A program made the translations under genes and the position numbers. This document shows positions 1-64,000 of a stretch of DNA of 64,000 bases, in pieces (position 1 is the first letter of the stretch; every line of letters begins with the position of its first letter). A model generated the notes under the pieces. The model saw only the letters and a list, made by a program, of their open reading frames with translations, searched no databases and was not told the DNA's origin. This stretch comes from Zygnema circumcarinatum SAG 698-1b (lineage: Eukaryota > Plantae > Zygnematophyceae). The DNA is taken from the NCBI GenBank assembly GCA_037447605.1, contig CM074813.1, positions 1-64,000 of the forward strand. The letters run 5' to 3'.

Positions 1-106
1 TATGCAAATTTAATATTTCGCCTCATTTTGCCCAACCGGTGGAAAAATATGCGAGTGACCCCCTCTTTAACACTGCATGATCATATACAGCACTCCCCAC
101 TCATTA

Positions 107-295
107 GGGGAGTCAGACCTTGACGAAATTCCCGAATTCCTTATACTAAAAGTCACTTCTGTCGTGTACGAATTCCGGGTCGGGATCCGCGGCTCCGCCG
201 AGCCCAGCCGTACCGAAATGCATACCTAGCCAATGCTTAATTCGCCCAACAGGCTTACGAAATTGATTTGGCGATGGTGAAGGTCTGACTCCCCC
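107..295. mobile_element. MITE family 1, copy a (TIR GGGG(G)AGTCAGACC, TA-flanked)
   Basis: TA|GGGGAGTCAGACCTT ... AAGGTCTGACTCCCCC|TA. The interior is the near reverse complement of 60126-60323. Confidence 0.8.
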
Positions 296-312
296 TAATA
301 GGCGGGGCAGTA

Positions 313-586
313 CAGTAAGCCCCCCCCACCCTAGTATTTGCGTTTCCCAAGAAATTCGCCTTGATTTTGAGGAAACAACTTTTAGTACGGTAAGTCTGTG
401 TTAATGTATTAGGGGTGTTAACCTAACCTGACCTGTTTTCCATTACAAAATCTGTTAATCGAAACGGATTTCAAACATGGGTCACGTTATTCCATTGTAT
501 GGTATGTACGAATAAAATCTCAAAATCGTACGGTATATGTACGGACCAATAGGAGCTTGTGGAGTTAAATGTACGACACCCATAGG
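313..586. mobile_element. Tc1/mariner-like MITE X, left part, interrupted by the 587-21704 insertion
   Basis: Starts TA|CAGTAAGCCCC. 403-586 is the reverse complement of about 22745-22925. It continues at 21713-21886, ending GAGCTACTG|TA. Confidence 0.7.
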
Positions 587-589
587 CAG

Positions 590-2330
590 TGTAGCACAAG
601 ATAAGTGGGGTTAAGAGGAGATCACGTCTACCAAGGTGCCTGCACGCAAGCAACCAGTGACCCTGGCCCCCAAAACTAACGGCGGGGCTGGATTGGGGTC
701 AGGGTCCGCTCGCAAAGATAGAGCCAGAACCGGGGATTCGTGAGGTACGGGTACCAAGACTTTTAGGGATCCTCAAGATGTGTTCCCGCCGCAGGGGCCG
801 GACTTGATGCTAAAAGAGCCCTCCCTTGTGTTCTCTCTTTTTCTGTTCTCTCTTCAGCTATTCTCTTTGCTAGGCTCCTAGTTATCATTGGTCATTGGGA
901 GGAATGGAAGGCAGGATACAGCAAGTTCAGAGCTTGGCATAGAGGCAGCAAAGGGAAGATAGGAATCAGCTTAGAAAAAGGGTGTGTCTTTGAAACTCAC
1001 CCCAGTCAGCGATTGGCTGGGGATTCTCATTACAATATAAGTGTCTTCTCACTGAAATGCTTGTCTGGCTGGGCTGAATGGGATGTCTAAATGCTATCAG
1101 CAAGAAGACTCTCTCTCTCTCTCTTTGTAGTGGAACTCTTTCTCTCTCTAACTAGCATCTGTTGCTGGAGCTTGAGAGGAAGAAAAGAAGAACAGGAAAA
1201 CAAACCACATAGCAAATACAAATACTAAGCCCAGCACTAAAAGACAAACTAGCATCACTGACATCCCATCTATCTATCTCTGACAGTAAATCCTGAGTCT
1301 TAGTAGTGACAGCCTCTGATTGGCCAACGGACCACTGAGTGGCCTGGCTGACTATGTGGAGCCTTATGATAGGTCAACTAATANNNNNNNNNNATGCGGG
1401 GGGGGGGGAAACAAGCGCACGCCCCGGCAGGCGCAATGAAGAAGAGAAGAAGGGAAGTGGAGGTCCAATGGAGGGATGTGGGATATCTGGATGCAATGTA
1501 GAGGTAGGGGGAGGAAGGAAGAGAGAGAGAAGAAAGGGCAGGGGGCCAGAGTGAGGATGACGAGCAGGAGTGAGGAAAAGTGGAGGAGACAGAATCCGAG
1601 AGGGAAGGAGGAAGTGGCGTAGACAATGATGATGGGGACGGAGGCAGCGGTGGGCGAGACGGTGGCCGTGGGGAGAAGCTCCCGCGTACATTCGTCAATG
1701 GGGAGGAGTGGCATGACCGCACTGCGGAAGCGCTGCATGGGGCCCTGGAAGGAGGAAGGATTCTGGAGTGTCCACAACGGAAGGAGGTGAAAGGAACTGG
1801 GGCTGCAGAGCAGAACGTCAGGTAGATGAACAGAAAGGGGAAGCGGTGGAAGTGAGGCAAGGGAAGTGGATGTAGCAAGAGGGAGAGGACTGTAGTGGGA
1901 AGAGAAGAGGAGAGCAACTGAGGTGGGGAGAGGAGGCTAGACTAAGGAATGCGGAGATTCAGAATTGATGCGATGCTGCAAGGATGGAAGGCTTGAAGTG
2001 AGAGGACAATCAGGGAGAAACTGAAAAAAAAGGGGGGGGCAGAATAAGCAGGCTAGAATTCAGAACCGAATTGGGAGGGAGAGGAGCAAGAACTGAGCTG
2101 GTGGGGTAGGGCACCGTGGCGAGTGGGAGAAAGTCCCGTGTAGTTTCTGTGATGGAGAGGCGTGTCATGGCCGCATCTGAAGAGGCTGCCGGGCTGACCT
2201 GAGTAGGTGGCACCCACGTGGAGGGGAAAGCTGGTGGATCCATGTGTTGAAGCAGGGGTCTGCTCCCCACTTCCGGCGCCACCTCGGGTGTCGCCCTCCA
2301 TTGGAACTTGAGTTCCCACGGATGAGGACA
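590..2330 (-). mobile_element. Ty3/Gypsy family B remnant: 3' LTR (about 590-1383) plus 3' internal region
   Basis: Inverted homolog of about 20200-21701. Shared blocks include GGGCTTAGTATTTGTATTTG, GTTATCATTGGTCATTGGGAGGAAT and GGGGGGGGGAAACAAGCGCAC. N-gap at 1384-1393. Confidence 0.75.
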
Positions 2331-2685
2331 TTCAAAACACTCAAAGCTCTATCTTACTTCACTCATCGCCCATAACAACAGAATGAAGCTACAAGACAAG
2401 CATAGCGGAAATCACAATGAGAGAGTGTTAGGAGAAAGCTCACGGCTCTAAAACTCCTTATAACAAAAGTGTCTTCCCACAATGAAGTTCTCCCACTACT
2501 TCAAGGTCCCTCTCACTCACTACCTCACGACGCAAGTGTAGGCAGCCTAGCAGCACGAGCAGGCACAGAATAAGACCCGAGACTATGACAGAGTAGTGTG
2601 GGTGGATTACTTCCCATAATAAAACTATGCACTATATAATATGGCGTCCGTGACGTGACACACATGTCACGTCGCGTCTGCCATT
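2330..2685 (-). repeat. Possible Copia LTR fragment
   Basis: Non-coding, with a TATA-like TATTATATAG on the minus strand. It lies downstream of a Copia RT fragment across an N-gap. Termini not confirmed. Confidence 0.3.
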
Positions 2686-2695
2686 NNNNNNNNNN

Positions 2696-3700
2696 AAGCT
2701 ACCGTCCTGCCTCCTCTTCAACTGCATTCCTAGGAGATACTGCGCCTCCCCTAGATCCGACATTTTGAAGTTAGCTTCCAAAAGCCGCTTCAAATCATTG
2801 ATTCTCTCCAATGAGAGGCTCACCATTATGAGGTCGTCCACGTAGATCCCAACGTACATGAGATCCGCCTCTTCTCCTTGTCGGTACACGGAATGATCCG
2901 TCTCGAATCGCGCAAATCCGTTACTCCGCAGGAGGTCATCAATTTTCTCGTACCAAATCCTGGGCGCCTGTTTCAGTCCGTACAAACTCTTCACAAGACG
3001 ACAAACGAGATGCTCCGCCTGAGTAACTTTCCCCTTCTAAGTCGCACTCACGTAGATCTCCTCACAGATCTCCGCATTTAAACGCGGCCTTGATATCGAA
3101 GCTGATGTACGCATCCCTCTACCGGCCGCAATTCCATATTGGGTGGCAATCTGAGGAAATAACTTCACCACAAGCGGCAAACCTGTAGTCGATTCGCACG
3201 CCTGGTTCAAGCCCTTCGCCACCGCGCCTTGTAACGTCGACATGGCCCGCTTCAGGCTTCACCTTGAACACCCACTTGCATCCAATGGCTCGCTTCCCCT
3301 CTCGGCAGCCTCCTCAAGCTCGCCACGCCGTTTCTCCAGCGAACCGCCCCACCAACATCGCCGCCGCCACTTCTCCATCGACCACAAGGCTACCCTCAAA
3401 GGTTTGCAGGCTCGGTGATCATAAAATAAGGCGCCCCGCTGGTGGTCCTCACTGACCAGAGGGCACTCTTTTCCTCAGACTAGGTTAGTCTCAGCGTAAG
3501 GCCTCGTAGTGATCGTGCCCTCACCACACGGGTGTTCTCCGAGGTCCTTTGCGCCTCCTCGCCTCGTGTTGAAGAAAACTCGACAAACCCGGAGGCATGC
3601 TCGCATAACATAAGCCTCTTTCGCCTCCAAATCCTCGCACTCTTCATGCAAAGGTACGCTTTGGCCGCAGTTCTCCTCGCCGACAAAGTGAAATACAGAA
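2696..3700 (-). pseudogene. pol: Ty1/Copia element 1: RT and post-integrase linker, fragmented
   Basis: KSLYGLKQAPRIWYEKID...YVGIYVDDLIMVS (Copia RT, YVDD). WVFKVK and LVAKG motifs at about 3200-3280. The linker is homologous to 10190-10280. Confidence 0.85.
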
Positions 3701-4387
3701 TAGAAGGTAACGCCAGGCTGCGACTTCGAGGCGCATTTCATATGATACTAAGGACTATCCCTTCATCTCGCCAAATGGATAGGTTAGACGCTGCCAAGAC
3801 CGCGGAGGTTTTGGGCTCATCCTTGTGGCGCGTAGCGATCTCTTTGATCGTGATCGGGTCGGTTGTGGGTAATGGACGCACCGACATACGGATCCTGCGG
3901 CTGTGAGGTGCCGGGCGCTGCTGCTGCCAAGAGGCTGCAGGCGCGCTGCCGCTCGGGCGGTAAAGTACTCCGCTGGTGATGCGGCGTATCTTTTGATGGG
4001 GTACTGGCCCTCAGACCGTGACGGATGTGGAAGCCGCGCGGCTGTGTCCGACTCCCGCCGGGGATTAGCCGCGGCGCCACAAGACGACGCACGCCAGCGA
4101 CGCCATCGCGCCCCGCGGCAGATGCGTGGGCGAGACCACGGGCGCTTGTCCTCACCGGAGCACCGGGTTAAGGATCACCACGCCGCTGGGCTCGATTGGG
4201 CAGCCCCGGCCCCGCGTCCTCCATGCCGTAGGGGTCTGGGCGGGGAGCTTGGGGGTCACGCGCCTCGATGGGAGAGACCATCCGGCTCTTTAGGCCTCAG
4301 CATTGAGCTCACGCTCCTCTCTCTCCCTCTCTCTCTTCTCTCCCCGGCTAATTTAGTTCGTAAATACTGGCCAAGTGTGGTGTTACA
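3701..4387 (+). repeat. 5' LTR of Ty3/Gypsy family A (left edge approximate)
   Basis: Homologous along its length to the reverse complement of 11712-12367. Ends GGTGTTACA and is followed by a PBS. Confidence 0.8.
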
Positions 4388-4388
4388 T

Positions 4389-4402
4389 TGGTATCGTGAG
4401 CC
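4389..4402 (+). promoter_or_regulatory. Primer-binding site (tRNA-iMet-like)
   Basis: TGGTATCGTGAGCC one base after the LTR CA end. The canonical iMet PBS is TGGTATCAGAGC. Confidence 0.75.
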
Positions 4403-5221
4403 GAAAGTTAGAGTTCGGCCTCTTTGGAGGGGCAAGACGCTGCTAGCCGCAGTTATGCTGAAAGCGCTGCCGGGCGTATGGGCGTCACGCCACTACCTTC
4501 CCCTTTCTCAAAGGGATTTCCTCCTCGGGAGGAGGACGCGGACATGGGCGCCAACCGTGGGCGCCACTTCGCACCCCATGGACACGGGCCCTGCTGCCCT
4601 GAATTCCCACGGCCTTCTTCGCGACGAGATCGGCGGCCTCAGCCGCCGCCGTAGGAGCAATAAGGCCGCAAACTCAAGCAGGAGTGCAGCGCCCACCTCG
4701 GCTGTAGGTCGGAGGGGCTACCCCCTCGGGCGGGTGAAATCTCACCACCCCCCAAAGTGAGTGGGGGGGTGCCCATCCCCAAGTGATGAAGTCCTCCGCC
4801 GAGCGGAGGCCAGCGCGGATAAGCGCTTTTCCGCTGGGCTGGAGGGAGGCGCCGGGCTCCTGGAAGGCAGCGCCACAAAGAAGACGCTGCTCCAGCCAGA
4901 ACGTGGAGCCCTCGGCGTAGATCTTGGAGCAGGCCGCAGAATCGAGGACCCTCCTCCACCCACTGTAAGTTTTACAACCTTCCTCTCAGTATTTGCCGAT
5001 ACAAAGAGGGAGAGGCGGCAGCCTGGGGAAGGGAGTCAAGTAGCCACTGTAGGTGTGTAGGGATTGTTGCCCGCCGCTTCTGCGCTGGCGTGGTCTGACA
5101 CGTGGGCGCCTGGGCCACGTAGGGCTGGGGCTCACCGCGCCGCTACCCTTCGGGCGGGAGCGTACCGCAGCTCGCTCTCTTTGAAGGAGGTGGCGGACCG
5201 CCAAAGAATCCTTTCCCCGCC

Positions 5222-5987
5222 GTGCTGGCGTGGACGGGCGACCCTACTGGGGTCCGGCCGCTTTCAGACCCTCCCCGGAAATCGGGCGTAAGGTCCTCCT
5301 CGACCCCTATGGGGGATCACCCGGCCGCATGCCGCCCAATTGGATCATTGGTCAGTGTGCGTGGGTACTTTTGTGCTACCCAATGCCCTCCCGATCAATG
5401 GGTGAACTTTGCTTCACCCGCTTTGAGGGGCGTGGCATGGAGCGTCTATGCCGGCCGCAAGGCGTTAATCGGCAAAGACTTTGAGAAGTTCGAGTCGGAA
5501 CTTCTCAAACACTTTGGCATCCTCGATCCCGCTGCCGGCAGACGTGGGATGTGTTCCAGCCGCCGCGCAGACTGAAGCGCGGGCGTAATTCCCTAATGGA
5601 ATTGCGGCGGCTTGGGCTTCGTACCTTCACATTGTTCCCACCGACCAAGAGTTCTTTTCTTCCGGGTTCACCATGGGATTGAAGCCAAGACGCTCGAAAT
5701 GCCTTCAAGCAAATCCTCGCATCTTTGGAACCTTGGGGACCTATGGATGATGAGCTGATGTTTGCAGCTGCAGTCCAAACTGACGTTGCGCCTACAGATG
5801 GTGCAGGGCCTTCCCGTCCCCCGCGTGCGGACACGGTCGAACAGCCGCGCAAAACTGGTGCGCCAGGCGGCCGACCTAAGGGAAATGGCAAGAGGAAATT
5901 TCCTTCCTCTCACCAGCAGCAGCACCAACGGCCACAGCCGCAAAAACTTGCTCCACAGGAGATGGAGGCTTTGCGCGCGGAAAACAN
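5222..5987 (+). pseudogene. gag: Family A gag, frameshifted or error-dense, cut by an N-gap at the zinc knuckle
   Basis: RGYFCATQCPPDQWVNFAS...FEKFESELLKHFG is a retrotransposon gag-like segment. 5700-5987 is near-identical to the reverse complement of 16770-17030. Confidence 0.7.
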
Positions 5988-5997
5988 NNNNNNNNNG

Positions 5998-7212
5998 GCA
6001 GTGATGCCTTAGTGCAATGTGCATTTGATGCCTTGCGCTTGCTGCGGTCGAAAGACCATGTACTCAGTTTACGAGTACTGCTCCCACAACACGTGGCAGT
6101 GAAGGCATATCCACAGACTGAGTGGAAAGTGGTAAAGCTTTGGAAGAAGGGCTTCTCCCTTCTTAGGTGGATGATTGGAGCTCCTACCACTGTGCTGGGG
6201 AAGTCTCCTCATCCCCTTGTGTGGCGGTTAGCTCGCCCCCACGCACCGAATGTGCTACGGTCCATTTTCCACTTGTCTCATCGTGCTATGACCTTCCAGG
6301 GTTCGGCCGATGGACACTCAGCAGTGGTTTTGCTGGACACTGGCGCGGACGCTAACTTTGTTAGCGCAGCCTTTGTCAGGACTGCGGGGTTTGCAGTCCA
6401 GCCTCATTCCGATAGTGTAACTTTCGGGGATGGACGCACGGGCCAGATTTCTGGCAGCGTCAGCGTGAAATTGAAGATTCAGTCTTACTCCGGGGTGGTC
6501 AACTGCTTGTTGACGTTATTAGCCCCAGGAACAGACTTGATCTTGGGGAGCAAATGGCTGACGCTTATGGGCGCTCAGTTAGATTTTGTTGTCCCTAATT
6601 GCGTCCTCCGCAGTGAAGGGAGACGCATGACTCTGCAACCAGGCACTCCTTCGGGACCAGCCTCGTCGCGGTCATCTTTGTCGTTTCTGTGCTCCGCCAT
6701 GCAATTGGGCAGAGCACTAAAAACGAGTAGCATCTTGTTTATGGTGCAAGTCATGACGGCAACCGAGGACGCTCATGACGGGGACCAGGAGTGGCAACCC
6801 ACTGCGGGTGAAACAATGCCAACTGTCCCAACTGTGTTTCAACCCTTGTTGAAAGCGTTTGAGGATGTATTCCCAGACGATCTGCCAAGGGGTCTGCCTC
6901 CAGCCAGAGGGGTGGGGCATACCATACCCCTTGAGCCAGAACAGAAACCTCCTTGGAGGCCTATCTATAGGCTTAGTCCGAAGGAGACTGAGGAGATGCG
7001 AAAGCAACTCGCTAACCTGCGTGAGAAGGGCTGGATTGAGCCCAGCCAGAGTCCCTTTGGGGCTCCCATCCTCTTCGTTGGTAAGAAGGATGGGTCTTTG
7101 CGAATGTGCATCGATTATCGAGCACTCAATAAGATCACGGTAAAGAACAGGTTTGCTTTACCGCGCATAGATGATCTTCTGGACCGTCTGCAAGGGGCGA
7201 AGGTGTTCACCT
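5998..7212 (+). CDS. pol: Family A pol: aspartic protease plus N-terminal RT, truncated
   Basis: [13 protein letters not shown] (protease). PIYRLSPKE...[54 protein letters not shown] (Ty3/Gypsy RT). Confidence 0.9.
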
Positions 7213-7262
7213 ATGCTCAGAGATCACGGTGTTTTTAGGGTGGATTACAAATACCGGGCACT

Positions 7263-7275
7263 GGCTCTGATACCA
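7263..7275 (-). promoter_or_regulatory. Perfect tRNA-iMet PBS on the minus strand
   Basis: The minus strand reads ...CCGTACA-T-TGGTATCAGAGCC, a 13-nt canonical PBS after an LTR-like CA end at 7277. Confidence 0.6.
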
Positions 7276-7404
7276 ATGTACGGAACCCGTTCCTTAGTGG
7301 CCTGAGGGGCTAAGGCTGTAGTCCATGTGTTGAAGGAGCTTGAACGCTGCTCGTGAAAACCCTTGAGTGCGCTCGAGGACGAGCCCGGTTTAGGTGGGGA
7401 GGAA

Positions 7405-7534
7405 TGTAGCGAAACGCTATACATGTGTTGTATGGCCTAGTACTTACATCCGCGGTTGCCTTTTAATGGTAAAGCACTGGTGTGGGTACCGGGAGGTCTT
7501 GTGTTCAAACCTTGCAGTTGGCAGGTTTGTTACA
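7405..7534 (+). repeat. Short (130 bp) LTR with family-A-like termini, preceded by a PPT at 7392-7404; contains a tRNA-like segment
   Basis: AGGTGGGGAGGAA|TGTAGCGAAACGCTA ... TGTTACA, compared with family A AGGGGGGAGTAA|TGTAGCGTAACGCTA ... TGTTACA. Copia sequence resumes at 7535. Confidence 0.6.
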
Positions 7535-8161
7535 GTAGTGGTGCCGTCTCCGTCGAAGGTTGCGGCTCCCCCGCTTGCGGCTCCTCGGGTTCAACTCCCA
7601 CGGCCGCCTCCACGTTCGGCGTTGCTTCCAGCTCAGCTCCCTCGCTCTCTGGCGTGCTGATCTCCTCTGAAGCTGGGACCTGAGAGGCGTCCATGCCCTC
7701 TTCGCTGGTCTCCACATCCTCGTACACAATTTCTAAACCTGCCTTTGGGGTGCGGGTCTCACCTAGCCGAGTCACCGCCCCCTTCTCATCCACCGTAACG
7801 TCTCTCGAGCTCTGTACTTCGTTTGCTCGAGGGTTCCACACCCGGTAGGTGCGACTGTCCATGTTGTAGCCGAGAAGGTACCCTTCCANNNNNNNNNNCC
7901 CTCATCTTCTTCTCTCCTATAATGAAGGTAATACAGGCCTCCCTTCTCGTACCCCTCAAACAGCCGCTTCCCCGATTCCAAGTGAGTAGCTACGCAAGAC
8001 TTCTCCTTAAAGGTGACTTCGTACCCCCTCTTACATACTTGACTAACTGACATGAAGTTCTGTTTCAGATCAGGGGTGTGAAGTACGTCACCGATGCACA
8101 ACCGCTCTTCTCTTTCTTCTTCGTGGATGACAGAGCCGTCTCCGAGGATCATCTTTACTAC
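7535..8161 (-). pseudogene. pol: Ty1/Copia element 1, continued: post-integrase region and protease fragment
   Basis: YLLGYNMDSRTYRVWNPRANEVQSSRDVTVDE. VLHTPDLKQNFMSVSQVCKRGYEVTF...GGLYYL. It resumes at about the point where 3700 stops. Confidence 0.85.
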
Positions 8162-8171
8162 NNNNNNNNNN

Positions 8172-8393
8172 TAGTTGACCTCGTCACAGTCCGCGGACCG
8201 CACTAAGGGTCTGACGCGGGTCCGCCGACATCACCGACTTCTCCGCGCCCGAAAAGCGTACGGGCCACCGACATTTGGCCCGACCGTATTTCCTAGGACT
8301 ACTACTAGCAGATCTCATGTTTCCCAACTGAGGACCACAACGATGTTAGTGTGAACCCATACAATGTCTAACTATAACACACTAACACTAACA
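8172..8393 (-). repeat. Copia element 2, 3' LTR (partial), with PPT at 8394-8404
   Basis: After the RNase H stop at 8410 the minus strand reads AAGAGGGGGAT|TGTTAGTGTTAG. Confidence 0.75.
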
Positions 8394-8409
8394 ATCCCCC
8401 TCTTGGGAC

Positions 8410-11400
8410 TCAGTTCCTCATGGGCCCTAGCCCAATGAGTCTGCTATTCACTAGTAGTGTCTCCCCGCTAACTCCCTTAGTCAACATATCCGCAGCCTGC
8501 TCCTTCGTCCCCACAAACTTCACAACAATCATCCCCTCCTCTACCAATTCTCGCACATAATGGTATTGCACTCTGATGTGCTTTGTTCTCTTATGAAACA
8601 CAGGGTTTTCAACAAGAGCAATGGACGACTGGTTATCCGTGAACAAAGTCAAGGGACGTTGTGGCCTCTTACACTCATCAAAGAAATGTTGGAACCAAAC
8701 TCCCTCCTTAAGCTGAGTGACATGTGCTCCCCATGTACTTCGCCCGGTCTTGAACAAGCGCCCAGCCGAGAATCCTGTAGCCGGAAATGTGGGATAAGCT
8801 CCACTGCGTTAAATTAAAGCAAATCGAGGAGGTCGATGGCGATGTGTCCGCGTCACCTCCCTAGTAGGAAGTCGGTGTATCCGGTGACTGCGATTGAAGC
8901 CCTCTCTAAATGTAGTCAGTACTCAGGTCCCGTCTGGCGAAGATTTGCTTCACGGCCTCACAATGCTTTCGGGGCGGGATTCTCCATGAACCGACTCGCG
9001 GCACTCACAGCTTTCGCCAAGTCCGGTCGGGTACCATTATCATTAGGTACATTAAACTTCCGATAGCAGATCCGTACGGCACTCCGTACATGCGCTGTAC
9101 CTCCGCGTCCGTCGCGGGCTCCATATCTTTCGACAATCTCGCGCCGATCTCCATACTTAGGGCTGGTACACGATGCGCCTCCCTCCGTATTAAATCTACC
9201 GCCAAGTACATCAGCGTGATACTTCTTCGACTTAGGAGCGAGACTTCCGTCACCCTCTTCGGTACATATCCCGGGGAGATACTGCGCCTCCCTAGATCCG
9301 ACATCACGGAAGTTAGCACACGCAAAGCTTCTTGGTCCATTGATTCTCTCAAGTGGGAGCTCACCATAATAATGAGGTCATCCACGTAGATCCCAACAAG
9401 CATTGCATAGAGATCTCCCTCCTCTCTCCTTGTCGGTGGAGCAGATGATCCGTCTCAAAGCAAAATCGTTCTCCTGAAGATGGTCCGATCTTCACCGTGC
9501 GAGATCACGGGTGCACGCCCCGATCCGTCTGAGACTCTTCACTAGGCAGCAGGGCGGGGTACTCTGCCCGGGACAACTTTCCCGCCGGGCTGCTCCATGT
9601 AAGATCTCCTGGTGGCGAGATCTCCGTCTGAAACGGTCTTGATATCTAGCTGATGGACATGCATTCCCTCAGCAGCTGCGATCGAAATTAGGGCACAGGA
9701 GGGAGTTAAACTTCACCACCGGGGCGAAAGTCTCCGTGTAGTCGATTCCGTACTACTGGCTGTAGCCCTTCGCCACCAGCCGCGCCTTGTAACGGTCGAC
9801 ACTCCCGTCCGCCTTCCGCTTCACCTTGAACACCCACTTGCATCCAATCGCTCTCCTTCCCTTCGGTAGCAGCTTCTCCGGTCGCCATGTCGGGTTCTAT
9901 ACCGTAGAACTATTCCACTTCGCTATCGTCGCTGCTCGCCACTTGGCTCCATCGACCCCATCGTGACCTCCTTTCGAAGGTTTCTTGACTCCGGTGATCG
10001 TAACTGGCGATGAGCAACTCCTAGAGGTCGGCGGTCGCGTAGGCACTCTCTCTGCATCGGGTTAGTCTGCGGCGGCACGTATCGTTCGGGGCCTCCTCAC
10101 AGCACAGGTGCTCCTCCAGCGGTCACTAGCGTTCTCCCCACTCCTCGAGTTGAAGAAAATTCCGGGAACAAATCCCGGAGGCATCCTTGCCCTCATCGCG
10201 TCTCTCTCAGCCATCTCCAAGTCCTCAGACTCCTGCCCGTGCAAAGGTACAGTTTCGACCGAGTCTTCCTCATCCGACAGGTGAGTGTGTAGTGGGGCCG
10301 TCTCCGTCGATTTCTCCGGCTCCCCCGCTTGCGGCACTTCGGGTTCGACTCCCGCCTCCGCCTCGACGTTCGGTGTTGCTCCCGAGTCAGCTCCTCCGCT
10401 CTCCGGCGTGCTGATCTCCTCCAAAACCGGGACCTGAGAGGCTTCAACGCCTTCTCCGCTGGTCTCCACGTCCTCATACACAATCTCCAATCCTGCCTTT
10501 TGGGGCTGGGTCTCACCTAGTCGTGTCACCACCCCTTTCTCGTCCACCGTGATGTCCCTCGAGCTCTGCACTTCCTTCGCTCGCGGGTTCCAAATCCTGT
10601 AGGTGCGACTATCAATGTTGTAGCCGAGAACATACCCTTCAACGGCTCGCGGGTCGAACTTCCTCTTCTGTCTCGCCTTCGGCACCGTCGACCAGCAGCG
10701 CGCTCCGAAAGCCTTCAGGTGGGAAACCGTGGGTTTTCTCCCCTCCACACCTCCTCGGAACACGGTCCTTGAGCACAGAGATGGGCATCTATTCTAGGTA
10801 GCTCGCGGTCATCACGCCTCTCCCGAAGCGGAAGGGGAGATCTATCCAGCATGGTCCTTCTGTCTAGCGTCCTATTTACCCTTTCGGCAGCTCCATTACT
10901 TTGAGGGAGTAGGGGGCAGAAGTCGTACCCTAATTCCACGAGTCTTGAGGGTGTTTCGCCCGAACTCCGCCGACTTGAACTCCCCTCCGTTGTCACGGCA
11001 CCAGAGTCTTGATTTTACGTCCGCTCTCTCGCTCCCATCACGAGTGCGCCAATCTGCGAGAAGGCTCCAGCCTCGGACGTTCTTGAGAATTTTTCACCCA
11101 AATTTTCCTCGAAAAATCATCGAGAAAAGTGATGAAGTACCGAGCTCCTCCACTCGTTGCCGGTGTCACGGGGCCACAAAGGTCGGTGTGAACCAACTCC
11201 AGTTTCTCCTGCGCATGGTACGCCTCCTCTCCGCTCCTCGCGAATGGTTTCCGATGCGCCTTCCCCTCTACACACTCCTTGCAAAAGCCGAGCTCCTTCT
11301 CCACGACATCTACGTCTAACCCACGGACCAGCCCCTTAGCGGCAAGCTGTTGCAACCCCGATGGTTAAGATGTCCAAGTCTCACGATGCGGAGATTTATG

Positions 11401-11711
11401 GCGTTCGGCCACGGCCATCGCATCTTCATCCTCGTCTTCTATAATGAAGTATCTGAGACCTCCCTTCTCCTTACCCCTCAACGGCCCGGCTTCCCGTCCT
11501 TTGCATGAGTAGCTACACAAGACTTCTCCTTGAATGTGATCTTGTACCCCCTCGTACACACCTGGCTAACAGACATGAAGTTCTGTTTCAGCTCGGGGGT
11601 GTGGAGTACATCACCGATACACAAACGCTCCTCTCTCTCCTCTTTGTAGATGACAGAGCCGTCTCCGAGAATCATCTTGACTACTCCACCCTTCGTGACT
11701 GTCACTCCCTC
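8410..11711 (-). pseudogene. pol: Ty1/Copia element 2 pol: protease part, GAG-pre-integrase, integrase, RT, RNase H; many frameshifts
   Basis: RNase H TDNQSSIALVENPVFHKRTKHIRVQYHYVRE...AADMLTK. RT IYVDDLII. Integrase CKECVEGKAHRKPF...LELVHTDLCGP...FLDDFSRK and PQSNGAAERVNRTL. Domain order is Copia-type. Interrupted at 11711 by a family A LTR. Confidence 0.9.
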
Positions 11712-12367
11712 TGTAACACCCTGCCCCCTGGCAGGCTGCTCTGAGAGTCTAAGTGTCAGGAGAGGAAGAGAGAGAGAAAAGAGCGTGAGCTCAATGCTGG
11801 TACAAAGAGCTCGGATGGCCTCCCATCCGGGCGCAGCCCCCTTAAGCTCCCCCCTTCGAACCCCCTACCAGCATGGAGGACGGGGCGGGACTGCTTAATC
11901 GAGCCGCCCGGCGTGGCGTGTGATCCTTAGCCGAGTTATGGGCTGAGGACAACCGATGGTCTCGCCCATCATCTCCCGGGAGGCAGCGTCGCGTCGCAGC
12001 GGCGCGCCGTCGTCACCGGCGGCTGCTGCGGCCTAAGTCGGCCAGTGGGGCACAGCCGACCCGTCGTCGTACGGGCCGTGCCTAATCAAAAGATGCGCGC
12101 GCATCTGCGTGGAGTGCCCGTCGCGGCCATCTTGGCGGCGGCTGAATCTCCGGGCGGCGGGATCCGCTCGTCGGTGCGTCCGTACATGCATGCAGGGGCG
12201 ACCCGATCACGATCAAAGAGATCCTTTGCCGCCACAGGATCGAGGCCCAAGACACTCCTGCGGTCTTGGCGGCGTCCTAACTTTCTATCCGTAGAAGCGA
12301 GATGAAGGGATGATCATAGTATCACTATGAGTACGCCTCCAGGGTCACGCTGTAGCGTTACGCTACA
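11712..12367 (-). repeat. 3' LTR of family A minus-strand copy (656 bp), PPT at 12368-12379
   Basis: The minus strand reads AGGGGGGAGTAA|TGTAGCGTAACGCTACA ... GGTGTTACA. Confidence 0.85.
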
Positions 12368-12401
12368 TTACTCCCCCCTGTGAGTACGTGAACGCCCTCG
12401 T

Positions 12402-13967
12402 TCACTGGGGAAAAGTAATCTTGGCAGCCCGCAGTTTAAGAGGTATTCGTCTCTGTCTGCGGGGTGTACGGGAGGGCTCAGCGTTAATCCCGGTCAAGTC
12501 CCTTTCCGAGTAGCGCGTGGACGGTTCGGGAACCCCCCTAGCCGCCCTCGCCCGCTCACCAGCGGTCTGCGCCTCCCAGTACAATCTCAGGAGCTCCTTG
12601 CAATTTGTCAGATTGCTCTCACGTTCCCACGTGCTATGTTCAACCCCATAGCCCAACCATTTCACGAGATATTCGTGGCGGGAAGTCTGACCTCTACTCA
12701 CAGTCCTGTGGGTTTGGATGGTCTCTACCTCATACTCGAGGTCACCCTCAACTTCCACTGGAGGGGGAGGTGGTTGGACTCTCCCATCGCTGCGGTATGC
12801 CTTAAGAAGACCCACGTGAAAGACCGGATGCACTTTCATATGAGCCGGTAAAGCCAACCGGTAAGCGACCTCACCGATTCGCTTCACGACCGAAAAAGGT
12901 CCCATGAAGCGAGGCCACAACTTACGGGTTCCGCCGTAAGTCTTCAGGCGCAAGTTCGACGTGCTCAGCAGTACCTGATCGCCTACAGCGAAGGTTAATG
13001 CAGCACGACGACGATCAGCATAGGCTTTCTGCCGCGACTGGGCTGCTAACAGGGTCTGCCTTGCCCTCTGTAACGCCTCGGACATTTTCCGAGTGAAAGC
13101 ACTAACGGCGGGAGGTTGACTCCCGCCAGCTCCTCTCATGCCCCAAGGATCTGGGAGCCTGTGAACATCCATGTTCCACACATTTGGCTGCTGATCTCTT
13201 GGCTGCAGGGGATTTAGAGGATGCTGACCAAAGTTTAAGAAGAAGGGAGTGGTACCGATTGATTCCTGGAATGCATTATTAATGGCATACTCAGCCACCG
13301 GGAGCAGTTCATCCCATCCATCCGGGATGGGTCCCACATAATGTCTCAAATAGTCTTCCAGAATCCGGTTCACCCGCTCAGTTTGGCCATCCGTCTGAGG
13401 GTGGAAGGCTGTACTCATAGCCTGCTTCGTCCCGATAATCCGGAGGATTTCTTTCCAGAAATGGCCGGTGAATCGGGTATCACGATCTGAGATGATCTCA
13501 GATTGAAGTCCATGCTGACTCCAGACCTTGTCAACATATAGCCGTGCTATTTCGTCGGCACCCGCCGTCTTAGCAGTGGCTGCAAAATGCACCATTTTGC
13601 TCAGGCGGTCGACAAACACGAGGATGGAGTCAAAACCCCGAGCTATCACAGGTAAATCTATGATCAAATCCATACCCACACTCTCCCACTTCCGATAAGG
13701 AGGGGCGAGGGGCTGGAGCAAGCCAGGCACAGGTCCCGTGCGAGGCTTATCCCGCTGACAAGTTGGGCATGCGAGTACATACGCCTCCACGTCCGCTGTA
13801 ATTCCGGGCCACCAGAATTCTCGGAGCAGTGCTTCACGGGTTTTGGCAACTCCCATATGGCCCCTGTACGGAGGATCGTGCATCTCACTCAGTATGAGCT
13901 GCCGTACAGATCCAGCCTTGGGTACGACTAACTGCTTATCGTGGTACCAAAAACCGTCCCGAAGCAC
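12402..13967 (-). CDS. pol: Family A integrase with zinc-binding HHCC, DDE core, GPY/F and chromodomain (intact ORF)
   Basis: HDPPYRGH...CPTC. MDLI...VDRLSK...SDRD...HPQTDGQTERVNR. RFMGPFSV. EYEVETI...YLVKWLGYGVEHSTWE. Confidence 0.95.
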   Translation of the reverse strand: MLRDGFWYHDKQLVVPKAGSVRQLILSEMHDPPYRGHMGVAKTREALLREFWWPGITADVEAYVLACPTCQRDKPRTGPVPGLLQPLAPPYRKWESVGMDLIIDLPVIARGFDSILVFVDRLSKMVHFAATAKTAGADEIARLYVDKVWSQHGLQSEIISDRDTRFTGHFWKEILRIIGTKQAMSTAFHPQTDGQTERVNRILEDYLRHYVGPIPDGWDELLPVAEYAINNAFQESIGTTPFFLNFGQHPLNPLQPRDQQPNVWNMDVHRLPDPWGMRGAGGSQPPAVSAFTRKMSEALQRARQTLLAAQSRQKAYADRRRAALTFAVGDQVLLSTSNLRLKTYGGTRKLWPRFMGPFSVVKRIGEVAYRLALPAHMKVHPVFHVGLLKAYRSDGRVQPPPPPVEVEGDLEYEVETIQTHRTVSRGQTSRHEYLVKWLGYGVEHSTWERESNLTNCKELLRLYWEAQTAGERARAARGVPEPSTRYSERDLTGINAEPSRTPRRQRRIPLKLRAAKITFPQ

Positions 13968-15409
13968 GAGCTTGTTCTTATAGCCATTGCCTTGGCGTCG
14001 GGAACAAAGGGATCACCCGATTGTACCCCTCACGGATCTCATCACCATGCGAAATCGAGGAGAGGAAGCGGGGAGGGTTGAAGGCTGGCGTCGGTGGAGG
14101 GTTTATGACAAAACATCTTTGGAGATATGGCAGCTGGGTTGGCGACGCCGTCTCCACCATCTGCATTACCACCAACACTTTCGAGTCGGCCTTGGCGCAC
14201 CATCGAGGCTAGATGAATGGGTGCTTTTGCTTTCGATGGGTCCGCTTCATTCAGCCTCCGGGCACACGTATACCCGCTGCGTCGAACCGTTGGAGAACTC
14301 AGACGGCGTGCCTGCCGCCTGAAAGAGTGGCGAGAGGTGGAGAGGAACGTCAGTGGACGGTGGTCCGTGACCAGCGTGACTGCCACCGCCCCCTCCAAAT
14401 AGCAACGCCATGTCCTCAGGGCGTGAACCACAGCCAAGAGCTCTTGCTCTGTGGCGGAGTAGTTTCGCTCAGCTGGGTTCATCTTGCGACTTTCAGTAAG
14501 CAAGAGGTTGGTCGTCTTGGAACAAGACCGCACCCAAAGCGAACCCCGAAGCGTCACATACCACTTCATATGGCAACCGCGGATCAGCCAACCTCAACGT
14601 AGGTGCTGTCACAAGCGCATGTCTCACACCATCAAATGCCGTCTGGCACTCTGGTGTCCATGCATACGCGACACCGGAACGTGTCAAATTGGTAAGAGGT
14701 GTTACCAACTTACTAAAGCCTTGGATAAACTTACGAAAATAATTCGCAAATCCAAGAAAAGACCGCAACTGATGAAGATCAGCCGGTACAGCCCATGTCT
14801 TTACAGCAGACACCTTGGCTGGATCAGGTTTCAGTCCCTGATCGTTCAAGATATGCCCAAGATACAACAACTCTCGTTGCATGAAGTTACACTTCTTTCG
14901 CTTGGCATAAAACGTGTGTTTTCGCAACACCTCGAACACTTTGCGTACATGCACAAGATGTTCAGCGTCCGTCTTGCTGAATACCAGGATATCATCCAGG
15001 TAGACAAGGACAAACTCATCCATGCCGACGAACATTTCGTTCATCACAGCTTGGAATGTAGCCGGAGCGTTGGTCAGTCCAAAAGGTAGCACCTTGTATT
15101 GGAAGTGACCAATTGGCGTCGAAATGCGTCTTAGGAACATCCGGCATCCGTGACGCACGGATGCGATGGTACCCTAGCGCAGGTCGGCGAGGTGAACACC
15201 TTACGCCCCGCTGCGAGGAGACGGTCGAGAGGAGTCCATCTATCGCGGTAAAGCAAACACGATTTCGCTGCGGAAGTGATCTTGTCGAGTGCTCGATGTC
15301 GTGCATTAGCAAAGACCATCCCTTCTTACCAGCGAAGAGGATGGGAGCCCCCGAAAGGGACTCTGGTGGGCTCAATCAGCCCTTCTCCGCGTCAGGTTAG
15401 CGAGTTGCT
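13968..15409 (-). pseudogene. pol: Family A RT and RNase H, frameshifted or error-dense
   Basis: FQYKVLPFGLTNAPATFQ...VYLDDILVFS (YLDD). CDASGFALGAVL. NYSATEQELLAVVHALRTWRCYL...TDH. Confidence 0.9.
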
Positions 15410-16693
15410 TTAGCATATCCCTCCGGTCTCGGGACTAAGCCTATAAGATAGGCACGCCAAGAGGTTTCTGATACGGCTCAAGGGGGTATGGTACACTTTA
15501 CCCCTCTTGGTAGGCCGACCCTTAGCGAATCGATGCGGGAATACATCCTCAAACGCTTTCAACAAGGGTTGAAACACAGTTGGGACAGTTGGCATTGTTT
15601 CACCCGCAGTGGGTTGCCACTCCTGGTCCCCGTCATGAGCGTCCTCGGTTGCCGTCATGACTTGCACCATAAACAAGATGCTACTCGTTTTTAGTGCTCT
15701 GCCCAATTGCATGGCGGAGCACAGAAACGACAAAGATGACCGCGACGAGGCTGGTCCCGAAGGAGTGCCTGGTTGCAGAGTCATGCGTCTTCCTTCACTG
15801 CGGAGGACGCAATTAGGGACAACAAAATCTAACTGAGCGCCCATAAGCGTCAGCCATTTGCTCCCCAAGATCAAGTCTGTTCCTGGGGCTAATAACGTCA
15901 ACAAGCAGTTGACCACCCCGGAGTAAGACTGAATCTTCAATTTCACGCTGACGCTACCAGAAATCTGGCCCGTGCGTCCATCCCCGAAAGTTACACTATC
16001 GGAATGAGGCTGGACTGCAAACCCCGCAGTCCTGACAAAGGCTGCGCTAACAAAGTTAGCGTCCGCGCCAGTGTCCAGCAAAACCACTGCTGAGTGTCCA
16101 TCGGCCGAACCCTGGAAGGTCATAGCACGATGAGACAAGTGGAAAATGGACCGTAGCACATTCGGTGCGTGGGGGCGCGCTAACCGCCACACAAGGGGAT
16201 GAGGAGACTTCCCCAGCACAGTGGTAGAAGCTCCAATCACCCACCTAAGAAGGGAGAAGCCCTTCTTCCAAAGCTTTACCACTTTCCACTCAGTCTGTGG
16301 ATAAGCCTTCACTGCCACGTGTTGTGGGAGCAGTACTCGTAAACTGAGTACATGGTCTTTCGACCGCAGCAAGCGCAAGGCATCAAATGCACATTGCACT
16401 AAGGCATCACTGCCCATGGCATTCAAGATGATGACATGCCATTCTTTCATCAAGACAGCATTCGGAAATGCTGTTGGAGTCACAAGCATAGCAGGTGGCA
16501 ATGAATAATCAGCAGGGAATGCATCGCACACAAACAACAGATTCCCGCTGAAAACTCCCCCAATCACTTTAAGAATGTCATCCGCCCTTGGAATACAACA
16601 TTCTACACTAGTGATGGCAGCTAATGCGCTGCCCCCCCTACTGTCAAGCCCACCAGCAGAGACCCCTAAGCTGCCGGTGGGGAGCCGTTTTCC
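15410..16693 (-). CDS. pol: Family A pol N-terminus and protease, in the -1 frame relative to gag
   Basis: [12 protein letters not shown]. The frame is open upstream through the gag stop to a TAG at about 16713. Confidence 0.85.
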   Translation of the reverse strand, partial: GKRLPTGSLGVSAGGLDSRGGSALAAITSVECCIPRADDILKVIGGVFSGNLLFVCDAFPADYSLPPAMLVTPTAFPNAVLMKEWHVIILNAMGSDALVQCAFDALRLLRSKDHVLSLRVLLPQHVAVKAYPQTEWKVVKLWKKGFSLLRWVIGASTTVLGKSPHPLVWRLARPHAPNVLRSIFHLSHRAMTFQGSADGHSAVVLLDTGADANFVSAAFVRTAGFAVQPHSDSVTFGDGRTGQISGSVSVKLKIQSYSGVVNCLLTLLAPGTDLILGSKWLTLMGAQLDFVVPNCVLRSEGRRMTLQPGTPSGPASSRSSLSFLCSAMQLGRALKTSSILFMVQVMTATEDAHDGDQEWQPTAGETMPTVPTVFQPLLKAFEDVFPHRFAKGRPTKRGKVYHTPLSRIRNLLACLSYRLSPETGGIC

Positions 16694-17117
16694 GCCGGCC
16701 CTTTCCCCTTCCTATCCTTCTTGAAAGATGGGCAGTCATAAGACCTATGCCCCACTTTCCTGCAACGGAAACACTTGTTTTCCGCGCGCAAAGCCTCCAT
16801 CTCCTGTGGAGCAAGTTTCTGCGGCTGTGGCCGTTGGTGCTGCTGCTGGTGAGAGGAAGGAAATTTCCTCTTGCCATTTCCCTTAGGTCGGCCGCCTGGC
16901 GCACCAGTTTTGCGCGGCTGTTCGACCGTGTCCGCACGCGGCGGACGGGAAGGCCCTGCACCATCTGTAGGCGCAACGTCAGTTTGGACTGCAGCTGCAA
17001 ACATCAGCTCATCATCCATAGGTCCCCAAGGTTCCAAGGTACGAGGATTCAGCCGAAGCTGTTTCCGAACGTACGGCTTCAATCCATGGCTGAACCGGAA
17101 GAAGAATTCTTCGGGTC
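16666..17117 (-). CDS. gag: Family A gag C-terminus with CCHC zinc knuckle, cut by an N-gap
   Basis: CFRCRKVGHRSYDC, stop at 16666. Confidence 0.9.
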
Positions 17118-17127
17118 NNNNNNNNNN

Positions 17128-20100
17128 ACTTTGCTACGTGTCAGCTGTACTTATCTGTTGGCGGGACAGACTGCTCCTTCCCCATCATCCTCGAGTCCCT
17201 TGCCACCTCCGCCTTCCCCAAACGCCACGCCACGGCGCAGGTCTCCTACCCAGAGATCACCATGTACCATGCGGTCGGCAGCCTCCATTCTTCCTATGGA
17301 TCGGCCAATTCTAATACCGATGGTGAGACTTCCCCTCCTGCTCCCCCGAATCCAGCCCTCTATGCGCCGACGGAGGAACTTTGGCCGCCGGTGCTCGCTG
17401 CACCCAGCTTCCCCGCCCACGAGATCATCAGTGATGAAGAGTGGCTGGAGATAGAGGGTCAGATGCGATTGGGGCCAGCAGTACTCTCAGACCCGATCAA
17501 GCATTCTCAACTACGCCAAGTGCTGCGCCGAAATCACCTAGTTTTCGCACGACAACCACTCGACATCGGCAAGACCCACCTGATTGAGCACCATATCGAT
17601 ACGGGGGATGCACCTCCCGTGATGACCATGACTCCCTACCGCTTTTCCGCCGCTCAGCAGGCCGATGTCGAACGACAGATCGACGAGAACGTGGCAGCCG
17701 GCTTGATGGAACCCGGAGAAGGGCCTTGGGCCAGCCCGGCCGTTCTCCCCCCAAAGCCGGATGGCACACCCTCGCCTCGCTGTGACTATCGAAAAACCTA
17801 ATGCCATATAACGGCTGATCCTTATAATGCTACCGACGACCTATTCTCCACGGCGCTCTAAGGACCGATGGTTCTCTACCGACATGTGTCCTTTTGGTGC
17901 ATCCCCATGACAAAATGACGGGCCAGAAGATGGCACACGCCCACGCTGCGGCAGCTGGACGGTGCTTCCCTTTTGCTCACAGAATTCCCAGCCCAGACCT
18001 CACCTCAAAATTGCTCCCTGCCAACCAGGTGTTCGCCCTCTCGTGCCTTCTCATGAACCTTACGCTGATGATGCTTCCTCCACGTTAGCGACTGTCCTCC
18101 CACCCCAACACATTGACCAAGTCCTTCAACAGCTCATCAGTGCGCGTCTGAAGATTGCACCCAAGAAGTGCAAATGGGGCCACCAAGAGATCACTCATCT
18201 CGGGCACCGCCTCGGCATCAATGGCCTAAAACCATCACTCGACAAAATTGAAGCGATTGACCTTATGCCCATTCCACAGAACCTCACTCAGCTCAAGTCT
18301 TTCTTGGGACTCACCTCATTCTATCGCCGGTTCATCAAGGGCTATGCCCTTATCGCGCGTCCCCTACATGCCTTGGAGAAGCACGGAGTCCACTACGAAT
18401 GGAGCCGAGCGCAGGATCTGGCCTTCCGGCGCTCAAGAGTGCCCTTCTTCGTGCTCCTTGTCCGCATTCACCACCCACCGCCCACCATTATCGACGCCGG
18501 ACCGAGTCAGACAGTTTGGGGTCGTGGCCAGTCAAGCATTCTGGATGGGGAACACCCGTCAGTTATGCTAGCAGGGTTTGTTCAGAAACCGAGACCAAGT
18601 ACAGCCCTACTGAGGGTGAGGCCGCGGCTATCCTCTGGGCACTCGAGAAGTTCAAGCTCTTCACGGCCTACCAGCCCATTATCATTAGGACTGACCACAT
18701 GCCACTCACTTGGCTGCACATCATGGCTACCCTACGACCTTAGTTTGCACGATGGGTGATGAAGTTGGAGGAGTATAATGTACTTAAGGTCACTCACCGT
18801 CCCGGCCGTAGTCACGGCAATGCTGACGGCCTCAGTCGCAATCCCTCGGCTCCCCTCCTCTGTCACGATCCGGCCGTTCCTGAACCCATCCCTCCACCCA
18901 CCCTCTTGAACCCTGAGCACCTTCCCATTGAGATTTTCATTGCAGATCAAGACTTACATGATGTCATATTCGCGGATGGGCTGATCGATATTCCGGCCAC
19001 GGCCACCACCCTCCATCGCTGGCAGGACCCTGACTTCACCCACGGCCACCCCCATGCAGATCCGTGGGAACTCCTCAGGGATGACGATGGCGAAGCTCCC
19101 TTTCTTCCTCCCCATTTCCCCAGCCAATGACGCCCATTCCACTCTCCCCTTCACAAGTACGCCATGACCCGCATATTGCCCCTTTTTGTCACGGTAACAC
19201 CGAGGGCTCGGGTTGTTCCGCCAAGGCCGGCACTTTCCTGCTGATGATGAAGGATGCATTCTCTGCCCTCCGCCTTCCCCTGCTCTTTCCCCAACAAACG
19301 CATGAGATCCCCGGATGTCGCCCCACGATTCCCGGGCGGATTCCACCTGGGCCAAGAAGCGGTCGCCTGGCCGCGAAGAGCGCTATTATTGGCCCGCTCT
19401 CCATGGCGCCGTGAGCCGCTATATCGAAACCTCGCATCTGCTGCTAACGCTGCAAGCGCATCTGCCTTCCCCGACCGCCAACCCTCGGAGATGGGTGAGA
19501 TCCCCATACGAGGCGTCGCCGAAGATTGGAACATTGACACCTTTTCTATCCCCCAGCTCGGCACCCCCTCTGGCTACATTCGGGTCTTCCTAGCCGTGGA
19601 CAGATACACCAAGTGGGTGGAAGTTCATGCGACAGAATCTAAGCATTCCATACACTCTGCTCGCCTCCTGACGGCCATCATTCACCGCCACTCTCTCCCC
19701 TACTCTGTCCACTCTGACAATGGCACCAAATACAAGGGGGCATTTGCCAAGCTCATGCAAGACTTCCGCATCATTCACCACACCTCTAGCCCCTACTCCC
19801 CCTGGCATAATGGGCTTGCAGAACGCACTCATACAGCATCGTCAGGATGCGGGCACCAAGGCCGCTGAGCCGGGAGGCGGACGCCGCAGGTCATCCCTCC
19901 CCGGTTCACGCACAACACCTTCCGCTCACTCCTCCACCGCTTCTCCCCACGAAGCCTCTATGGCCGTAAGCCCCGTGATTCCCTTTGACCTCCTCTCGCT
20001 GAAGCCCCTTCTTTCCACGCATGACGCCAGCCCCCGGATCGTGTCGCTTCAGCCAGCCTCGCCTCCGCTTCCAAACTTAGACTTCCATGGCTCACCACCA

Positions 20101-20300
20101 ACGCCAAGACAGCGGTATAACTCACCGACTGAGGCGCCGACGCGCCGCTTCTCCCGCCTAATCAGTCGCGCCATCGCCACCATTTGGCTCGTGAATCTCG
20201 CCTAAACCGACTCAACGGCTTTTCCGTGGTTGGGCCCCTTCATTTGTGCCGGTCCGTCGAGATCCTGTGCTGGGGCCATCATTTCGAGGGCTCCTCCCGA
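17128..20300 (+). pseudogene. pol: Ty3/Gypsy family B pol (RT, RNase H, integrase, GPF), frameshifted; 5' end lost at an N-gap
   Basis: DIGKTHLIEHHIDTGDAPPV..PYR. PWASPAVL. ARLKIAPKKCKWG..ITHLGH. YSPTEGEAAAILWALEKF..RTDH. AVDRYTKWVE...HSDNG...PWHNGLAER. PWLGPF. Confidence 0.9.
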
Positions 20301-20707
20301 CTCTAGTGGGAACGCCTGGCGCCGGGCGCGCTCACACCGGATCGACACATTCTCGTGCCGCCATGTCACGCCGTTCTCCCCGCCATGGCTGACCGCTAGC
20401 GACCGGCCGCCGACCTCCCTCCGCACCGCCATGACAATGCCCGCTGGTCCATTTCTAATTCCCGCCGCCAATTCTGCCCTTCCCGCCACTTTTTTGCCCC
20501 TTCGCCCACATTTCGCCGGCCGGCCGTCTCTTCCGATACGGTCCTCCCGATACTCCCCATTGCCGAATGTACGCGGCAGCTTCTCCACACGGCCACCGAC
20601 TCGCCTCCCGTCCACGTCATCATTGGCTCCTCCACTGCCCTTTGTCTCTTCTTCATTGCGCCCGCAGGGGCGTGCGCTTGTTTCCCCCCCCCGGCATGTG
20701 CTACAGA

Positions 20708-21701
20708 TGTAGCGTAACGGAGCTGCGCTCGACGGATCCGCGTCCGTTCAGTTGTACTTGACATATTCATATTCAGTGTCACGGACCGGCATAATCCAGG
20801 AGTTGCCGACGGAAAACGCGGTGAAGCGGCGCCACGCGCTATGCCTAATGAATCCAAGACACCATCCAAAGAAGGCGCACTGAACACCGCCAAGGCCGCC
20901 GACATCATTCGCTGACTCCATCCAAAGGCCTAATGAGGTCGGCCAGGCCTCTCGCGGGCGGTTGGCTAATCGTGGCCTCGCCAATCGCTAAGGCTCAAGA
21001 TCTATTGTCGGGCACTCCGTGATGGGATGTCATGATGCTTGTTTATGAAGTCGGGCTTAGTATTTGTATTTGCCGGTGGTTTGCTTTTTCGTCTTGTTCT
21101 TCTTTTCTTCCTCTTCGCCCAAAAGCAATGCATGCTAAGTGAGAGAGAGAGAGAGAGTTCCATGCCATAGATAGAGAGAGAGAGAGAGAGAAAGAGTCTT
21201 CTTGCCGCATAGCATTTAGACGCCCCATCGAGCCCAGCGAGACAGAGATCTGAGAGAGAAGATACTTTCAGTGTAGTGACATTCCCCAGCCAACCGCTGG
21301 CTAGGTGACTTCTTCAAAATACAACCTTATCTAAGTTGAGTCCGCTTTGCCGTCACAATGCCAAGCTACCATCTTGTTCTATCCTGCCTCACATTCCTCC
21401 CAATGACCAATGATAACTAGAAGCCTAGCTAAGAGACTAGCCGAGGAGAGGACACAAAGGGAGTGAGAGCCCAAGGAAGGGCTCTTGCTCATCGAGTCCA
21501 CCGTGGGAACATCTTCGATCCCTACGCTGGGCCAAGGTATTCTGAATCTCCGATCCTCGCTCTATGCCGGCAGTGCACTCCACAAAGACCAACCCAACCC
21601 TTCATCGCTTCAAGCATTTAATGCCGCTGAAAGTGGCCGTGACAAAGACTGCAGAATTCAGCTCTCGCTAGCTCTTTCAACCCCACTTATCTTGTGCTAC
21701 A
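20708..21701 (+). repeat. 3' LTR of family B (994 bp)
   Basis: TGTAGCGTAACGGAGCTGCG ... CCCCACTTATCTTGTGCTACA. Both termini match the two ends of the 41001-42680 copy. Confidence 0.8.
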
Positions 21702-21712
21702 CTGCCCATAGG

Positions 21713-21886
21713 AGTTCGCGCCAGCAGCCATGCGGCTCCGTACAGAGAGAAACAGTACGGCCGCAGGCCAGACTAACATAATACCGCCTGCCTATTGTTA
21801 GCACGGACTTCCTTATATTTGCAAATTCCAAGATTCTCACCCAATATTTGCCAAAACCATGGCGAAAATATTAGGGTGAGCTACTG
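21713..21886. mobile_element. MITE X, right part
   Basis: Ends AATATTAGGGTGAGCTACTG|TA, an imperfect inverted match to 313-340. Homologous to the reverse complement of 22678-22745. Confidence 0.65.
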
Positions 21887-21891
21887 TATTA

Positions 21892-22677
21892 GGGGGAGTC
21901 AGACCTTGACCATCGCCCGCGGAGTTGAAAGATTCCGCCGGCGGAAAAGTATTGATTTCTGATTGCACCTGGATTGAAACCGTGGCTCGGGCCGAACCTC
22001 GCTCTGGCCCCTGTCCGCATTGAAATACAGACTTCTGGCTGCCATGGTTTCGCAAATATTGGGCGAAAATATTAGTAGCGAAAAATATAAGGGTGTCCGT
22101 GTTAACAATAGCGGGCGTATTATTAGGTTAGAGTTACCGCTTGTCCGTGGTACGTATATTATCGCATCGCATCGCATCGGCCAATGTAAGAAGAGGGAGT
22201 AGTGGAACGGCTTCTTACGCGCTCGTAAGTGGGAAGAGTCTTGAGCCCGTGAACGCTAAAATGTGCCTAGCAATGGCTCGTAGGGTTAATACAGTACGGC
22301 CAATACGGCTAGTACGGTTCGTAAGGCTAGTACAGTACGACTAGTACGGTCAGTACGGCTAGCACGGCTAACACAGCCTTACCGTACAAAAAAGTGGTTT
22401 TGGCAAAATCAAGGCGAAAATATTGGGTAGCGAAAATAAGAGGGGCGAAAATATTGGGGGGGTCTACTGTAGGTTACAAAAATGAGATACAGGCTCGGCA
22501 CCCGAGCCTGTCGAACGTCCACTTTTGGCGAAAAAGGCCTGCCGTACAACGCGGAATTGGCCCGACGGGCTCGCGGAATTGGCCCGACGGGCTCGCGGAA
22601 TTGGCCCGACGGGCTCGCGGAATTGGCCCGACGGGCTCGCGAAATTGGTTTGGCGATGGTCAAGGTCTGACTCCCCC
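21892..22677. mobile_element. MITE family 1, copy c (786 bp), containing an X-like MITE at about 22028-22468
   Basis: TA|GGGGGAGTCAGACCTTGACCATCGCC ... GGCGATGGTCAAGGTCTGACTCCCCC|TA, a 26-bp perfect TIR. Confidence 0.8.
22551..22638 (+). repeat. Tandem repeat, 4 x 22 bp (GCGGAATTGGCCCGACGGGCTC)
   Basis: Four perfect head-to-tail units with no spacers. Confidence 0.95.
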
Positions 22678-23025
22678 TATTATGTTGGAGTGCCGCCTGT
22701 GGCCGTACTGTTTCTCTGTACGGAGGCACATGGCCGCCCGCCCTCCTATTGGTGCCGTACATTTAACTGCACGAGCTCCTATTGGTACCGTACATATAAC
22801 GTACGATTTTGAGATTTTATCCATACTTACCGTACAGAAAAATAGCGTGACCCGTGTTCAAAATCCGTTTCGATTAACAGATTTAGTATTGCAAAAAGAA
22901 GTCAGGTTAGGTTAACACCCCTAATACATTCACACTGACTAAGTGCGGAGAAAAGTGGTTTTGAATCAGGGCGAATTGCATGGGTAACGGAAGTACTCGG
23001 GTGGAAAAGATTAGGGGGGCGACTG
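22678..23025. mobile_element. MITE X copy 2 (partial), carrying the empty target site
   Basis: Reverse complement of 313-586 plus 21713-21785. Ends GGGGGGCGACTG|TA. Confidence 0.7.
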
Positions 23026-23119
23026 TAGTTTCATACTGGAAGTTCGTACGGTACCGCGCGATAATATGGATTGCGACAAGACAGGACACAGACAGACCCG
23101 AGGGACGGGCGGACAGGCG

Positions 23120-23120
<1 letters not shown>

Positions 23121-23150
<30 letters not shown>
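23121..23150 (+). repeat. (TCTG)n microsatellite
   Basis: About 7.5 units. Confidence 0.9.
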
Positions 23151-23435
23151 GCCGCGCCGGCGCGCAGATGAACGAGGGAGGGACTCCAGTAACGAGGCAG
23201 AGCGGCCGTCAACTTTTGGGCTCATCTTTCCGCTTGCAGCTGCGCCTTGGATGGTTTGCGCGCGGCACTGCGGGCCTCGGGTGGGCAGGCTGTCCATTCA
23301 TTCGGCAGATGTGCGGGCAAAATGCCGACACGAGCAACGTACGTAACAAAATTTCCCACGGCGAACCGTTGGTGCTGCAGCCAGCCGTGTGTGATGTCAG
23401 CGAACCTGCCGGCACGCCAACCTGGTTCGGCCACG

Positions 23436-23692
23436 CGCGTGCCAGCATGTGAAACAACTCACGAGGCTTGCCTCCCGACTGAGATGTTCATTTTTTATTT
23501 TATTTTGTGAAATTGACATCACCAAGACCGCGCTGCCGGGGACAGCCGCGCTTGTCGTCCCGCCAGCATGCGTTCTGCCGTGTTCTCGCGCGTGCTGGAA
23601 ATGGCGACGCAAGAAAGTCGCAAGGACCGGAGCCGACCGGTTAACTGCTAACGTCAGCACGCTCAAAGACCTGGACGTGACCTCGCGCAGTG
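23436..23692. repeat. Dispersed repeat Z, copy 1
   Basis: Homologous to 50966-51257; shared core ACGTCAGCACGCTCA.AG..CTGGACGTGACCTCGCGCAGTG. Confidence 0.75.
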
Positions 23693-23964
23693 CCTGTATC
23701 GTGTATCGTGCCAGGAGGGACTGACTGCGCGGTGCAGCGCCGACCCCGTGAGTGAGTTGCCGCCAACATCGACACAAATAGTAACTGGAATGCGCTCCTC
23801 AAGCAAACAGGTTTCACATGCACGCACCCTCCCCTCGTGTCGACGTCCTGCCTGCGTGGCGCATTCTAACAGCACTGAACATTTGCCGCCATGGCTGCGA
23901 ACATGCGCGCTGCCTGCAGATGTGCGCCGACTCTCCCGCCAGTCCCCCCCCAGCGTCGACTCAG

Positions 23965-26112
23965 TCACGGCCACGGCGCGCCCGCCATGACGGCCTCCAC
24001 GTCAGCAGTCTCGCGCGGGCACCGCGTCATGTTCTCCGCTCCTCCGGCCGTCACGATCTGCAGGCAGCGCCACGTGGCAGTCGGTACGCTGATCAGCCCT
24101 TCACTGCCCTTCATTGGGAAGGAAGGACATAGAGAGACGATGCAGTCTTCACACAGGGAAAGGCAGCACACCACTCACCACGTCGTCTTCGAGCCGGACT
24201 CCCCCGCTGCCACGAAAGCGCTGCAGCACATCCTTTACAAAGAACCTCTCTGTGTGCGGATCGTCCAATGCCTTGTCCAGAAGAGGGTCGATGAAATAGC
24301 ATCCGGGTTCCACAGTGATCACCTGCTCCACCCTCCACACGGCCCGATTAGCTGCCATGCTGAGCTAAAGCTTGAATCAGCATGGCGTGACTGCGCGAGT
24401 ACATCCGCCACCCTGCACGCTGCGCCTTGCAAGGAGAGGCTGACCATCCCCTCCTCGAGCGTTCGAGTCGTGCGGAGACTCTTGAGACCTGGCGATGCCA
24501 AGCGCTGCGCTCCCTGCAGAGTCAAGGATGGAGCCACAGCCCAATGCAGGTGAGCGAGGCGGCCATGCAGAGGCATGCATGCGCATGCGCATCACGCACA
24601 TCGCGAGACCATGGGCAGAATGAGCACTTTGTACCAGCATTGAGCTCCGGCTTCTCTCTCTCTCTTTCTTCCTCAGACTCTCAGAGCAGCCTAAGTCAGG
24701 GTAATCACAGATGATTCGCTATGGTTCGCCCCTTCACGACATGCTACACGACATGGTGACCGACATGCCACGCCATGCCATGTCACATTGTTGGGAAAGC
24801 CCCCTTGGGAGGGTGGGAGGGAGAGGAGGGGGGGGGGGGTGTTTAGTTGCCTTGGGGTATCCTCCGACGTCGTGCACGTCGAGGCCCAGAAAGTGCCCCA
24901 AGCCATGCGGCATGAACACGGCGCCTAGGCGCGCACCCATCATCTCCTCCGCATCGCTGCACCGCAACAAGATTCGGACAGTGTTGTCACGCAGTTGTGA
25001 CGTGAGACCCATAGTTGGGGGGCCAACTGAGGGGCATGGAAAGATGTGTCGGGTCACAGCCGGCAGAGAATGTGTTGGAAGGATTTTACGGCTTAAATTA
25101 TGACTGGCCCTCTGAAGCTCACATGGCTGTCATACACCTAAATCATCGAAGTTTCCATTTCAATGGAGTGAAGGCAAGCTCACCCTTGAAGTACTCCCCC
25201 CTCCTTGAGATGCTCTAAAATGGTTCGTTCAGCCAGCCTGCGTCCCCACCCCCGTGACCAAAACAGTTAGCTTATTGGTGGACTCCATTTCGGGCAACAC
25301 ATCTCCGCTCCGCAAAGCATTCAGCTGGAAAACCACTTGTTGGCCACGCTGGAGGAGGGAGTGGAAGCGAGGTATCCTCACATGTGCATCTCCACCCAGC
25401 TCACGCCCGGCCGCATGTGTGAAATGACCGCCTTCTGAGCTTCAAGCACGGCCTGCCACATGTCAAGCGCTCAGAGGAAAGCTCAGCCCGGTCCCAGGAC
25501 CGGGGTTGGCTTGCTTCGTGAGAGAGAAGGTACGACCTTCGAAGATTTGCTTTTAATAAACAGAAGTGACAGTCTCAGGTGAAGGGCAGGAGGGTCTCCT
25601 TCCCGTAAAGCTTTTCTTATCTTTTCTCTACTTTTTGCAAAAGCGTCAAGAAAAAGCAGCATTACCCCATACACTAACTTTTGATCTTCCGTAAACTTCC
25701 CATTGACCTGCACACAGATCATCCGTGAAACGCCATAATGTCCCGTTAAAAATAGAAAGCGAGGCAGACACAAGTTGACGAAAATAACATTCCAGAAACA
25801 AAGATAGAAACTTCAGGCATGGAAAGAGTGGCAGAGCGGGTACGGGAAACGAGCAGGTGATGTCCGAGCCGTAGCAGTTGTACTCCGCGCCCATGTCGAG
25901 CAGCGCCATGTCGCCCTCCTCCACCAGCTGAAGGCGCAAACTCAACAGCCTCAAAAAAACTTTGCTTCTTTTGGAAAACATAAACACTTGAACAGGGAAG
26001 GAGAAAAGAGAGGACAAGAAGAAGAGAGAGGCATAAGATAGGAGCGGTGGGAAGAAGCACAGCGAAGATAAAAGGAGACAACGGGTGGGCGTGAAGGGGT
26101 GGAGAGTGAGAA

Positions 26113-26146
<34 letters not shown>

Positions 26147-29038
26147 TCAAAAACAAAAACAAGTGACTGGGAACCCGTTTCTCGTTTCCTGATTGTAGAT
26201 TTAGTATTCTTGATTCACCGCCGTCAGGAGAGGCAGAGCACACCTTATCGTTGGGTGCTGCTGCGTGGCCGTAGTGCAGAACGGAACTGGCCACCCAAAA
26301 TAACTGCGCCCCTATTGTCCTCAGAATGCCAAAAAAAAGAGGGATAAACAAGGGCTGTCAAAGTTGTGACTTATCCTTCTATACAAGCCAAGATTGAGAC
26401 ATATCCCCTCAGAAACAGTCCATCCTGCATGGGGCCCACCTGTTCTCCCCCGTGGCGCATATGCACGTGTAGCACGCGTGCCGGCAGCCCCCCTCCGCGT
26501 AGCATTCGTGCAGGAAGCGCGCCTCCAGGCGGTACTCCATCACGCCCGCCCGGGCCATGCGCATCACCTGCACACTCCCAACGAAAAAGGATGAAGGATG
26601 AAGGATGAAGGATGAAGGATGAAGGATGAAGGATGAAGGATGAAGGATGAAGGATGAAGGATGAAGGATGAAGGATGAAGGATGAAGGATGAAGGATGAA
26701 GGATGAAGGATGAAGGATGAAGGATGAAGGATGAAGGATGAAGGATGAAGGATGAAGGATGAAGGATGAAGGATGAAGGATGAAGGATGAAGGATGAAGG
26801 ATGAAGGATGAAGGATGAAGGATGAAGGATGAAGGATGAAGGATGAAGGATGAAGGATGAAGGATGAAGGATGAAGGATGAAGGATGAAGGATGAAGGAT
26901 GAAGGATGAAGGATGAAGGATGAAGGATGAAGGATGAAGGATGAAGGATGAAGGATGAAGGATGAAGGATGAAGGATGAAGGATGAAGGATGAAGGATGA
27001 AGGGTCAAAGGAGAGCAACGCACATTCTCGGCGCTGTCTATTCTTCAGCAAGCATAGCAACAGCCCGTTTGAAGACTCTAATAAGCACAATACTCTACTC
27101 AGTGAGCAGTCGCAATGCACGAGGAGGACGAGTAAGTCGCATGGAGCGAGGGGAAGGAGAAGGCGGGCTGCCTGTTTGCAGTCTGCCCACCTGGACATGC
27201 GCAGCGGAGCTGATTCGGTTGACATAGCGCAGCACATCGAGCTCCATGGCGCTCTTTATCACTCGGCATTCGCTCAGCACTGAGTGTACTACGTCTGTAT
27301 TCACACAAAACTCTTCAATTCCCTGCGCAGAATAAGACCACAGTGCCAACATTTACGTTAAGGCTAGGAGAACGAGAAGCTCCACAGAATCAACGGCTTC
27401 TTTGCGTGTCAGATTCAGGCAACAGCGACAACAGATTCAAAAATTTCATGGTGTTCAATGTGCCCGCTTGGTGGGTAAAAGTATGATTTGTTTCCTCAAA
27501 ACCCTGACCTTAAAATGTGCTGGAACAGTCGTAAGGCCGCTGTCTGAGTTTTTTCCCTCCAACAAGTAAAGCATGGAAGGGGACCCGGAGTTTTCTGCAT
27601 TGGTTTCGGACAACATTTGTTGCAATTCATCCACATAATGGACTTCATCGACCTCGTATTTCACCTTCACGCTCCGCCACAAAAAGAGAGAACGTTTTTG
27701 AATGAAAGGAAAACTGTGACTACTTTATTGCCCTGTCAAACGCCTGGGATGAATGCCACATCATTTCTCTCTTACCATCGAAGAAACAAGCGAACATAAA
27801 CAAGTGTCACAGAAATCCTATTTACTCCACGGAATATCAAGTCCACACCTTGAAAAAACTTGGATCTCGAATTTTTCCTAGCCAAACAGCATATGACTCC
27901 GGTAGGCGAGGAATGAAAAGAGTACTCCGCCCGGTGGCGATATCCTGAAAGATCCCCGAAAAAGCTGTCAGCGTCTCGGGTCACAGATCTGATCATTTGT
28001 ATGCACTCTATGCATGCATCGAAACAAACAAACAAACATTCGATGAGCAATGTAGTAGTGACGAATTAACTTGACATAACAGGCTGTCACAAGCCATATC
28101 AAACGTTACACAATGCGGTCAAATCATTGCCTCATGCATGGTCGGATGGTCGAATTTGGACTCACAATGGCTCCATAAAAGTCGGGTTCGATCACTCCGA
28201 AAAGATATGAAAAAAAACTTTCTTGTCGAAAAAGCTCTTCGCGGTCTGTATCATACCGATTCATGGTTTTTCCACCCTGCCGAGTAGAAGAAAGAAAAGA
28301 AAAAAATGGTTCATCGTCAAGGAGTGGGGTAGCTACAAGAGTGAGAGAGAGAGAGGGAGAGAGAGAGAGAGAGAGAGAGAGTTATAACGACGAAACACAC
28401 ATTCTCCTCATGCAGTTCCCACCGACCGAGAAAGTGGGCTCGCCAACATACTGCCTCGTCAGGCCAGGGACAATTTTGGACATACATGATGGGTGAGCGT
28501 TCCGATTCGCAAACGATTAAACGCAATTTGAATCGCACCTATTCCTAATCGATGAAATTATTTAAACAAGAACGCACTGCCCAATGACATGCCATAAAAA
28601 GTTCTAGGAAGAAACCAGACACCTAAAACAAACGCATTAACGCACAAATGCGAGATGATTTCTTCGAATGATACTCGCCGTGCTCAGCATAGTGCCCGCT
28701 CGGTCCCCAGACGCAGATTCCATGCACCCATGAGAACCGCCTAAAGTTGGCAACATCGCGTCTCTTAGCTTTGGAGGGTGTGCACAACCTTCGCCTACAC
28801 GGTCAGGCCGCTGGGAGCACCTCTCCCGGCCTTGACAGCTCTAAAAGCGGAGAGGAGGCACCTGCAGCAGCACGACTCCTCCCGGGCCGACCTCGTCCCT
28901 CATTTTACGCACGAACTTGGCGCGGCTCTGCGCGTACATGGCCATGGGGATCTTGTACGTGCCGTGCCCCATCCAGAAGAAGCCGTCCGGGTCGTCCATG
29001 CCAGGGCCGCCATGGCCTCCGAGGGCCTCCGCAGCCAT
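23965..29038 (-). CDS. PEPD: Xaa-Pro dipeptidase (prolidase), 15 exons, about 501 aa
   Basis: Exons: 29038-28862, 28276-28166, 27944-27849, 27664-27509, 27322-27191, 26567-26440, 26286-26244, 25927-25844, 25707-25666, 25452-25382, 25237-25184, 24956-24851, 24513-24445, 24322-24179, 24057-23965. Phases are consistent. M24B motifs: [51 protein letters not shown]. Confidence 0.95.
26589..27001 (+). repeat. Heptanucleotide satellite (GGATGAA)59 in PEPD intron 5
   Basis: 413 nt of perfect units. Confidence 0.95.
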
Positions 29039-29829
29039 GGGAAGGGAGGGGCCGAGGAGCGGGCGGGGCCGAGGAGCGGGCGGGGCCTCGGCAGGGAGGG
29101 AGGCAGCGTGGAGGGCGCGCCTAAAGTCAGGACCGGACGCGCGCCTGACTATATCGCGGGGACCCATGACTTTACCGCGGGACAAACACGCCGTGGTCGG
29201 TCGATGCATCCATGTCAGCTGCCACGCGGCGCCTTCTCATTGGCAAGCCCTGTCGTCTCGCAACATTATTGCCATGGAGAGGAGAAGTAACTTCGGCAGC
29301 AGCAACAACAACATGGAGCGGCAGCAGACCATGGGGAGCAGCCAGCCGCATGCGCACGAAGCGACAGTGTGTTTCGCGGAATCCGTGCATTCAAGGACGC
29401 ACTCGACATTGTTGCAGCAACAAACGCGACCACACTTCAGCTGGAACATGGACCTTATTAATATCACACAATTGTGTCACAGACAAAGACTTAATCGCGG
29501 TGTTCCGTCAAATCATAGAACAACCCGCAAGGGTCCACTACGAGCTAGTGAAGGTCCACAGGTCTGTGTCGGACTGTCTTTATTTATGCCGGACACGTTA
29601 TGGCAGCGGCCACTCTTCCTTCGCCGCCGTGATGCCCTCGTGGATGTACAATCTCTTCAAACCAGTGGACCTCTCTAGGAGGAAGAAACTAAGAGACAGC
29701 ATATTGAATGCTTGGGGTGTCACTAAACGAAACTGAATGTACAACTCGATAACTTATAGTATTTGTCGACCTCCTCAAAGGACAAACGCAAAGACAGCAG
29801 GAACCTGACGAAAGAAATCGGGCTTCTAC

Positions 29830-31353
29830 TCAATCTCTAAAGGCATAGGGGTTTGTCGGGCTGGTGCAAGTGCTATTCACAAGCTGAAGAGTGGTCGAAT
29901 TGAGCCCCACTATGCAGCCGTACTGCTTCTTAAAGTCAGACTGGAAAATTTTCCAGATGACGTTCACGTGTGAATTAAAGGTCGCCACAAACCGCAGCGG
30001 GATGTAGGACGAGTCCCACGCCTGCTGGAAGCCCGGCCCAGCGCCGTACAGCGGATAATTTACGCCCACCGTGTTTGCTGAAATGGTCGTAGATCCTTCG
30101 CTAGACTGCTCAAATGGCTGAGTCTGCACATACAAGAACTAGTAACAAGATCAGCGAAAAGGAGTAAAATTCTAATTTGTCCATCAAGAATGGAGCATCC
30201 GCTGTTTCTCAGAGTGCAAATGAGAAACATTACGAAAAGGATTTAAAGGAGACCTACCACTCCAAGCAGAACGTCATTGAGACTGCTGTAACCGAATTGC
30301 AGCACACTCGCTTCATGGTGAACCTTGAAATGGTCATTAGGGTTAGTCGCTCTGTATATGACTGTGATGTTGCCATAGACTGTGTACGTGCTGACGCCGT
30401 GCGCATCGAAGCTGCTCGGCACCAAATCGAATCTATTCACAAAGACGTTCTGCACACACAGCAGTTACGGCTCTCATCAACATTTCCATCGCTCTCTTCA
30501 AAAGCGAACAGTGACAGCCTGAACGCAAGTAGCATATGCTAGGTTCCATTAACTTCGACAAAAACAAACTATTGTAATTGCTTCCCAGACCTCCCTGTCG
30601 TTTAAGAAACATAACCAGCTTTCACCGAACTCGAACGATTACCGAGGAAACATACTATAATCATATTATATATATATATATATTATATATATATTATAAT
30701 CTGTTTGAATCAAGCAGAGGAATACTTACGAGAAGCTTGTATTTGGGTGCAACTGGTTCGTAGATGGACCAAAGGACCAGGGCCGCAATTCCAGCTATCC
30801 CCAGAAGAAAGAAAATGACCAGCCAGATCGTGCAGGTGCACTGCTTCTCCCACCGCTGCTGATCCCTCTCGAGATCCGGAAACTCCTCCTCCTCCTCCTC
30901 CTCGATCTTTCCAATCAGCGGCTTCCCCGCACGCCCCGGCCTCAGCTTGCTCAGTGGATTCAGGCGCACGCTGCGCTGACTCTCGGCCTCACCTCCGACG
31001 TACGGAGTAGGCGCACCTGCGGAGGGCGGATAGCGACTTGGAGAAGAAGGAGCAGAGGAGTAGGGCGACTGCAGGCCTATGTCAGAGGCTGCAGGTGTGT
31101 GCACGTAGTAGGGAGGCGCGTGATAGGGGGAGCCTCCCGCCGCCTCTGAGAAGGGCGTCTCCACGGTGTAGCCGGGATGCTCAAAGGGCGGAATGGAGTA
31201 GTGCGACGCGCTGTCGTCAGAGGTGTCGGAGGAGTCGACGCTGCTGCGTCCAAATGGGCCCTTTCTGGCCCATATAGGAGCGCGGTTGCTGGGCGCAGGT
31301 CCACCATAGAGGGGGTTGCTGCGGGGTCCCTGCGTCCCCTTGGCCTCAGCCAT
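29830..31353 (-). CDS. LEA_2/NHL-like type II membrane protein, 3 exons, about 369 aa
   Basis: Exons 31353-30730, 30449-30258, 30123-29830, all phase 0. Pro/Ser-rich N-terminus with PYYVHTP, IEEEEE, one TM helix (IWLVIFFLLGIAGIAALVLWSIYEP), then a beta-rich domain with YPLYGAG. Confidence 0.8.
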
Positions 31354-32375
31354 GGCCTCCTTGGCGCTCCTTCCGGATGTCTTCTTTCTCGCTTCCCTAC
31401 CGTTCGCGGTAAAGTTTCTGCTCGAAGGATTTGAAGGCGGAAGAGGTAGAGAGAGGGCAGGGAGGGAGGAAGGGAAGGACAGAGAGTGAGGGAGGGAGGG
31501 AGGGAGGGAGAGTGCGGCGATGCAGGGAGGGAGGGCGGAGGGAGTTTGAACGCGGGCGCGCGATTGGCGGCCAACGGCTTTCACGCGCACTCGGTCGGCT
31601 CAACAGTCAATCGCGTCACGTCACGTCATGTCATGTCACGTCACACCCAGGGACGGCGGGCGGCGGGGGCCTGGTCGCCGTTGACCGCGGAAGGACCGCC
31701 GTGTCGGCGAATGGGAGGTTGCCACGTCGGAATTCTCGCAGGTGTTGGCCGCAGACGTGGCGGTGATGGGACGAGGCGAGGGCGGCGCTGGCGGGACGCG
31801 GTCGGACCAATTCCTTGGGGGCCAACCGTTGGCCATGGTCGCAAGCAACGCTTGGCAGACTTGCAAATGGTGGGTCGTCCACGGGTTGTCCATGCGCTTT
31901 CTCGTGCAGCGCTGCAAGGGACGACGCGGGGCGAGCGCCCGGAAGGATGGAAGGAAGGCAGGAAGAAACAGTGAGCGCAGAGCCCTCCCTCGGGGCCTTC
32001 TCCCCTCCGCGCTGCTTAATCGCACGGCATCGCACGGCAGCACAACGCTCTGGCAAAATTTTGGAACTTCTATTTTTTACAAAAAAATACAAGCTAACTG
32101 CTCCCCGTCAGAGCAGCGACAAAAAAAAAAACAAAGAATGCCCCAATACAAAACTAAGAAACACAACCATACTATCCTGAACGGTGATTATTTTCCCTCC
32201 CAGCCGATGGTCCTTTTCCGCAGGATCTCAAACTCAGTTTTATCCCGGTGCTGTCGCTATCACCCCTTGCTCCAATCACCATTCAATGACAAACATGATC
32301 AACGTGTGCATGTGTTTGTTCAGACATTCCCAGCACACGCCATACGTCCGCAACAGCGGGGCATCATCGAGAGGG

Positions 32376-35300
32376 TCAGCGCGGCGAGCCGCTGTGCAGC
32401 TTGACGAGGGCGGCGTAGAGGCCGCCTTGGAGCGCCATGAGCTCAGCGTGGCGGCCCTGCTCCGCGACGCGGCCCCTCTGCACGACGGCGATGAGGTCCG
32501 CGTGCATGACCGTCGAGAGGCGGTGCGCGACCACCACGGTCGTGCGCCCGCGCATCACGCGGTCCAACGCGTCCTGCACGACCCGCTCCGACTCCGCGTC
32601 CAGGGCGGAGGTGGCCTCGTCCAGGAGGAGGATGCGCGGGTTGCGAGCTATGGCGCGGGCTATGGCCACGCGCTGCTTCTGCCCGCCCGAAAGCTGCACG
32701 CCCCTCTCCCCTACGACGGTGTCGTAGCCTTCCGGCAGCGACGATATGAACTTGTGCGCGTTCGCATCCTTCGCCACCGCTTCGATTTCGCTGGCGGAGA
32801 TTCCCTCCGCTCCGTACGCAATGTTCTCCCTAATGGACGTGTTGAAGAGGACCGGCTCCTGCCCCACCAGGCCCATCTGCTGCCGCAGCCACGTGAGCTG
32901 GAAGTCCTTCACGTCCACGCCGTCCACCATGACCCTCCCTCCCGTGGGGTCATAGAACCGCTGGAGGAGCGACACCACCGTGGACTTCCCGCTCCCGCTC
33001 TCGCCGACCAGGGCCACCGTCTGCGCCGTCCGGCAATCAAACAAGTGCACCGGCAGCACACGAAACCCCATGAGCCTTGGTCTTGGTCTTTCCACGAAAA
33101 GACACCATCATGTGAAGCACACACCACTTTACAAGCCCCCTTCTCCAAGGGGAATCGCCAAAAACGTAGAAAATGAACAAATGAACGGCAGCATGTTTGT
33201 TTGGAAACGTCACCAACCTGGCCTGCCTGAATTGAGAGCGACAGGTCACTAAAAATGATAATATCTGGACGAGTGGGATAATGGAACTTGACGTGGGAGA
33301 GCTCAATATTGCCCTGCACTGCGTCGAGCGTCTTCCCCGGCGCATCTGCGTCTATCTCCGACTTGCGGTCGAGAATGCGGAAGATGGAGTTCACTGCCGG
33401 CTTGACGTCTGCCATGTCTGGGACAAGAGAAGTTGCCTGTGCCACGCCCATGGCGCTCATCACGATGGCAAAGAACACCTGCACATAGCAAAAAAAGAAA
33501 AAAAGGAAAGAAAAAATCAATGTTGTGCGAAATCCATTTGCACAGCAGCTCATACACTGAATAACTAATCTACAGCTGCTTTACGTTGAATGGTGCAGAT
33601 CTGTTGACTTACCCGAAAAACATCTTCAAAAGTAGTCTTCCCATCCCTGACCATCTGTCCTCCGTACCAAAAAGCCAGTGCATACGTGGCGAACAAGACA
33701 AAATTGGAGAAGCCCAGGCCCAGCCCCGCAATGAGGCCCCGCCGCATGCCCGCCCGCAGCGGCAGCCGACACTTGTCGCCGTACAGCGCCAGGACCCGCC
33801 CCTCCGCGCCGAACGCGGCCACCGTACGGACGCTGCTCACCGCGTCGTTGGCCACGCGGCTCGCGTCCTCGTACAGGACCTGCGGGCGGGCCCAATGAAG
33901 GAAGGACACGTGTCAAGGCCCTGTGGGGGACAAGTGGCGGGCGGGCGGAGGGATGTGCATTGGAAGTGACGGAAGGAAAGGTCGCTGACCTTGGCACTCT
34001 CGCTGAAGCCCTGCAGGGCCTTCATCTGCATGGCGCCGGCAAAGCCGAGGAGGGGGACCACTGAAAGCACGACAAGTGCTAGAATTGCATTGGCTGTGAA
34101 TGCAATGACAAGGCCGGTGACCATAGTGACGGTGTTCTGCACCAACAGCGCAAGGGAGTCACCGACCATGGCCCGCACCTTCGCGGCATCTGTGGAAAGG
34201 CGAGCCCCAATGGCTCCGCTGCCCACATTCAACAGCCAACAGCGCTCGACAGTCAGTTCGTTAGGGCTCATAAATGGGGCCGCATCCTTGCTACAAGCGA
34301 ACAACCTGTTAGAGTTTCAATTGCAACGTGAAGAACATCATGATGAAATGCTGAGACTCTATTCCAAAGGAAAGATCATGATAGACCGCTAAGGCAACAC
34401 GCCCACCTCGAGTTTGCACTGTCATCAAACCAGCCGACCTCCTGGTGGAGAACTGCTGAAAAGCACAGCATACGGATGCGTCGGATAAGCGCGTTCCCGA
34501 GAATACCAAATAACCAGGTTTGCGTCGCAACCGCCACGAGATTGGTCGCGCCCAAAGCCACAAACATGAGGGCCCAAAAGCTGGCATCGCGTTTGAGCTT
34601 AGACGTGTCAGTTTCATAGAAGACTCGAATGATCGAGCTAAGAAGAATTGAGAACACTGGAAACATGACGCCGTGGACCCCTGCAGCCACGGATCCGACA
34701 ATCGCAATCGGCCATTCGGGTGCATTTAATCGCGCCAATCGCCATATGGGGACTTGCGCATTCTCCTTGTCATCAATCCCCGCATCCGCAGCGTCCTTCT
34801 CGTCTGACTGCACGCTGCCCTTGCCTGACCGGGTTTGCTCCGCAACAACCTGCATAGCTGCTGACGAGAGCACCCCTGCACCGCCTCCACTCTTCTTCGA
34901 CTGCTGCTCGTTCTGCTGTATCTCTTGAAGACGTACGAGCTGTGCGTACGCCCCGTCCGGCTTGTGAAACAACTCAGCGTGCGTTCCTGTTCACATCACA
35001 GGCGGACATGCATGCAACCCCCGTCAGACTTGGCAAACCTCCAAACCTTCCCATGTGGCGCAACCCCAGCAGCGACAGGGCGGGGCGGCTGGCGCGGACC
35101 GGATTCCACCACGACGCCGCGTCGGAGCACAGCGATGACGTCAGCGTTGCGGACGGTGGTGAGGCGGTGCGCGACGACGAGCGTGGTGCGCTGAACCATG
35201 ACGCGCTCCAGCGCGGCCTGCACCACGCGCTCGGACTCCGCGTCCAGGGCGGAGGTCGCCTCGTCCAGGAGGAGGACCTGGGGGTTGCGCACAACGGCGC

Positions 35301-38300
35301 GGGCTATGGCCACACGCTGCTTCTGCCCGCCGGAGAGCTGCACACCACGCTCGCCTACTTGGGTGTCGTAGCCCTGTCACAGGCACAGGCATGCATGCAT
35401 GCAACCCGTTGAATAGGGGACAACAAATGAAGGAAACGGGTTCATCACAGAAGAAGAATCACTCTTATCTCTTGTGTAGGATCTGATACTAGTTGAGCTT
35501 GGAAGAGACTGCTCACTTCCGGGAGCGATGAGATGAAATTGTGTGCATTTGCCATCTTGGCCGCATTTACGATTTCCTCTTCTGTAGCGTCATCTTTCCC
35601 GTACGCAATGTTTTCGCCAATGGTCATCCCGAATAGAATAGGCTCTTGGCTGACGAGGCCAATCTGCTGACGCAGCCACCGAAGTTGTATGTTGCGCAGG
35701 TCGATGCCGTCGAGCATAACAGAGCCTCCAATCGGATCATAAAAGCGTTCTATGAGTGAAATAACGGTTGATTTACCACTGCCGGACTCTCCCACAAGAG
35801 CGACCGTTTTGCCTGCAGACGTCAATGGTTCAGAAAGGGAATTTCCCAGAGTAAATGCTGATGGGAATTATAGGTAAAATTACCTGCGGGAATGAGCATG
35901 GAGAAGTCGGTGAAGATCTGCACATCGGGCCGAGCAGGGTAGGAAAACTTCACGTTGTGGAACTCAATATCCCCCTTAATTGATTTGGGGGTTTCGCCAG
36001 TGAGATCATAGACGTCAATTTTGGGCTTGCGAGCGATAACTTCAAATATTCTGAAAGCGGCCGTTTTTCCACTGGAAAAGGCAGCCAAGAGGGGGGAGGC
36101 TTGGCCGAGTGACCTGCGAGAAAGGTTCGTGCAAAAGGCCGTGAGAGGATAGTAAAGTGGAGGGAGGAAGAAAGATCAATTCGCGCACCTTCCGCAATTC
36201 ATCGAGGTTAACTGAATCTTTGCCCACCACTTTTAGCTTCGGATGCTGCATTCCTACAAAAACAATTTCACATTCTTTTTCGTGCCGTGCCTAAATCCAC
36301 AGACGATCGTGACTACAATTATTGAAGTAGATCAAACGACTCGAGAGGAGTGGAAAGGAAGAGCGTGTCTGACATACATTCCACCAATAATGACGGCAAA
36401 GAGGACACTCATCACTTTGCCTCCGGTGTAATTGCCGACGTCGTTGGCAATGAAGAGCGAGCCCGCCCACAGCGCGAGGGCGTAGGAGGAGAACATGACG
36501 AGCAGCGTGGTGCCGATACCCAGCCCAGAGAAGAGCCCCTGCCGGCACCCCGTCCTGTACGCGTCCTGCAAGTGCGCGTTGTATTGCTGCACAGCTTTCG
36601 ACTCGCCCGTGAACGACACCACCTGCAGAAGGAAGAATGACGAATGAAGGGAGAAAAATGAACATTTGACCGCTATCTTTCCCGCATTTGAGAAGCGTGT
36701 AGCCAGATGCACGTATAGGACCACTGGAAAAAGGGGCAGAACTCAAATTCAATACCATAAAAGCGACAACGGCCCTATCCCCCCAATTGTACGGAAGGGG
36801 CTCTCACCGTGCGGATGGCCCCGACGCACTGCTCCACGACCTGCCCCGCCCCGCTGTAGGCCGCCTGCCCGCGGCTGGACAGGCTCGAGATGGCCCACGT
36901 CATGATGATGCCGGCGAGGGCGAGGAAGGGCAGGGCGCCCGTCATTATGAAGGTCAGGAGCCATCCGCGCACAAATGCCATCGCAAACCCGCCGATAAAT
37001 GTCGTCATGAGGCGGATGTAGGTGCCGACCTGGACATGGAGATGCTCCGTTCAGGTTTGACGGTAAACGATGCAGAGAAGCACAGTAACACATGTGCGGA
37101 AAACAAAGCAGGGGACAATTGGTACCCTCCATCCATCCACCCTATCGTAGAGCGTGGCATTATCCGAGAAGGACAATCGGCCCTCTCAAAACCTCTGCAA
37201 ATTTTAGAACAGTGGCACGGAGAGTGCACCTTTTCTCCCATGGCTTCTTGCACCAAAACGATGTCGCCGGACATGCGGCTGATCACCTCCCCCGTCGACG
37301 TTTCCAGATCGAAAAATGCAATCTCTTGTCGTAACACCGACTTCAAATACGTTTCACGAATGCGTGCAGCTTGTCGCTCTCCAGTCACCATCCAGCAGTA
37401 CATTTCTGCAGGAGCAGCGATGAAACAATCGTCGGAACAAAACCACGAATGGCGACCAACGAAGAGGTAAAGCAAGCACGGCGTAAACACAAAAATCAAA
37501 CCCTGAGAGCATTTCTGTCCGACTGAGTGAGGAAGCAAGGACGGCGAGAGAGTGGGAAGGATGGAACCCACCAAGATAGGCTGCCCCCGCAGCTCCGAGC
37601 GCCACCCAGACGAACTTGAGCGCAGTCTGCCATGGCGGACAGGACAAGATCTTAGGTGGTCAGCAGGCTGCAGAGGACGGAGGAGCTGACGCCTTCACAG
37701 CGGCTCGTGCAAACGAGCCAATCAATTAGCAATTCATAGAGTAAACGACTTCAGTGTCAAACAAACCGCGAATTTGCAAGAACAGTCAGCAAGACATGCA
37801 TGTCTACGTTTCCTGCGCATGTCTTTGCTTGCCTAAGGCATCACCTAAATGAGGTCGACCTCATCTTGGAGAAAGAAAACTATAAAGGTCACGGTCGGCT
37901 TCTGAACTGTTTTTCGGTTAATTTGTCTGCCAAACGGATTCCCCTGCTCGTCTTAAGCTAAACCCTGCAACTAGCTCCTTCGTTCAATATTAGCTCTTAC
38001 ACATCTAAGAAATTACAATTATTTTTATCGCAGCATGGAATCTGAACCTCCGTTATCGAAGAAACAAAAAAAATCACACTAATTACTACCGTCGAATTTC
38101 CCATGAATCCAGAAAACCGAAGATGTTTAAAAGAACCTGAAACCTGAGCTTAGTCTGAGGCTATCATTCCCGTTGTTTGCCGTGTAATCTCCGCAGGACG
38201 GCGGTCACTACAACTCGACAATTATAACACGTCGTCACCTCATGCTCCAGAAAACGTCTAAATAGATGCACTTGAGGCACCGGATCAAACAGATTTTGTA

Positions 38301-38669
38301 TGTGCCTCTCAAGTACATAAGACTGTAATCACCACGTCTTACTTACAGGCCTGCAACCTAACCCAGGATACGACCGTGTCTATGGCTACAACTACTACTA
38401 CTGACTGCGTTGGAAGGGCTTGAAAACAGAAGACAAGCCGACGCGTTGAACCATGATGCCTTTGCACTTTGTGACAGGCTCTGAAAACTAAAAACCCTCA
38501 ACGCAACGTATCCATGTTTCCCACAAAAAGGAACACTTCAAAGGACTCTAGAGAAAAAGGGAAGTCCAGCAAGAGCCGTCGTGGTGGAACGCACCGCGGT
38601 GACGATGTCGGCGAGGCGCGCGCCGTCCTGCACGTTCTGCCCGAACGCGTCCGTGAGCTCCCCGAATAG

Positions 38670-38700
<31 letters not shown>

Positions 38701-39002
38701 CCCGCCGCGCCCGCCGTGCCGGCTGCCATCAGCAAGCGGTCCCACCCGTCCGCATATTGGAAGAGCGCGAGGAATGGCAGCGCGTCCTCCTTTCTCTTCG
38801 CATCCTTCTCTTTCTCAGGAGCGCCCTCCGCCGCCTTTTCCTCCTCCTCTTTATCCGAGGATCCTGCTTTATCGCCTGGAAGAGCCATGGCTGGCACACC
38901 CGCCAAAGGAGAGGCAAGCTCGTTAACTTCCACCGCCATGGCGGCCGCCAGCGTGTCCTCATGGCGATGGGCCGGGCCGTCGGCGCCGTCCCCACCGGGC
39001 AT
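32376..39002 (-). CDS. ABCB: Full-size ABCB (P-glycoprotein/MDR) transporter, 13 exons, about 1295 aa
   Basis: Exons: 39002-38595, 37626-37572, 37405-37230, 37029-36808, 36622-36378, 36113-35884, 35812-35517, 35373-35100, 34986-34407, 34218-33990, 33879-33613, 33478-33218, 33020-32376. Two TMDs and two NBDs with [16 protein letters not shown] and [11 protein letters not shown]. Confidence 0.95.
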
Positions 39003-40229
39003 GGCGGGCGGGCGGGCGGGCGTCGGAGGAGATCGGAGCGGAGCAGAGCGTCGGCCTGCCCTCCTCCCTGCCTCCCTCCGTCCCTCCCTCCCTGGCGGCC
39101 CGAGGGCGTTACTGTGCGGGCACGCGGCGCCCGCCGAGTGGCGGTGCGTGTCGGCGGCGCGACGGGCGGCGAAAATTCGCGGAGCAGGCGCCGCGCGACG
39201 TGGCGCGCCCCCATTGGCGGAGACGGCGACAGCGCGCGACGGCCGTACGGCCACCCGCCCGCCCATTGGCCTGCTTGCTTGCTTGGCTTCTCTGGGTGCA
39301 GGTTTGAAGCGTGAACCGCTGCTGGCAAGGACGGAGGACAAGAGAGAGATTGAGATTGCTCCAGTTCCAGGCGGGCGGGCCACGACGACAGGTTGGGTCG
39401 CAAGAGCACTCACTCACTCACTGCCTGCTCGCGACGCGCAAACAGGCCTTGTGCCTGCCTGCCTGCTGCCTGCCTGCCTGCTCGCGTGTGTGTGTCGTTG
39501 CTGCCTCGTGTTTGGGCGTGAAGATAAGGTGGGCGCCAAAAGGAAATCTACAGATCGCCCGAAGTACTTCGACAGTATTTCTTCGAACAGACAACTACAT
39601 GCAGCATCTTAGGGACCAGCAGCATCCCTTGAAGGGGACTGAATACAACCAGATGCAGTCGCCATCACAACGAGACTTGTTTGTCAAGAATGAGCCTTCT
39701 ACGTCGAAGAAAAGGAACTCGGAAGTGGGCGTTCTCAATATTGAAAACACTTGGTCTTGTTGGCAAAAATGTGGAGAGGGCAGCGTAGGGGTTTGCGTGA
39801 GGCCTTTTGAGAAAAGAGAGCGGCATTTTCAACTCTTCAGTGCTTGGACCAGTGAGCCTTGGCTTGCGGCTGTGGAAACCAGAAGGGACGCTGCACTTTG
39901 CACTTCCCATTTTTTAATCAATTCAACTCTACAAAAGAATCAAATTTAGTCATTTGGTTATAAATGACAACATGGGATGAAAAAGGAGTCGATCTCTGAT
40001 GCTTCACGCGTCGTTAGACATATCAGCAATGTTAGAAAAACTGTCGAACGAATGAACGAATGCTACTATAGGACAAAATCTTTGTCCAAAAGTACAAATA
40101 AAGTACCTAAAAAGGTACAAAGTACCAACACAAAAAGGTACAACAAAGTACGAAACAAAAAAGTTCTGAAAATCCCGAAAATGAAACTTAAAATGGTCCC
40201 CGAAAAGAGTAAATTACGGGATTTTCCGT

Positions 40230-40900
40230 AGGAAAATTCTATTCTCACACCTTTTTTGTCTACAGTCTAATCACGTTATAGTGACACTGTTTATAAGAAC
40301 AGCATGGATATACTGACTTTTTTTCCGGGAACGGAATTGCACCACTGCAGATCCTGCGCCAGTAGTGACGCCATTACGGATATAATGACGTTGAAAAACC
40401 CTGATTGTTACTATATATTCAAAATGTCGATATTATCCACCCACGTATTGGAATATGCGTTACAAATATATTTACGACCGTACATATATCGACTAATATC
40501 GTCAGATATCGACTTGACCGTACATATCAAGTTGTCCGTACACATGATCACTAGGGTTCGTACACACCTACCTACGTGACGACTGCCAAAAAAGTACAAT
40601 GTACGGTATCAAATTCGTACGGATATACCGCAAAAACATATGTAATAACATTGTTACTATAATTGTGAAATGACAAACGGGTCATTACCGATATAGTGAC
40701 ACAAATGTGTGGGGACCGACATGGACACTATAACGTGATTAGACTGTACACAGACCTTTTTTCGTCGGGCAGGTTCTATTTTAGATAAACAAAAAAGGAT
40801 TAAAAACGAAAAATGATTTTTTCACACCTTTGTCGATACACACTCCTTTTTCCGTCGGGCAGATTTTATTTTAGAAAAAAAAGGTTTTGAAACCCTAAAA
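40230..40900. repeat. Repeat Y copy, interrupted by the 40263-40746 MITE
   Basis: CACACCTTTTTTGTC...CACAGACCTTTTTTCGTCGGGCAGGTTCTATTTTAG matches 45420-45560. Confidence 0.75.
40263..40746. mobile_element. Tc1/mariner-type MITE, 484 bp, 21-bp perfect TIR, TA TSD
   Basis: TA|CAGTCTAATCACGTTATAGTG ... CACTATAACGTGATTAGACTG|TA. The empty site TTTTTGTC-TA-CACACAGACC is seen at about 45431-45450. Confidence 0.9.
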
Positions 40901-41000
40901 ACGCATTATAATTCCACAAGCATTGCCAAGGACATCCGGACAATCATCAGACATTGTGGCGTTGAGGGATGTTGTTTAACTTTGCGACCTCTTTCAGCCT

Positions 41001-42680
41001 TGTAGCACAAAGATAAGTGGGGTTAAACAAAGACTGCTGAGCTAGCTGCAGGTGCTGTACGGCCACACGCGCGTCCGTGCTGAAACTAATGAAGGGTTGG
41101 GTTGGTTCTGTGGGTCTGCCTGCAGCATAGAGCCAGGATCCGGGGGATTCAGAGGTACGCGCAGCGGAAGACGTNNNNNNNNNNAAGGGTGGGGTCAAAT
41201 TGATGCAGGCAAGGAGCCTGAAGGAGGGCACTCTTGAGCGCGTGGAAGGCCAAATCCTGCGCTCGGCTCCATTCGTATTGGACTCCGTGCTTCTCCAAGG
41301 CATGTAGGGGACGTGCGATAAGGGCATAGCCCTTGATGAACCGGCGATAGAATGAGGTGAGCCCCAAGAAAGACTTGAGCTGAGTGAGGGTCTGTGGAAT
41401 CGGCATAAGGGCAATCGCTTCAATCTTATCGAGTGATGGTTTCAGGCCATTGATGCCAAGGCGGTGCCCGAGATGAGTGATCTCCTGGTGGCCCCATTTG
41501 CACTTCTTGGGTGCAATCTTCAGACGCGCACTGATGAGCTGTTGCAGGACTTGGTCAATGTGTTGCAGGTGGGAGGACCAGTCCTTGCTGTGGATCGAAG
41601 CATCATCCACGTAAGGCTCGCAGAAGGCACGGCGTAGGCCAACACCGTTGGCCGTGCTACCGTGAGTCTCGACCGGAATTCTTGAGCTCAATGGAAGCAC
41701 CGGCCCATCGCGACAAAGCGTGGCCGCGGGCGGGGCCCCCTCGTTTGCAAATATCGGGTTCGCCAAGTAGGGGATCTCGCCGCAAGGATTTCTCGCATGT
41801 CAAGTGCACGAGAACCACCGTCATCGTGGGAGACGCCGGAGAATCAGCCGTCCACATCCTGCACGTGTAGGATCCCACTTCGCTGCTATTGCATTCACCT
41901 TCGGTAGTCACCACTGAAGCGAGTGTGCCATCCGCCTTTGGGGCGAACGCTCTGCTTTCGGCTCCACGTCTTCCTCCAAATCTCCATCAATCCGCCGCCA
42001 CGCTTCTCGCCGACTGCCGTTGACATCGGCTCAGCCGCGCGGGCGAAAAAGCTGTGAGGGGAGTCGTGTGGTCATCACGGGAGGCGCATCCCCCGTATCG
42101 ATGTGGTGCTCAATCAAGTGAGTCTTGCCGATGTCGAGTGAATGTCGTGCGAAAACTAGGTGATTTCGGCGCAGCACTTGGCGTAGTTGAGAATGCTTGA
42201 TCGGGTCTGAGAGGACTGCAGGCCCTAATCGCATCTGCCCCTCTATTTCCAACCACTCCTCATCGCCGATGGTCTCATGTGGGNNNNNNNNNNNNNNNNN
42301 NNNNNNNNNNNNNNNNNNNNNNNNNNNNNNNNNNNNNNNNNNNNNNNNNNNNNNNNNNNNNNNNNNNNNNNNNNNNNNNNNNNNNNNNNNNNNNNNNNNN
42401 NNNNNNNNNNNNNNNNNNNNNNNNNNNNNNNNNNNNNNNNNNNNNNNNNNNNNNNNNNNNNNNNNNNNNNNNNNNNNNNNNNNNNNNNGCATCTTGCGGC
42501 GCTTCCGAGTGCGCCTTGCTGGATGGTGTGCCGTTCCGTGGGCCGCCAACGCATGGCGCCGACTTCTCTCAATCTCCGTTGGCAGCTCCTGGATTCCGTT
42601 GATCCGTGACACGGAAGAGGTATACGTCAAGTACAATTGAACTGACGCAAATCCGTCGAACGCAGCTCCGTTACGCTACA
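41001..42680 (-). mobile_element. Ty3/Gypsy family B copy, collapsed by N-gaps, with both outer LTR ends and a 4-bp TSD GCCT
   Basis: GCCT|TGTAGCACAAAGATAAGTGGGG ... CCGTTACGCTACA|GCCT. Internal RT PYVDDASIH...KIAPKKCKWG. DIGKTHLIEHHIDTG. Confidence 0.85.
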
Positions 42681-42699
42681 GCCTCTTCATCTCGTTGCC

Positions 42700-42884
42700 G
42701 TTTACAGCAAGTACGGCAAGTACGGCTAGTACGGTTTTAGGATTTCTAGGGTTTTAGGGGTACGGACAATACGGATAACACGGATAACACAGAGTTACCG
42801 TACAAAAAGGTGGTTTCGGCAAAATCGGGGCGAATTTCTTGGGGACGCACTGTACAGGGTGGAAAATATGAGGACTGCTGACTG
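42700..42884. repeat. MITE X-related right end
   Basis: GTACGG repeats, then ACCGTACAAAAAGGTGGTTTCGGCAAAATC...GGCGAA...GACTG|TA, as at 22290-22468. Confidence 0.6.
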
Positions 42885-43014
42885 TACAGGTGGGCTTGCA
42901 GGGCTGTACGGCTTCCCCCGTACCGCCAGCCAGCCCCTGGCGATACGCTACGATACGCCCTCCGGATCGCAATACTGTATGCCCGACCCGACCCGACCCG
43001 ACTCGGCGCAGGCT

Positions 43015-43028
43015 CCGTACGGTACGGC
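43015..43028 (+). promoter_or_regulatory. CCGTACGGTACGGC motif upstream of DCTPP1
   Basis: Identical 14-mer in sense orientation also upstream of BPG2 and SOS1. Confidence 0.5.
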
Positions 43029-43457
43029 TCTCTATCAGCGATGCGTCTGCGCCTCCGCGGCTCTCCCTCTTTCTGGAGCGACCGAGAGTGAGTGAGAGTG
43101 AGTGAGGCCAGGGCTGAGGCTGCTTCCGGGGCCTCCCTCCCTCCCTCGCGAGAGCCGACCCGCCTGTCCCACTCCCGGCCGGACCGGACCTGACCTCCCC
43201 GCGCTCGCGCTCGCGCATCGCAGTCCGCAGCCCGGCCGTGCCTGACCCACCTTCGTTCCGCTCCTATCTCGAGCAGAGTGGTAGGAGGGGCCACGAGAGG
43301 AGGTGTCACGCTGACCCCCAGCAGCGTGCAGAAAGCTCCCTCTCTCTCTTCCTCACCACCGTGGCATCGCATCCAAGCGGAGCTGCTGTGGAAGGCATCC
43401 TCTATCGTCTGCGACAATTGGATTTTGAGGAGTCCTTTGGAGTAGGAAACAGCAGGC

Positions 43458-44412
43458 ATGGATGGAACAGCGGCAAACACCTCTTCTGATGGCGATGCTC
43501 TCAGCCGCTTAACCCAGCGGCTAGAGAATGTAGAGAGAAAACTAGGAATCTGCAGCGTCTCCACTCAACAGAATGTACTTAGTCATATGAATGCTTCGGA
43601 AATTGAATCTCCCCAAAGCGCCGTGAGGGGAGGAGAATCTCATTCAGAGACATGTGTTCCAGGGCAGGAGGATTTTGTGGAAGGCAGTGGAGATGCGAGC
43701 TTGGAGACGGAGGCGACACCTTGGAGTGGTGTCTTAAAGCTGGAAGACCTCCGCTCAATGCAGGCGTTGTTTGCAAGAGAGCGACAATGGGATCATTTTC
43801 ATACGCCACGCAACCTACTCCTTGCCCTGGTGCGCTCCTCTAGCCTTATTGTCACGCGCATGGTCAGACACAGCTGAGAGCAAGCGCTTCGTCACATACT
43901 TGTGTGGATCTGCATTTTGTGTGTTCGGTCAGCATCGGTGCACGCGAGGTCAGGTGGAATATGGTCCTTACTCTCCCAATGCAGTTTTGAAACCTGAATA
44001 TTGGAAAGCTCATTCATGGTATGCATCAAGAGTCTAATTGGCTGATATGACTCCATCTATTTTTTCTTGTAATTGTAATCTTGTTTCCATGTTTAATCGT
44101 TTATATTGTGAAATACTGGTGGCATACTAAAGTGAGATAAGCAGGATTCTGCAGGTGGGGGAAGTCGGCGAAGTTTCCGAACTATTTCAGTGGAAAGGCG
44201 AGGTAGCGTCCGGGCTCCCAAGTTTGAGCGAGAAGGAGAAGGAGGACGTGGGGGATGAGCTGTCGGATGTGCTGCTCTACCTCGTTCGCCTTGCAGACGT
44301 CTGCAGCATAGATCTCGAGGAAGCTGTTCTTCGTAAATACAAAAAAAATTCCGCCAAGTATCCAGTCGACAAATGCAAAGGGTCTTCTAGAAAGTACACG
44401 GCCTACAGCTGA
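43458..44412 (+). CDS. DCTPP1: dCTP pyrophosphatase 1 (MazG-like, all-alpha NTP pyrophosphatase), 2 exons, about 209 aa
   Basis: Exons 43458-43829 and 44155-44412. FARERQWDHFHTPRNLLLALVGEVGEVSELFQW...ELSDVLLYLVRLADVCSIDL...KNSAKYP. Confidence 0.92.
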
Positions 44413-45414
44413 TTCTATTGGAAGTCTGCTTGTGCGAGCTCTGGGCATTTAGCACTGTCATTTTGCCAAAAAGCACCGACCGTGACTGAGGAGATGTCTC
44501 AGTACTTTTTTTCACAACCACTGTTGCAGAAATGTGTCCGGCTGATCAAAGATCCATGAAACCGTGAATAAAAAACCATGAATATGGGCTAAAGAGGCTA
44601 TAGACCATGTCTTTGAAAAACGCCAATACACTAGCGCCGTTACGGCTAGATGGGGACGTTTTCCGGCTTTCACTCCAAAACCTCGGCTTCTAGTGCATAT
44701 GCGCGAGCCGAACTCCTGTTACGTGCAAGCGAAGGGTTCCAAGGGTTCCAATCTTCTGCCGCCGTTAGTGATCCGTATGTATCAAACGCTTGTATAAAAC
44801 ACCGTATAATACGTGCGTATTATACCACGTTTTAAAATAGTGTACTTTATATGTATTTAACGCCTTTTGTTCGTTTGCGTGCTAGTTAGACGGAGACTGA
44901 TCATAATAATTGAAGCTTCTAGCCGTAAAGGCAGCTCTAGGACACCTTATACTAGTCTCAAAATAGTTGTATTGAAAAATAGGTCTACAAGAGCAGTTTC
45001 AAGGGGGGTGGTGATGATGGGCCATGTGGTTGTGTTGCTACCTACAGTGGTGAAGACATCATGAGAAGGATAAGAGAAGACGAGCAACAACAAAACGATG
45101 ATGGAAAATATTTATGCACACAACAAAAATACCCACACCTTCTTTCTTCTTCTACTATTCATAATAATCACCTCCTCCAATAGTAGAAGGGGGAGAGGGT
45201 CTAGGGATTCACCTCTCACATCGGTGACCTTTGCGGCCGCTTCTAGGGCTGCGTTATTGTGCCTAGGCGTAGTTTTATGCACTTAGCTTCTTTCTATTGT
45301 GCTTGGGTCCTTTGCAACCAGTCCCTCGTGGTTCCACATCATGCTTTTGTCCATATACATTTGATGGCCTCGCCATGGTGAGTTCAATGAAATTTTCCCC
45401 CGTTTTTTTTTCTG

Positions 45415-46360
45415 TTCTGTATTCACACCTTTTTTGTCTACACACAGACCTTTTTCGCCCGGCAGGTTCTATTTTAGAAAAAAAAAGGATTAGAAACGAA
45501 AAATGCTTTTTCCACACCTTTCTGGAATCGATACAAACCTTTTTCCGTCGGGCAGATTTTACCCCTGATTTTTTTTTTGGAGAGAAAAAAATATCGGCTT
45601 GCCCGAATCCGCTCGGGGCGGAAGATCCGTCCGCCACGAGATCGTTCGTGGGTAATATCTGCCGTTGATTCTCTTTCAGAATCGCACCACGGCAGATCAC
45701 CGTTCGATCTGCAGTCGGGCTCGGTTGCAACGAATGGCACGGGCCCACGTGTCCCACCAAAGCCAGCTGCTGGGCAAGTGCTAAACGCGCGTCCCTCGCC
45801 GAGATCACCGCAAAATTATGAGCTGGACCGGCCAGCCTGCGGCTGCTCGCCATTGACAAGTAGCAGCCAATCACCATCTGTCACGTGTTAATTTTTCATG
45901 ACGTGGTTAATTATTATTGGTCCGGGGTCTCAATGTACGGTATTTCGGCTTTCCTCGAAGCTATGACTGTTCAACGTGTGTACGGACCACTTTGAGTCTG
46001 CTTTGACGGGACACGTGGGCCCGTGCCATTCGCTGGGACCGAGCCCGACTACAGATCGAACTGTGATTTGCTGTGGTGCGATCTGCAAGAGAATCGACGA
46101 TGGAGATTCATCGCACCTGTAAAGGACGGACACCCGCGAACGATCTCGTGGCGGACGGATCTTCCGCTCCGAGCGGATTCTTGCAAGCCGATATTTTTTT
46201 TCTTTCCAAAAAAAAAACAGGGACGTTAAAAGGTTTGTATCGATTCCAGAAAGGTGTGAAAAAAACATTTTTCGTTTTTAATCCTTTTTTCCTAAAATAA
46301 AACCTGCCCGGAGAAAAAAGGTCTGTGTGTAGACAAAAACGGTTTGAATATAGAACTTTC
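45415..46360. repeat. Inverted pair of repeat Y (arms about 45415-45763 and 46000-46360)
   Basis: Long shared blocks in opposite orientation, e.g. CACACCTTTCTGGAATCGATACAAACC, GCGGAAGATCCGTCCGCCACGAGATCGTTCG and CGAATGGCACGGGCCCACGTGTCCC. Confidence 0.85.
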
Positions 46361-46631
46361 CTATTAATACGGTATTGTACACTGTATCGAACCTCAAGGT
46401 GTATAGTACGCAACACTAGCCGCCGTGCGCGTGTTCACGTTTCTTGCACCGCCTGGCGCCGCCTCCTCTGCCTTCCGGTCCGTCCGTCGGGCGAGGGGGA
46501 CGCAGGGGGCGTGTGCGCATGCATGGCCTCGGCTCGATCGCAAACCTCCCTCCCTCCCTGCCCGCCTCCCTGCCCGCCTGCCTGCCTCCGTAGTCGCGTG
46601 CGTGCCCTCGCCTCGCCTCGCCTCGCCGCGG

Positions 46632-46645
46632 CCGTACGGTACGGC
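46632..46645 (+). promoter_or_regulatory. CCGTACGGTACGGC motif upstream of the GTPase gene
   Basis: About 185 bp upstream of the ATG at 46830. Confidence 0.5.
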
Positions 46646-46829
46646 ACTGGCCATCGTTCGATCATCGCCGGGAACCGGATCCGTTCCCGGATCTCGCGGC
46701 CGCCGTCCGGTGGACCCGCTGGGTCCGCCGGTGGATCCGGCGCCGCTTGTTCCTCTCTGCTCCGCGCTTTCTCCTTCTCTCTCGGCCACCCTCTCTCCCT
46801 TGCCTTCGCGCCGCGCCGCTCGCCCCCCT

Positions 46830-49800
46830 ATGGCCGCCTTAGGTATAAGGCCTTCTCCTCTGACACGCTGTTCCCGTCAACCGCGCCCGTCCTGCACCTC
46901 TGCTCATCCTATGCGAGCATTTGTTAAAGCCATAAGGGCCCTAAAATCCCTGAATGTCGCTAGTATCAGCATAGAATCTGCAGCTTATTTTGGTCATCCA
47001 TGGATTCCGCAGGGACTCCAACCTCCCTCTTCCCTCAGCCGAGCAGATGCTGTGGCAGCCTGGAAACGACACTGCTCTCGCCAGCTGTCCTCCTCCCGGA
47101 CCATGGCGTGGGAGGAGGAGCCTCCCGCGGCAGCAGCAAGAAGAGCTGGGAAGGCGAAAGGAAGGGAGCTCGCAGTGCACGCCCAGTCGGCGCCGTCCAC
47201 CTCTTCAGCCGCAGTGCCGGCGTATGCTGTAGACTTGCAACGAATAGACGACTCGAGGGCCCTCTGCCCGGGGTGTGGGGTGAAGATGCAGGGCAGGGAT
47301 CCAAGGTTTCCTGGGTATTATCAGATGCCAAGCGTTAAGTCAGCAATGGATATTGATGAAGGTCTTGAGCTTTCGGAGGAAGAAATGGCGAATATTGAAG
47401 GAGTATTGGAGGAGGAGGTGGGGGAGACGGACAATGGAGGAAAGGAAGAAAATCGGAGGGAGGGATGGGTAGCTTTTAAGGCAAATGGACGTAAATTGGT
47501 GCCCATAGACGACGATGAAATAGATTACCTCGATGTGGAAATTGATGATGAGGAAATGGGGTTTGAGCCGGTGGGACCGGAGTTTGGGGGGGAAGCTGAA
47601 CGCGAGAAGGGAAGGTTTGGTGACAGCGAGGACGGGAAGGGGAAGGAGGACAGACATGAAGGCGCCCAAGAGCGCTTGGTGGTTTGCGCTCGTTGCCATG
47701 CGCTGCGGAATTATGGCAAGGTACACTCAGTGGAGATATGGAATTAGAAGGTGAAGGAAGGGAGGGTGAAATGCAAATAAAGCTGGCCGTGTGGAACTGT
47801 CTAGGCCGTTTTAGGCCGCCTAGTATCGTTTGCCCTTCTTCTCTCCTTGGATACTTCCCCCTAGTACCCTTTCCCTCGTTTCCACTGTTTTCCCTGTGTT
47901 TCCCCCCTCCGCTAAATCCCATTAGAACCACGTTTCCCACTTTCCTTTTGTCCTTTCCATCTCCTCCTCGTCATAGAACTTTGCTCTCCGTTCTCAATCA
48001 ATCATTCGCCTTCCTTTCCTTCAGCCTGTATCCCCATTCCTTCCTGTGTGCTCACCCTTTTTTTCCCACCTTTTGTCTTTCCCCATTCCCTCTCTCAATC
48101 TCAATCCCCTTTTCTACTTAATTAAACAACAGTAGCAACAAGCAATGCTGGTGTCTTCGCAGGTGAAGGATGAGAGGCTTGAAAATCTTCTTCCAGATTT
48201 CGACTTTGAGCGCGTGGTAGGGGCGCGCTTGCGCAGGGCTTACGGTCGCAGGGCAGTGGTGGTCATGGTGATCGATGCGGCTGATTTCGACGGCTCGTTT
48301 CCGAGAAAGGCGGCTGAGGTTCTCAATCAAGCGGAGGAGGCAGCTGGCACGAACTGGAAAGAAGGACAGCCAGGAAATGTTTTCCGACTTCTGGTGGTGG
48401 CAAACAAGATTGACTTGCTGCCGAAGCAGGTCAGCTTCCTTTCCCTGTAGATCCGCTGTGTACTATTTCCTCCCTTTACCATTCTCCCTCATCTGTCTTC
48501 CGTGTCTTCCATCATCTTTCCTTATCGTCTTTCTGTCCCTAACCCTTCCACTCTCCTAGTGACCGTCTTCCCCTCGTCCCTCGCTCCTTTCCCGTTCCTC
48601 TCCATTCTTCTGCTCATGTCTTCCTTGTCTTCCCTCTCAGTTCACCTCCTCCCGTCTCTTTACCTTGTTTTGTGAATTAGGAGAGAGGGGGGGAGGGAGA
48701 AGGACGGAGAGAGAAAGACAGAGAGGAGGGAGGGTGAGAGGAGGAGAAGAATAAGGTGGGGGAGGGAGAGATAAGCTAGGAGGGAAGCGTGGGGAGAGGG
48801 AGAGGGAGCGGGAGCAAGTGAGGGGGGCAGGCTGAGAGAATCTGAAGTATATGTTTTCGTGTCAGGTTTCTCGTAACCGACTGGAGCAATGGGTGCGTCG
48901 GCGAGCCCGTGCCGGAGGTGCTCCCCGCGTGAGTGGCGTCCACCTGACGAGTGCGAGCCAGGGATGGGGAATGCGGCAGCTTGTTGAGACCATCAAGGAG
49001 CTTGCAGGGCCTCGTGGCGATGTGTGGGTGGTCGGCGCACAGAATGCCGGCAAGTCCTCTCTGATCAACGCCATGGCCCGGGAGGAGTCGGGAGGGAGAC
49101 GTGGGCAGTTGACAGAGGCGGCCCTTCCAGGCACGACCATCGGAGTGGTTCCACTGGAGGGGCTTCTAGGGCAGCGCAGACGAATTCTCGACACGCCGGG
49201 GCTCCTTCATCCTCATCAAATGACGACCCGACTGACGAGGGAGGAGCAGAAGTTTGTTCAGTCTCGGAAGGTCCTTAAACCACGAACATTCAGAGTGAAG
49301 GTAATGATTCAACTTCAAGGCTCAGAGCCCCTTGAACATTGTTTATTTGTTGCTTTTAATCAGATTCTGTTAAATGTGGGGAGTGCCTTATACTTAAAGA
49401 GCTTTATCTGAATGCGACCTCCAAAGGACCCACTTGGGCAAAGGACATTACATCCTTAATTGGGCAGCTGGCGATCGGATTGCTAAACATCCACGCATCC
49501 ATCCGACGCATCCAGGTTCATCCGCTGATTTGTTCGCCAATTTCTGATGCAGGTTGGCAGCACCATCTACATCGGCGGATTAGCCCGTGTGGACCTCGTG
49601 AATGCTCCCGCGGAGAGCATTTATTTGACGGTGTGGGCATCAGGCTATCTGGTCTGTCACATGGGGAAAACAGAAAATGCAGAAAATGTGTTTGAGAGAC
49701 ATGTGGGGGAACGACTGCAGGTACGAAAGAGGTCCTAACTGGCTGTCTCCGCTTCTGCCTCTACACCTCTTGCCTGAATCATGTGAAGGCCAGCGCTTCC

Positions 49801-50468
49801 CCTTTCTTTTTTGCTTGTATTTTTCTTGAAAATGTGTCACAGGCTGTGAAATGGTCACGCTTGACAATCAAAGCATTCATCATTTGCAAAGACCTTGTGA
49901 TTCATTCAACCGAGGTTCAACAGTTACCAGATCACACGCTAGCGAGCTAGTTGCATGGACTCGTTCGGTTGACCAAATTGCCTAGAATCAGGTCTTCACA
50001 ACTTGAAGAGGGTTCTTGCCAACAACGGTTCTTGGTAGCGAATGGCAGATGCTGAGCTCCACCCGTCCGTGCTGTGTGTTGCAGCCGCCCTGTGACAGGA
50101 ATCGCTCCGCTGATCTCGGACCGTGGCTGCCTCGTGACATCCCTGTGGAGGGCACGCAGTGGGAGCTGAGCTCCATGGACGTGGCAATTGCGGGGCTCGG
50201 CTGGGTTGCGGCAGGACTCAAGGGGCGCGCCACGCTGAGGGTGTGGACCTACGAGGAGGTGGCGGTCACCACCCGCGAGGCCATGGTGTTCGACATGGCA
50301 CCCCTCTTTGAAAAATCGGGATTCACCACGGTGAAGCTGCCCGCCAGCATGGAAGAGGGCAAGGCGGGGAGCGGCAAGAGCACTCCAAGGGAGCTGAAGG
50401 AGGCAGGAGGTCATGCAGAGAAAGAGCGGAGGACGAGGGATCCGAAGCAGCCAGAGCTGACAAGATGA
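46830..50468 (+). CDS. BPG2: YqeH-family circularly permuted GTPase (BPG2-like, probably organellar), 5 exons, about 714 aa; start uncertain
   Basis: Exons 46830-47720, 48163-48429, 48866-49300, 49553-49720, 50085-50468. CPGCG...CARCH zinc motif; permuted order NKIDLL (G4), SA (G5), GAQNAGKSSLIN (G1), PGTT (G2), DTPG (G3). A possible donor at 46843 makes the N-terminus uncertain. Confidence 0.9.
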
Positions 50469-50965
50469 TCCGTTTCTGTGCTCGCTCTTGAAGACGGCCT
50501 TGTTCGTTTCGGAGTGCAGTCGTGGCTGCGCTTGCAATGCACCGCCTACCGCTCTGAAGGATTTGCCGGCCAGTCAGCAGCAACGCCCTGAAGCGGTGCG
50601 ATGTCAGCGGCCAATCGCGCGAGTCCTGCCCTCGGAGCATATAGGAAGCTTGCGAAGACCTCGCTCTGTCAGGGCTGAGATAGTCCACCTCAAGCTGCTC
50701 TCGTCGTTTAACATGTTCACACACGCCATGTTTTAGCTGAAATTCAGCGGATAATCTGACTCTCCGAAAGCAGCCAATATTTCGTGTAGTCCAGTGATCC
50801 ATTTGTGTGATCAGGCCCGTCTGGAAGCACTTGCAATCTGCATACCTCCCAGCCATGCGACAAACGTCCCCTTGCGCGCGCTGATAGCACGCACTGAGCA
50901 GTAGTTAGCGCTACAGCCGCATGTAATTTGATCCTGCCGAATACGTCAATTTGCTTTGAGTTACG

Positions 50966-51257
50966 TGCGTGCCGGCGTGTGAAGTGCCTTCCGAGTGATT
51001 TCATTTTTCATTTCCGGCGGCGCGTTCCAACGGCAACGTGACAAAGTCCAACACTTCCATTTTGAAAATCGACATCCCCAATTCGACCTTGGACCGCGGT
51101 TCGCGAGGGCGGAAAGAGTCGCGCTTGTCGGCCATCAATACAATCAATTTCATGCAATCTCGGGCGCGCTGAAAATGGCGACCCGTGGAGACCGACGCCG
51201 ACAGGTTCACTGCTTACGTCAGCACGCTCACAGCACTGGACGTGACCTCGCGCAGTG
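50966..51257. repeat. Dispersed repeat Z, copy 2
   Basis: Homologous to 23436-23692, same orientation. Confidence 0.75.
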
Positions 51258-51683
51258 GCGACCGCAAATGAATTGTGGGAAAAGTGGAGGCGCTGACAGG
51301 CGGAGGCGGAGCACGCGAGAGATTTAAGGGGGCGGACTTATTATTAGTGTCAGGTCATCCTATTGAGCCGCCTGAACCCTGCACCTCCCGGCAGCCAGGG
51401 CGGGAGCCTAGCCAGGCTGCCCACACCCTGATCCTTCACCCCTCTAGACAATGAAATATAATATCTCCAATATCTTACCGTCCTGATCACAAAAAAACAG
51501 ACTCCAGGACAAGAATAATCAGCAATATTATCAGCAAACCAATCAGATGCGTTTTCAGCTGGCCTTTGACGGGGACAATCTAACGCGTGCTTCAAGTTCA
51601 CCTTCGGAAATGCAAACACGCTCCACTCTTCCTCCTCCGTCAGAACAGGGGATGCCGGTCTGAGCGCAGCGGGTCGCCTCGGG

Positions 51684-54600
51684 TCACGAGGCGGTTGAGA
51701 AGAGGCGCGAGGGCGAGTCGACGGACACGATGTGCTCATCGCCCTCGCTGTCAGAGGCCGATTCGATGAGGTGTTCCCCTTCGCCTGCGTGCCCGTTCCT
51801 CACTGCGGAGGCTTCGACTCTGGTCCTCGCCTCGCCTCCAACCAGATGTGGCTGTGTGCTCCCCCCATTGAGAAACCCACAGTGAGGCAATTTCTATGGC
51901 CTGCCATGTCGTTTATCTGTGAGCAGAAGCACAGCCACAGCCAGCAGTGCACTTGGACTTGGGAATTTCAAATGCATAGAGCCACAGTGGAGGCGTACCA
52001 TGCTCCCCGGACGCCTTGCCTCCCCCGAATTATGTCGAATAATAGTGTAGCTGCTTCCCGCTCTCCCGGGAGCTAGCATCATGTCAGTGGCCGGCAGAGT
52101 TCCGCTGCCGAGCGCTCGGGCCGCCATGGCCTCCTCGTTCTCTGCCTCCTCTTGGTTCCACCGCAGCAGCCCGTCGTGGTCGTGGCTGCCCTTTCGATCA
52201 CCCATGGTAAACCGTCCGCTGCTGATCACCGCGGGAGAGGGGAGAGAGAGTGAGAACAAGAGGCTGGGAAAGAAGGAAGGAAAGGGACTGGCGAGGGGAA
52301 AACGGGAGAAAATAAGGGTTCCAAGCACTATCGACTCTCAACCCGATTTCCCTGTTCCCCTTGTTGGACAAGAGCAGCGAAATAGCCCAGTCAGGTCTAA
52401 TGCAGCAATCGTAGACCAGAATATCCATCCTTTCCCCGAACTGCAAAATGGGCACCTGCCTTCTGTTCTCCAGGACCTAAATAAGCGTACCTCCCATGAG
52501 GGGTATCCGCCAGGACAGCCTCCTCCGATGCAGCATGCTGCTGCGTGCGGGACAGCTGCAGCAAAAGCAGGCGGCACGCAGCAGTGCAGGTGTACTGGCT
52601 GCCAATCGGCTTGCTTCTGGCACTGATTGGATCACTCCCTGCCACGGACAGGCATAGAAGAAGAAATCTCAAAACAGAAGAAACAGTGGTCTATTCCCCT
52701 ACTTCGCTGTTTGGGCAAAAACGAAAACTCGTTCGCATCCTTGACAATGTAGAGCATCATAATTCCCATTTACGAGTGACAAAAGAGGACCTACTCGCGG
52801 TCTCCACAAAGCGCAGAGCGCAGGGCGCAGCGAGGGGCGGCCCTGCCTCCCCCCGCAGGACGGCCCCCTCGAGCAGCACGGCGGCCTCCCCCGGCTGCAG
52901 CGCGAAGGCGGCCCCGCGGCGGTGCTGGAGCATGCGCGCGCTGTGGCCCAACAGCGCGCGGAGGTCCGGGAGGGACAGGGCCGCGGCCTCCTCCTCCACC
53001 ACCACCTTCGCCACTAGCAGGGCCGCCTCCTGCACCCCCCCCCCCCTCCCGCAGGCGACGTCACTTTGTGCTGACTAACGGCACAGCGGCCGCGCACACA
53101 AACAGGAGGGGAGGGGGGAGCTAGGGCAGACAGAGAGCGAGAACGAGAGCGGAAAATCCATGATAGTTTGGGTTATGGGTTCAGGCTTCCTCACCTCCCA
53201 CATGAACTCTGCCACCTCAGGGCTGGACTGAAATGCAGCGAGAACTTTGGCGCGTTCTATGAAGAAGCAGTTCATGACCGCATCCGCTACAACCGTGCAA
53301 ATGTATGGCTGGCTGGTCAACACTTCATAGAGCCCCACAGAGCCTCCGTGCACTGTCGTTGGCTCCGAGCCTTCCTGAGCAGTCTTGCTGGCCATGCTCC
53401 ACTGCAGCACCACCATCCCCATTCCCCCCAGATGTCAGCTTCCACTTCTCCCATCCCTCTCCTCTACACTGTCCTCCTCTCCTCCGTTTCTTTTTCTCGC
53501 CACACCTACATCTACCCTCCATGCCCCTCCGCACTTCCCTTCTCCAACATGGATAGATAGGAAGAAGAGTGATGCATTCCAGGTAGAGGAATTAGAGAAC
53601 CATTCTCGTTTACGACCCTTCACGATCCTTTTTTCATAAGTGGAACGCTAAAAGCAGTTACCACCTCATACCTGCACAATGCCGGTCGAAATGAGCCATA
53701 TCCCATCTGCTGGGTTGCCTTCCCTGATGAGAATATTTCCACTCAGCTTCGTAGCAGGCTTTGCCGATCCCTCGAGAAGCTTCCGGATTTCAGGCGGCAG
53801 GGGACCCACGAGGGGATGCATTGCCAAGAGTTCGGCGGGCTTGGGCATGGCCACCAGGGGAGGCTTGTGCATGAGCGACTTCAGGTCGGCCTGGAAAACA
53901 GCGCCGCATTGTTAGTGTTACTCGTTATTCCTGCCCTGTCTGCGAAAGTCTCAGGTTGCAGTCTAGCAAAACTTACTTTGTTCAACCAATTTCAACATAA
54001 TAACCAGCACTTTGGAAGCATAGCTGCAAGCACTAGTACAAAGGTTGACTTTATTTCACTAGCAAACGTACGACAACAACTAAAGTGAACGAGCAAGCTG
54101 GGTTCGCGAGGCAGCCGCTGCTGCTGCTGCTGCTGACCTGCACGGCGTCCTGCAGGTGGTTGGTCTCCTTGGTGTCGAGCAGCCCCGCGCGTTCAAGGCC
54201 GCTCACGTACTCCATCAGCTCGAGGAGAATGGCGCCGGTCACCTGCTTCGTCTTGATGATGCGCAGCACCTGCCACCGCCTCCACGAATGTTCCCCAATG
54301 AGCCTTGATCCTCACAATTTCTGAGTAACCATCCAGTGCCTAATAAATCAGTACTAAGGTGCCATAGCCATTTAGCAGAGTGGGGATAACAGAATAACGC
54401 TTACCTCAGGGAAAGAGAGCCGCACATCCTCCAAGAATTTTTTGGCTTCTCCATCCTGTTCCCTGCTTTCCTTGAGAACAATGTCTGCCAATTCATTGTG
54501 ACCTGCTTGCATCCAAACAACACCCACCCACCCAGCCGGTTTATCAAGTAGTGACTTTCTTGGTTTATCTCCCCGTCTCTCTTCCTTGTGATATTACGAC

Positions 54601-57600
54601 ACGCTCGTGTGTTCTGCCCTACCAACATCGTGTTTGAGGCACATCCAAATCGTACTCGCCTGTCATTAGCAATGAAAGCTGACCTCATTCCTTACCCCAT
54701 GCCATCACATGCTTTCAGAAGTCTAGATTGCTACATTCCTTTCTTGCAACGGGGACATGAACTCGTCTAAATTGCAGCTGCTGCTGCTGCTGCTGCATCC
54801 TCCTTTTGCCGACAACGGCAGAGCAGCCCACCCATAAACTTGCGCAGCTGCTGCCGCGCGTGACGCTGCGCTCGCAGGAAGGTGGCGGCCATGGACGCGG
54901 CAAGCTCGACCCGGCCGACCGTGAGCCACGAGAAGACGCGCTCGGGCAGCCATGGCGCGCCGCTGCGCAGCAGCTTCAGGTACACCGGCAGCCGCACGTG
55001 CGGGCGCACCCCGCACCACACGTCCAAGCGCTGATGCTTGCTCGCCACGTCGATGGACTCCGCCACGGACTGCATCAGCAGCATCGCCGCGGTCTGCGTT
55101 ATGCGGCCCTCCTCTAACATGGTCCAGTAGGAAGCTTGGATTCCTGCAAAACCCAATTCACGAAGCACTTCTTTATAGAAAGAAGAAGAATGGAAAAAAC
55201 CCGTTCTGCATATGGGCAGGTATACCAAGACAATCTCAAATAACTCGACCCAAGGCAAAGCTTCATGCATAGGCAAGTGCTGATAGTGGGAAGCAACGGG
55301 CATGTATATGTATACCGTTGAGAAAGCGCAGACGTACATCCTGAATCTGCTGCAGGCGTAGCTCCTCGACCGTGTGGATGTAGTGCCGCGGCACGTCGAC
55401 GTCCCCGTCTGAGGGGTGCGGGGGGCGGTTGAGGCAGTGCACGTACCGCCGCACGGTGGGCCAATCGGCGGGGCCGAGCTCCTCGTCCTCGCCCACCTCC
55501 TGGAAGGTCTTCAGGGCGTGGCTGTACATCTCATGCCGCGTGTACTCCAGAATGCGCTTCTGCGAGGCAGCCACAAACGGACTGACGTGGTAAACATTTG
55601 CCCCGTGGGGTGAACATAGTAGGACTAGTTGGCATGAGGGAATGATGATTGCCGCGGCAATCACCCCAGAAGTTACAGGAGAGGCAGCCACTGTGCTGAA
55701 AGCACTAATTGAAAAAAAGCCATTGCTTTTCTTCACCCTCGAGGCGTGAGAGGAGGAGAGAATACGTGTGAATCACATGAATGTGTGAGCATGCACGAGG
55801 TGCTCCGAATGTAAAAGACTTGCCTTCGTCTCCGATGTCTTGTTCATCTTCAAAATGCTGAGAAGAAACTGAGTCGTAGATCCATTAATGATAAGCGTGA
55901 GAAAGACCACTCCTCCAGTCAAGAACAAAATCTGCAACCCAAAAGGAGCTTCAACCATGTTACACTTCCATCTCCTTCCATCACTCGTCGGATTGACTCC
56001 CATGCACCGTGCACCTTGTTCGTGCCCAAAAGACCGACGAAGAGGGGGATGTGGCATTACCCGAGCAGCCGTTATCTCCGATATGTGCTCTCGATCGTCC
56101 TCATGCTGGTGATGCCCCACATACCACAAAGCTGAGCTTACAACACGCATTGTATGGCAAGTCCTGAAGATTCTCGGAAAATTGCTGAAGCGGAAACAAA
56201 ATGCTTGCTTCAACAGAGCAAGCCGCCGTGCAGCACTACGACAGTCGGCTTGCAGAGTGATTTGACTGTGCTCCCAGTTACGACGGGCGAGAGTGCCGTA
56301 CATTGATGATGAGGGCCAGCGTGAGCGCGACGGCCCCCCGCAGGCCCGACCAGACGAGCACGGTCGCCTCCCGCCAGTCGATGCCGTACCCGCTGAGGGC
56401 GAGGCCCGGGTAGAGCACGCCCACCACCACCACGCGCGAGAGCTGCACGAAGACGTACAGCACGACCAGGTACGCCCAGTCCCGCCCTGCCGCGCGCCGC
56501 AGCCAGCCCCGCCACGCCAAGAGGACAGGAGTCAACAAGGCCGGGCTCAGACTCTCAGTTCGAGTCGCAACTGGACCTCGGGGTTTCCGAAACACGTGCA
56601 GGCATAGCTGTTGGCTGCTGTGCAAGATGGCTGAAGTCTTTAGGGTGACGTGTGTAGACAAGTGTTAGCTAGTGGAAAGAACAATGTTCCCCAGTCTATA
56701 AGTGTTCCCCAGTCGACTCAATGCATCATTGCATGAAGACGCCTCCAACAATGTGTAATGGGATGCAGATTGAAAACCAACCTAGCGCTGGTATCGACCA
56801 GATTTCTCCATCAGGTGCAAGACTAACTTTGAGATTCAGCATGCTTCGATTTCAGTTCAAACTCGTTTCAAAGCTCGGATTCGTGTTTGAGCTCAGGTTC
56901 AGTTAGGAGTTTCAGTGAAGGTTCTAGTACAGAGATTGGGCTGCGCTTTGGGCTGAACTCAAGTTCCAGTCCTCGAGTTTGCTGACTCAACGGCAAGGGC
57001 TATGCAGGCATTCCGAGTGGCAGGCGGCGGACTGCACAACTCACCCTGAATGAGCGATCCGCTCCGAAGAATGCTCTCCGCAATGACGACGCCGCTGCGC
57101 CCCTCGCACCGCCGCAACAGGGGAGCAAATTCAATGCAGCGCAAGTTACTTCCAGACATGCCCTTTGACGAGGAGTAGAAAATAGAACAAGCAAAGCATC
57201 TATGCGTAAGACCTCCCTCACCTGAGAATAAAGATCAGGGTGTTGGCGATAAAAGCCACCATTTCCCTGTGACATTTGCACTCATTATTTTTAGAATAAT
57301 AGACATGCCCCAGGTTATCAATAAGGACCCAACGCTAATCACTTCAACTGGAAATACAATTATTAAAAGACAATCAACAGTGACTTTCTTGTGTGCTGAT
57401 TCATCCAATATCCGGTGATTCACGCTTTGCCAATTCACCAGAAATGATGCATGCTATGCTCGCTCTCCCCGGTCAGCGCCGTCTTCGCAAATACTCCAAA
57501 TACTCTGCTTGCCGACACAGCCCACACATTCTTGAGTTATAAAACTATCTTACCAGCAAGGATGCCTCTACCTCTTTCACCCTAGCACAGAAATGGCTAT

Positions 57601-59827
57601 TTCTGACCACCCTGAGAGAATGACTAGCCGCACTTGTGACTTGCAGGTTGCATGTCCTTTCCCTACTGATCAGGAAGCATGTCTGCAACTGTCGGCTGGC
57701 AACGGACTGTTTTCAACTAGTTGCACGTCGGTGCCCATTGCATTTTCACATTGGCGCACAAAGGCGGCCTTACATGCCCAGAGTCATGACTGTGAGCACT
57801 CCCGAAGTGTCGGTCACCCCATTTGCCTGCGCAGCCGTCGCAGCCCCTCATGTGCACCACATCAGCGACAGTCCAAGGACTAAATTCGGTAATACCGAAG
57901 AACATAGGTCGGCTTATCTTCAGCAATGCATACATTACACACAAAAATCGCATCAAACTGTCCATGGAACGCCTTAACGATCCGTGGAAGAAATCAACCA
58001 GTTCGTTTTCTCTGGCAAAGGTTGCGATTTTGCACTTTGATTATTCATTTTTTTTTTTTTTAGTTGTTTTTTTGTTTGGTTTTTGTTCAGTCCAGTGTTT
58101 TTTGTTCAGTTCAGTTCAGTTCTTCAGTTTTTATACGTATGTATGAAAAAAAATATGTACTTATATGCATAAGCTGCATGCAAATATAACATACCACAAA
58201 GAAGCCCATGTAGCTGACGGTGAAAGTGAGGGTGGTTTCGATCACATAGTCATTGAACACTCGTCGCAGCCAGACCACGCCTGCCAGACCAAACGCAAGC
58301 CCCAACGCAATGCTGCATAGAAAGAGAACCGCGCAGGATCAGGAAATGAACAGAACAAGAAAGGAGCGATCAAATCAAATAATCGATTTCAGGACGTGGA
58401 GAAACGTACGCTCCGAGAGACACTCGGAAAAGGAACGCAATAATGTCGCCTGCCGACATAGTTTGCCCTCGAGTGATCTTCAGAAACAGCTGGAAAACGA
58501 CGATAGCACTCCTGCTCCCTTTGCCTCCCCTCCCTTTTCAGTCGGCTTCATGCACCTCCTCTCTCGTCACAGCAAGTACGACCTCCCCTGGGCCTTTGGC
58601 CAGGCTGTCTGTCAAAAGCAAAGAACGCACAAGATGCGTCGAAGCACACGCATGCATGCGCAGACGAAAAGGGCCCGACAGACAGACGGACGGTCGCACC
58701 CGTCGTTCATGAGAGCTTCCCCGTCGATGATAGTGCTCAGCTTCTTGGAGGCTCCCAGGTCCCGCAGCAGCGCTACGACTGCCACGGGATCGGTGGCGCT
58801 CAGGAGGCCGCCCAGCAGCAAAGACGTCGCCCAGTTCCAATTGTATGGAAGCACAAACTGCGGCAATCAACCACCTTTTCGTCACCTTGCCTCGGTGGGA
58901 ACCTTACAACAAGGCAAACAAAGTCACTCGCCCACATCGCATCCACTAACAGCGAAATTCCTCCCTCCCCAAAACCTTACCTTGTCGACGAGGCCCAGCA
59001 AAATGGTGGAGATGCAGACGCCCGGACCCGCCAGAAGGAACATTTGGAAAAGACAACGCTACAGCCAAGGAAACAATCCCGAAAGCCCCGAAAATTAATG
59101 AGCCAGCATTGCTAGAAATTCCAGCTAAATCGCTACGGTTAATTACTTACTTCTTCAACATTGTTTGAAGACGAATGTTATGAAAATGGGACCTACATTT
59201 TACTGCGAAACGAGCTTTTGTGCAAAATCTGCTCAGGCGATCCCGTTGCACAGACCTTAATTTGATGGAATTCGAGCGAGAAGGAGCTCTCAAAGAGGAG
59301 AGCAGGCAGGAAGACATAGAATATAAGGTTAGGATCAATGTTGTTCCCTGCATCCCACCGTAACACGCGCGGTCATGCGAATACTATGCTGCTTCTAGGC
59401 AATTCACGACTGCAAATTCTTTTTGAAAAAATAAGAAACAATCGGAAAGAGTAAACATATAATTTCGCATGCGCGTCCGTGCATGCTTCACGCACACATG
59501 CTGATGCTTTTCCCCAGCTTGCCGAGGTGGTTCGACGCCTTATAATCTGTGCGCAAAAACGGGGGCCATCTTCAGCATGGAGCATGGAATCGATTCTTAC
59601 AAGTGCAGATTACATGCGAGGAGAGAGAATAAGCACAGCCACAGCAGCCAAGGTCGGTTTGAGCTCGCACCAATGGCGCCGAGCGCGATGCCGACGAGCA
59701 GCAGCGCGACGGTGTAGGGCACGCGCGTGTTCCGCAGCAGCTGGCGGCACGCGGCGCCGAGGCCCAGGCTCACGCCGATAAACAGCAGCGCCACCTCCGG
59801 CCCGGTCCCCGCCTCCGCCTCCGCCAT
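51684..59827 (-). CDS. SOS1: SOS1/NHX7 plasma-membrane Na+/H+ antiporter, 24 exons, about 1097 aa
   Basis: Exons: 59827-59671, 59546-59496, 59347-59256, 59058-58981, 58857-58700, 58511-58410, 58312-58195, 57826-57774, 57504-57439, 57266-57222, 57094-57045, 56486-56302, 56105-56061, 55931-55824, 55559-55316, 55143-54832, 54502-54405, 54269-54138, 53890-53672, 53401-53195, 53029-52795, 52638-52491, 52221-51999, 51851-51684 (last four less certain). Motifs FLPALLFESSF, SATDPVAVV, GEALMNDG, WSGLRGAVAL, GPADWPTV, GLYEVLT and DSPS. Confidence 0.93.
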
Positions 59828-60014
59828 CCTCCCTCCTCCTCTTCCTCCTCCTTCCCCTCTCCTCCCCTTCCTCCTCCTCCCCTTCCTCCTCCTCCCCCTC
59901 CTCCTCCCCTTCCTCCTCCCGCTCTCCCTCCCGCGCGCCCGCCATGGCCTGCACGCAGCTCCTCGCGGTACAGTGTACGGTGTTCGTACGGTATGTTTGT
60001 CGGTTGCTAAAAAC

Positions 60015-60020
60015 CACGTG
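60015..60020. promoter_or_regulatory. G-box/ABRE-like CACGTG upstream of SOS1
   Basis: CCACGTGG about 190 bp upstream of the ATG. A short motif with unproven function. Confidence 0.3.
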
Positions 60021-60028
60021 GGCGCAGT

Positions 60029-60042
60029 GCCGTACCGTACGG
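60029..60042 (-). promoter_or_regulatory. CCGTACGGTACGGC motif upstream of SOS1
   Basis: The plus strand GCCGTACCGTACGG is the reverse complement of the motif; about 200 bp upstream of the ATG. Confidence 0.5.
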
Positions 60043-60125
60043 CTCACGCGCGCCGCCGACGGGAGGCCCTCGCTCGCTAGCTCGGCGCTGCAACACGGCG
60101 CCTCTCTCTCTCGCTCTCTCCATTA

Positions 60126-60323
60126 GGGGGAGTCAGACCACCATCGCCAAAATCAATTTCGTAAGCCTGTCAGGCGAATTCAGCATTGGCTAGGTACGCA
60201 TTTCGGTACGGTTGTGCACGGCGGAGCCGGGGATCCCGATCCGGAATTCGTACACGAAAGGAGTGACTTTTAGTATAAGGAATTCGGGAATTTCGTAAGC
60301 GATGGTCAAGGTCTGACTCCCCC
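60126..60323. mobile_element. MITE family 1, copy b, in the SOS1 upstream region
   Basis: TA|GGGGGAGTCAGACC ... GGTCTGACTCCCCC|TA. Near reverse complement of 107-295. Confidence 0.85.
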
Positions 60324-61021
60324 TATTGCTTTCTCGCCTGCCCCCCTTCTCTTATCCTTGTTAAGTTGGCTGAGGTGCTCAAAGTACCTGGGGCAGGGGT
60401 CGTGGCGTCATCCGCCTGGACGGGCCAGACTTCCCTGAAGCTGAAGCTGTGCGGGAACCACCATCGCCGCAACACGGAGCAGCAGTTGCTTGCATCTGCG
60501 CGCGAGGCGATGGTGTCATGTGCTGTTCGCTCGGATGTTCACTCCTTCGGGAAGGAAAGCAGGGAGAGTGCCCTCACAACACCGGACCTCATCGCCCGGC
60601 TTTCGTCCCCTTCGCTTGTACAAACATATCTCTAAGCAATTGATTTTTTCTTTAAAATCATCCCTTTACAAACTACAGTTCATAGAAAGTAAACTTTATT
60701 CTTTTCACACTCTAGGACATGCACTCATATTACCAGTTTCTTTCAGTGCAAATGAATGACGGAAACAACCACCTTCAGCCAATCGGCGTCGAGTGCACAT
60801 CTTATCTTTTATTATTATTGAAAATAAAATAAAATATATATTTGATGTGATGTGATGCGACGGCGGGCCTCCCTCCCTCCCCGACTTGTGCGCGCGCCCG
60901 CCACGTGGCGCGCACCGGTTCGTACGGCGTCTCGGCGAAAAAAAAAAAAACCGCCACCGGCCCACGCGGCCCACGCGGCCCTTCCGTGACGCCGTACGGC
61001 GCGCGCTCTCTCTCTCTCTCT

Positions 61022-63974
61022 CTACCCGGGGGGCGCCTCCACGTCCTCCTCGCGGTGAGGTGGGGCCTCGGAGCTGCTCTTCGCGGGGCCGTCTCGGCTG
61101 TGCAGGTGCTTCTTCGCCGCCCCCTCGCCCAGCTTGTTGATGGACAGGAGCTTGGGGCCGTTGCGCTCGAGCGCCAAAAAGGCGAGGAAGTGCAGCGCCA
61201 CAATGACCACGCACTGGTACCCGATCGCCTCGCCTACCTGCATGCACCACCGTGTCCTCCGTGTCCTTTTTAGCTTCTTAGCCATATGCTTCTATCACTC
61301 CCGTGAATGATCGAAACGCCTGATCTTAAAACCGAGTGCATTATACAGCAACATATGGTGCTTCGTGCATCTCATAACGGTTCAGCCCACCAGCCAAATG
61401 CGCATGAATGTCAGAACCAGCACAAGAGCTTGCAATGACCGGGATAGCTGCAGAGCAGCAATCGATTGACTCACAGTCCAATTTCTGATAGACAATCGAT
61501 CCAAAACTTCCGCTCCCGTTCTGATACATGAGCTGCTGGTGCCACTGTCGCACTCGTATGTTGTTCCTGGAGAGGTGTCATTGGCGTTTGAGTTCAGAGA
61601 CAAGACGAAATCGAGGGATACTTTTCTCCCGAATAAACCTTTCATCACCCTCTCCTGCATTTCTGCCTTCTACATATCTCTCTCCCTCGCCGTCTCCTCT
61701 CCTTTCCCTCCTCAAGGAGCCCAGCAGAGTGCAGCGCCTGCCAGAGCAGAAGCTGCCCACCTTCAAACTCGTTGACGGCGAGGCCGATGAAGCCCCACTT
61801 GATCGGCGAGCAGTTGGAGAACCAGCGGATCCACACGGGGATGTTCTCGAGGTTCACGTAGAAGCCCCCGAAGAGCATGAAGATGACCGTCATGAGCGGC
61901 CCCAGAGCCAGCGCAGTTTGGGGTGTGGGCGCGACCGAGCTCACCTGCTCGCCAGGCCAAAGGTCACTCTCTGTCCGGAGCATACATGCACAGCTCTACC
62001 TCTCCTTCCTCGTCCCCTTCTCTCATCCCTCTCCCTCTCTCTAACCATGACTATGCCAGGTGCTTGATTTCTATTCGAAACATCATGGCTGCTAGACCTA
62101 GCCGTAGTTTGAAAAACCAGAAACGCAGGGAACAAGATGCGGGGGGGATAGTCACCAGCAGGCCCGTCGCATTCATGGCGGTGAATTCCAGTACCAAGAC
62201 TACCAGGAAGAGGAAGAACTTTCCGGCATCGCGCTGAAACTCAACGGGCCAGTACGCTATCAGCACGAACACCATGGTGGGCCCCACCCGCAACGGCCAT
62301 TCGCTGAGAACTTTCCCGGGATAGTACGCTGCCACTCGGTAGCTGTTGGCTGCACGCTCGCGGTTCACGATCGCCCGCTCGACGGGAAACGTTGTAATCA
62401 TCTGCCAGCAAAGTGCAGGCGCGTGAGTCGGTGTGGTGTTTTCTACGCCTTTCAGAAAACAAAAAAAGCAGAAAGGAGATGGAAAACGAGCGTTTCCGTA
62501 ACGCCCTTCTGCAAAAGTGTGGCAGGAAGAGAAAACTAGGATTGGTCTTTCACCATCTAGAAGAATGAGGTGTAGACCAACCTGGAAAACTCCGTTGAAG
62601 GCAATGAAAATAGCCATGAAGAAGATCACACCCTGACGATCTTGGATTGACTTCTGGCTATTGTCGATGCCCGAGTAGAGAATCGAGATCATTACCATCA
62701 TGACTAAAGACTGTGAACATAGCACAAGCGCAGATAGGGCGAGTTAGCAAGCACGGTGTGCATGTAACCTCAACATAACTGCTTCGGCAATGGCTGCTCC
62801 ATAAACAGAACTCGGATGGCGTTGCTTCAATCAGTGCAGTGCAAGTGAAAGGCCGGAAGGGAGGGCGGCACCTGCACGTAGGCGATGACGAGCGGGAGGC
62901 GGTCCCGCACGACCTGAATCCACGAGCGGCGCGTGAGCACGCGCAGCTGCGTGGCCCATCCGGACGCGAACGCGCCATGGCGGAGGACGAACGCGTCCGC
63001 GGTGGCCTGCCCCAAAATGGAGTCCATGTGCAGCTGCGGCTGCACCTCGCGCGCGGGCGAGTAGCTCGCGGCGAACCCCTCCACGCGCCCGCTGCTCTCC
63101 CGCTCGCGCTTCTCATCTCGCCGGTCGATGGAAATCATGTCCATGAAATAATCCGCTGGCGACCCAAAGCACGACATTGAAAATCAACTCGCGACATCAA
63201 AGGCATAAGATGAAAGTGCGGCACAGATCAATTCCACATTCAATGTATGATTCTAATGCGAGCTGTGCGTCTTGCTAATCCATACGTCGACCTGCACTCC
63301 AAACCAGAATTTTGCACATGGCCAGATGCTTTCATCCAACTAAAGGTCCACTCGTCTTTCAAGGTGGTCTGCTAAAACCGCCACTTGACTCCAACAGGAC
63401 TGTCGTGGACTGCAACACCCATTTTGCCCTGAACTGATATGCAATGGTCTGAAGTTGCTCGTGGTCGGACCGCTTAGTTCAACAGTGGAAATAGTCTTGT
63501 TCTATGTAACAAACGGTGGCGAATCCTCCACAAACCGAGGCCGGCAAGTACATTCACGTCATTTTCAGCTTTTCATCATTAATCGTCAGCCTCAAAATAA
63601 AATGTGTATGAGAACGCACCCGGATTGTAGTGTTCGGGACACGAGAAACCGCGTGCAGAAAAGTAGGTGATTGCACTACTCGCCTTGCCGAAGTACAGCA
63701 GCTTGCCCTCGCTTAAGAGGAGGAGATTCTCAAACTGCCAAACACAAAATCTAGAAGCAACTGTCACTACAACAGTCTCCACAAGGGTTAACGGTGATGA
63801 AAGGCTTCACCCAGCCCGTTGAAGACAGAGTTGGATTAACTGGGATGGTGTAGAGAGGTTTCAGGCCTCACAAGCGCAAAAATGGACGAGCGGGGCTGGT
63901 GGATGGTGGATATGATGGTGCGGTTGCTGCGGGAGAGGTCGGACAAGGTGCTAACCACGTTCAGGGCCTGAAAG
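61022..63974 (-). CDS. ABCG: ABCG half-transporter (white/WBC type), 3' part; 5' exons lie beyond the window
   Basis: Exons 63974-63872, 63734-63620, 63155-62872, 62710-62582, 62401-62156, 61944-61761, 61566-61475, 61237-61022. TIISTIHQPRSSIF (H-loop), LLLSEGKLLYFG, CPEHYNPADYFMD, FPVERAIVNRERA, LFGGFYVN..NIP.W..W, WGFIGLAVNEF. Confidence 0.92.
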
Positions 63975-64000
63975 CTGCGAGCAAACCCACAAAAGAGAGA

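Follow-up and report, generated by a model that had tools for sequence, protein, structure and literature searches.

Background

hAT elements are recognized by an 8-bp target duplication, by short terminal inverted repeats (TIRs, 10-25 bp) starting with YARNG, by a transposase or by ends and subterminal repeats shared with an autonomous hAT element, and by multiple copies that have identical ends but differ in their duplications. During their canonical excision the flanks form hairpins, and no bases of the transposon stay behind. In rice, foreign filler DNA was found after 58 of 94 transposon excisions, with both copies of the duplication perfectly kept in eight of the 94 and with natural fillers of 1-123 bp (PMC4423477). 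For yeast, the accounts of Teng et al. (1996) and Moore and Haber (1996), so far as they are relayed in PMC11372161 and PMC1976456, describe the capture of Ty1 cDNA at chromosome breaks; the captured pieces measured 140 bp to 5.6 kb, and a single break could take up more than one of them (PMC1976456).

Here we analysed a window of 64,000 nucleotides (the whole stretch of DNA under study) from Zygnema circumcarinatum SAG 698-1b, in which a 21-kb block had been predicted to carry a hAT-like signature with TIRs made of LTR-retroelement ends. The signature proved to be real and not a chance match, given the 8-bp duplication, the CAG...CTG ends that fit YARNG and an empty site, while neither of the two mechanisms originally proposed for it, co-opted LTR ends or retroelement insertion just inside both TIRs, gained support. 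We consider repair of a chromosome break at this site, a process known mainly from yeast experiments, the likeliest origin of the block, which would then be neither mobile nor a new type of giant transposon. Under either reading, an 8-bp duplication together with CAG ends is insufficient to call a hAT element.

Junctions of the block and the empty site

The block interrupts a copy of the MITE-like host repeat X, and its edges consist of the following features.

326-578, no strand: left half of the MITE-like host repeat X, matching the reverse strand of 22745-23004 at 82% identity; colinear in the empty-site alignment
579-586, no strand: left copy of the 8-bp duplication, CCCATAGG (repeat scan and empty-site alignment)
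587-589, + strand: CAG between the duplication and the LTR end, missing from the normal B copy at 41001
21702-21704, + strand: CTG, mirror of the left CAG
21705-21712, no strand: right copy of the 8-bp duplication (repeat scan and empty-site alignment)
21713-21785, no strand: right half of X, agreeing in 55 of 73 columns with the paralog just past the latter's single 8-mer
22678-23004, - strand: paralogous X copy serving as empty-site stand-in, with a single CCAATAGG at 22745-22752

As predicted, the direct repeat is exact at both positions, and the two flanks, joined through a single 8-mer, form one X copy colinear with the reverse strand of the paralog (81% identity over 338 columns). Both flanks of the block hold the 8-mer variant CCCATAGG, whose counterpart in the paralog, CCAATAGG, is present only once. 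The perfect 26-bp inverted end was likewise borne out: the ends are laid out as CAG-TGTAGCAC...GTGCTACA-CTG, and the 23-mer TGTAGCACAAGATAAGTGGGGTT at 590-612 recurs as its exact reverse complement at 21679-21701, where the number of matches expected from shuffled sequences was 0. The end thus starts with CAGTG, and 23 of its 26 bases are the terminus of the family B LTR described below. The four bases outside each LTR end read CTGC in element orientation on both sides. When the whole window was scanned for any 8-bp direct repeat bracketing at least 12 of 14 inverted terminal bases, the CCCATAGG pair was recovered along with six other matches, all arising secondarily from internal repeats that are inverted or weakly similar; of these six, five sit around palindromic 8-mers inside the A/A' repeat.

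Family B arms and the reference copy

Both arms of the block consist of the 3' LTR and the 3' internal part of a Gypsy family, here called B, with their 3' ends facing outward.

590-1383, - strand: 3' LTR of the left arm (B_left), 3' terminus outward, cut by the gap 1384-1393; its terminal 23 bases equal those of B_right
1394-2244, - strand: internal region of B_left just upstream of its 3' LTR (matches to the reverse strand of B_right)
17128-20707, + strand: internal region of the right arm (B_right), with reverse transcriptase (RT) 17262-18759, RNase H 18399-19130 and integrase core 19254-19868
20708-21701, + strand: 3' LTR of B_right, 994 bp, starting TGTAGCG and ending GTGCTACA, its start set against the 41001 copy
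41001-42680, - strand: reference B copy with direct LTR ends and the duplication GCCT, collapsed by two gaps

Bases 4-26 of the inverted end are the 3' terminus of the B LTR, as had been noticed, and the copy at 41001 shares this end with one extra A. That copy also has no CAG and carries its own 4-bp duplication (GCCT at 40997-41000 and 42681-42684), as claimed; its target reads AGGC in element orientation, at a site unrelated to the block junctions. Since B integrase makes 4-bp duplications without CAG, the 8-bp duplication is not the work of this integrase. With its direct TG...CA LTRs and 4-bp duplication, the 41001-42680 copy places B among Ty3/Gypsy elements, as does the domain order RT-RNase H-integrase in B_right, where all frames are broken. 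The block as a whole is not a single Ty3/Gypsy element: its LTRs are inverted and 71-74% alike, and its duplication is 8 bp long.

The arms derive from two diverged B copies (about 71-90% identity). Positions 718-1382 of B_left are 71% identical to the reverse strand of 20907-21565, and its internal stretches 1400-1470 and 1599-1730 are 90% and 74% identical to the reverse strands of 20621-20692 and 20530-20649, respectively; the internal region of B_right is 80% identical to the B copy at 41203-42279. Past base 26, about 170 bases of the two arms are almost unalignable, after which they are 71-74% identical up to 1383. The 26-bp identity therefore reflects a terminus conserved within the family, with three bases added, and does not mark a recent inverted duplication; all three B copies preserve the 23 terminal bases but not the adjoining 170. 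About five frame breaks occur in 2.6 kb of B_right, which would need only some 2% divergence and would be compatible with 34 still-perfect terminal and duplication pairs.

B_right has no polypurine tract, and GTGCTACA-GA stands directly before its LTR; a search of the block for a second GTGCTACA-GA-TGTAGC site found none. The window shows no junction between a B 5' LTR and its primer site; in the 41001 copy, this stretch falls in the gap 42284-42488. The window also contains no tRNA genes that might bear on the primer site. Searches for more B copies reached no more than 53% identity, across one third of the query, among homologous proteins and about 46% among protein representatives, a route by which the alga's own elements are beyond reach. 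Neither the LTR terminus nor a conserved LTR core had an exact match in the metagenome contigs scanned.

Interior of the block, assembly gaps and read support

The interior consists of retroelement debris, namely, two Copia elements, two chromoviruses and one small LTR element.

2245-8161, - strand: Copia-2, gap-collapsed, with nested elements (Pfam RVT_2, Pol_BBD; 70-83% identical to Copia-1 in the same order)
2245-2685, 2632-2994 and 7535-8161, - strand: parts of Copia-2, being an LTR-like high-copy repeat, RVT_2 and the integrase/Pol_BBD region, respectively (Pfam; contig depth profile)
3728-7212, + strand: chromovirus fragment C_left, LTR-like at 3728-4339 and gag-protease-RT start at 5647-7212 (protease, RVT_1 start)
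7270-7534, - strand: small LTR with an adjoining primer-binding-like site, TGGTATCAGAGCC, read from the sequence
8344-11684, - strand: Copia-1, RT at about 9275-9870 and SH3_retrovirus integrase part at 10062-10763
11758-17111, - strand: chromovirus C_right, LTR 11758-12339, integrase-chromodomain 12402-13967, RNase H, RT, protease and zinc knuckle (Pfam)

C_left matches 15190-17111 in inverted orientation at 93-99% identity, and the + strand part of the small LTR (7405-7534) starts with TGTAGCG, as B does. In agreement with the original prediction, no transposase lies inside the block: its 30 ORFs of at least 120 aa gave only retroelement domains in Pfam, and ten further ORFs in the window outside it held no hAT transposase domain. 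The assembled interior showed no hAT body, and the two subterminal 270 bases share neither a motif nor any meaningful 6-8-mers. Within the window, the block thus shows neither a transposase nor subterminal repeats shared with an autonomous hAT element.

Each of the six N gaps in the block probably conceals sequence, for which four of them offer direct or by-comparison evidence, so that 21 kb is the minimum length of the block. Logan contigs of two runs (X1, 457-615; X2, 458-616) span the flank, the 8-mer, CAG and the LTR end with 0 differences. They cover the left junction only and extend 29-30 bases past it, just below the 31-base rule applied, and the two runs belong to one study and may represent the source sample. 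Contigs stop at 2244, where the high-copy repeat starts, and none bridges a gap in 1-5990. One further contig links position 33 to position 587, with CAG, so that this end adjoins a different MITE-like flank. It reads ACA-CTG-GTTCC, possibly the junction from a B 5' LTR to its primer site or else a MITE flank; in place of the contig's CAG the MITE itself has CGG, which makes this second context ambiguous. The leader-like part of this contig matched only the window's own bases 12-33 when compared with the window.

Origin of the block

We tentatively favor, at somewhat short of even odds, a reading in which a cut-and-paste element with an 8-bp duplication left this one locus and the break was patched with two B reverse-transcription intermediates. 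A hAT-like element making 8-bp duplications would once have sat in X at CCCATAGG, creating both 8-mers, and would then have excised or broken, with both 8-mers staying on the chromosome ends. By analogy with yeast, each chromosome end would have been joined, free of integrase, to the free U5 end of a B intermediate consisting of a 3' LTR and a variable upstream stretch, and the two ragged inner ends would then have been joined together. CAG and CTG might stem from the very ends of the departed element, with joining at TG/TGT microhomology, or might be cDNA-only bases past the LTR end (the spacer plus the start of the primer-binding site). Later, other LTR retrotransposons nested inside and the B reading frames decayed. 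If the block arose by such repair, the 26-bp end would be B's conserved 23-base integrase-binding terminus present twice plus three bases, and not a transposase site.

Several observations are in line with capture at a break. Both arms comprise a 3' LTR with upstream internal sequence and end at the U5 terminus, as cDNA capture requires; the empty site can be reconstructed; and the block holds no transposase, shared subterminal motif or hAT body. On the other hand, the supposed resident element left no trace unless CAG/CTG is its remnant, and since canonical hAT excision leaves no element bases, an element-derived CAG would need a non-canonical step. If CAG came from cDNA instead, its identity with the commonest hAT terminus would be a coincidence of a few per cent. 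The rice data also weigh against capture, both duplication copies being rarely kept perfect (8 of 94 excisions) and natural fillers being 1-123 bp rather than kilobases. Furthermore, two different B subfamilies must have been captured simultaneously, the inner junction between the arms is hidden by nested elements and gaps, and the contigs point to at least one further context for CAG plus the B_left end, where a one-off repair predicts none. That second context would be reconcilable with repair if it is B's 5' LTR-to-primer-site junction or a chance flank. If break repair is correct, the locus represents a clean natural case, in a land-plant relative, of a transposon-made break patched with retrotransposon intermediates, and large transposon nests can be seeded in one step.

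The proposal that two outward B LTR ends bearing CAG served as TIRs for a hAT-type transposase supplied in trans, so that the whole nest was inserted as DNA, appears unlikely to us. It draws on the exact 8-bp duplication, the YARNG-fitting CAG...CTG and the perfect 26-bp inverted end, and on the contrast between an old, decayed interior and perfect ends and duplication. The left-junction contigs stop at 615/616, and the other contig hints at a second context of the CAG-bearing end, but this context is ambiguous and could be supplied by a flank by chance. The idea of co-opted ends nevertheless fails to gain ground: throughout both arms everything inside CAG is B LTR, and the ends have no common subterminal motif. 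Nor could the composite be shown to exist in a second copy. No autonomous partner is known, with none in the window, and CAG-plus-LTR ends would still need a separate event, twice and in mirror image. Ac and Buster hATs have the target patterns nTnnnnAn or nnnTAnnn, and the duplication fits neither. It is quite doubtful, too, that B's conserved 23-base U5 terminus plus CAG works as a TIR for a hAT-type transposase and that head-to-head retroelement pairs move as giant non-autonomous transposons. Were the nest indeed moved in this way, a DNA transposase could use retrotransposon ends, blurring the two main mobile-element classes, and there would be a route to very large mobile cargos and a functional bridge between LTR ends and DNA-transposon ends.

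Improbable, in our judgment, is a resident hAT element hit twice by B, the hits straddling the element-flank junctions with 4-bp duplications GCAG/CTGC and 3' ends outward. Ordinary enzymes would then account for CAG/CTG and the 8-bp duplication, and the arms from different B subfamilies and the CTGC outside both LTR ends in element orientation would be explained. However, two mirror-image events of single-base precision are required, and the normal B copy sits at an unrelated AGGC site, not at such a target. The version in which B inserted 3 nt inside both TIRs found no backing, as neither a B 5' LTR start nor a CTGC-TGTAGC junction nor any hAT body is seen in the assembled interior, although gaps could hide them.

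Aberrant integrase action, either on a head-to-head B cDNA dimer via a pair of unprocessed U5 ends or through two separate half-site joinings spaced by 8 bp, is very improbable. Retroviral integrases can use two U5 ends in vitro, and both ends here are exact U5 termini with the same three bases, like unprocessed cDNA ends. But duplication length is set by the integrase complex (4 bp for B), integrase joining needs a processed CA end so that extra bases should be lost, and several anomalies must coincide.

There is equally little to be said for an assembly artefact in which a scaffolder joined junctions from different loci. The presence of six gaps, the lack of internal support for the joins at 8162-8171 and 17118-17127, and the absence of contigs across any gap in 1-5990 would permit it, but the flanks share the CCCATAGG variant and rebuild one colinear X copy, the left junction was read exactly in two runs, and homologous elements are colinear across the joins at 1384, 2686, 5987 and 7889. 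An assembler hairpin is ruled out, as the flanks are not mutual reverse complements and the arms are diverged. We also rejected an in-situ inverted duplication, since the arms are 71-74% alike while the 34 terminal and duplication pairs are perfect, and recombination between two B-carrying X copies, which would presuppose X variants in which exactly 8 bp separate CAG from CTG.

Comparison with known systems

Polinton, DIRS and Ginger membership was rejected on the required domains or duplication lengths. Ginger elements share TGT...ACA ends related to Gypsy integrase substrates, but they make 4-5-bp duplications and have no reverse transcriptase, whereas this block has an 8-bp duplication and contains RT and RNase H. 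DIRS-like elements are also retroelements with inverted terminal repeats, but they use a tyrosine recombinase and make no duplications, whereas here we found a DDE integrase, an 8-bp duplication and no recombinase domain among the block ORFs. Non-autonomous hAT elements and Ac/Ds macrotransposons resemble the block in their 8-bp duplication, CAG...CTG ends, large size and cargo unrelated to transposase; however, known examples retain complete hAT TIRs together with subterminal repeats for transposase binding, and only three non-LTR bases are present here. Excision fillers in rice similarly retain both duplication copies around foreign DNA, a common repair outcome, but a filler at the present locus would comprise two retroelement pieces, one no shorter than 1.65 kb (1.9 kb when the gap is counted) and the other no shorter than 4.6 kb, which nesting later enlarged. 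Captured Ty1 cDNA differs in setting, since the present locus is a natural green-algal site with an intact 8-bp duplication on both sides and two mirror-image fragments with identical 3-base extensions of putative B cDNA origin; as far as the cited accounts describe them, the Ty1 inserts are, as the arms of this block would be, independent of integrase, rich in 3' LTR and extended by a few extra bases past the LTR end.

The block is an insertion with an exact 8-bp duplication

The retroelement nest at 579-21712 (hereafter the block) splits X, a MITE-like host repeat. The features on which the original prediction was built, an exact 8-bp duplication and a perfect 26-bp inverted end, are present as described, with two copies of CCCATAGG, CAG/CTG and exact inverted 23-mers.

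Junction features of the block
579-586, 8-bp duplication, left copy CCCATAGG
587-589, CAG, directly inside the left CCCATAGG
590-612, 23-mer TGTAGCACAAGATAAGTGGGGTT
21679-21701, exact reverse complement of TGTAGCACAAGATAAGTGGGGTT
21702-21704, CTG, between the right LTR end and the right 8-mer
21705-21712, 8-bp duplication, right copy CCCATAGG

In a search of the window, TGTAGCACAAGATAAGTGGGGTT occurred within three mismatches only at 590-612 and 21679-21701 (0 expected from shuffles), and direct reading revealed a variant longer by one base at 41001. A window-wide scan for any 8-bp direct repeat around at least 12 of 14 inverted terminal bases recovered the block's pair; the six further matches arise incidentally from internal repeats that are inverted or weakly similar, and five of these matches surround palindromic 8-mers within the A/A' repeat. 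Joined with a single 8-mer, the two flanks rebuild one X, as had been claimed, and are colinear with the paralogous X copy at 22678-23004 (reverse strand) at 81% identity over 338 columns (218/265 left of the junction and 55/73 right of it). Since this paralog carries one CCAATAGG, the block is a genuine insertion with an exact 8-bp duplication. The left junction is also found in Logan contigs from two runs of one study (457-615 and 458-616, 0 differences); these reach just 29-30 bases beyond the junction, their sample may be the source of the assembly, and we count them as confirmation of the assembly and not as independent biology.

Host-repeat MITEs at 1-80, 22380-22470 and 42800-42860 have Tc1/mariner-like ends, CAGTG...CACTG beside TA, and a common module, GGTT-GGCAAAAT-GGCGAA. 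At 26482-27100, a 14-base unit stands in more than 30 tandem copies (core 99% identical). Of the long ORFs tested outside the block, just one gives a clear host-gene signal, an ABC-2 type transporter membrane domain (62051-62725, reverse strand).

Both arms are 3' parts of family B

The outer arms of the block, B_left and B_right, belong to family B, a Ty3/Gypsy LTR retrotransposon.

Family B features
590-1383, reverse orientation, B_left LTR
17262-18759, forward strand, B_right RT, broken frame
18399-19130, forward strand, B_right RNase H, broken frame
19254-19868, forward strand, B_right integrase core, broken frame
20708-21701, forward strand, B_right LTR, 994 bp, starting TGTAGCG and ending GTGCTACA
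41001-42680, reverse strand, reference B copy, LTR start and end in direct orientation

The reference copy, which is mostly collapsed by gaps, gives the family ends as TGTAGC...GCTACA with a 4-bp duplication; as predicted, it has its own duplication (GCCT at 40997-41000 and 42681-42684) and no CAG. Both this copy and the block, the two fully seen B insertions, sit in CAGTG...CACTG MITEs. Positions 1400-1470 and 1599-1730 of B_left align in reverse complement with 20621-20692 (90%) and 20530-20649 (74%), a region of B_right just upstream of the 3' LTR; thus, each arm consists of a 3' LTR and 3' internal sequence, with its 3' end outward. Beyond the common 26 bases the arms are nearly unalignable for ~170 bases and then just 71-74% identical, which rules them out as recent duplicates of each other. 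The 23-base terminus is retained in all three B copies while the adjoining U5 is variable, so that inverted-end bases 4-26, correctly assigned to the 3' terminus of the B LTR, are a feature conserved in the family, presumably as the integrase site. A special explanation is required only for CAG/CTG and the 8-bp duplication, which would arise by chance in two unrelated insertions with a probability of ~2 in 10 million. Age does not separate the hypotheses: all 34 terminal and duplication pairs are identical, ~2% divergence suffices for the ~5 frame breaks seen over 2.6 kb of B_right, and at that divergence all 68 sites would stay unchanged with a probability of ~0.3.

At 20660-20713, no polypurine tract precedes the 3' LTR of family B; in its place stands a C-run followed by GTGCTACA-GA-TGTAGC. 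This string repeats the final 8-9 bases of the LTR, adds two bases and continues into the LTR start, giving a palindrome that resembles an LTR-LTR circle junction; the same C-run lies in B_left (1397-1420, reverse strand). The GCTACA-GA-TGTAGC arrangement may reflect unusual plus-strand priming or an att arrangement.

Interior of the block

The 30 ORFs of at least 120 aa in the block yield solely retroelement domains (Pfam), in line with the claimed absence of a transposase inside; neither a transposase nor a recombinase was found among them or among 10 more ORFs outside the block.

Elements nested in the block
2632-2994 and 7772-8203, reverse strand, Copia-2, RVT_2 and Pol_BBD
6012-7238, forward strand, chromovirus fragment nested in Copia-2, protease and RT start
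7270-7534, reverse strand, small LTR of ~250 bp, adjoined by T and a TGGTATCAGAGCC site
8344-11684, reverse strand, Copia-1
11758-17111, reverse strand, chromovirus, integrase-chromodomain, RNase H, RT, protease and zinc knuckle

The TGGTATCAGAGCC site resembles a primer site of the tRNA-Met type. On the forward strand, 7405-7534 begins with TGTAGCG, as family B does, and ends in GTTACA, and the small LTR may be a TRIM-like element using B-type ends. The chromovirus gag-protease-RT start forms an inverted repeat (5647-7212 and 15190-17111, 93-99% identity) whose copies lie near-symmetrically, ~5.1 and ~4.6 kb from the block's ends, whereas the LTR-like parts next to it (3728-4339 and 11758-12339) are just 69% alike; gene conversion, a recent copy or assembly duplication could account for it. 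Contig depth over 800-1383 and 2245-2800 is 30-600x the summed depth of the B_left internal region, indicating that the CT-repeat-rich inner LTR part and the Copia-2 LTR-like repeat come from very abundant families.

Possible origins of the block

We tentatively favour the patching of an excision site or break with two B cDNA intermediates, at somewhat less than an even chance. Mobilisation by a hAT-type transposase of two B LTR ends bearing CAG, the first mechanism originally proposed, agrees with two hAT criteria, the 8-bp duplication and the CAGTG start; however, everything inside CAG is LTR, no motif is repeated in both subterminal regions, no partner element is known, and the mirror-image double origin of the CAG-plus-LTR ends is left unexplained, so that we consider it unlikely. 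The second, in which B inserted twice into a resident hAT element, each time 3 nt inside a TIR, leads one to expect a hAT body in the centre and B 5' LTRs with GCAG/CTGC at their borders. Neither was found in the assembled interior, although gaps could conceal them, and the normal B copy at 41001 has no such target; this mechanism appears improbable.

Gaps in the block
1384-1393, ~215 bp missing relative to B_right
2686-2695, contigs extend with unlike sequence on both sides
5987-5996, ~361 bp missing relative to 16414-16776
7889-7898, ~780 bp missing relative to Copia-1
8162-8171, unrelated elements joined
17118-17127, unrelated elements joined; should conceal at least the chromovirus 5' LTR

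Neither continuity nor reading frame is maintained across any of the six gaps, and the block exceeds 21.1 kb. At the first four joins, the two sides are colinear with homologous elements, making the left 8 kb a coherent chain, while the last two have no internal support, as would suit a scaffold artefact uniting junctions from different loci; yet the left-to-right linkage comes from the scaffolder and from the strong argument that flanks and duplication rebuild one site, and such an artefact is very improbable. Since B integrase makes 4-bp duplications, the insertion is not its work, and an aberrant integrase event is hardly to be expected. Part of the probability falls to none of these five readings.

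Returning to the patch with B cDNA, hAT-type excision leaves exactly a site flanked by two 8-mer copies, and incomplete minus-strand cDNA comprises the 3' LTR and an upstream stretch of variable length, its single defined free end being the U5 end. A hAT-type element would have excised, leaving an 8-mer on either side, and each chromosome end would have joined the U5 end of one incomplete B cDNA, which would give two back-to-back 3' parts with U5 outward, as observed. CAG/CTG might be the departed element's last bases, joined at TG/TGT microhomology; since the TIRs match each other and so do the LTR ends, this microhomology would be equal on either side. Alternatively, they might be cDNA-only bases, a one-base spacer followed by TG from a TGG primer site; the window contains no junction of a B 5' LTR with its primer site.

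Other evidence cuts against the patch. The Logan junction contigs end at 615/616, which in a 31-mer graph means that elsewhere in the genome 587-616, CAG included, also follows another base, and one low-depth contig (15.9) of run X1 joins MITE-like sequence resembling window 1-33, plus GGAAC, directly to 587. This second context may reflect another insertion of a unit ending in CAG, favouring mobility; B's own 5' LTR junction, ACA-C-TGGTTCC (TGGTTCC presumably resembling a tRNA-Glu primer site), favouring cDNA-only bases; or an ordinary B insertion into a MITE with CGG where the contig has CAG. The contig joining 33 to 587 could stem from a second locus, from a variant within a subpopulation or from an adjacent deletion. 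The locus is real and unusual, yet single.

To our knowledge, natural fillers of kilobase size are rare. Perfect retention of both duplication copies is uncommon (8/94 in rice, PMC4423477), and both points count against a patch. In favour of a patch, filler DNA was present in 58 of the 94 rice excisions (PMC4423477). In yeast, Ty1 cDNA is captured at breaks by end joining, with a hotspot in the 3' LTR region and cDNA-only extra nucleotides in 40/56 such inserts (PMC11372161); the Ty1 fragments so captured measure 140 bp to 5.6 kb, with more than one per break possible (PMC1976456).
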